From assembly GCA_037447605.1 (NCBI GenBank), contig CM074820.1, positions 744,001 to 808,000 of the forward strand: 64,000 nt of DNA, in the 5' to 3' direction. The notes under the pieces are model-generated. The model saw nothing but the letters and a program-made list of their open reading frames with translations. It had not been told where the DNA came from and made no database searches. Below, piece by piece: positions 1 to 64,000 of the stretch; position 1 is the first letter of the stretch; every line of letters starts with the position of its first letter. The DNA is from Zygnema circumcarinatum SAG 698-1b (Eukaryota; Plantae; Zygnematophyceae). The translations under genes were made by a program, and so were the position numbers.

Positions 1-3000
1 GCTGACAGAGGCGCTGCACGCAGCGCACCCAGCAGCCATGGACCTGGCCGAGCCGACGATGGGAGCGGCCATTTCCGAACCGCGAAGGTCCCGGCGGGGG
101 CACGCGAAGGCGAAACCTCGCGCGCGACGAATTGCGCGCGCGGCATACGCGAATCGAAACCACGCGCGACACCGACATCGCGCGCGACGAATTCGAAGTC
201 GAAAATTGTACGGACAATTTTTCACACGAAAACGGCTGACGGAGCCCGAAATTGGTCGGCGCGACGAACCTTCACGCCGTGACGTGACAAGTCGACAAAT
301 GTTCGCGGCCCCGGGCGGCGCGCGAAGTTTCACTCAGGGGAGTACGGAGCCGACATTCAATGGGGGAAACGCGTCCGTACACACGGACCTCCAATTCAAC
401 CAAGTTTCGGCACCGGCGACTTGGCCACGTGGCGTACAGCGGTCTGGAGACCCCGCGACGCAGAGTCTCGTAGGGGACGCTCCCCTTCACGACACTCACG
501 AAGACGGGAGAAGTCTGCCCCCACTACGCGGCGGCAAATTCACCGTCATCCCTTCACGACCCACGGCGCGGTGGAGTACCGCGTGACACGGAGGTTAGAA
601 CCGGCTTGCAGCGATCACTGTGGACCGATCACACCGAAGGGAGGAGAGAAGGTACATGATCACATTCTTGATCACTACTCAAGGATAGTCTGGACTGAGC
701 AGTTGGCGCAAAAGAGCGTGGCATTAGGGACCTTTCCTGCTTGACAGATAGAGGCAGAAAGGTAGTCCGGGAGAATTCAGAGATTCAGGATGGATAATGG
801 GGGAGAGAGTAGATGATCCCTCCAGCCCTCTGAATAGTCACAGTCCCTTGGGATTCCACACGCGTTCACGGCCCCGTATAGCCCACTGAGCACGGCGCAG
901 CCGAGAGAAAGTGAACCGTTCCCTTAGGCGACATGACAAGGTCGAGGCTTAGTAAGTCACCCTTCACCCCTGGGGAGAAGCGATCCTTACGGCGGCCTAC
1001 ACCCGGAAGAAGATGTCCCTCCAGCGCCCTGAAAGATTCCAAGGAGGTACCCGAAGAGGAGAGCACCAAGGAGAAACAGCACGCGCGGCCTCAAGAGGAG
1101 CCGCTCCCGGTACACGAAGTTTTCCCATTGAGAGGGGGTTCCCGGGAGGTGAGGNNNNNNNNNNGAGACAGTCGCAATCACGTGTGCTAAGGGAGCACAC
1201 ACGAAGGCGGCAAAGCAACGCACGCTTCCCACAGCGCGCTCAAGCTGCCGCCAAACTGCCCACGCTACGGATGGCGTGACGAGCAGCCAAGCCGCGAGTG
1301 CTGGGAGCACACGCGAAGGGGAGCAACGTGCACCTACGATAGTGCACTCAGCTACTATATAATTGCCCCCACGACGAACTGTCCGAGGAGCAATGAAGCC
1401 GTGCGTGCTGGGAGCACACACGAAGGATTGACGCGAGTCTCTCACGGCCCGCTCAACAATCAAGGAGCCTGCCCGCGCCACGGCCAGCGCGACGAGCAGA
1501 AGATCCGCGCACACCTCGGGGAGGGAGCGCGAAGGCGGACCACGCGCGCTAACGACAGCGCGCTCACGGACCGTAGTCCTGCTCACAACGCGAGGAGCAG
1601 TGACAAAGAACCGCACGAGCTGAGCGCAGCACGGGCGAAAGCGGAGGAGCTGCATGCGCTACGTACACCGCACGCAACGACCGCAACCTTACCCGCACCA
1701 CGGATGGTGCGAGTATCTTCAAATCAGCGAGCACCTTGGAGGCTGCCCGCAACGGCGGAGTCACGCGCGCCATCGACAGCGCGCGCAGCACCCCGCGGAT
1801 CTGCCCGCGCCATGGGGAGCACGAGCAGCATCATCAGAGCCGCAAGAGCCACGGGGAGCACTTGCGACGACGGAGCTGCATGCGCTATCGACAGCGCTTG
1901 CAATGACCGAGTACCTGCCCGCGTCACAGAGAACACGAGCAGCAAGACCCACGCGTGCTGAGCGTAGCATGCGTGAAGGGGGAGCATCGGCGAGCGCTTC
2001 GGACAGCGCGTCCCGCGACCTCAAAACCTGCAAGCACGCGAAAAGCGCGAGCAGGAACGCACCCCGATCGCTCTGGGGAGCGATCAAGATCATTACGACG
2101 CTGACAGAGGCGCTGCACGCAGCGCACCCAGCAGCCATGGACCTGGCCGAGCCGACGATGGGAGCGGCCATTTCCGAACCGCGAAGGTCCCGGCGGGGGC
2201 ACGCGAAGGCGAAACCTCGCGCGCGACGAATTGCGCGCGCGGCATACGCGAATCGAAACCACGCGCGACACCGACATCGCGCGCGACGAATTCGAAGTCG
2301 AAAATTGTACGGACAATTTTTCACACGAAAACGGCTGACGGAGCCCGAAATTGGTCGGCGCGACGAACCTTCACGCCGTGACGTGACAAGTCGACAAATG
2401 TTCGCGGCCCCGGGCGGCGCGCGAAGTTTCACTCAGGGGAGTACGGAGCCGACATTCAATGGGGGAAACGCGTCCGTACACACGGACCTCCAATTCAACC
2501 AAGTTTCGGCACCGGCGACTTGGCCACGTGGCGTACAGCGGTCTGGAGACCCCGCGACGCAGAGTCTCGTAAGGGGACGCTCCCCTTCACGACACACACG
2601 AAGACGGGTGACGACTGCCCCCACTAAACGGCGGCAAATTCACCGTCATCCCTTCACGACCCACGGCGCGGTGGAGTACCGCGTGACACGGAGGTTAGAA
2701 CCGGCTTGCAGCGATCACTGTGGACCGATCACACCGAAGGGAGGAGCGAAGGTACATGATCACATTCTTGATCACTACTCAAGGATAGTCTGGACTGAGC
2801 AGTTGGCGCAAAAGAGCGTGGCATTAGGGACCTTTCCTGCTTGACAGATAGAGGCAGAAAGGTAGTCCGGGAGAATTCAGAGATTCAGGATGGATAATGG
2901 GGGAGAGAGTAGATGATCCCTCCAGCCCTCTGAATAGTCACAGTCCCTTGGGATTCCACACGCGTTCACGGCCCCGTATAGCCCACTGAGCACGGCGCAG

Positions 3001-5070
3001 CCGAGAGAAAGTGAACCGTTCCCTTAGGCGACATGACAAGGTCGAGGCTTAGTAAGTCACCCTTCACCCCTGGGGAGAAGCGATCCTTACGGCGGCCTAC
3101 ACCCGGAAGAAGATGTCCCTCCAGCGCCCTGAAAGATTCCAAGGAGGTACCCGAAGAGGAGAGCACCAAGGAGAAACAGCACGCGCGGCCTCAAGAGGAG
3201 CCGCTCCCGGTACACGAAGTTTTCCCATTGAGAGGGGGTTCCCGGGAGGTGAGGATCTGCCCCACCAGCGTCCACTCCATTGGACTCAACGATCCAGCAG
3301 CGGCTGAAGCCACTGCAGCGCACCGAGGCGCTGCAATGAGGAGGACCGGCTTTCCAGGAGGAACAGCCCACATCGGCATTCCCAAGGGGGGGAACAGCCC
3401 GAATCGCCATTCCAGGAGGAACAGCGCAAAGACGACCTACCCGACGACGACTCTGACCATCACGGTCAAGTCATGACAGAGGAGAACGCGGAAGTGGCAC
3501 CGGCAACCAGGTACCCAGCAAGTGGCTACCTAGGCATGGTCAAGAACCATCCCTTCTCGGCACACGCCAAAGGGGTTTTACACCCAGCTTTGGCTCCACG
3601 CCAACCCCCTAGGGACAGGGGAGATACCAGACAGGTATGGGGAGTGGGAACAGCGACCAACGAGGAGGCCGACGCATAGGAGCACGGAGGGGAATGTCAA
3701 ACCGATTACCCCTCGACTCAGCCGAATTCGCGAAGATGGCCGACGGCCACATGGCACACTTTGAGGAGCCGCCAACGGACTCCGACGCACAGGAGGAAGC
3801 NNNNNNNNNNGTCTGAAGAAACCCGCGACGCAGAGTCTCGTAAGGGGACGCTCCCCTTCACGACACACACGAAGACGGGTGACGACTGCCCCCACTAAAC
3901 GGCGGCAAATTCACCGTCATCCCTTCACGACCCACGGCGCGGTGGAGTACCGCGTGACACGGAGGTTAGAACCGGCTTGCAGCGATCACTGTGGACCGAT
4001 CACACCGAAGGGAGGAGCGAAGGTACATGATCACATTCTTGATCACTACTCAAGGATAGTCTGGACTGAGCAGTTGGCGCAAAAGAGCGTGGCATTAGGG
4101 ACCTTTCCTGCTTGACAGATAGAGGCAGAAAGGTAGTCCGGGAGAATTCAGAGATTCAGGATGGATAATGGGGGAGAGAGTAGATGATCCCTCCAGCCCT
4201 CTGAATAGTCACAGTCCCTTGGGATTCCACACGCGTTCACGGCCCCGTATAGCCCACTGAGCACGGCGCAGCCGAGAGAAAGTGAACCGTTCCCTTAGGC
4301 GACATGACAAGGTCGAGGCTTAGTAAGTCACCCTTCACCCCTGGGGAGAAGCGATCCTTACGGCGGCCTACACCCGGAAGAAGATGTCCCTCCAGCGCCC
4401 TGAAAGATTCCAAGGAGGTACCCGAAGAGGAGAGCACCAAGGAGAAACAGCACGCGCGGCCTCAAGAGGAGCCGCTCCCGGTACACGAAGTTTTCCCATT
4501 GAGAGGGGGTTCCCGGGAGGTGAGGATCTGCCCCACCAGCGTCCACTCCATTGGACTCAACGATCCAGCAGCGGCTGAAGCCACTGCAGCGCACCGAGGC
4601 GCTGCAATGAGGAGGACCGGCTTTCCAGGAGGAACAGCCCACATCGGCATTCCCAAGGGGGGGAACAGCCCGAATCGCCATTCCAGGAGGAACAGCGCAA
4701 AGACGACCTACCCGACGACGACTCTGACCATCACGGTCAAGTCATGACAGAGGAGAACGCGGAAGTGGCACCGGCAACCAGGTACCCAGCAAGTGGCTAC
4801 CTAGGCATGGTCAAGAACCATCCCTTCTCGGCACACGCCAAAGGGGTTTTACACCCAGCTTTGGCTCCACGCCAACCCCCTAGGGACAGGGGAGATACCA
4901 GACAGGTATGGGGAGTGGGAACAGCGACCAACGAGGAGGCCGACGCATAGGAGCACGGAGGGGAATGTCAAACCGATTACCCCTCGACTCAGCCGAATTC
5001 GCGAAGATGGCCGACGGCCACATGGCACACTTTGAGGAGCCGCCAACGGACTCCGACGCACAGGAGGAAG
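1..5070. repeat. Near-identical kb-scale direct duplications inside the copia element
   Basis: 1-1154 matches 2101-3254; ~2540-3800 matches 3811-5070 (offset 1271). Both abut 10-N gaps (1155-1164, 3801-3810). Confidence 0.9.
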
Positions 5071-5611
5071 CGGACGCAGCGAAGTGGAGGGGCGGCATCA
5101 TCTCATGACTGAACAGCCTGAAGGGGAAGGGGACGCAGCGCGCGGACCCGCTGTCCCGCGACGGAAGGCATTCAGCAAGCGGGAGGCAGTAAGGAGAATC
5201 GATCAACATCTCGATATCTCGAACCGACACGATCTCACAAATGGAGTCCGATTTGAGAGGGGGAGCGGCGGTCCCGTGTACGGACATACGGCCGCAGATT
5301 GGAGGAGTGACCCGGATACGAGGAGTGATCCGAATACGGCCAGATCTTCATCAGGAGACGCGTATCGTCACACACGCGGCGTCAGCTCATCAATCAAGCT
5401 TGCTCCAGAATCACGATCTTCATAAAAGGGGTGAGCGTATCCAGACCCAGCACCACTGAGCGCGGGAGCCAGTGGGGGCGGGCAGAGTCGCAGAATCTTT
5501 TGTAAATAGAAAAACTAGCGACAGACCAGGGGGTCAAAGGGCCAATCACGTGGAAGAAAAATGTCCTCCCGGATCTCGGTCCATTTAGAGCCTAGGCCCC
5601 AAGAGGGGGAA

Positions 5612-6486
5612 TGTTGTACGGGCCTAGAGGCCGTACAACGTTTGGCGCATAGTCTCTAGCGAATAATGAACTAGACGAGAACATCAAGCGACAAGGCTGG
5701 TCGCGCGAACAGATGTGACGCGACAAGTTCTGGTACCGATACGAAACGGAGTATCGGCACGAGCGGACGCGAATCGACATATCGGACGCGGGCGCGCGCG
5801 CGGGCGCGCGAGTCGCTAAGTCCCGACTATGGGCGGGCGCGAACGCGAGTGGGCGCGCGGAGTCGTCAAGTTCGGAAACTGTACGGACGCGCGAACCCGC
5901 CTACCTTCGGCGGAATAGCGACTCAGGCGCGACGGCCGCGAAGGAGACGACGGCAGCCGGAAAAGCTCAAGGGCCGAGAAGGGGACCATCGACGGCGAAG
6001 CGCCACGGGTCCCCTATTGCCGGATGCATGGCCCTTGCACGCCGGCAGAGGTGACCGGGTCACCTGCTGCCGCGACTACATAACTGCTCAGCTGCGCTGA
6101 ATTGATGAACTTCCAATCTCACACTAGGGGTAGTGTGCAGCGAGGTGGAACGTTCAACCTCATAACACATGCCATTAGGGGCGTGTAGCGAGCTGAGGCC
6201 GAGCCTGTAGTTAAGGAGAGGAATAGTGCTGCTAGTCTTGGGAAATAGAAAGTGGGGTAGTGCAAGCTGCATTAAGCGGCCTGGGGCTGCTTGAATCTGT
6301 TGTACTTCACCTCCATAAGAAAATCAGAGTTTTATGCCCGGTGGGGCTTTCTCTACCTTTGTGTTCTAGTCATACATCTGTCTTGAGCTTTCCTTTCGCG
6401 AAACGGCTGCTGCGAAGATGTCTACGACTCAGGAACAGAGTGGAGGCGACTCTGTAGAGGGTGGTTCCACGATGGAATTACCAACA
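5612..6486 (+). mobile_element. 3' LTR of the copia element (875 bp)
   Basis: Begins TGTTG (5612) and ends CAACA (6486), immediately after polypurine tract AAGAGGGGGAA (5601-5611). Confidence 0.85.
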
Positions 6487-6499
6487 CGCTTCACTTATG

Positions 6500-6754
6500 T
6501 GTTGTATAGCAAATAACCATGGACAGATTTCGGAAGGACCCGGTCCTGGAGATGGCGATGTTCGAAAAAATCGAAAAAATTTCGGAAACATAAGATCGTG
6601 ATGAAAAAAGGTTCGTACTTACGCTCACACTCATGTATTGTATAGCAAATAACCATGGACAGATTTCGGAAGGACCCGGTCCTGGAGATGACGATGTTCG
6701 AAAAAATCGAAAAAAATTCGGAAACATAAGATCGTGATGAAAAAAGGTTCGTAC

Positions 6755-6755
<1 letters not shown>
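6500..6755. repeat. ~120-bp direct repeat, two copies
   Basis: TGTATAGCAAATAACCATGGACAG...GGTTCGTACTT at ~6504-6620 and ~6639-6755. Confidence 0.9.
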
Positions 6756-6813
<58 letters not shown>

Positions 6814-6967
6814 AGTGTGTGTGTGTGTGGGTGTTGTGTGTGTGTGTGTGTGTGTGTGTGTGAGTGTTTGTGATTGTGTATTTTCGTGTGTGACTTTCAC
6901 AAAAAAAAAAAACAACACACACAACAACCACAAACAACAAAAACAAACAACAAAAACACAACAAAAA

Positions 6968-7003
<36 letters not shown>

Positions 7004-7030
7004 CTTTCACAAACAAAAAAAAAAAAAAAA
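6756..7030. repeat. Compound microsatellite (GT)n, (CAA)n, poly-A
   Basis: Read directly from the sequence. Confidence 0.95.
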
Positions 7031-7369
7031 CTCTCTCAATATTACAACATAAGGCCAAATGTTGTAATATTTAGATTGTTTTTTTTTTAAAACCACACAC
7101 AAACTGCGAAAACAGAATGTGGCCACATTCTGTCGTAGCAGTTTGTGTGTGGTTTTTTTTTGGTTTTTTTCCCATTTTAGGGCTACGTGGCAACACCTGA
7201 TTGGATAACAAACATCCAAAAACACACTACAGCACCAACGTGGCAATTTCTGACTGGATAAGAAGTATAACTAATTCCGTTCGTGCTAACCAATAGGAAT
7301 GCACCACGTGGCCACTTTAAACACGCTACGCAAATACCCTATTTACAACAATACGTCCCGTAAAACATC

Positions 7370-7990
7370 ATAACCACAAACTGTCGTACATAGAAAATGA
7401 CACGTGGCAATCACAGAATCGGTACGAGATATACCACATTTTCTACGCATTAAATCCGACGAAACACACAACCAATCATGACGCGCGACGTGGCAACGTC
7501 AGACTCGCGGAAACTATACCCCATTTTCATTAAATTCATCATTCACAACCTAACCGAATCCGTACACCACATAAAACATCAAAATCGAACGCCGTCGCAC
7601 GAAGTATCGACACGTGGCAATGACAGAATGGGAACGCAATATACCCCATTTTCTGCGCATTCGATCCAACGAAACGCACAACCAATCAGGACGCGCGACG
7701 TGGCAACGTCAGACTCGCGGAAATTATACCCCAATTTCATTAAATTCATCGTTCACAACCTAACCGAATCCGTACGCCACATAAAACACGCCGTCGTACG
7801 TACAAAGTGACACGTGGCAATGACAGAATAAGTACGCGATCTACCCCATTTTCGGCGCATTCGATCCAACGAAAAGCACAACCAGTAAGGACGCGCAACG
7901 TGGCAAAGTCAGACTCGCGGCAACTATACCCCATTTTCATTAAATTAATCTTTGACAACATAATCGAACCCGTCGTACGGATCAAAACGA
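7370..7990. repeat. Three diverged ~200-bp tandem units rich in ACGTGGC; probable subterminal region of a DNA transposon
   Basis: Recurring GACACGTGGCAAT...ATACCCCATTTT...GACGCGC(G/A)ACGTGGCAA(C/A)GTCAGACTCGCGG at ~7400, ~7610 and ~7810. Confidence 0.8.
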
Positions 7991-8025
7991 CCGCAAAGCT
8001 TTTGCCTACGGCAACGCAAAAATTC

Positions 8026-8930
8026 GGGTAACTCTACTGCACCCCCGCGTTTTGTCTTTCGCACCCCCGTTTTGAAATTTTTTTCTGCCCGTTTTGATTA
8101 TCCCCCAGTTTTGAATATTTCGCGAAAAAATCTTTTTCCCGCCCCTTTCGTCCCGTCCTCTGGCTCCTGTTGCGAAACGCTATATAATTAAATGTATGGT
8201 CGACCATTTACATCCGCGGTTGCCTTTTAACGGTAAAGTTAATGGGTTGGTACCGGGAGAGTACCGTGTTTGGACCTTATAGGAAGCTTGTTTGTTTCAT
8301 TCCCCCTCCCTTCATTGTTTTTTGGACATTCCATCCCCTCGTTTTCTCCTTTTCACTATTGACTTCCAACAATGTGCGACAAAAGAAAAGGGGATTTGCA
8401 TTGGTCTCAAGATGGTGAGGCCATCAAATAAACATGGACAAAGTCAACATGGGAACCACAAGAAATTAGTCGCAAATGAAACAAGAACAAAAAAAAAAAA
8501 CTAGGAACAAAAAACTAAACTAAACTAAGCTTAAGTACAAAAACGCAACCTTAAACGCAACTGCAAAGGTCACCAATGTTGGGCAACTGTTACTCTCTGT
8601 TTTCAGGTTACCCCTAATTAAGGCAAGATCTTAAATTGTGGCCTGCTTGCTTGCAATTGCAACATTTTTTCCCTTCAACGTACTCGAAATAGCTCTTGTC
8701 CCGGCTGATTGCCAAACTGCGCGCGCCGGAAGGTCGACCTCGTTCCTTCATAACCGGGTGAGGGTTTTGCAACCGCAATGGTTCGAGGGGGGGCAGCGGA
8801 GGAGACGAAAGGGGCGGGAAAAAGATTTTTTCCCGAAATATTCAAAACTGGAGGGTAACCAAAACGGGCAGGCAAAATTTTCAAAACGGGGGTGCGAAAG
8901 ACAAAACGCGGGGGTGCAGTAGAGTTACCC
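8026..8930. mobile_element. Non-autonomous TIR element, MULE-like
   Basis: ~135-bp terminal inverted repeats GGGTAACTCTACTGCACCCCCGCG...CGCGGGGGTGCAGTAGAGTTACCC. Flanks CAAAAATTC / AAAAAAATC resemble a degenerate 9-bp TSD. No transposase ORF. Confidence 0.8.
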
Positions 8931-9519
8931 AAAAAAATCTCGTAATACTAAGAACTCGATATTCGTAACATTTCGAGTCAACGTCAGTAAAACTAAAATT
9001 CTCGAGCGTAGTTTTTCGCACTCGCGGCGCGGTCCTGTTCGCACTCCGCGATCGCCGTCTTCGCACTTCTCCAAACGCCGTCTTCGCAACTTCGCCCTCG
9101 CGCGGGGCCCTCAGACTTAGAAACAGCGCCGGCGCGGCGCGCGCAGACCGCTTGTCGTTGTGTCGTGTTGCGCGTCACGGGCGGGCGCGGGCGCGGGCGG
9201 GAAGCCGGGAAAACAACCATGACGTCACGTTGACGCGATTTTCGCCAGTATTTTCTTCGCACGTCCATTTCGGCGCCTCTTTTGGGTGCGAACAAAATCA
9301 TGCGAAGAAGTGCCCTTTTTAGTAAACCCCACGGGTCAATCTTCGCAACGTTGACCCGTTGACTTAGCACAGTTGACTTCCGTTCGGTTCGGTTTAGGTT
9401 CGGGGGGGCGATGATTTTTAGTACTTAGTAACCTCGATTCTCGTAATACTAAAAACTCGATATTCGTAACATTTTGTTAAGTCTGACACGCCCTACTGTA
9501 AATAGTCGCCCCCTATTTT

Positions 9520-10400
9520 CGCCATGGTTTCGGCAAATACTGGGCGAAAATATTGTAATTTGCAAATATAAGGTCCGTGTTACCAATAGGCGAGAGGTAT
9601 TATGTTAGAGTTCATGTCTGTCCGTACATATCGTATCGTACCGTGCTTTAGATACACGAGCTCATATTGGTGCCGCGCCTATACCGTACGATTTAGAGAT
9701 TCTATTCGTACTTACCGTACAGCGTTAAAGCGTGACCCATGTTTGAAATCCGTTTCAATTAACAGATTTTGTATTGGAGAATAGGTCAGGTTAGGTTAAC
9801 ACCCCTAATAAGTTAACATTGAGTTACCGTACAAAAAGGTGGTTTCGGCAAAATCGGGGCGAATTTCCTGGGGACGCACTGTACAAGGTGGAAAATATTA
9901 TGGGGGTCCACTGTATCGGCATGGGGGACCGGCAGCAGGGCTATCCAATGGTAGACTGCCACGTAGCAACCTCTGACCCAAAAGGGTCAGGTAAGGACAA
10001 CGTTTCCGTAGGCTCGCCGCATCTCGCGGGCCGCGCCGCGCACGTCGGTGCACAGTCGGATCCTGCGCGCGAGGCGCGGGGTCCGATTGACTACAAGATC
10101 TCTACTCCCCAAAGATCCAAGGGGGGGCGTGATTAGCCAAAATGAAAGTACAGTTTTTTCCCGAAAGGGGGCGCGGATATCCAAAAAGTGGGGCGCCTGT
10201 ATCATTTTCCAGAAATTCGCCCTGATTTTGAGGAAACCACTTTTCGTACGGTAAGTCTGTGTTAATGTATTAGTGGTGTTAACCTAACCTGACCTATTTT
10301 TCAATACAAAATCTGTTAATCGAAGCGGGTTTCGAACATGGGTCACGCTTTCCCGCTGTACAATAAGTACGGATGAAAATCTCATATGGCACCAATAGGA
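9520..10400. mobile_element. Truncated, rearranged copy of the TIR element family also found at 39274-40295
   Basis: 9520-10210 is the reverse complement of 39274-39960. 10212-10400 is a second, inverted partial copy of the internal sequence at 9660-9870. Confidence 0.85.
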
Positions 10401-11147
10401 GCTCGCGACAGGGCCCGCCGGGCGGCCATGCGCCTCCGTACAGAGAGAAACAGTACGGCCGCAGGCTGGACTCTAACATACAGTAATCGTAATAAACATC
10501 GACTACTGTCGGCGTTCACACATCTAGTTTTGCGCTGTACGGTTACGTGGTGCCCATACCCCTATCGTCAAACCATGTCAATATTTGAACGATACGGTGC
10601 GGTTCAGTGTATCGGCCTGGAATACAATCGAATATATCGCGATATGCTCAGTGTCTAAGGCAGAGCTTAGGGCGGTGCAGCAGCTCCTCTGAAGGGCCAT
10701 GGCCATGGCTGCTTCACATTGCAGTAAGATAAGGGCTAAGATCATCATAGCCGCATCATTGATGGCTTTAAATTCCATAGATTCCTTGAATCCGAGGTTT
10801 TCTTTAAGATCCACTGTAGTTCTGTAATTTTTAAATGTACTGTTTTTTTACTCTTTTCTTTTTTAAAGCTTTACTGTAGTTGTATTGTGACTCTTGCGCG
10901 ATTTTTTAATTTTCCTGAAGAGCAGCTATAGCTGGGTTTTCCTGGAGTCAACAGTCTGTATTGGAGCCGTAAGCATTTTTTGCGGTCACGGATTCATGTT
11001 ATTCTGGCACGGTGTTGCAGATTTTATGGCAGATTCAACATGATGAGTGGTGGAATTTGATTTTTTATCGCTGGCTGTGGAAAAGAAATAAGATCGCTAA
11101 GCAGAAATATTGATTTGGCAGTAGTGAAAGCTGAGCAGGGCAGTGAC

Positions 11148-12392
11148 ATGACACTCCAAATGAATATTTCTACGCCGCTTTCACTAGGGGGAAGAGATTT
11201 TTGGTCTGGAAACAATCACGCAAGATGTGTTTCAGCAGCAGCTGACGTAGACTCTGCTTTCCAAGGCTCTCCAAAACCAGCTTCAAAAAGAACTTTTGGA
11301 GGAGGTGAAGTCCAAGCGCGGATTTTGGAGAGCGTTCGATCTGCAAATCGCATCAAGCATGTAGTGAAGGTGGATCGCCTCGCAGACCACGAGTTGGCAG
11401 GAGCTCGAGTGCTTTATTTCGACGATTTTCGCTATGCAGACAGCGTGTATTGGCCTGACAGAGTCCTGACAGACTCATATTATGATGAATTTGGACTGCT
11501 GCCTGCTCTTGCACCGAAAGGATCAATAGGAATTTTAGGTCTTGGAGGCGGCACTATTGCAAGAGTCTTGCTTGCTTTCTGGAAGGGGCTTTTTGTAGAA
11601 GGCTGGGAGATAGACGAGAAGGTTGTTTGGCTTGCAAGGAAGTACTTCGGACTTGCTGATCTTGAATGTATCAGCAATGTCCGCGATGGCAGAAAGTTTG
11701 TAGGGAAGCTGCAAATAGATTGTGAATCGGGGGGAAGCAGCAGCAGCAGCAGCAGCAGCAGACGAAGAAGATCAAGAAGCAGGAAGCAGCCGGAAACATT
11801 TTCGAAGAAGTACAAGAATTCCGATCGCACTGATGGGTCTATTGATTCCTTTGCAAAAGAAACGGAAAGGTCCTATGGGAAGAGGCATGAGAGTGACATG
11901 TATCCTGAGGATCACAATGGTATAACTTGTAGAGGGCGGCTGAAAGTACACATAGGAGATGCATTAGGTGAGGATCTTGTTGATGCGGAGGGCAAATGCT
12001 TTGCAGGTCTTGCAGTAGACCTATTCAATGGAAGTTCAATTTTGCCTGCGCTCAGAGAGGAAACCACCTGGCAAAAGTTGAAGCAAAGAGTGATGCCAGG
12101 GGGTCGCATAATGATCAACTGCGGGGGGTCAATAGAGGGAATGGAGCTTCAAGCTGTGAATGAGAGGCAGGCATGGGAGAGGACAGTTCAGGATGTGGCT
12201 TCAGCTTTACATAAAGTGTTTCCAGGGGAGGTCTCCATGAAGCAGCTTCAAGGGCAAGGGAAGAACTTCTTGTTGTTGACAGGTCCTGTTGTCAGCAGCT
12301 GTGCGATAGAGAATGAAGTTCCAAAGGAGCTCACAAGGTGTCTTGACGGATGGCAGGGTGTCTCGCACGCAGAGATTTTTCCAAGACTATGA
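11148..12392 (+). CDS. SAM-dependent methyltransferase of the plant spermidine-synthase-like family; single coding exon, probable organellar transit peptide
   Basis: ORF with motif I GILGLGGGT, acidic EGWEIDE, VHIGDAL and VDLF...GGRIMINCGG. First ATG is at 11148. Confidence 0.85.
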   Translation: MTLQMNISTPLSLGGRDFWSGNNHARCVSAAADVDSAFQGSPKPASKRTFGGGEVQARILESVRSANRIKHVVKVDRLADHELAGARVLYFDDFRYADSVYWPDRVLTDSYYDEFGLLPALAPKGSIGILGLGGGTIARVLLAFWKGLFVEGWEIDEKVVWLARKYFGLADLECISNVRDGRKFVGKLQIDCESGGSSSSSSSSRRRRSRSRKQPETFSKKYKNSDRTDGSIDSFAKETERSYGKRHESDMYPEDHNGITCRGRLKVHIGDALGEDLVDAEGKCFAGLAVDLFNGSSILPALREETTWQKLKQRVMPGGRIMINCGGSIEGMELQAVNERQAWERTVQDVASALHKVFPGEVSMKQLQGQGKNFLLLTGPVVSSCAIENEVPKELTRCLDGWQGVSHAEIFPRL

Positions 12393-13339
12393 TTCGTATA
12401 TGTGCCTCTAGTTTCTTTCAAAAGCTGCCAGAAAACAGAGCAATGGAAAAAAATCTTAGAATTCAATTTGATTTACCTGGCTGGTACCAATAGAGAAAGG
12501 AAGCTAGAAAGGAAGCTGCTAGAAAGCTTCCGTTCTTTCTTTCCCTCTTCCGCTCTTTCTCTCTCCCTCTCTCGTCCTCTCACTCTCTCACTCTCTCTCT
12601 CACTCTCGCGTCCGTTGCACTCTATCTCTCGTCTCTCTTTCTTTGCCTCTCGTACTTCCTCTCACTCCCACTCTCCTCCCCCTCTCCTCCCCCTCTCCTC
12701 CCCCTCTCCTCCCCCTCTCCCCCCGTTCCTTCCTCGCCTTCTCTCTCTTTCTCCCTTTGCCTCTTCCCCCCATTCCCCTTCTCCCAACTCCCCCTCGTTG
12801 CTCTCACACTCTCAGGAGGAGAGAGCAAGATTGGGCAGAGTGAGAGGGAATGTGTGAGGGGGTGTAACGAACGCAACATCTGCCAGCGCGGAGTGGACAC
12901 CGAGCTTGCAGTGATGTTCGTGTTCGCCCATGAAAAATCCACTACAGTCCCTGCAAGCTCGGTGTTGCACACCCCCTCTCTCGTCTCTCTGTGCTTCTAC
13001 TATCACTCTTTCCCCCTCTCCCCCTCTCCCTCTTCCCTTGCCTCCCCCTCACCCCCCTCCCCTTCACCCACTTCCCCTCTCCCCTCCCCCCCCCCCCCCA
13101 CTCCCTGCCCCTCCCCGTCTCCCTCTCTCTCTTTTGTCTTTGTGCATCCCTTGAAGTTCCTTCTTCGATGGCGTACAGGTTCTGGTTTGGCAGGCCCTCC
13201 CAAGTCGAGGGTAGCGAGATATTCCCGACATGGGGTAAGCCATTTGTGCAGGCATTCAAGAATTGTGGGGCTTCCAATACCTTCGAATCTTGCCCCTCGA
13301 TCAAGAAACCCACTGAATAGGAGGCAACACAAGGTCTGA

Positions 13340-13815
13340 CGATTGAATCGTCAACCATTGACAACCATTGGCAACAATTTGTTGACTGTTCCATGGTTGG
13401 CAATCCTTAAATTGCTTAACCGTTGGCAACCAATGTCTGCGACCATCGTCAATCGTTGGCTAGGTCCGACGCCAATGGTTGGAACCATTGGCAACGCCTT
13501 AAAGCTATTGAACCCAATGGTTGGCTGGATCCTACATCGATGGTAGGGAACCATGTCATCGGCTCGCAGTCATTGAATTCCAATGGTTGGCTGGTCCGCC
13601 CATCAAGATTTTGTACGCCGACTGGCGATTTCAAGCTCACGTCATCACATCCACAGAAGGTGCTTTAACCAATGTATCGTAAATCACAAGTAATATATAA
13701 ATGAAAAAAAACTAAAAATACTATGAAAATTCCCTAGCCAATGGTTCGAACCATTGGCAATTTTTGCAATCAATGCCAATGGTTGGCTGGGTCATTAATC
13801 AACGGTTGTGCAACA
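13340..13815. repeat. Region of dispersed AACCATTGG/CCAATGGTT motifs in both orientations; probable transposon subterminal remnant
   Basis: More than ten copies of CCATTG/CAATGG-type motifs in ~470 bp. Confidence 0.6.
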
Positions 13816-13996
13816 CAAGACGCTTTACCAGATGAGATCCCAACCCTTCATTCCAGAGAACTTCTCACAAGCCCTCTCCCTGGACCAATTAGGGTTGCTT
13901 CACCACTAGTAGCCACTTCTTTATTTCTCCCATTCCAACCTTCCAACACTTCCCAAAAAAAACTTAGCCAAAGGAACCATCCTAATTTCAAGCCTC

Positions 13997-16619
13997 CTAC
14001 GGCTCACTCTCTCCCCTCTTCTCCCCCTGCGTCCCAAAAGCAGCCTCTGCCAAATCAACCGCCCTCGCCAAGCCTGCTGCCTTGTTCACGCACTCTTGAT
14101 ACTCCGCCTCAGGCTTGCTGTCTGCCACTATCCCTGCTCCTGCTTGAATATGCACCACCCATTCCCTTCTAGGTCTCGAGTTTTTGTAAGAGTAGAGAGT
14201 GTCATAGCGAGCATAAGTTGGGAAGACCATGGTTCTAAGGGCAAGGGCGATGTCCATCTCTCCTGTGAAGGACACATAGCCCATGCCTCCGCCATAGGGG
14301 CCCCTTCGAGTGGGCTCAAGCTCATCTATGAGCTCCATGGCTCTCACTTTTGGGGCTCCGCTGACAGTGCCCACCGGGAGGGCGGCTCGGAGGGCGTCCC
14401 AACAGGTGAGGTCGTCAAGGAGCTCGCCGGTCACCTGTGGAACATTCACAGGGAAAGCGTTCGAGACTATATGTTGATAGGAGGGCTTTAAGGAATTTGT
14501 TAAACAGGNNNNNNNNNNGGAAGAGGGGAGAGGGGAGAGGGGAGAGGGACGAGGGGAGAGGGGAGAGGGGGGAGGAGGTCCTTACCGTTGAGCTAATGTG
14601 CATGACATGAGAGTAGCGCTCAATGTCCATTAGCTTCTCGACCCGTACCGTTCCCGCCTTGGAAACCTGCCAGGACGAGGTCGGTGGGATATGTCCATCA
14701 ATCAACGACGATGATGTCAATACTACCATCAATGATGCCGGAAAAACCATGTCTAGATTCATGGTACATGTACCTGCGTACTTTCCCTCCGAGAGCTCAC
14801 CGACTGACGTGATTGCATCCCATGCATACCTGACATGCATGCGTATGCATCTCATGCCCACACATGGATCTGTCCAAGACCAAAGCATCCCATCCCATGC
14901 CATACATACATACATACATACATGCATGCATGCATACCTTGCCCACATCATTGCGGCCGAGGTCCACCAGCATGACATGCTCCGCACATTCCTTCTCATC
15001 CGCGAGCAGCTCCTCCGCCAACGCTTGGTCTTCCTCCACAGTTCGACCTCGCCGCCGCGTTCCCGCAAGAGGTCTATTGACCACACGTCGCTGCATTACA
15101 TACAAACAGTTTAGGGTTCCATATGCTCCTGAATGTTGGCGGAGTTCAAGGTTTTTAGGACTTCTACAGATTTCAAGGTTAAAGTTTTCAGAGAACATAG
15201 GTTTTTCTCATGGCTCCACGGATTCCGGGTTAATGATTTTTCTTATCATTGTATCTTTTTGGGCTACTGCAAATTTCATACCTTTTTGGTTTTCTTCTGC
15301 AGAAGTACAGAAATGCGGAAAGTTACGTGTGTGAAAGAGAGTGAGCTCTCACCCCAGGGGCTATGCGACAGAGAATCTCCGGACTTGATGCCACCAGAAT
15401 GCAGCCTCGGGTCTGCAGCAAAAGTAGAGCAGTCAATACGACTACGACTACGACTACGACTACCACTACCACTACCACTACCACTACCACTACCACTACC
15501 ACTACCACTACCACTACCACTACCACTACCACTACCACTACCACTCCCACTCCCACTCCCACTCCCACTCCCACTCCAACTCCCACTCCCACTCCCACTC
15601 CCACTCCCACTCCCACTCCCACTCCCACTCCCACTCCCACTCCCACTCCCACTCCCACTCCCACTCCCACCCCACTCCCATTCCCACTCCCACTCCCACT
15701 CCTACCTCTACTCCCACTCCCACTCCCACTCCCACTCCCACTCCCACTCCCACTCCCACTCCCACTCCCACTCCCACTCCCACTCCCACTCCCACTCCCA
15801 CTCCCACTCCCACTCCCACCATTCCTCCTGCTACAGTGTCCCCCTCCCATTACCACAGCCCCTCCCACCAACACTCGTGCTCATGTTCATCGAAACTCTC
15901 CAAGACAAGCACTCCCTCCCTCCTCTGAAAGCAGTCAGCCATTCCCAATGCAGGAGAGCCCTCCCTGACGGCGGTGGTCACCTGCAGGTAGGTGAGGTAC
16001 GGACTCGGGTTGACGATCCTGAGCGAGCGGTATATCTCGAAGGGGTCCGCGAAGGTCCTCCTCTCAAAGCGCTGACTGAGCACGACCTGGAAGACGTCCC
16101 CCGCGGCGATGCGCTCCTTCGCGAGGAGGACCGCGCGCTCGTACTCGGACCGGGACATGGTGGAGGCCGACAAGAGGGACCCGTACTGCTCCACCGCAAG
16201 GTCCACGCTGCCCGAGTGCAGCTTGGGACTGCGGAGGGAGAGGGGGGGAGAGGGGGGGAGAGAGAGAGGGAGAGAGGGGGAGAGAGAGAGAGAGAGGGAG
16301 AGAGAGAGAGAGAGGGGTCCATGTTTGTGTGTGCGGGTTTGTGTGTGTGTGAGAGAGAGAGAGGGGTCCATGTTTTTGTGTGCGGGTGTGTGTGTGAGAG
16401 GGAGAGAGAGAGAGGGGTCCATGTTTGTGTGTTCGCGGGTGTGTGTGACAGAGAGAGAGAGAGGGTCCATGTTTGTGTGTGTGAGGGAGAGAAAGAGAGA
16501 TGAAAGGGAGAGACAGAACAGAGAGAGAGTGGCTGCACACTGCCTGTATGCGATTGGGGCCTGCAGGAGAGTCCCTGATTGTGTATGTGCGTGTGAGAGA
16601 GAGGGGGGGAGCGAGAGAG

Positions 16620-16652
<33 letters not shown>

Positions 16653-17785
16653 CTTACGCTGAACAAGGCTGAAGGCGCTCGACAATACTCTCGAGCCGCG
16701 CCCTCCCATTGCGGTACGCCTCCTCAACGGATGCAAACTCGGGCAAATGCACCCAACATATTACAAATATGACCTGCCTCAAACCCCGCGCAGCCACCAA
16801 AAAAAAAATTCCATTCTCAATTCCCTGCCTTTGTACTTTCACATAGGCCCTTCCCACCAGGAGGGGACGGCCTCCTTCCATAGTCAAAGATACAAAACCG
16901 GCGCTAAAACTAAAAATTTTGAATGAACGTACAAACGCATGAGAGAGAGAGAGAAGGGGAGGGAGAGGGGAGAGGGAGAGGGTGAGAGCGAGAGGGCAAC
17001 TTAGCAACGTGATGGAGAGAGAGGGGGGGCAGAGTGAGCGAGAGCAGCTTACGAACGTGATCGAGAGAGGAGAGTAGAAAAAAGGAGAGAGAGAGGGAGG
17101 GACAAAGAGAGAGAGAGAGAACACCTTACTAACGTGATCGAGAGGGGAGAGCGTAGGGGAAAGGAGAGAGAGAGAGAGGGACAGAGAGAGAGAGAGAGAG
17201 AGAGAGAACACCTTACTAACGTGATCGAACACAACCACGTCGTAGTAGAGCCCTAAGTGCATATCCGGCAGGCCTCTATCATCATGTGGGGCCTTCTCAA
17301 AGGGCAGTTTGCGATTTTCCACATATCGCACCGTATCATAAGATGTGTACCCAACCCAGCCCCCTGCAGACACCCCCTCCCCCCCCCCCAAAACCCAAAT
17401 TCACATCCCAAATTTCGAAATCACTTCTCCACTTCTGGTCCATTTCTTAACCCTACAAACTCAAATTCAAAAACTGAAAAAAAAAACTAAGTTCCGTACC
17501 ACAAAATGCCTTTGGAAGGCCCTCCACGGCGACAGGTTTCCAGTCGGCCGAAATGTCGGCCGGCGTCTTCATGGGGTCCTGGGAGAGGCTCTCTTGGGTG
17601 GTGCCCTTAACGTGGTCCAGCACCGTTACGCGGCCCTCCTTGGCGACCACCTCCAGGGCGGGCTGTGCCCCTACGTAGCTGTACCGCCCCTGCGGGCACA
17701 CCCCAGGACCTCACGCCAGGGGGTCAGAGCACCATCGAATGGGAACAGGGATAGGACCAAAGGGCTTATTTGAGTAGAGTACTCA

Positions 17786-17836
<51 letters not shown>

Positions 17837-17839
17837 ACA

Positions 17840-17870
<31 letters not shown>

Positions 17871-20217
17871 CTCTCTTGCTCTCTCCCTCTCTCTCTTTCT
17901 CGTTCTCTATCTTTTCCAACTTCCGTCGTCCCTCTCCCTTCCTATCACACATTCTTCCTCATTCTCTCCCTTTCTCCTCACCCTTCATTTTCTCCCTTAC
18001 CCTCTTCCTTCACCCTCCCCCCCCTCCTCACCCTTCATTCCCTCCCTCCCCCTCATCCTTCACCCCCTCCCCCCTCCTCACCCTTCATTCTCTCCCTTCC
18101 CCTCTTCCTTCACCTCCCCCTCCCTCCTCACCCTTCATTCTCTCTCTCCTCCCCCCCCCCCTCTTCCTTCACCCTCCCCTCCCTCCTCACCCTTCATTCC
18201 CTCCCTCCCCCTCATCCTTCACCCCCTCCCCCCTCCTCACCCTTCATTCTCTCCCTCCCCCTCTTCCTTCACCTCCTCCCTCCCATCCTCACCCCTCCCT
18301 CCCTCCTCACCCTTCATTCCCTCCCTCCCCCTCTTCCTTCACCCCCCCCCTCCCTCCTCACCCTTCATTCCCTCCCTCCCCCTCATCCTTCACCCCCTCC
18401 TCCCTCCTCACCCTTCATTCCCTCCCTCCCCCTCTTCCTTCACCCCCCCCTCCCTCCTCACCCTTCATCCTTCACCCCCCCCTCCCCCCCTCTTTCTCGT
18501 CCTCCTCCCTCTCTCAGAACCCCGACCGGTAACGGCACGCAAAAGGAGAGTTCCCCCACCATCCTGCTCCCCGCGAGCGCGTGCTCCACCGACTCGAGGA
18601 GGAAGCTCGGCGCCTCGCGGTCGTCTGCGCGCACAAGGCAGCGGTACGCGAGGACGGGAGTGAGCTGGTCCGAGAACACGCGCCGCACTACGGGCACAAG
18701 GTTGCCCCTCCGGGCGGCCTCTCGGAACAGGAGGAAGTCTGCTCCCTCCCTCCCTCCCTACTTTCATCAATTTCGCACTCAGGTTAACGAAATCTGTCCA
18801 AATTCAGAACAGATCAGAAGGGCTTTTCTACCTCGTGGATGGAGTCAGCATTCGGAAACGCAAAGGTTATGGAATTCAGCAAGAAAGTATGAGGGTTTGT
18901 ATGGATATCCATGCTTGAAGGAACTGCAGACAATAGACAACATTGAAATGGACCTTCTCTCTTCAAAAGTAAATGGTGGATGGCGAGTTATGGAGAGAGC
19001 CCACCTGCGGAGATGTCTGGGACTGATCCGGAATCTTGAGACCCCAAATCAGAAGCTTGTTTTGAACCCGACGGTGATGCGTTCAGCACAACATTCTCTC
19101 CCGACATCGCTGCAAAAATGTGCAAAGAAAATGAGTGTTGAAACAGAAAAATGGAAAAAGTTAATGATGATACCAGACACGATAAGGTGTAAAACGACAT
19201 CACTTAGAAGGATGAATAGGAGGAAAGACACACTCTTCAGAAAAGTAGGTAAGTTAAGATCAAGCAAGCCAAAATCTTCCTTTTTCGATCTCCCTTCCCT
19301 TCTCTCTGCCCTCCTCCTCTCAATTTCTCTGCCCTCTCCCTTCTCCCGCCTCCCTCCATCTCCCTTACCCCTCACTCCCGCCCTCCTCCCTCCCTCCATT
19401 TCCCGTTCCTCTCTCTCACACCCTCCTCCAATCCTTCTCTCTCTCTCGCTCCCTCTCTCTCTCTCTCTCACTGACAACACTCACCTGAAGAAACTGCTGC
19501 TGCTTCGCAAACTGCACCAATTGACTCCCACTTTTTTGAGCCCGCAAAGGAGCTCCTTGACTCCCCTGCCTCTCTCCCATTCAAAAGGGAAAGCCCAAAA
19601 AAGGCTCCTTTTTTGAAGGCCACTTTTTGTAAACATTTTCGTTGTCTACTGTCCTGCACATGCAGAAACACTGCCTTGGATGCAGGTCCTGCATGCAATT
19701 AAGAAGAAATAAATGAAAGGGAAAGAGAGAGGTGGGGCTACGGAGTCTAGAAAATGCAATTGAATGCAATGTGGGTTATAAGTAAGGTTCGCTGCACATT
19801 AAATTTCTAAATAGCTCCAAATCCCACAAGATTTACCAACCCTTAAAATCCGAAATCCCCGTCCTGAAATGCTTCGATCATAAATTTTAAAACCTGACAA
19901 AAAACTTCACTAAGAAAATCTTAAACTAACAAACCCCTTAAACCCTTCAACCCAACACCCATAATGGGACTTCCCACCCAACAAAACGACCCAATTTCCT
20001 GAAATTCACCTTCAAAACGACCCAAAATCGTAAAATTAAACCAAAAAAACCTCAACAAACAGCACACTACGAAACATTAATTACGTAATATCATGAAACT
20101 ACGAAACAACTAATTATGGCCAATCTCTTTTTTTTTTTTTCCTTGAATCCAAAAGCAAGCCATTGCTGCACCACCTGCTGCTGCTGCTGCAGGTGCAAGT
20201 GCAGCAGTCGCCCCCAT
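13997..20217 (-). CDS. ASA: Anthranilate synthase alpha subunit (component I), plastid-targeted, 11 exons
   Basis: Exons 20217-20175, 19688-19485, 18738-18560, 17689-17500, 17363-17212, 16773-16658, 16228-15982, 15412-15353, 15090-14938, 14666-14586, 14434-13997; phases fit. Motifs [75 protein letters not shown]. The first two exons are less certain. Confidence 0.95.
15437..15816. repeat. Intronic hexamer array (CTACGA to CTACCA to CTCCCA)
   Basis: Read directly; lies in the ASA intron 15413-15981. Confidence 0.95.
17940..18500. repeat. Intronic pyrimidine-rich minisatellite, ~40-bp unit CCCTCCTCACCCTTCATTC...
   Basis: About ten diverged copies in an ASA intron. Confidence 0.85.
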
Positions 20218-20329
20218 CTCCCTCCGCCCCTCCAGCCGGCAGCCGTACGGCCCCGCACCCGCGGACAGCCGCTGCATGGCGCCGCCCCTCCCTCCCCGCT
20301 CCTCTCCCTCTCCCTCTCCGCCAAAGCCC

Positions 20330-21450
20330 TAAACCCCACAAGCCCTACGGCCTGCCTGTGCGCCTCTAACCCTAACCTCAACCCTAACCTCAACCCTAAC
20401 CCTAACCCTAACCCTAATCCCTTAAACCCCTCCCCTTACTCTGTACAAACCCCTCCCTCTCATGCATTCATGCCTGCCCGTACGTATGCATGCATGCATG
20501 CATCCATGCATCCATCCATGGCGTACTGCAGATAAGCGGCAACCCCCTGCCAACTGGCGCCGAGCTGGCGACGTGACGTGACGTGACGTGGCCGACACGC
20601 TCCACACTACAGTACTCGGAAATCGATGTCTGAACCCTGCGAAACCCTCCAGACGGTACGAAGGATAATCGTACGGATGTCCGGAAAGTGTGGCGTCCGT
20701 ACGCCTCCGCAGGAACGCAAAATCCGGAAAACTTCGTGAAGCCTAAACGCTTTTTCGGAAACTTAAAACCCGAATACCGGTTCGGACTCCGAAAATTCAG
20801 AATTCCGAGGAGCACGGGCCAGGACGGCCTGGCCGTCCGTCTGCGTGAGCTGAGTTCAATCCCTGACACGTCCCTTAAAAAAAAACAGAGATAGAAATTC
20901 TCTTGCGAGTACGCATCTGCCTCTGAACCCTAGAAATGTTCTCTAAACCCTAAGACGTGACCGCTCTCCCGAAACCCTACACCCCTAACTCTTCCCCTGA
21001 ACCCCGAGACCTCACCTTAAACCGTAACCCCTGAACCCTAAACCCGAAAACCCTAAACCCTGATTCTATACTCCGACCCTTACTCCTAGCCCTAACCCTT
21101 AATCCTCGCCCCTACACCCAACCCCTACCCAGAAACCCTAAACCCTAACCCCTTGGCCGCCCTCTGATGCCCTAATCCTCTATCCTAACCCTAAAACCCT
21201 GACCCTGAACCCTAAACTTCACCCCTCACCCCTATTCCCAAAACCCTAACCCTGAACCCCCAACCCCTCACCCCTACCCCATCACCCCTCCCCCTCCCCT
21301 CTAAACCCTAAGCCCAAAACCCTAACCCTGAACCCTCACCTCTACCCCCTACCCCCTTCCCCCTACCCTCTACCCCCTACCCACCTCCCCCTACCCCCTA
21401 GACCCTAAACCCTACNNNNNNNNNNTACCCCATAAACCCTAAACCTTCAA
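20330..21450. repeat. Interstitial telomere-like tracts (CCCTAA, CCCTAAA and variants) in the ASA/MED6 divergent promoter region
   Basis: (CCCTAA)n at ~20365-20420; degenerate CCCTAAA/CCCTGAA/CCCCTA array at ~20925-21450, including an assembly gap. Confidence 0.85.
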
Positions 21451-21482
21451 CCCTTCCCCCTACCCCCTACCCCCTACCCGCG

Positions 21483-23877
21483 ATGCTCCCCTCCCCGTCC
21501 CCCCCCGCTCCTCTCCCCGGCCCTCTCCCTCCCCCTCCTCCCCCTGCCCCCGCGGCGGACCTGACGGGCGTGTGCTTCCGCGATGCGCTATTCCTGGGCC
21601 CCGCGGGCCACCTCCCGGGGGGGGCCCTCTTCGAGTACTTCTCGCGCTCGCCCTTCTACGACCGCGCGGCCGCGAACGAGGGCCTGCGCGCGCAGGGCCG
21701 CCACCCGCTCGACCTGCACGCTCTGTATGTACGGATTGTACGGAGGGATTAGGGTTAGGGTGTAGGGTTTTGGGTTTTGGAATTTTGGGGCTTTGAGTTG
21801 AGGGGTGGAAGATGTTCCGAGTTCGAGGAGGGAGACGTACGGCGTTGGGGTCTTCGCGGGGTTTTGAATTGGTTGGTGGGGTCTTAGTGCGGTTTGGGGG
21901 ATGGTGGGAGGTTGGGTTTTAGTGGTTAGAACATCTGGAATGTTTTTGAAATTTTATGGGGTTTAACCCTGTTGGACCTCTCTCTCCCTCCCCCGCTCCT
22001 CTCTCCCTTTCCCTCTTCCTCTCCTCTCCCTCTCCCACTCCCTCTCCCTCTCCCTTTCCCTCTCCCTCTCCCTCTCACTCTCCCTCTCCCTCTCCCTCTC
22101 CCTCTCCCTCTCCCTCTCCCTCTCTTCCTCTCACTCCCTCTCCCTCTCTCCCTCTCCCTCTCTCTCTCCCTCTCCCTCACCCACTGTCCCTCTATCTATC
22201 TTTCTTTTTCTCTCTCTTTCTTCTCTCTCGCTCTCTCCCTCTCCCACTCTTCCTCAAACTCTATCTCTCTTTTTCTCTCTCTCTCTTCTCCCTCTCCCCC
22301 TCGCCCACTCTCCCTCCATCCCTATCTCTCTTTCGCTCTCTCCCTCCCTCTCCCTCGCCTACTCTCCCCTTATCTCTACCTCTGTCTCTCTCTCTCTCCC
22401 TCGCCCACTCTCCCTCTCTCCCTCTTCCTGCCTTCTTTTCCCTCTCTCTAATCCTCTCTCTCTCCCTTCCTCCCATCCTTTTCCCCCTCCTCGTTTTTGC
22501 ACCCCCTCCCCCCCCCCAGTAAAGCTGCTGCCGCCCGCAAGGCGACAATCGAGTACGGCCTGCAGCAGGCGCAGGAGCCCCACCTCTTCGTCCTGCAGAA
22601 GCAGATCCGCGAAAGCGCGGAGAGGGCGACACCTGTCGCGGTGTACTACGTCCTGGACGGCTCCGTCTACCAAGCGCCCACGCTGCTCGGCGTCATCGGC
22701 TCAAGAATGGTGGGCGCTTTGGCATATTTATTTCTTAAAAAAAAAATTCATTTTTTTTTATTTAGATAACAATTCGTTTTAACGTTCATGTAACTTTTTT
22801 TATTTGTTGATTTTGCAATACTTCAGCCCCTTCTCCCCCTACCGTTTTTTTTTTTTTGACCTTTGTGTTGGGTTTTTGGAGTTTTCCTTGGTGGGCGTGG
22901 TTTAGTCGTAGTAGGGTTTTAGGGTTTTTGTGTCCTCTTCTTGGGAGGTATCCAGAGCATCAAGTTCCGCGGAGATATGCCAAACCCTAATTGGAAGGAA
23001 GGGATGGAGGGGGGTTTCAGGCGCGAAGTTTGCACCATATTGAGACTGCGTTCAAGGACTGCAGAGACCGCCTAGAGAGGCTGGACAAAGGTGGAGCGCT
23101 CTCTCTCTCTCTTTCGCCCCCCACTCTCTCTCTCGCTCTCTCCCGCTCTCTCTCGCTCTCCCTCTCTCTGGTCCTCCCGATTTGCTGTCTCCTCCCTCCC
23201 TTAAGCCTTCTCCCTTCCTCTCTTCTTCTGTCTCTGACTCTTCCCCTCTCTCTCTACACCTCTCCCGCCCTGTGTCTCTTCCCTCTCCCTTCCTGCCCCC
23301 TATCTCTCACCCTCTCGATTCCCCTCCTCTCTCTCCCTCCCCCTCCCCCTTCCCCTCCCTCTTTCCCTCCCTCCCTCCCTCCCTCCCCCTTCCCCTCAAT
23401 CCCTACCCTCCCTCNNNNNNNNNNCTCCCTCCCTCCCCCCTCCCTCAGACAAGGCGGGCGAGGAGGACGCCAAGTCGGAGGAGAAGCGCGCGGCGGCGGA
23501 GAAGGCGGTGGACCTCCGCGAGGTCCTCCGCGTGGACGGCATCCTCGCCTCCGTCTTCCACAAGGCACCTTCCCACCCTCAACCCTAAACCCTAAGCCCT
23601 AAACCCGAATCCCCACAAACCCTAAACTTGCCATCCAATAGAGGAGGACCTCTCAAGCTAACTCCATTGTTTGTTTCTTTGTTTTTTTTTGTTTTTTTGT
23701 TGGTTGCAGTTGAAGCCTGTCCCTGCCCCTCCCTCTGCCCTTCCGGGAGGGGGCCCACCAGCACACCCCTCCTCGGGAGCTGCCCAAGGAGGCGCTGAAC
23801 CCTCCTCCTCCGCAGGCAAACCCCAAGAAGGAGAAGCGGTCCAAGGGCCCACCAAGCGACTCAAAACTGAGCACTGA
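21483..23877 (+). CDS. MED6: Mediator of RNA polymerase II transcription subunit 6, 5 exons
   Basis: Exons 21483-21724, 22520-22709, 23021-23090, 23449-23564, 23710-23877. Motifs DLTGVCFRD, FEYFSRSPFYD, EPHLFVLQKQ, YYVLDGSVYQAP. Confidence 0.93.
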
Positions 23878-24289
23878 ATGCATGAATGAATGCCTTCTCT
23901 TTCCAACTGAAAGATCGCTCGTTTCTAAAAACAAAAGAAAAATAGAAAAAAATTGTACAAAGCTGTTCCATATTAACCAACCACTTTCACAGAGTTTGAC
24001 TAAGTGAAGCCTTCTTTAAATTAATCGCGTAAAGCGCCTCGGCTTGAAGTGAATTCTTTCCCAAACCTGAGGTAAAAAAATTGTGTTTAAAATCGATGCT
24101 AAATTCCTGTTAAGGGGCAGTTTACCGCTGTGCGTCACGTGGCCAATGACGACGCCCTATGTTCACAACGAACAAACCAAACAAAGGTCAAGGGCAAACC
24201 TTAGCGCTCTGTTCAGACTGGGACCGAATCATTTGAGGACCTTGGCTATTTACGAATCGCGTGCTGACACGTGGCGTCACATAATAATA

Positions 24290-24930
24290 AGCCCGGAAAG
24301 GTTTTTCTAACAGGCAGATGTTTCAGCGAATCGCATGCTGACACGTGACGCCATAGCTAAAACAAATCACACATGTATTGTGATTATCACAGAGCATAGA
24401 TTTAAATATCACAACAGAAGTGTGACAGTGTAAACAAATAGTTAAAAATCACATAACTCGGTGAATCGGTGATACTAAACTCTCGTGACAGCGCCCGGAA
24501 ACGTTTTTACAACGGGCAGATGTTTCAGCGAATTGCGTGCTAACACGTGGCGCCATAGCTTATACAAATCACATATACAGTATTGTGATTATCACAAAGA
24601 AGAGAAAGAGATGTTTGTTTGAACTCATGTGGCAAGGCCATCAAATATACATGGATAAAATCGACATAGGGAACCTGACGAAGCGGTCACAAAGGACCGG
24701 AGGACAAAAAGAAAAGCCTCGAAACGGAAATCTACTTCTATGCTCAACAACACGGCTCTAGAAGCAGCCGCCAAGGTCGCCGATGTACGGCGCAACACGC
24801 GCAGGAAGGGGCGGGAGACCACCGGGACGGGCGGGCGGGCACCGACCACCGCTGCGCGCACAAGGATGGTGGAAGCAACGCAGCGCTGCAGAGAATTAGT
24901 TTTAAATATCACAACAGAAGTGTGACAGCC
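24290..24930. repeat. Locally duplicated blocks, probable transposon remnant
   Basis: ~110-bp block at ~24290-24400 and ~24495-24600; TTTAAATATCACAACAGAAGTGTGACAG at ~24401 and ~24901. Confidence 0.75.
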
Positions 24931-26445
24931 CTTAGTTCCTTAAGGCCTTACACAGACCCTGGAGGGCCTCCCATGGGCACGCAACTCCACCATGCGCTCC
25001 AAGTTGCCCAACTCTTCTTGGCGCCCGCCGATTGGTCGGTCTCGTACAAGGGCTTTAAAGGACGAGTGCCACGTGGCGCGCTAGGCTGCTTCCAGGTCAA
25101 CTCTGGCGTCGTGGTCGAACGGTCATATTTTGTCGGTTCACTTGTGGATATATTCAGCCACGTGGACGCTCATCATTAGCTGCGCAGATTTTCCACGTCA
25201 GCATAACACTATCCACACCGAAAAAAAAAACATTTTTAGAATGATCCAATCAGAAGTCGTCACGTGGAGTCTCGCAACCTACAGGCCAAACGGTACGGCT
25301 GGTGGTGTTTCGGGCGGGTTAGTTTGTCGTATCAAACTATCAACCCAGGCAGGCGACAACGCCGGCGGCAAAGTCCTGCCGCCTGCCGTCAGTTGCGCGC
25401 CGTCAATTCTGGTCCCAATACGACAAATGCTCCTGCCCGGAAGAGCCAAGTGGCAGACCGTCAGCCGCCGGTTTGAGGCCGCCGGGTCTCGGGTTCGAAC
25501 CGGGCTCATAGAAGTATACGTGACTTCTTCTCATTGGTCCACGTTTCATGACATATGTCTATAGCGAATGGGTGGCCGACCGTACAGAACACGGTCACGT
25601 GGTCTTTGCGTTTTTTGCCCGTTGCAGGATGACACGTGTTTAATGACGTGGTATCAAGGATGAGCTCGGATTGGTGGAATTTTACCATGCTGGCAAATCA
25701 CATTTGTTTTTGGCTCATCAATTTGGAACGGCTACAATAAAGTGACGTGGAAATTCTGTTCCAGTTCCAGTCTTTCAAAATACGTACACGTCTAATACAT
25801 TTCTATGGTACATTCGTATTCAATGAACATTTGCAGCGTACTGTATCATTGTTAGGTTTTCCCTTGAGCCTCGAGGTAAGGCATTCGCCGGCGCGACATC
25901 CGCTGCCTGCCCGAATAAGAATTAAGAATTAAATTCTGCCCGAATCGTTAGCTCTTGTCAGTAATGCCGGTGATCCACCAATAGCGTTCCGTCCTTCACT
26001 GCCCGGAATTCAGAACGTTTTCGCCCTGCCCTGAAACTTTTGACCGCCAATTGAACCAGCAAAAGATTACTGCGCAGAGTGGCGCCACGTGGCGGCCAGG
26101 ACACTCTTTAGCCTGCCCGAAAACGTCAATTCCGGGCATGCTTAAAAACATCCACCAATGACCTTGCCCGACGTGGCTGCCCGAACTCCAATTAGTCCCT
26201 TATTCTGCCCCAAAATCTTGCAATAGTAATAGCAAACAAGTTCCCCTCCCTTTCCGAGTTCTCACTCAAGCATTAGCCAATTGTGACTCGCCATGTCATC
26301 AACGTTTTCCACGTGTCAAGTCCTTTTTGGTCGAGTGCTTCCTCTTCAGGGAAGGTCCAAAACTCATCTGCACTTTCCTTTCCCTCCCTCGCTCCCACTC
26401 TCCCTCCCTCCCTCCCTCCCTCCCTCCCTCCCTCCAGCAGCAGCC

Positions 26446-28668
26446 ATGGCTTCTCTCTGCCACTCCCTCCTCCCCTCCCTCCCTCTCTCCCTACTTCCCA
26501 CCACCAATAGCAGCGCCTCCAAGCGCTTCTCTCAGCCGTCGATTTACGCCTCCGCCTCCTCTCCCACCCCACTCTCTCCCCTCTCCCAACCAGACTCCTC
26601 CCTTTCCTCCCCGTCCAAGCAGGACAAGCCTCTCTCTCTCTCTCTCTCCCTCCCCTCCCTCCCTCTCCGCCTCACAGCTCCGCAGCCCCTCGTGGGGAGG
26701 CGCTGCGTGGTGAGCAAGACGACGGCAGCGGCGGCGGCGGCAGCCATGGGCATGGCCGCGCTGGAGAGGGCGGAGGCGCGCGCCGCCATGGCGGCCGCCT
26801 GCGAGCTCGCTCCCTCTGCCTCGGGGATAGAGTTCTGCGACTCGCTTGTGGGAAGCGGGGTGGAAGCGGAGAAAGGAATGCTTATTAAGGTGCTCTCTCT
26901 CTCTTTCTCTCTTTCTCTTACACACACTCACATTCTTCTCCCCTTTCCCCTGTTCTAGTTGCTCTCCTTTTTTCACGCTTTCTCTCGTTCTCTCATCCGG
27001 CCCCTTTTTCTCCGTCCTTTCTGCGCTCTCTCACTACCCTGCCTCCCTCGCTATGGCTCTCCTTTTTCCCTGCCTCTCCTCCCTTCTCCATTCCTATTGC
27101 TTCCTTGTACCCCCCTCATCTCCTCTTTCCACCCTCTCTCTATCTCTCTCCCCCGTCCCCCTCCCTCCCATTGTTCTCTCCCTCCTACAACCCCCGCATC
27201 CTCCCTCCCCCACACTACCTTCCATCTTCTGTTTTCTTCCTCCCATTCTCCCTGCGCCCTCTCCTCCCCTCCTTGCCACCTCCCTGCTCGACCCTCCCTC
27301 ACTCTTTCGCCTTCCTTCCTCCTCAGACTCCTCGCTTCCTCCTCCTCTCCTCCACTCCTCGCCCCAAGCTTCTTTACCCCTCCCTCCCCCCACCCACCCA
27401 CGCAGTGATTCCTTTCAACTTCGTAGTAATGCGTGCTAGTCCTTAGTTTAGCTCTTACCCATTGGCCATTAGCTATTAGCCCCTAGTTTGCCTTCCATTT
27501 GCTCCACTAATCACCGCATTCCCTTACTTCTTGTCTCTCTTGTGCGCTGGGCTCTTCCCTTGTTGAAGAAACTAAGAGTAAGTTGGTGCCAAGTTGAGTT
27601 GCAGGCCCACTACACAGGGAAGCTCCTTGATGGAACTGTATTTGACAGCAGCTACAATCGTGGCCGCCCCCTTGTGTTCCGTATCGGGGTCGGCGAGGTG
27701 AGTTCTATGCGGTGCTCAGTTCCGTGAAGTATGACTGTACTTGTCGTGCGTGTGGAGCTGTTGTACTTTCTTGTTATCTGTCTGTCAATCGATTGAATAA
27801 AGCTGCGACCAAACGGCGAGCAAGCTGAGTGGCAGGAAAGGAACTTGGTATATCGCGAGATTCGCTCTCGTTTAATCTTGAAATCATGAGATAGAACAAA
27901 CATCGTTTCCAAAAGCAATCCCCTTGATACGTCTTCTTGCCAAACAATACAGACTCAGAAAAAAAGCAATAACCGATAACAATACTCTTCCCCGTCCTCC
28001 CGTTCCCTTCAACCCTCGCTGTGTCTCACACCCCACTCTCTCGCTCTCTCTCCGTCTCTCTCTCCTTCTCTCTCTCTGTTATTCTTTCTCAAGCATGCAT
28101 GCAGACTTCGCCTCATTAGCAAGTTGTGTGTTTGGGCTGTGCCAGGTCATCAGGGGTTGGGACCAGGGAATTTTGGGCACAACTGACATTCCTGCCATGC
28201 TGGCTGGCGGAAAGAGGACATTGAAAATTCCGGCCGAGCTCGCCTATGGAGCTCGAGGGGCGGGATGCAGGGGAGGTGAGGGGGGACAGCTTCCAACTTC
28301 AGGGGCGGGCCTGGAAAAGTGTGGCTGAAACTGAAGGATATGCTTCTCTTGAATGATTTGACCCCGCACCTCCATCTCTCTCTCCTCCCTTTCTCTTCGT
28401 TTTCTTCTCTAGCTTGGTGCTTTGTTGACTGTCATTATTCAGCATGAAGCTTCATCCAAATACTTTTTCGTCAGCGCTGTTTTCGTTCTGAAATTTCCAG
28501 AATCGTTGAGGAGTCAGAACTGCGTTGAGTCCTAAAACCATAGTCTGCATGTCTGTGCTGACGTCAATCCATGTATGGGTGATGGGTGATGGTGCTCCGC
28601 CAGGTTCATGTGTCATCCCTCCGAACTCAACCCTAATTTTCGACGTCGAATTCGTGGCAAAAGCTTAA
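26446..28668 (+). CDS. FKBP13: Thylakoid-lumen FKBP-type peptidyl-prolyl isomerase FKBP13, 4 exons
   Basis: Exons 26446-26889, 27605-27697, 28146-28275, 28604-28668. Bipartite transit peptide with RR motif. AHYTGKL, FDSSYNRGRPL and VIRGWDQGILG. Both cysteine pairs known from FKBP13 are present (CELAPSASGIEFC and CRGGSC). Confidence 0.92.
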
Positions 28669-29835
28669 GTACAGCAAAACAAAGCAAGACCGGTTACAGG
28701 TTTCCGTTAGAGCACATGGAACGAGCTGTCACGGACGCTCGTTGAATAACGCGTCACATAAGCCCTCCCTCCCTCCCTCCCTCCCTCCCTCCCTCCCTCC
28801 CTCCCTCCCTCCCCGTTCGTGCGCACATGCCTTCACAATTTTGTGAGTGAGAGGCATCCCCTCTCTCTTTTCAGGCTGCAATAGCGCGCACAAGGCGTGG
28901 ACGAGTTAGGTTTGTCCAAGGGTCCTAAAGTTAAAGGATCGGATGAGAGGGAGGAGCAGCAGGAGGAGGAGGAGAATTGGGACGCCCAAACGTTTCTACG
29001 TGTTGGGAAAACCTAAAAGTTTCCTCTGTCTGTCTGTGCGAGCTCGTGGACGAGTTGTAAAGAGATAAAAGCGAGCCCTCTCTGTCCACTCAAAGGGGTC
29101 ACATTTGGGGTTCCACTTTTGTACAATAGGCCGTCGATTGCAATTAAATGGACTTTTCTTGTACTCTGCTCTCTGCTCTACCCAATGTTGTGGGCCTGCA
29201 TACGTTTCTTAGAGCTCTCGGGGCAGTTTCGACATACTCATGATGCCGGGATGGATGAATGCATGATGGGGGGCATGCATCTTTGATGAAGGGGAGGATG
29301 AAGCTGTTGTTATGGCGAGGATGATTCTTTTCTTGTTCATGAATCAATCACACATGAATCGAACATTGTACATACAATTCATACCTCCCAAGTTACAACA
29401 CGGCTCGTCCTAGAATCTCAACCCGTACGGTATGTACGGTCGAACGTACACTCATGGAGTACTGTACGGTCACTGCTTGGACCGTACGACCACGGTTCCA
29501 CGTACGTTAACCTGATTCCACTTGTGGCCGATCGACCTGCGCGGATTAAAATTGAGCTTCTGTCGGATCAACTGTTGAACCGCCACAGCCCGCCCCCCCC
29601 TCCCTCTCTCCCCCCCTCCCTCCCTCCCTCCCTCCCTCCCTCCCTCCCTGAGCTGCTGAAGCTCTCTCGGAGGAGGCCTTCCAGGCGTTTTTAGGGTTTC
29701 CTCGGACCTGTCCTCTCGCACTTTATGGCGCATATACTATTAGAAATTCATTCCCCATATTTTGGTGTTCAGCATACTCCAGTCGTTTCCCGAGCCTCTG
29801 CATATTGGTGAAGCAAGAGTAGCCGACACCCAGAA

Positions 29836-32528
29836 ATGAATTATAAACGCGGCGTCGTGTCCGCGCGCAGGCATTGCATTCGTTTGTTGCTTTGTTTGGT
29901 GCTCTTGGTCGGACCTGCATCTTGTTGCGAAGGTGTGGGAGAAGGCATCAAGAAACTGTTATTTAACAGAGGGTTGATCGGCGGAACCAAAGCGAAAGAT
30001 GCAGGGGAGCTGCACGAAGGAAGAGGATTAGGCAGATTATTTGGACGATCACTGTTTTCTGTAGGGGAGCAGCAGAATGTTGAAGCATCTGCTGGGGAGG
30101 TACTTTTCTGGAAGGCCTTTCCATGTATCATAATACTGCGGTAAAGTTAAGGAAAAAAAGAGGGAAAAGAATAATAGCTAACTAAGTATTAAGTACTTGG
30201 CAACTCAGCAACTAACTTCTACAATGACTACCTAGTTACTAAAGTACTTAGTCAACTTACGTTTAATTAATTGGCTAGTTACTCGTGACTGCTTTGTTAC
30301 AGTTTGGATAATTTAATTAAGTGTTACTTAGTCACTTTCAATTCGTCTATTGTCCTTTCTCCCCTTAGCTCATTTTATTAATCCAAGGTCTTACCGCTGA
30401 TTGATCAAGATCAAGATCAAGATCTATCAAGATTCGAGTCATTTTTTATTCCCCCCTTTTTGCTTCTGTATTCCTGCCAAAGAAGATCGCTGCATTGCAC
30501 AGACTTCGGTGATGTTGAAAAGCGCTTTCAGCACAAGCCAGAAAGGCAGAGAATGTGCATAGGTAACTTAAAATGCTATAAGGTGGATGTTCTTCTCTTC
30601 CTCTCGCTGCGCAGGTCGTACCCCCAATCAGCAATGACCCATGGCGGCGCCATGCACCTTCCACGTACAGCTTCCAACCCGTTTTCTTCCACAAAATCTG
30701 CTCAATGAAGCTAGTTTATCACTAAGGAAAAGCTGAGTTGAACAGTTGCGGAAGAGTCTTTGGCATGAGCTGTAGTTGCAAGTCAACTCAGGATTTGAAG
30801 AGTCCATTGCTTTTACCTTGGAACATCTGAACAGAACAAAACCCTTTGTTTCAGCCGAAAGTTGACATCCTTGAGGGAGAGGGAGTCGGGGCTCCATCAG
30901 GCAGCTGAGGGGCCACCAATGTGGACAGACTCTCTATGAGAGGGAGAGGGCTAATGGCTATGGCGGCCATGGCATCATGAGCTGGCAACCGGAGCCAGAC
31001 AGTTTCCTCCTTATGTTGTGCCATCAGGGAGAGGTGAGAGATAGGCGAACAAAAGGTAAAAGGGTTTCCTTCCTCTCTCTCTCCTATCTTTTTCCTTGCC
31101 TCCTTCCCAGGCCCCCTCCTCTCTCCCTCTTTCTCTCTCTGTCTCTCTCGCTCACGCAAACATAACCCCCTTTCCCCCTCCCACACGCAGACATGCGTAA
31201 ACATGCCCACGTGATTCAAACTCTCTCTCTCTCTCTCTTTGTACCTTCAAATTGCAGGTCAGCAGTCGGATGAAATGCATTCGAAATCACCTCCTCTATG
31301 CTGGCCTGCTTAATAGAACCCTTGTTATACCCATGGATCCGTTTGAGGTGCCTGGTAACTATGACTACCAATACCTCTTTGATGTGGGCCATTTCCGGAA
31401 ATGTTACGGTGAGAATACAGTAATGACCACCTCGGAGTATCACGAAAAACATGGTTCGCTCATTTCTGTTGATCGAGTATTTTGCTGGACAGAAAAGTTT
31501 GACTCTTGCCCTGTTCAAAATGGAGTGGATGTAACATTATTTCGCCAGGGATACTTTACAGCCGGCTTTTTCAGTGAAGCCTTGTTAGGGTTGAATACTG
31601 CCATCTTCCCAAAGGAGCTTAGGCTTCACATGGCAGACTTAGGGTTACGAGCTCTAAAAGAAGAGTTTCTGGTGAGGTATCGTCTTCCGAAAGGGAAGAC
31701 TATTCTTTTGGGAGATATGCTCCATACGGAAATTTCGCATGCACCCGAACTCTACCAATCCGGCGATGTGCCATTTTTTAGAAGCTCAATGTGTCCAAGC
31801 TCCCTGGGAATTCAACCTCATGAAGGAGTTTTTTGGGCAGCCCACAACTTTGTGAGGCAGTTTTTGGGGTCGGACTACTTTGGGGTTCATTTGCTTCGAG
31901 CTCCGACTAGTGATCGGTGTGGCCATGGCGATGCCTGCTCCTTTCCAATGCCACAACTTGCAGAGTGTCTGCAAAACAAGATGGGGGAAACAAATATTAA
32001 CACTCTTTTTCTAATAACGGATGCACCTCCTAATCAGGTAGTACCCCTTCTAAGTTTCCCTTCTTTGGGTTTCTTTTTTTTATTTTTTTTCTTTTGCTTT
32101 CCTCCCTGTTCTCTCTTATTCTTCACTTTTCTGCTCCTTCTCACCTCTCTCGTCTTGTCGTGGAAGGGGGGCTTCAGATGACGATTTTTGGAGAAATAAT
32201 GGAAGATGTGAACGGTCGCCCAACGGAAATCGTGACACTTCCGCGGAGTTTCGACATGGAAGGGTGGGCAAAACCCCTCAAGGAGTACGGCCTTGTTACC
32301 GAACGTTCGAGTGACCTGAACCCTCTCTTACTGTCTGCAATAGAGGAGGTTATTTGCTCCTTTGCTGCCATTTTTGTTGGCTCTTCCATGTCTCCTTACA
32401 CTGAAGAAATAGAGAGGCTCAGATCTGGGCTCGGAACCGCCAATTGTGAAGACTCGCTTCTATGTGACGGGGAGCCTCCGTGGGCTAAAGATGACTTCCG
32501 GCTGCAGCCCTTTGAAGAGAGGAATTAG
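29836..32528 (+). CDS. O-fucosyltransferase family protein (plant OFUT36/POFUT2-like); 5' exon structure unresolved
   Basis: Firm exons: ~30901/30977-31033, 31258-32037, 32178-32528. WQPEPDSFLLMLCHQGE-VSSRMKCIRNHLLYAGLLNRTLVIP resembles plant O-FucT N-termini; also GVHLLR and IEEVICSFAAIFVGSSMSPYT. Putative signal-anchor exon at 29836-30099. Confidence 0.65.
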
Positions 32529-33533
32529 GGTTTTGGGTGAGTGACTTTGTGGAGGAGACTGTACAGGCAAGGCTGGGGGGGGGGATGGCATGCATGCATG
32601 CATGCAGGCATGCTCAACCCATGCCATCCCGCAGTATCATTTGTAACCATAGTATACTTTGGCTGCCGTTGATGGGCTCCCGAAGGACGTGGTAGGTTTT
32701 TTTTTAAATTTATGATTCGATGTTTTTATTTCACGTCGGTTTTCTCTCCCTCTCCCTCTCCCTCTCCCTCTCCCTCTCCCGCACCCTCTCCCTCTCCCTC
32801 TCCCGCTCCCTCTCCCGCTCCCGCGATAATTATGGTATTCAATGGCATGTTGCAGTCAAGATATGCGGTACATCATTGTGTACTTTGTCCTTCGTGTTGT
32901 TGTGTCCTTAGATCGTAGGTGCAGACAAAGTGAGGTGGCATTCATTGGTCTCTCGATGCCGACGCCATCTCATGCACAATGACAACTGCATGCTTACAAA
33001 ATCTGCCAAGAAAGTAAGCAAGAAGGTCCCTAGGACGTCCGAGGGAGTTGGTGCCGTCGGGGACCGGCGGGCAGAAGGAAAAAGAGTATGAGAGCCATGT
33101 ATGTGTTGGCGCGCTAACAACCGGTTAACACGCCTCTAGGGACGTAACGCGCGCCGCTTCACATGCTCGCAGTTGCGTTGTTCAGTCAGCCTGTGCGGTT
33201 ACCCTTGCGAGGTGTCAATAACCAGTCGTTGTACCACGCGGGCGCGCTGGTTCGTGTCGTCTGCTTGTTCTCAACGGTCAGTTTGTGACTTCCGATTGGT
33301 CCAATGCCTGGTTTTCCGGCGTCTGTTGGCTGTTAACGCCTGTACTGTATTGTGGACCTTCGCCTCTGAGTGGTGCCGATAGCACAATTTCTTCAGATCC
33401 ACTCTGGACTGACAGATCACTTTAGATTCCTTAAGTTCAATGTCAAGAAGTTCGCAGCGGATCCACCTTTGATCTCTTTCGACAAGAATCTTTCGTTGAA
33501 ATTCATCATCCGTCGTTCAAGGCGAGCGGTTAA

Positions 33534-33583
33534 CCAATGCCGATACGCCACGTACAAATGTCTACGTGGCAGATCACCATTGG
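33534..33583. promoter_or_regulatory. Inverted pair of ERSE-I elements (CCAAT-N9-CCACG) upstream of PDI
   Basis: Perfect matches at 33534-33552 (+) and 33565-33583 (-), about 170-220 bp before the ATG. Confidence 0.7.
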
Positions 33584-33755
33584 CCGAGGCCGGCCTGGCT
33601 CCATTAAGGGCCCAGTCTTCCAAGCCTTTCCGTATGGCCCGAGCGCTTACCTGATTCCTTCGAGGAGGAGGAAGCATATGGTGTCGTAGGGTTGGGCAGA
33701 ATTAGGGTTTTTCTTAGGGTTTTGGAAGCTCCTGCATCTGCATTACAAGCGTGCG

Positions 33756-36700
33756 ATGGCCACTATTTCGCGATATATCGCGGTGACTCTGGTCCTGGTC
33801 GCTGCTTCAGCATGCGCTGCAAGGGCCGGCGAGCATGTGGTGACTTTGGGCGCCTCAAATTTCGATTCGGAGATTCAGAAGCATGACTTCACGCTGGTCG
33901 AGTTCTACGCGCCCTGGTGGGTTGGAAATATGTGGCATTTGGAAAAACGATCTGTCAAAAAAAGTGGTGCCATGCTCGAGATGCAAGCTGATCTCTTAAT
34001 AGATTTTTTTCGTTTGTATGTGCTATTTTAGATGGCTGCTGCAGAGCTTTCTTTTCAAGAATTTTAGTTCCAATCTGCTATGTCTAAGTCTCAGAGCGGG
34101 CCTACCCTGTTAAGCAAAAGCCAATCACAGTCTGCCACGTCCGCGTGTTTGCCACGTGGCAGACTGTCATTGGTCCAATCTTGACTATGGACCCTCCATG
34201 GAGTCCCTCTAAGAGACTGTCTGTCAGTATTTTTGTAATTGAGTGGATGTATGGCTTTTTGCGGGACTTAAATTATCCGCTATTTTTTTTCTTCTTTGTT
34301 TTTCTCGCAAAATCGCCAGCTTTTAAGTCATTGAATTGTGAAACCGCTTCTTTTGCTATTGCTAGAAGGGTCATTGCCGTTAATTTTTGCAACAACTGAC
34401 AGCTTGTATATCGTTATGTTTTCATTGTCGGTGCAGGTGTGGGCATTGCAAGAAACTGGCTCCAGAAGTGAGTTTTTTCTCTCCCTTTTTTGGGTTTTTT
34501 GACCATGATGCATGGATGTTCAGAAAACAGATCCCGACAAAAATAATGCAACGGAGAAGGAGGGCATTGCTCCGCACATTCGTTTGTTTCTGCAGAGTAT
34601 GTAGGTGGCGATTGCATTTGAAAGTCTACTTACATGCCTCGTGGCTCCTCTGCAGTATGAAAAGGCGGCCAAGATTTTGAAAGATGAAGGCTCAGACATT
34701 GTCCTCGCGAAGGTGGATGCCGATAACAAGGAGAACAAGGCGCTCGCGAAGAAGTTCGATATAAAAGGGTTCCCCACTCTTAAAATTTTCCGCAAAGATT
34801 CCGGAATTGAAGACTATGACGGACCCCGAGAAGCTGCCGGCATCGTGAGTGCTGTGAAGAAGCTTGCAGGGCCTCCGACTCGGGAGCTTTTAACAGCGGC
34901 TGATGCCAAGGAGCTTATGGAGTCCTCTTCCGTCTCTGTTGTAAGTAAAGACTTCTCCTCTTTGCTGGGTGTCGAAAGCTGCTTAATGCCGTATGGAGAC
35001 GGGGGGAATCTTTTCAGCTGCAAGAGGGGGGGGGTCCTTCATCCGTTGCTGCTGATAGGGAAGAATGTTGGAGTCATTCGAGGGTTTTGGGGTTTCGTGA
35101 TGATGCAGTGGAGAGTTGGAGAGGGGTGGGTAGAGAGGGAGAGGGAGAGGGAGAGGGGGAGGGGGACGGGGGGAGGGAAGTGCAAGGGATTGGGCGAGAT
35201 GAGAGATGGATTGAGAAGAAAGAGGGATGGAAACGAATCACAATGCGGTAGGTAACAGAGTTCGGTAGAGTGTGAGGAAGTGGAGAGACTTTGAATAAAG
35301 AGAGGCGGACAACACGAGGTGATGAGAGAAAGAGAGGCATTGTGAGGTATAATGAGAGGAGCAATGTAGACATAGGCTGGAGGAAGGGAGGAAAGAGTGA
35401 GAAATAGGGGGCAGAAGAAGAGGGGGGCAGATATCGCGAAAAAGAGGCACGAGAGAGGAAAGGAGAGGACAAGAGACAGATGTAGCCGAGAAAGTAGGAA
35501 GGGGGAAGAAAGTGAGCAAGGGTGAATAGCTCTGAATTCATATGGGGGAGGGGGACCGTGGGGGTGGGGGGAAGGGTGAAATCGAGCCTGCTAGAGAGGT
35601 AGTGAGAGCACATAGGGAGAAGAAAGAAAAGTGTTTCCTGATTTACTGACTATTGGGATGCTTTTATAGGTTGGCGTTTTTGAGGACTTTGAGTCGAAGG
35701 AATTTAAAAGTTTCACTGCTGTCGCGAGTGCTCTCCGCTCGGGACTCAGTTTCGGGCACACCAAAGACCCATCCATTTTGCCGGATAATGGCACTCCTCT
35801 AGTTGCACCTACTGTGCGGCTATACAAAGATTTTGATGAAGGCTTCAATGATATTACAGTAAGTTTTTTTTCGCACCCATTCTACTGCGTCCAGGATGAA
35901 GTTTAGGAAGTTTCAGGGGTGATGCTGTGAAAGTGATGGCGCTGTTGACTGTGGAGAATTAGCTCTTATTGAGTAACGCATATGATTGAAAATTGATGAT
36001 GACTCCACTGTTGCCATAGGGCCAGTATGGTCTCTGTTCTTTTGGACTTGTATGAACTATGTGTTTTGTAAGTAAAGTCATTTTCTGCTGAAATCTAAGG
36101 TACTGAGAATTGGCCGAGCTTGACTTGGTATATTAGTTGTATAAAATGTCAGTAGCGCGAGCAAAGTAGGCTTGATGTGCAAATCTTTCCAATAAGATGA
36201 ACCACGTGCTTTATTGAACAGGTGTTTGAAGAAGAACCTCTGAAGGAGGCATTGGAAACGAAAAGTGTGCCCCTCGTGGTTGAGATGAGCCGTGATGAGT
36301 CTGCAATGAAAGTTTTGATGAAAGTTTTCCAGTCGCCAAAGAGCAAGGTGAGTACAAATTCAGCTGTTTTTACAGATCGATTGGGATTGAAATGTTGGAT
36401 TTGCTTAAATGGGAAAGGTACATTTGAAATCCATTCATTTGCATGGTTCTCTGTTCTCTGTCGAGCCATTCTGTAATTGGGTTATGGTTAGATTTACGTT
36501 TTTAGGTTTACTTTATCGTCTGAACGGGTTTCTGACAGGCAGTGATTCATTGAGGTGCAGGCTCTCCTATTTCTCGACTACAATTCTCCTGAGAAGAAAA
36601 CCTATCAAGAAGCTTACCATGAACTGGCTAAGGCAGGGAAGAACAATGTCAACTTCATCATTGGAGATGGGAAGGAGAACGATCATGCGCTGAAGGTATG

Positions 36701-36878
36701 CAAAAAATGATTTTGTTGCATCCTTTGTTGCTTGGAGGACGAACTAGCCTGCACTTATCAGATGAATTATGTCTCTAGGTGTTGTCTGCAAGAAGCTATT
36801 TTGGAGACCTGTTCGAAGCATGTTAGATGATGCTGTGGTAGCTGTAGGCACTGCTTTTGAAATCTAAAAGAGAGAGAT

Positions 36879-36928
<50 letters not shown>

Positions 36929-38967
36929 GGGGAGAGAGAGAGAAAGAGAGTGAGAGAGAGAGTTGGAGAGAGAGAGGAGGGAAGGGGCAGGTGTAGATTG
37001 TAAGCTTTAACGAACTGAAACGTGGATCATATGATGGATGGAGCATTGTACAGTATTTTGCTGTCAGCATAGAGGACCTCCCCGTGCTGCTCATTCATGA
37101 CACTTCAGAGGATAAGAAGTATGTGAAGACGGGCGTCCAACCCTCCGAACTTGAGAGCTTTGTGGATGACTTCGAGGTGAGACTTATTCTGGCAAGCTGT
37201 GAGAAGGCGAGGGAGAGGGAGAAGCAGACGGAGGGGAAAAAGGGGAGCGAGCGCAAGGCGGGACTGGAAGGGAGAGCACGAGTGGGAGAGAGTGAGTGGG
37301 AGAGAGAGAGGGGGAGGGGGGAAGGGGTCTCTCTTCATGGTTAACCCGTGTTAGTCAACGGTCGTGCTCAGCAATTGAGCTCGCTCATTATTTTCCGTTT
37401 GATGCTTTCGCGACGCCATTTCCACCCATAGATTAAGGACTTCAAAACCCTTTTTTTTTTTTTTTAATAAGCAAGTTTATGCAAATGTGCTTGCATGCTA
37501 ATGGATGATTATGTGGACCCCAGGCTCTCCGAAAGGGAGGGTGGCAGTAGTGAAGGACGAAGGTTATATTGGAGTCGGTTCAGAATTTCTGTTCAATTGT
37601 TATATTTTTTGACTCAAATATCTGAATGGCTTTTGGCAGAAAGGAAAATTGGAGCCCCAAGTTAAATCGCAGCCTATTCCGGAGTCCAATGACGAGCCAG
37701 TAAAGGTCGTTGTGTACAAAAATTTTGATGATATCGTTTTCAAGTCCGGAAAGAATGGTGAGTAGCGCATCACATTCAGCTGCATTTCTTTTTTATCGTT
37801 CCATGTGAATGATTTTTTCTGTTTTTTTTTTTCGTTCTGTTTAGCAGAATTTTATTTTTTTAACATAGACCAGTTTCATGGAAACATTGTTAAATGAAGC
37901 TAAAACATTGGTAACTGAAAGCTGAGGACTGATAATTGCACAGCGGTTTTTTTCATTATGCTTTGGTGAAATTTTTTCCTGACTTCGTGAAAAACTAAGC
38001 TTCAAGGTTCGATGTCTTCCCTGACTGCAGTTACACTTGTCTTTTTACGCATTCTGTTTTAACTTTGTGCAGTTCTTCTCGAGTTCTATGCCCCTTGGTG
38101 CGGCCATTGCAAGCAGTTGGCTCCGATCTATGAGGAAGTTGGAGAGGAGTTTGAGGACGAAGATGATGTCATTATCGCCAAAATGGTTAGTTGAAGAGCC
38201 CTAATTACCTAAAAGTCTTCATCCTTACACTAAAATCCTAAAGATTCGTATCAAAGGAAAGCAAGGGATAAGGGACAAATGGCTGACTCCTTAAAGACAT
38301 TGTTGACGTCATCCAAGCAACTAAAGACCATCAAACGGGGGCATCCTCCCCCCTCCCAATGTCCTATCTCTCTCCCTCCTCTCCCCCGTCACCCAACTCT
38401 CCTCACTCCCTCCACTTCCTCATTCCCGTCTTCTCCGCCCCTCCCCTCCTTTTCCCTCACACCCACAATTCTCCCAACAGTGTGAACTGAAGCGCAAAAC
38501 TGCAATTCCGTTTTGTTGAGACATTACTATTTTTCATTAAGCATGTTAGCTCTGTCCGAGAAGTTGCCATGTTTACCAAACGGCTAGTTGCATTCCGCTG
38601 AAAAACTGCAACGTTCATGGAAATCGTCCCTCAGCCTTGAGACTGAGCTGCCCCTCCTCACATGAGAGCCCCCTCCTCTATGCAGGACGCTGACGGCAAC
38701 GATGTTCCAAGCAACAAGTTCAACGTGAAGGGCTTTCCCACTCTCTACTTCATAAACGCTCAGGGAGTGGTCAAGGAGTACAAGGGAGAGAGGACGAAGG
38801 CTGACCTCATCTCTTACGTCAACAAGTTCAAAACCACACCGTCGCCGCCACCTAGCCCTGTCTCGGAGACTGCGGAGGCTGTGGCAGAAGCTGCGGAGGC
38901 GGCTGCTGAGAAGGCGGCGGAGGGCATTCAGGAAAGCGTAGACCCGGCCGTGAAGGACGAGCTGTAG
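33756..38967 (+). CDS. PDI: Protein disulfide isomerase (PDIL1 type, a-b-b'-a'), ER-resident, 10 exons
   Basis: Exons 33756-33916, 34437-34467, 34656-34940, 35670-35858, 36222-36347, 36561-36695, 37054-37176, 37640-37757, 38073-38185, 38686-38967. Signal peptide, two WCGHCK sites, C-terminal KDEL. Confidence 0.97.
34121..34173. promoter_or_regulatory. Second inverted ERSE-I pair, in PDI intron 1
   Basis: Perfect matches at 34121-34139 (+) and 34155-34173 (-). Confidence 0.6.
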
Positions 38968-39273
38968 GCCAAGATGTTTTGCCGAGTTCTGATTTTGCTG
39001 AGTGCTAATTTTGCGGTAAGCGGGTATCGCTAAGGTATCAATTTCGCTGCTGTAAAGGGCTGCAGAGCGGGCCAGGGAGGGAGAGAGGGAGGGAGAGGCG
39101 ACGGGGGAGGAGTCGGGAGAGAAGTGCGTGTTCATTTCTCAGGGCGTTTGTGAAGGGCTGCTGTTCCATACCACATGCGATTTCCTACAAACAGGGAAAA
39201 TGAAAAAAGAGAGACAGAAAATTCTTTGTGGTTGTACTTTGTCTTCAACTTGATAATATAGGAAGTTTTTTGC

Positions 39274-40295
39274 GGAAAATGATACAGGCGCCCCACTTTT
39301 TGGATATCCGCGCCCCCTTTCGGGAAAAAAATGTACTTTCATTTTGGTTAATCACGCCCCCCCCTTGGATCTTTCGGGAGGAGAGATCTTGTAGACAATC
39401 GGACCCCCTCGTGCACCGACGTACGGCGAGATGGCGAGGCCCGTGAGATGCGGCGAGCCTACGGAAACGTTGTCCTCGACCCTTTTGGGTCCGAGGCTGC
39501 CACGTGGCAGTCTACCATTGGACAGCCGTGCTTCCGGTCCCCCATGCCGATACAGTGGACCCCCATAATATTTTCCACCTTGTACAGTGCGTCCCCAGGA
39601 AATTCGCCCCGATTTTGCCGAAACCACCTTTTTGTACGGTAACTCTATGTTAACGTATTAGGGGTGTTAACCTAACCTGACCTATTCTACAATACAAAAT
39701 CTGTTCATCGAAACGGTTTTTAAACATGGGTCACGCTATCACGCTGTACGGTAAGTACGATAGAATCTTTAAATCGTACGGTATACGTAGGGCACCAATA
39801 GGAGCTCGTGTATGGCAATGCACGGTACGATGCGATGCGATACGATACGATACGTATGGACATACATGAACTCTAACATAATACCGCTCGCCTATTGGTA
39901 ACACGGACCTTATACTTTGCAAATTGCAATATTTTCGCCCAGTATTTGCCTAAACCATGGCGAATATATTATGGGGGTCCACTGTATCGGCATGGGGGAC
40001 CGGAAGCAGGGCTGTCCAATGGCAAACTGCCACGTGGCAACCTCGGACCCAAAAGGATCACGTGAGGACAACGTTTCCGTAGGCTCGCCGCATCTCGCGG
40101 GCCGCGCCGCGATGCGCGGCGCCGTACGTCGGTGCACAGTCGGATCCTGCGCGCGAGGCGCGGGGTCCGATTGTCTACAAGATCTCTCCTCCCGAAAGAT
40201 CCAAGGGGGGGGCGTGATTAGCCAAAATGAAAGTACATTTTTTTCCCGAAAGCGGGCGCGGATATCCAAAAAGTGGGGCGCCTGTATCATTTTCC
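39274..40295. mobile_element. Non-autonomous TIR element with ~300-bp arms and 8-bp TSD (MULE/foldback-like)
   Basis: Termini GGAAAATGATACAGG...CCTGTATCATTTTCC. Exact TSD TTTTTTGC at 39266-39273 and 40296-40303. Confidence 0.92.
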
Positions 40296-40574
40296 TTTTT
40301 TGCTGTGAAAATGTATTCACAAAAGGAAGTACAATACCTCAACTGCTGAAAGGGAGCAATGCAGTGAAGAGTGTTGTCAATGTCGGTGTCGGTTATGATT
40401 TGGATAATTTGACAAACAATTATCGCCATGATCTGGCGGTAGATGACAACACTTCAAAAGCTACCGCATGCGCACGTGTTCCAAGATGCAATCGGCAGCC
40501 AGGGTATGATCGACGATTCGAATCCTGTATTTGAATGTGGCATTCAAAACGCACCAAACCTTGGATTTGCTAAT

Positions 40575-41606
40575 GGAAAATTCTATTCTCACACCTTTTT
40601 TGTCTACGCACAGACCTCTTTTCGCTGGGCAGATTTTAAAATAGACAAAAAACGAACACACCTTTCACACCTTTTTTTTTTCACCTTTTATTTTCACATC
40701 TTTTTGGAATCGATACACGCTACTAGTCCTAAGCGGCCGAGCGCCGTGAGACCTTTTTCTGTCGGGCAGATTTTACTCCTTATCATTTATTTTCAGAGAA
40801 AATACAAAACCTATCTGCTTATCTGCTTGCCCGAATCCGCTCGGAGCGGAAGATCCGTCCGCCACGAGATCGTTCGCGGGTGGCCGTCCTTCACACGTGC
40901 AATAATTTTCCGCCGTCGATATTCACGCAGATCCCACCATGGCAGATCACCGTTCGATCAGCAGCCGGGCTCTGTCCCACGTGTCCCACCCAAGCCGGCT
41001 CCAAGGACCGTACAAAAGGCGTACGCCCGCAGCTTCGAGGAAAGTCAAAAAACGTAATAATTAAAGTTGAGTGCCTGTACCAATCACAGTTTGCCACGTC
41101 TAAAAAGAGCACGCGGCAGATGGTGATTGGTTCAAGCTCGCAATGTAAGGAATTTAGACTTTCCTCGAAGCTGCGACCGTACGAGTTGTGTACGGTCCTC
41201 GAGCCTGCTCGGGTGGGACACGTGGGCGTGTGCCATTCGCTGGAACCGAGCCCGGCTGCCGATCGAACGGTGATCTGCCGTGGTGTGATCTGCTCTAGAA
41301 TCGACGGTGTATAGTTTCTGCACGTGTGAAGGACGGCCACCCGCGAACGATGTCGTGGCGGACGGATCTTCTGCTCCGAGTGGATTCGGGCAGGCCGATA
41401 TTTTTTTCTTTGAAAAAAACAAGTAGGGGTAAAATCTGCCCGATGGAGAAAGGTGTGTATCGATTTCAAAAAGGTGGGAAAAAAAAGGTGAAAAAAAAAA
41501 GGTGAGAAGGTGTGAAAGGTGTGTTCTTTTTTTGTGCTATTTTAAAATCTGCCCGGCGAAAAGAGGCCTGTGTGTAGACAAAAAAGGTGTGAGAATAGAA
41601 TTTTCC
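40575..41606. mobile_element. Fold-back TIR element with ~460-bp arms, ~110-bp spacer and 8-bp TSD
   Basis: Termini GGAAAATTCTATTCTCACACC...GGTGTGAGAATAGAATTTTCC. Exact TSD TTGCTAAT at 40567-40574 and 41607-41614. Confidence 0.92.
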
Positions 41607-42043
41607 TTGCTAATTTGGAACAATGTATGTACGATATGTACAGGTCCGAAGGTCTCGTCATTCACTTCCCTCCCATTCGCTTGCTTCGCTTGAACAAGAG
41701 AGCTTCGCTTCTCGCCATTCCACAATCATCTAGAACCCAAGGAGGCGCTCAGAAAACGAAAAACGTGCGCATGACACCCGGTCCTCCCTCCCTCTCCTAG
41801 TCCTCCCACAATCTCTCCCTCTTCATCTCTCCGTCCCACCACCCCTCTCCCTCTCCATCTCTCCGCCCCTTCCTCCCTCCCTCCCTCCCGTCACCCCCCA
41901 CAGCGTCCCCCCCCACAATCAAGTCAGACGCTCATGTCCAACGCCACCCACCGCACTGATTCCTGTGACTCTCACATAATTAGTTTCCGCAGAACATTGT
42001 AGGTACAAAAGCTTATGCATGCATGCGTGCATCCATCCACCGC

Positions 42044-45000
42044 CTAATACTGAGGGGCGGTTATTTGCGGCCTCTCTGCCAGAATGGGAGACTCTTGCGC
42101 CCCGTACGTATGGATACGGTTGAAGCGCCAATAAGAGTCGGGCAGGTCCTGGCTGAACCAATCCTTCAACTCAGGAAAATTCTGGGCAACTTCCGAGACT
42201 GCAAAGTAGTTGACCGGAAACTGCTCACTTGAGAGAACACCCTCGGTGTGCCGAGGGATTTTTTTAAACTGCATGTTGAAACAAGCTGTCAGCCAAAACT
42301 GCTAAGAAACAGGGGGAAAAAATAAACAAACATGACTCTTACTGAGGAATTGTAAGCAATGTCCTTCTCACACTTTTCCCTCGTCTTCCCCTACTCCCCT
42401 CTTTTCATTCCCTTCTCCCCACATTCCCTGCACACGTCCCCCACTCATTCCATCCTACCTATCCAAGAAACTGCTCCGCTCTTGTCAAAATCTCCATTCT
42501 CCTCCCTCCTCTCCTCCCTCCTCTCCTCCCTCCTCCTACTACTCTCTCGTCCCCTTTGCCATCCTCAATAACTTGTTTCGTTTTTCTACAATCTCTCTCT
42601 CTTTTTTCCTCCATACTATCCTTACGACTCCTCCGCATCGTGACAGCTCGCTCTCTCTGCAACTCCTCTCTCCTTCTTTCCTCTAAGTGCACTCCCTTGA
42701 CTACCCTCCCGCCTCCCCTCCCATCGTTCCCACTTTCCCCCGCTACTCTTTCCTCCTCTACACACTGCCTCCCTCTCGCAAACCCTTCCCCTCCTTTCAA
42801 TATCAGCTTCGTGCAACCGTGCATCACTAATCCAAGGCGAGGCCAAAATTTTACTTCTACCATCTGTGCCCGCTTGGGCTCATCTGTGATGTGTGCGTGT
42901 GTGCGTAACACGAGAGTGTGTGTGTGTGTGTGTGTGTGAGAGAGGGGGAGAACATACCAGGAGAAAAGCAAACACTCGTTCTACAAACTCCTCAGCTGGC
43001 ACCCCAGCAGCGTCTGAGTAGATTTTGCCACAAATTACTCGATGCCTGCAAGTTTCCAGTGAACAAAACAATTCTTAAGTGTCAACTTTTCATCTGTTTG
43101 ATATTACTGAACTTAAGTATGTCATTCACAGAAACCGAATTTCACTGAGAACCAGCACAAGAATAACCAGAGAAACATCAAGAGGCACACGTTTCACACA
43201 TCTACAAATCAATGACAAGGGAAAAGGAAAGAAAGGCTGTTAATATCAGGTATATCAGTAACTTCGAATACGGCCTCTGTACCTTGTATCTTTATCATCC
43301 TTGCTGATAATAAGATCGTACATCCAGCCCCCATTGGTCTTGATCGTCCTCTGAAACTCAATCTCGAACTCCACCAATTCTCCTGAAGGAGCTGTCACAG
43401 CCACATGGTGGGATTTCGCGGCTGATGCAGCCTCTTCACTTGCCATGTCTTGCATCTCCTGGTCAGAGAGTCCTTCCGACTGCAAAATGTACGAAAATAA
43501 ATCCTTATAAGATCACTCTGAATTGCATCGGAATATCTCCTTACGAGGACGCAGCGAAGCAATTGGCAGCCTCTCTTTACCAGCAATTTCACAGTTTTTT
43601 ATGGTGACAGACGGATGATTTGGAAGGCCTTGTAAGGACGCTCGACAATAACAGATTGCTGCCCCTATTCCACTCAAGAACTAACGTAAATATGAAGCAG
43701 AGGTTCATGTCAAGCAAGTGAAGGACCTTGACTTCCAACATCTGTTCAAAAAGCACCTAGTGCTGAAGGAAGGTTCACAAAAACGCTTTTCCCAGCAAAC
43801 TGTAAGCCTGTAATCAGTCTAAACTGACAGGCAAAGACAAAAACCTCCACACAACGCTCGAAAGACCTTAAGCGCGCCAAGACTAAAACTGTCGCCCGAA
43901 GATCTTAACAGTATTGAAATTCTAAAAGAGACGCCTGACAGAGAGCCTGAAATACAATCAGAAGTAAAGAACTGTATCAAATAATTTGCTGAAATCTGGA
44001 ACATGATTAAAAAGCGGAAGAGGAGGAGAGTGAGAACTCACCAGCAACACATCGCACTTTCCCTTTTCCAGCAGAGCAGGATCATACACCATCTGCATTC
44101 GCAGGGAACCAAAGCTCCCATTAACTAAAGAACCTCCCTCCGACAAGCCATAAAAGGGCAGGACTTCACTGAAAACTAGCACTCTGCTGGCTATTTCCAT
44201 GTGCTTCAACTCAACGCCAGCCTCCATGAATATAGGCCATGGTGACAAGAAAGGATAATGGAAAGGCGGAGGAAGGAGGAGAAAGCAAGAAGGGAAAAAC
44301 GACGAAACTGGGAATGGAGGATGAGTAAGTGAAAAGGGGCGAGTGAGCGAGGAAGCAAGAAAAGAAAAACTGAAATGGAGAAACAAACAAACAAACGTGG
44401 TGACAATTTCACCTCTTCCGTGAGACCTCTGTCCTTCATCATCTGCAGAAGCGTCTTGGCCTTAGAGAGAGCAGCTGCGGCCTTCCCTCGCTCTGAAATG
44501 GAGCCCGCGTCTGCCGGCTTCTCCCAAAAATCTCGCTGAACGGGATCCGTGTTTCCAACGGGAGGAATTCCAAGTTCCGACATCCACTGCAGCCACAACA
44601 ACAGTACAGAGAACAGGAAACCGCATAAAAAACAGGCTTCCTCATCCAGTCACACATAATAAACAACTAAAAACTAGTTTTCTTCTTCAAAAGCAAAACT
44701 GGGATAACATAAAAACAGTTAAAGTAAACCATTGAGAGGGGATTGGCCATGAAACTCATAGTAAAGCAGACTGCTTTTCAAGCAGTTTTTTCTCAAAATA
44801 GGGGAGCAAGAGTCACCTGCTGACGAGTATCAAGCATTGCTTTCTGGTCAATCGTTGAGAGAGAAACCAATTTGTAATAGTAGCAGAACTCCGGACGCCT
44901 TCCCATGAGTGTTCGGAGGGAGTTCCTCACATCTTTGGAGAATCCGATGTACTGAACCTTCTTATTCTTGTCCAAAACTGCAAAGACGGATGCTTTTGTT

Positions 45001-45347
45001 CCTGGCTCTACTGGAGGCAATATCCTTCCCTGACTGTTGATGTAGGAGACTAAAGGTAGTTCATTCAACGTGGGGATAGCGCCGCCGGCTCCGCCAGACA
45101 TGGCCTTCGTCACTAGACATCTTCTTGTCGCATTCAACTTCTTATTCAGCATGAAGATTGAAGCAACTTTTCTACGGTTTGTGGCTCCAAGATCAGTAGA
45201 ATTGTGTCTGCTGAGCCCTGTAAAGAGGTCTGCTGACAGCTGCTTGCTAAATCCTGCAGTGGATGCTCTGCTCTGTCGCAGCTCCAGAGATTCACTGATA
45301 ACAGGAGGCGCTGTGAGAGACTTTGCAGCAGAACTCATGGCCTGCAT
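42044..45347 (-). CDS. Probable plastid protein: cyanobacterial/GRXS16-type GIY-YIG-like domain fused to a C-terminal domain of unknown function, 6 exons, ~421 aa
   Basis: Exons 45347-44817, 44586-44413, 44092-44042, 43479-43283, 43045-42958, 42268-42044; phases fit. Ser/Ala-rich N-terminus, then VFAVLDKNKKVQYIGFSKDVRNSL...PEFCYYYK, WMSELGIPPVGN and YDPALLEKG. Confidence 0.8.
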
Positions 45348-46898
45348 GACAGAGGCGGAAATAGGACAATATACAATTGTAGGCGGAAGCAAAAACAAAG
45401 GACGGAAGTGAGGAAGCAGCAACAGAAGGATGCCATCGTCTCCTCGATTCCGTAGCAATGCTTTGTGATAAAAGAAATCCGAAGTGCACGCATTCACGGA
45501 GAGAGTCAACACATAAAAAATCTGGCATGTACATGACTTGGACATCATAAGTAGGTATCTTAAAGAAATCTGGACCTTCTAATGACATTTCGTTCACTGC
45601 CATGCTGGCATTGGCATCGCACAAGAAAAAAAACCGAATACTACACAATCTCAGTCCACGAGGTTTGCCATTAGTTCTTGAAATCGGAAACGTCAACTTT
45701 GAAAAAAGCCTGCTGAGCGAGCGAAACGCGTCACGCAAACGTACCAAAGCCATGGCTGCGTGAGCCTCTCTGATTTCCCTTGCACACAAGCTGCAACTTT
45801 TTGCTGCTGCGCGTTCCAAGAGCTGCCTCCCTCTCTGCCAAGTGCAGCAGTTCCAAGGCACCAGGCGTCAGTGAACGGCGGCTGTAGGGGGAGGCGGAGG
45901 AAGGGAGGGAGGGAGGGACCTGTCCTCCAAACTACACAATGGCAGTAGTCTTCCAATGATATTGCGCCACGTGTGCACGTTTGTACACGTGGCTCTATTT
46001 CATTGGTTGTAAATATGGAATTTAGGAAGGCTGAATGAAAGATCTACTTACTGTACGGAACCATATTCCCGTACATGCCGTACATATGGCTCATGTACGG
46101 TCCAAACCTGGTTTGTACGAGTGACCAAAAAAGGATGAGGAGCTCCTCCCCAAAAACGTAAAAACTGCAAACTCGGTTTGCAATTAGACGAGGTACCAAA
46201 TAGGGTATAAAGTGAATACAACCCTAACTAGATAAGGGTGCCTGCCGCACGCGCGAGAAGATAAGGGATCTGATTGGGCCAATCGCGTTAGTCGCCACCG
46301 ACCACGACTGTCACGTCACGTCCTGTTGTTGTTGCTGTTCTGTGACCTTGCTATTTTGCGACCTTGCGAGGAGCGAGTCCAGTCCCATCCTCAATGGCTG
46401 AGCTTGTGGTTGTTGTTGAACAAGACTCTAGACTCTAGAGGCTCGAAGCTTGAGGTTACCTTATTGTCGTACGACAATTGTGCATATCTTGCTCTGTAGG
46501 TACTGATACCGTTGTGCATGTACCACTGAGGCCTGCACTGGTTCTTTGGCGTGTGATTGTATCACCACAGCTGGTCGCTTATTGCATCGTTTGTTCAACA
46601 AGTCGTCAAGTACAAACGAAGGCTTTCAGACGAGAACTTTCTACCTTCTGACTTATGCTGGCCTGCCATCATCCTGAATCTTGTTTTGAAATCAACAGCG
46701 AGCACTCCAGATCCCAATACGTCATTTGCTGAAGGATCTGGCAGTGGCTACACCACATTTGGCAGCCTTCAAAATTGCCAAAAGCCCGAATCACAAATCA
46801 CCATGCTCCATGAACAACAATAACAACTTGGGGACACTTCGTCCTAAGGGCATTACCATTCAGAGGGCAGACTACGTACACCACGCAAAAGAAGTATC

Positions 46899-46952
46899 CC
46901 AATGGCGATCCACCACGTATGTACAACTGACCACGTGGCACGTTGCCATTGG
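46899..46952. promoter_or_regulatory. Inverted CCAAT-N9-CCACG pair upstream of TPI
   Basis: Perfect matches at 46899-46917 (+) and 46934-46952 (-). Confidence 0.55.
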
Positions 46953-47318
46953 ATGACGTCTCAGAGTACGGCCGCCGGTTCCAACCCAGCCAGCATCTTT
47001 TCTCGTCGCCTCACATTTGTCCAAATAATGCACGTCCGTACAATGGCTTGCAGATTTTGATACCCGTCAATTGAACGTCCTTCGATGGTGTACAATTGCG
47101 TCCAAAAACGTCCCACCGCGGCGTCCTAACGTCCGAGTCAGTTTAGACGGCAGCTCCTGCTGGGCCACACAAGGAGCTCCCTCTCCTGCTCCCCCAAACT
47201 CTGCTCCCGCTCTGCAAGCATATTTTCTGGCATATTTTCTGCTTAAAAGGATTTTTTCTCTATATTTTGTTGCTGTTTACTTGTGATCTGTATTGTATCG
47301 TATTGTTGTTCGGCAGAC

Positions 47319-51744
<4,426 letters not shown>

Positions 51745-53078
51745 GCTTGTAATGTTGAGGGGGGGGGAGGGAGAGAGCGAGTGCGGCGCAAGAGAGAGAG
51801 AGAGAGCGAGAGCAGTGGTCTTTGTGTCCTTCGTTAGTCTAGCAGATGGTTTCCCATCATTTTGAAGATTTCTAGGTGTTGTAAGGGTTGTGGGGGGGGG
51901 AGGGGGGAGGGGGGANNNNNNNNNNGTTGTAAGGGTTGTGGGGGGGGGAGGGGGGAGGGGGGAGGTGGGTGGGGTAGTTGAGCTCCATGTCTGGTTGTCA
52001 GCAAAGTACACTTGACCCTATATATTCCATATGTGAGTTTTTTTTTTCCCTTCTGGTGAAATAGAGCAAATCTGCAACTGTGAATCTCGATGTTCAGAAA
52101 CCGTGTGTTGCTTTTCGTACTTTTGATGTTTAGGTCAAGGGTTTTTTGATGGTCTGAAATCCGCAAATTTAAGGTCTTGGGTTTGCTGGTGTAGGTTTCC
52201 AGCTCGTCGGGTCATTTGCCGTATCTGGTGTGCGCTTCTTGTGGTGTCAAATTTAGTTGAAGGGCTACTGCGCCGCTGTTTTTTTGCTTCTAGACTTGGG
52301 TTCAAGGAGAGCTGCACCGGCGGATTTCTGCTTCTCATTTGGGTTCAAGGACTACAATGCAGTAGGTTTTTTTGCTTCTCACTTGGTTCAAGGTCCAAAG
52401 GCACCGCAGAGGCGGGACCTTTCACCAATCGTACGGAAAAAAATTGGGCTCGTAAGAAGGTTCGAAAGAAAAAGGCAGGCACTCACGCACGGTTTATAGG
52501 GAAGATTTTAAGACTGAGGCAAGAAAGGTCCCAAAAACGCAAGGTCACGCAAGGTTTTGGTAATCGCGAAAAGTGGCTGAATGTACAAAAAAGTAGAACT
52601 TAAAGTTTTGACGATATAAGAACAAAAATTCGTCCTCTCAACTCCTGTATTTCTCGTCGCTATATCTATTCCCGGAGAAAAATGAAAATCCAAAATTTGG
52701 TGAAGGAAGACAAAACTTAGCAAAATTGTTTCTCTCTATATGGACAATTCTATTACCGCTGTTCAAGTAGATAAAGAAAGCGACTCTCTTCTCACACATA
52801 GCCTCCTTTACAGCCTGCCTTCATATCCCCGACAAAATATGTGTACGACGGAACATAGTCCCGACTCCCGCCACTCAATAATATTGCAAAAATTCCAATC
52901 GTACATTCTGACTACGGTACTCCTCACCCAAAAAACGCTTATGCAAAATTTAAAAGCACGTGTTGGTGCCATACCTCTGCAACACATTTCCAAAATTGGC
53001 CTTTCGAAACATTTCCATGCCGAAATTCGCGTTGTTCCTCATCTCAACAGCGAGCCCGTCCCATGAGCCCCACCACGC

Positions 53079-57795
<4,717 letters not shown>

Positions 57796-58929
57796 GACTC
57801 TTAACGACTAACTTCCTGCCCTCTTTTTCCAATCCAAGTTTCCTCCAGACTCCTCGCAGACACGTTTACAACCACTCGTCACTCAAGGTCTGACTTTTTT
57901 CCACGCTCCTGAAAAAGCTGGGACTTCAAAGTACCAAAGCAGCTTATCGCTTATCCTCTCGTCACGCAAACAGAAACTATTGCCTCCTAACACTCAGCGA
58001 TGTGAACGGCTCCTCCTCGTGCCCAGCACTCCGCCTATAGCCTCCCTCCCTCGCTCCTCCCTCCCTCAGCCCCTCTCTCCCTCCAAGAGCCCGCAGCGCC
58101 CTCCCCTCCTTTTATACCTCCAAACTTTACCTTCCAAAACCCTTCCAAAACTCCTTCCAAATTTTTCCTTCCAAAACCCTTCCAAAGCCCTTCCAAAATC
58201 TCCCTCAGGACGCTGCCACAGAGGGCAGCAGCCCGCTTCCGTCCCGCCGGTCCGCTACCGGACAGCAGAGCGGGCTGACGTGGCGGTGGTTCCGTAACTT
58301 GCGGAATAGCACCAATCAGGACGCTTGGGAGCCTCGCAAGTGCAGAAATGGCCCCTTGAGGACCTGAATGGGGCGGGCAGGGAAAAACAATTGTACGTGA
58401 CGTACACACACTTGCGATGACGTTATCGGACAAAAAAAGCGGTATGACGGCCAGGTACATCGAAGACCTGGAAAGGAGGGGAATAAGGAAAGTAATATTT
58501 CTCACTACTTTGTTTTTCCCCTGCCCGGCTCATCCAAAGGACATTCTTTTTTTTTGTTTTCGGGTTTTGGACTCGCCACGTCGACGTGGCTAAGTCCACG
58601 TCACGCCCATCTGGACAATTCAGTCGTGACCTGGAGCCACGCGGCGCGCCGTCAGGCGGCGGATGGGATTACGGCGCCACGTGGTGAAATCCTGCCCTGC
58701 ACGCCAGCTGGAGGTCCGCACTCGTCGTCAGCAGTCAGCAGTTTGTGCAGAGGACGGCTCTCAGATCTTGGATTGTGCGCATAGTGGAAAAGACACGCTG
58801 GGAGCACACCTTTCACCTTTTCACCGTTCACCTTTCTCGACGGCAGGAGACGCGGGGATGAAAAGAGAAATGTGGTGTACAAAACGAAAAATAAGCAAAA
58901 TAAAGAAAAAAGAGACATATTGAGGCGTT

Positions 58930-59028
58930 GTTCGCGTGGCCAAGTGGTAAGGCGTCCACCTCTTCCACCTCGTGGAAAACATGTTCCGATATCTTGGAAG
59001 AACGCCGGTTCGACTCCGGCCGCGAACA
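58930..59028 (+). tRNA. tRNA-like Pol III gene with an abnormal anticodon/variable region; isotype not assignable
   Basis: 7-bp acceptor stem GTTCGCG/CGCGAAC plus discriminator A. A box TGGCCAAGTGG and 3-bp D stem. T arm GCCGG-TTCGACT-CCGGC. TTTT about 18 nt downstream. Confidence 0.75.
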
Positions 59029-59872
59029 TGGTTTCGACTTCAGGTTTTCGCAGCGTTCTCACTGACTGTGACCATGTCATTTGCTCGTGGCTCCAACATC
59101 TTCACTTGTTCAAAGTTCAAACCTATCGGCAGTAGGGCACTAGAACTAGCGGTGGAGCCGTGGAGCGAAACTCCGAGGCTCCGTTGGATGCGGGCTTTGG
59201 ACGGCCCTTGGACTTTTCCAAGGAAACGCACCAACCTAAGAGTTTGGCGCTAGTGCCTGATTTTTTGGCGCTAGCGCCGACACTGCCACACGGCTATTTC
59301 TTATTGGCTGTTGCTGCGGCCACGTGACTCTTGTTTTTTTTGCACTGCCCTTTTTTTTAACAAGCCGCAGACCAATCGGAGATCAGTTCCTATCCCAAAA
59401 TCGACGGCTCCAATCTATTAAGCCGTATCCAGTACTGTACCTGAGCCGTCCGATCTGTCGGCAGGTTCTCTAAACAATGGGATTTTCAGGAAGACCAGAC
59501 TAGAAATTATATTGTGAACCTTTTTCGGGCAGTTACGGCATTCCCTAGACGTAAATAGTTTCAGATATTGTGCGCTTCTTATTTTTGAGTTTCAAGTTTC
59601 TTTCAACCTTTGTATTTCCTTTCCGAAAAACAAATGCTGTTTAAAACTTGACCGGATTCTACCATTAGCCAATTAAAACGCCCCTCGTGTCCAAAATCAA
59701 ACATTTTTTCCTGCCCGATTACCTGTCGAATTTTCTGGCCGGTTCACTCTGACCGCTGAGACCTCCCCTGTCCAAGCCCGGGAGAGGGCCAGGGAGAGGG
59801 GGTGACTGGAAGAGAGAAAGAGAGAGAGACGAGAGAGAGTAGTGAGAGAGACAGAGAGAGAGACACTCCGTC

Positions 59873-63877
<4,005 letters not shown>

Positions 63878-64000
63878 GTAAGGGCTATTTTCCAGTCGGT
63901 GGGTACAAATGGGGTGTAAAATTTCCTAAAGAATCTCCTCTTTTTGTAACCTTTCTCTTTTCTTTCCGTGCACATCTGTTCTTTCAACTCTATAAAGTTA

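Follow-up and report, generated by a model that had tools for sequence, protein, structure and literature searches.

Few composite promoter elements are common to animals and plants; ERSE-I, one of them, is taken as a marker of the unfolded protein response (UPR). NF-Y and ATF6 bind it in mammals; in Arabidopsis it ranks first among the motifs at bZIP28/bZIP60 ChIP peak summits and is a spacer-length-biased promoter motif, 4-12-fold enriched in tunicamycin-induced promoters (PMC5499772, PMC8752741). A 64-kb stretch of the genome of Zygnema circumcarinatum SAG 698-1b (CM074820.1, 744,001-808,000; hereafter the window, to which all coordinates are relative) holds the same sequence many times over, raising the question of whether the module marks ER-stress genes in this alga or serves promoters more generally. 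The analysis described below indicates that it is probably an ERSE-I-type NF-Y/bZIP composite that serves proximal promoters in general and not just those of ER-stress genes.

A fixed-spacing module and its dyads

A pattern scan found 14 perfect copies of CCAAT-N9-CCACG in the 64-kb window, all 14 continuing as CCACGT, against 0.06 expected from dinucleotide shuffles, which never held more than 1. The frequency of perfect copies is ~200 times chance, and their density in this window is ~220 per Mb. The half-sites stand in the ERSE-I order, on one strand and with a gap of exactly nine bases. Only this spacing formed a peak: between k=0 and k=24, k=9 gave 14 copies, k=18 gave two, k=7 and k=8 one each, and all others none. 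CCAAT pentamers number 153 in the window and CCACG pentamers 141, both moderately abundant; 14 of the 153 have CCACG at N9, and the next commonest partner was found 4 times. The relaxed core CCAAT-N11-ACGT occurs in 19 copies (0.57 expected), with at most one copy at each other spacing from N4 to N18 and four at N19, and there are 13 one-mismatch copies in the window versus ~3.9 expected. The first-pass annotation had listed 13 perfect copies; the scan recovered every one of their coordinates, together with all of its one-mismatch copies (7239, 7472, 7682, 25246, 26155 and 41112), and added a fourteenth at 45953(+), which had been missed and which makes 45953/45988 a full pair. Assembly gaps lie at 14509-14518, 21416-21425 and 23415-23424, and every module copy is in uninterrupted sequence; since the copy closest to a gap (25017, one mismatch) is 1.6 kb away, we ruled out an assembly-gap artefact.

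Eight perfect copies are paired head to head in four unique dyads of 50-54 bp, in which the CCAAT boxes are outermost, the ACGT cores lie inside and 10-14 nt separate the CCACGT ends. The four head-to-head pairs noted previously proved real, their CCACG halves being 12, 15, 16 and 16 nt apart, and a fifth pair (41080/41112) has 13 nt between the halves and one mismatch. Both the N9 spacers and the inner spacers vary among the genic dyads. When 19 copies were compared, high information content was found only at CCAAT, +6, +7, G-CCACGT and the two following bases (+6 is G/C in 18/19, +7 is A/G in 17/19, position 14 is G in 15/19 and position 21 is G/A in 17/19), neither the flanks nor the mid-spacer positions being informative. 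The second half of the palindrome around ACGT varies freely: in the 14 perfect copies CCACGT is followed by G seven times, A five times and C twice, and a full CACGTG is present in half of the copies.

Dyads at gene starts

The genic dyads and the genes beside them are as follows.

33534..33583, no strand: 50-bp dyad (CCAAT-N9-CCACGT, 10 nt, ACGTGG-N9-ATTGG), from the motif scan
33756..38967, plus strand: protein disulfide isomerase (PDI) gene with signal peptide, thioredoxin domains and C-terminal KDEL, from translations and PF00085
34121..34173, no strand: 53-bp dyad within PDI intron 1, from the motif scan
42958..45888, minus strand: six-exon gene with a weak GIY-YIG-like lead, from five CT..AC joints in four runs
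45953..46006, no strand: 54-bp dyad, from the motif scan and RNA contigs
46899..46952, no strand: 54-bp dyad, from the motif scan and RNA contigs
47170..49900, plus strand: cytosolic-type triosephosphate isomerase (TPI) gene, from PF00121, sequence and spliced RNA contigs

PDI carries the highest dose of the module, four perfect copies in two dyads. The first dyad occupies the proximal promoter of this ER folding gene, 173 nt upstream of its ATG (33756); the second falls in intron 1, which we place at 33917-34436 on the basis of splice sites (GTGGGT..GCAG) that restore the WCGHCK active site.

For the divergent pair formed by the minus-strand gene and TPI, transcript 5′ ends were taken from spliced RNA contigs of four studies. 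The dyad at 45953..46006 lies 29-65 nt upstream of the RNA-contig 5′ end of the minus-strand gene, and that at 46899..46952 lies 148-218 nt upstream of the TPI RNA 5′ end, the ends being approximate because they come from assembled contigs and not from cap-selected reads. Exon 1 of the minus-strand gene spans 45744-45888, with a CT-rich tract next upstream. A Pfam search gave no match for this gene, and its GIY-YIG resemblance (atlas score 0.80) is weak, a lead only. The TPI ATG, at 47320, is 368 nt from the dyad, and TPI intron 1 (47358-48224) is defined by a GT..AG joint found in four runs. Compared with positions 42500-48499, the contigs of the four studies showed almost no differences across the covered parts; the two dyads are outside this coverage, and none of these contigs fell in the 1.2 kb between the two genes. 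A 30-nt loose end before 47170, seen in one run, is absent from the window and was set aside as probably belonging to a chimeric contig. Two dyads are therefore located upstream of RNA-defined gene starts, and one upstream of a start codon.

One further group of sites lies near a recognisable gene.

25161..26173, no strand: one-mismatch modules retaining ACGT, in a cluster (25161-, 25246+, 25519-, 26155+), from the motif scan

The cluster holds many ACGTGG sites, and its module at 26155+ is 140-290 nt upstream of the start of an FKBP gene (PF00254). In this ACGT cluster, at 25.4 kb, ARAGORN found no tRNA and Rfam nothing; the only Rfam match in the window is a tRNA at 58930-59028. Only three or four gene starts were placed. 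Neither a perfect copy nor an ACGT-core one-mismatch copy was found near the starts of a methyltransferase-like gene (11.1 kb), an O-fucosyltransferase-like gene (31.2 kb) and the S10 carboxypeptidases (53-60 kb). At least three recognisable genes thus lack the module near their starts, indicating that it is common but not universal. A word search with the 309-aa ORF at 31252 returned just two distant relatives (PF10250 in one of them) and missed the protein of the window itself, and for that reason the gene models used here come from ORFs, Pfam matches and RNA contigs.

Candidate factors and the geometry of the module

The NF-Y consensus is CCAAT followed by C/G and then A/G, and the plant ABRE/G-box has the consensus PyACGTGGC, whose activity requires a second, nearby coupling element. 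Judged from its base preferences, the algal module would be bound by NF-Y at CCAAT[G/C][A/G] and by a bZIP at GCCACGT, and would activate transcription. The NF-Y trimer would occupy CCAAT through the minor groove and the bZIP dimer the ACGT core ~15.5 bp, or one and a half helical turns, away; at such a distance the two binders, one in the minor and one in the major groove, would lie on one side of the helix and could touch, and we propose this contact as the cause of the strict internal spacing. The loose distance between the CCACGT ends suggests two independent units side by side. From ~30-220 bp upstream, a dyad built in this way could activate promoters that have no TATA box and a pyrimidine-rich start region.

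It is unlikely, in our judgement, that other proteins read both halves, whether a lineage-specific factor or a different pair. Candidates would be a bHLH, or a G-box/ABRE-type bZIP together with a CCAAT binder other than NF-Y. The ACGT half, which on the other strand reads [C/T]ACGTGGC, does contain the PyACGTGGC core, and the copies with a full CACGTG are in keeping with such factors; the bZIP partner therefore need not be a UPR factor. However, the algal site has its CCAAT partner at a single, exact distance, unlike the loosely placed coupling element of an ABRE, and the bases following CCAAT are those that NF-Y prefers. The geometry is also exactly that of ERSE-I, for which binding by NF-Y and bZIP is documented in plants and animals (PMC5499772, PMC8752741).

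The algal module shares with ERSE-I identical half-sites, their order and spacing, NF-Y-fitting CCAAT flanks, the constraint on one half of the ACGT palindrome and a place upstream of an ER folding gene. It differs in being also upstream of a glycolytic and an unrelated gene, in its density, in occurring mostly as head-to-head dyads of 50-54 bp and in being carried by small transposons. Human modules of NF-Y and E-box factors (USF, MAX) likewise keep a constant distance between CCAAT and a CACGTG-type site, and human double-CCAAT platforms and LTR12 have E-boxes between CCAAT pairs and are found in both promoters and repeats (PMC3730095, PMC4889920, PMC12065363). The human E box, however, is on the 5′ side of CCAAT, at about -12/-11 counted from the first C of the box (PMC3730095), whereas the algal ACGT core is 3′ and starts at +16. 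The distance between the two boxes of a pair also differs: it is 19, 24-28, 35-37 or 43 bp in human double CCAATs (PMC4889920) and 45-49 bp, between central bases, in the algal dyads, where one box is inverted relative to the other. Our literature search found no description of the motif in an alga, and none of its palindromic form. The strict dyad pattern had 1 match in 596 Gb of prokaryotic genomes, compared with four in these 64 kb, and 0 in metagenome and viral collections. The single prokaryotic match, in a bacterial MAG, looks like an unrelated small palindrome.

Repeats, stress genes and the probable wider use of the module

Repeats account for the other six perfect copies: a MITE-like family holds three, a fold-back element has one at its centre, and a degenerate tandem array has two.

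7180..7990, no strand: degenerate array with 210-bp units from 7383, from the repeat and motif scans
9704..10374, plus strand: MITE-like element with terminal inverted repeats of ~165 nt and a module at 9945-9963, from repeat comparison
39274..40295, no strand: two partial MITE-like copies in inverted orientation, with 84-90% identity among family copies
40575..41606, no strand: fold-back element of ~1 kb with palindromic arms, from inverted pairs (76% over 503 nt)
41080-41130, no strand: 51-bp dyad at the fold-back centre with one perfect and one one-mismatch arm, from the motif scan

The array contains perfect copies at 7186(-) and 7290(+) and one-mismatch copies at 7239, 7472, 7613 and 7682. 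The partial MITE-like copies, which sit in the 3′-3′ intergenic region past PDI, carry the modules 39503-39521(-) and 40016-40034(+). The copies at 9945, 39503 and 40016 (one family) and at 41080 (fold-back) sit within homologous repeat units; flank comparison and an inverted-repeat search revealed no such unit around the eight genic copies. The six repeat-borne perfect copies are away from known gene starts, and one genic dyad is intronic.

The first-pass annotation had taken the module for an ERSE-I sequence that is not confined to UPR genes and had proposed that transposons spread it. The sequence assignment holds, as does the reach beyond UPR genes, given the dyads upstream of cytosolic TPI and of the unrelated minus-strand gene besides PDI. 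Transposon spread of the genic copies is not supported: 4/14 copies are in recognisable mobile-type elements, with 2 more in the tandem array, and after collapsing repeat families 10-12 independent copies remain versus 0.06 expected. Flank comparison of the genic dyads with each other and with the repeats showed similarity that ends at the motif edges, and a palindrome search found flanking inverted repeats at none of the four; the excess therefore survives repeat collapse and, the genic dyads being unique DNA, transposon copy number alone was rejected as its source. We also regard as improbable a transposon-driven network, in which the genic copies would be exapted remnants of module-bearing elements that landed beside genes. 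The repeat-borne perfect copies would fit such a network, as would the resemblance of the fold-back centre to the dyad in the PDI intron (77% over 57 nt, 20/21 in one arm). That resemblance, however, is what is expected of two near-consensus sites, the spacers and inner gaps vary by locus with conservation only at factor-contact positions, and the transposon copies here lie in a 3′-3′ intergenic region, not in promoters. It is more likely that the transposons carry host promoter grammar than that they created it, the small fold-back and MITE-like elements having probably borrowed it; the genic copies may, less probably, stem from ancient exaptation.

An ordinary ER-stress regulon, whose copies would mark UPR targets only, as in land plants and mammals, is very improbable. 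The highest module dose is indeed at PDI, a classic UPR target. However, perfect dyads also stand upstream of the cytosolic enzyme TPI and of a gene without recognisable family or any sign of an ER role, and both the density of ~220 copies per Mb and the copies in transposons go against restriction to UPR genes. Chance or base composition, which has nothing in its favour except the moderate abundance of the two pentamers, can be dismissed given the shuffles, the sole spacing peak, the ~0.17 copies calculated from the two pentamer counts and a strict dyad matched once in all the prokaryotic DNA searched.

Our preferred reading remains that of a general proximal-promoter module: found ~200 times more often than by chance, and a short way upstream of both ordinary genes and a stress gene, it resembles a routine component of promoters. 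Here is a land-plant relative with ERSE-I at such density, upstream of glycolytic, unrelated and PDI genes, and in its genome ERSE-I counts are unusable for predicting UPR genes. More tentatively, ERSE-I, which in land plants and animals is reserved for ER stress, might be a main general-purpose promoter grammar of this streptophyte alga, a palindromic platform of ~54 bp (NF-Y/bZIP/bZIP/NF-Y) that opens many TATA-less housekeeping promoters. If the general-purpose reading is true, it would suggest that ERSE-I arose as a general NF-Y-bZIP module that was later narrowed to the UPR, and small fold-back transposons with the module could seed new promoters. So simple a promoter grammar, if confirmed, would provide short synthetic promoters for an alga with few genetic tools. 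It also raises the concrete question of how an NF-Y/bZIP module became stress-specific.

Abundance and anatomy of the module

We found 14 perfect copies of the CCAAT-N9-CCACG (ERSE-I) module by pattern search of both strands of the window, versus 0.06 expected from dinucleotide-preserving shuffles. The first-pass annotation had claimed such an excess; all 13 sites that it listed were recovered, together with one more at 45953(+), which pairs with that at 45988(-). The spacing is strict: when the spacer was varied from 0 to 24, N9 gave all 14 copies, N18 two, N7 and N8 one each, and every other length none. CCACG is followed by T in 14 of 14 perfect copies, indicating that the true second half is CCACGT. 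We counted 19 occurrences of the relaxed core CCAAT-N11-ACGT (0.57 expected), while its other spacings from 4 to 18 occur at most once each and N19 four times. Among the 153 CCAAT pentamers of the window, 14 have CCACG at N9, and the runner-up partner was seen with only 4. One-mismatch copies (13 versus ~3.9 expected) mostly keep the ACGTGG extension. The density in this window is ~220 per Mb. The three assembly gaps within the span of the module (14509-14518, 21416-21425 and 23415-23424) lie at least 1.6 kb from every copy, and the findings are therefore independent of continuity across them.

We aligned 19 copies (12 perfect, with a three-copy repeat family counted once, and 7 near-perfect). 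Information content was high only at CCAAT and the next two bases, at the G directly before CCACG (G in 15 of 19), at CCACGT, and at two further bases 3' of it (G/A, then G/T). Almost none was carried by the spacer's central part, the 3' flank or the eight bases 5' of the module. The first base after CCAAT is G/C in 18 of 19 copies and the second A/G in 17 of 19; NF-Y prefers CCAAT followed by C/G and then A/G. On the opposite strand the ACGT half reads as [C/T]ACGTGGC, by its sequence a bZIP-type site. The ACGT palindrome is constrained in one half only (ACGT is followed by G in 7, by A in 5 and by C in 2 of the 14 perfect copies), as in ERSE and unlike the symmetric pattern of a G-box.

Head-to-head pairs and the genes beside them

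Of the perfect copies, eight are arranged head to head as four pairs (dyads), in which the ACGT cores face inward and the CCAAT boxes outward; a fifth pair has one mismatch.

Dyads and neighbouring genes (window positions)
33534-33583: dyad, 50 bp
34121-34173: dyad, 53 bp
41080-41130: dyad with one mismatch, 51 bp
45953-46006: dyad, 54 bp
46899-46952: dyad, 54 bp
33756-38967: protein disulfide isomerase (PDI), ATG to KDEL stop
45881-45888 (-): 5' exon end of a six-exon gene of unassigned family, from RNA contigs
47100-47170 (+): start of cytosolic triosephosphate isomerase (TPI), from RNA contigs; ATG 47320, GT..AG intron 47358-48224

Spacing within each half is invariant, whereas the gap between the CCACG pentamers varies (12, 13, 15, 16 and 16 nt), which suggests that a dyad is two independent units side by side. 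Searched as a strict pattern with 22 fixed bases and an inner gap of 8-16, the dyad occurs four times in the 64-kb window, with no match in the metagenome collection or among viral contigs and one in 596 Gb of prokaryotic genomes. That sole match, a short palindrome on a contig of an Acetobacteraceae MAG (L001 1512-1564), is probably an unrelated operator-like site.

Genes were placed by ORFs, Pfam matches and RNA. PDI, the sole clear ER gene, carries two dyads: the first lies 173 nt 5' of the ATG and the second within intron 1, which we infer to be 33917-34436 from its GTGGGT..GCAG splice sites and the restored WCGHCK active site. The PDI 5' leader also contains, between dyad and ATG (33702-33724), two telo-box-like TTAGGGTTT motifs.

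For the other two dyads we aligned to 42500-48499 the contigs of four sequencing runs, drawn from four studies of the same organism. Their splice joints are canonical, and depth is high in exons and 4-18 in introns, showing that the contigs are RNA. Given the 5' exon end of the minus-strand gene and a low-complexity tract up to 45924 that was skipped in the alignment, we place dyad 45953-46006 between 29 and 65 nt 5' of the transcript end. The 5' end of the TPI RNA lies 148-218 nt downstream of dyad 46899-46952, and a later exon of this gene matches the triosephosphate isomerase family (PF00121). None of the four runs gave a contig in 45900-47100, so that the interval between the divergent genes is silent over 1.2 kb, with one of the two dyads at each edge. 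Inspection of the sequence revealed no TATA box in either promoter, and both transcripts start in pyrimidine-rich tracts. In the contig of run X2, 30 letters before 47170 had no match in the window; the contig may be chimeric, or TPI may have an upstream exon that is unassembled. In the middle of the silent region (46270-46330), an ATTGG-G-CCAAT inverted pair precedes a CCACG and a pair of ACGTC sites, a CCAAT/ACGT cluster with spacing unlike that of the module.

An FKBP gene has a one-mismatch copy (26155) 140-290 nt upstream. The module is common in the window but not universal, as three or four other recognisable genes lack an ACGT-core copy close to where they begin. These comprise one methyltransferase-like ORF at 11.1 kb, one O-fucosyltransferase-like gene at 31.2 kb and a pair of S10 carboxypeptidase genes at 53-60 kb.

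Several other features were seen. The stretch 25000-25760 is dense in ACGTGG, CACGTG and TGACGTGG sites and CCAAT boxes, including three one-mismatch modules; no gene, tRNA or Rfam RNA was recognisable there, and the stretch could serve a transcript that is not annotated, as its enhancer or strong promoter. Just inside the start of the plus-strand S10 carboxypeptidase-like ORF 59873-60295, the 7-mer ATTGGCC is repeated in tandem (7.4 copies, 60120-60171), giving seven minus-strand CCAAT boxes. Between the two divergent S10 genes Rfam reports a tRNA (58930-59028, 51.8 bits) that ARAGORN does not, and which probably contains an intron.

Repeat-borne copies and the proposed transposon spread

Repeats carrying the module (window positions)
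7180-7990: degenerate array with two perfect and four one-mismatch copies
9704-10374: 670-bp element bounded by ~165-nt terminal inverted repeats
39274-40295: two partial inverted copies of the 9704-10374 element, 84-90% identical to it
40575-41606: 1-kb fold-back element, arms 76% complementary over 503 nt

Perfect copies 9945, 39503 and 40016 belong to one repeat family, and the centre of the fold-back element is one perfect copy with its one-mismatch partner. The elements at 39-41.6 kb occupy the 3'-3' interval that separates PDI from the minus-strand gene and not a promoter.

The first-pass annotation proposed that the module is an NF-Y/bZIP cassette not confined to UPR genes and spread by transposons. 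When 200-nt flanks of all sites were compared, only the three family copies shared them; the genic dyads resembled each other and the repeats only within the dyad itself. Comparison of 600 nt left with 600 nt right of each dyad found palindromic arms at the fold-back element and at none of the four genic dyads. The fold-back centre and the PDI intron dyad are 77% identical over 57 nt, ending at the motif edges, a likeness that would be expected of two near-consensus sites. The proposal is thus half right: dyads at TPI and the minus-strand gene as well as PDI bear out a use beyond the UPR, but the genic copies, which have neither transposon flanks nor arms, give no support here to their spread by transposons. 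Nor is the excess mere copy number of one repeat family, since 10-12 independent copies survive repeat collapse (0.06 expected; Poisson < 1e-13).

Other repeats were observed. Degenerate telomere-like repeats of plant type (ACCCTAA) occupy 20.9-21.5 kb and 23575-23627, beside assembly gaps; these and the telo-boxes of the PDI leader are consistent with a streptophyte alga. Region 1-6000 is GC-rich (~60%), with strong A-over-T skew, two assembly gaps and repeats 98-100% identical spaced 2.1 kb and 1.27 kb; its long ORFs have no Pfam match.

A possible mechanism and known systems

With an NF-Y trimer bound at CCAAT and a bZIP dimer at GCCACGT, the two centres would be ~15.5 bp apart, placing a minor-groove and a major-groove binder on one helix face, which would account for the strict spacing. 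The same basis is assumed for ERSE-I of mammals and Arabidopsis. A dyad would set two of these units face to face, with ACGT centres 14-18 bp apart, forming an orientation-independent platform of ~54 bp, 30-220 bp upstream of start sites that lack a TATA box. Judging from the site, the binder of the ACGT half could be a UPR-type bZIP (bZIP17/28/60) or a G-box/ABRE-type one.

In sequence and geometry the module is identical to ERSE-I. In Arabidopsis promoters ERSE-I shows a bias in spacer length and is enriched at tunicamycin-induced genes (PMC5499772), and it lies at the summit of bZIP28 and bZIP60 ChIP peaks (PMC8752741). The window differs in density, in use at non-ER genes and in the palindromic dyad. 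The E box of the human NF-Y/USF module, at -12/-11 of CCAAT (PMC3730095), is on the opposite side of CCAAT from the ACGT half seen here. Human double-CCAAT platforms have boxes 19-43 bp apart (PMC4889920), whereas those of our dyads are inverted and 45-49 bp apart. Repeat-borne NF-Y sites are well known in mammals (PMC3730095, PMC12065363). In the literature we found no description of an ERSE-I-type general module or dyad in an alga. These sequence comparisons suggest that the module is a general promoter module, a variant of the known ERSE-I element that is partly repeat-borne.
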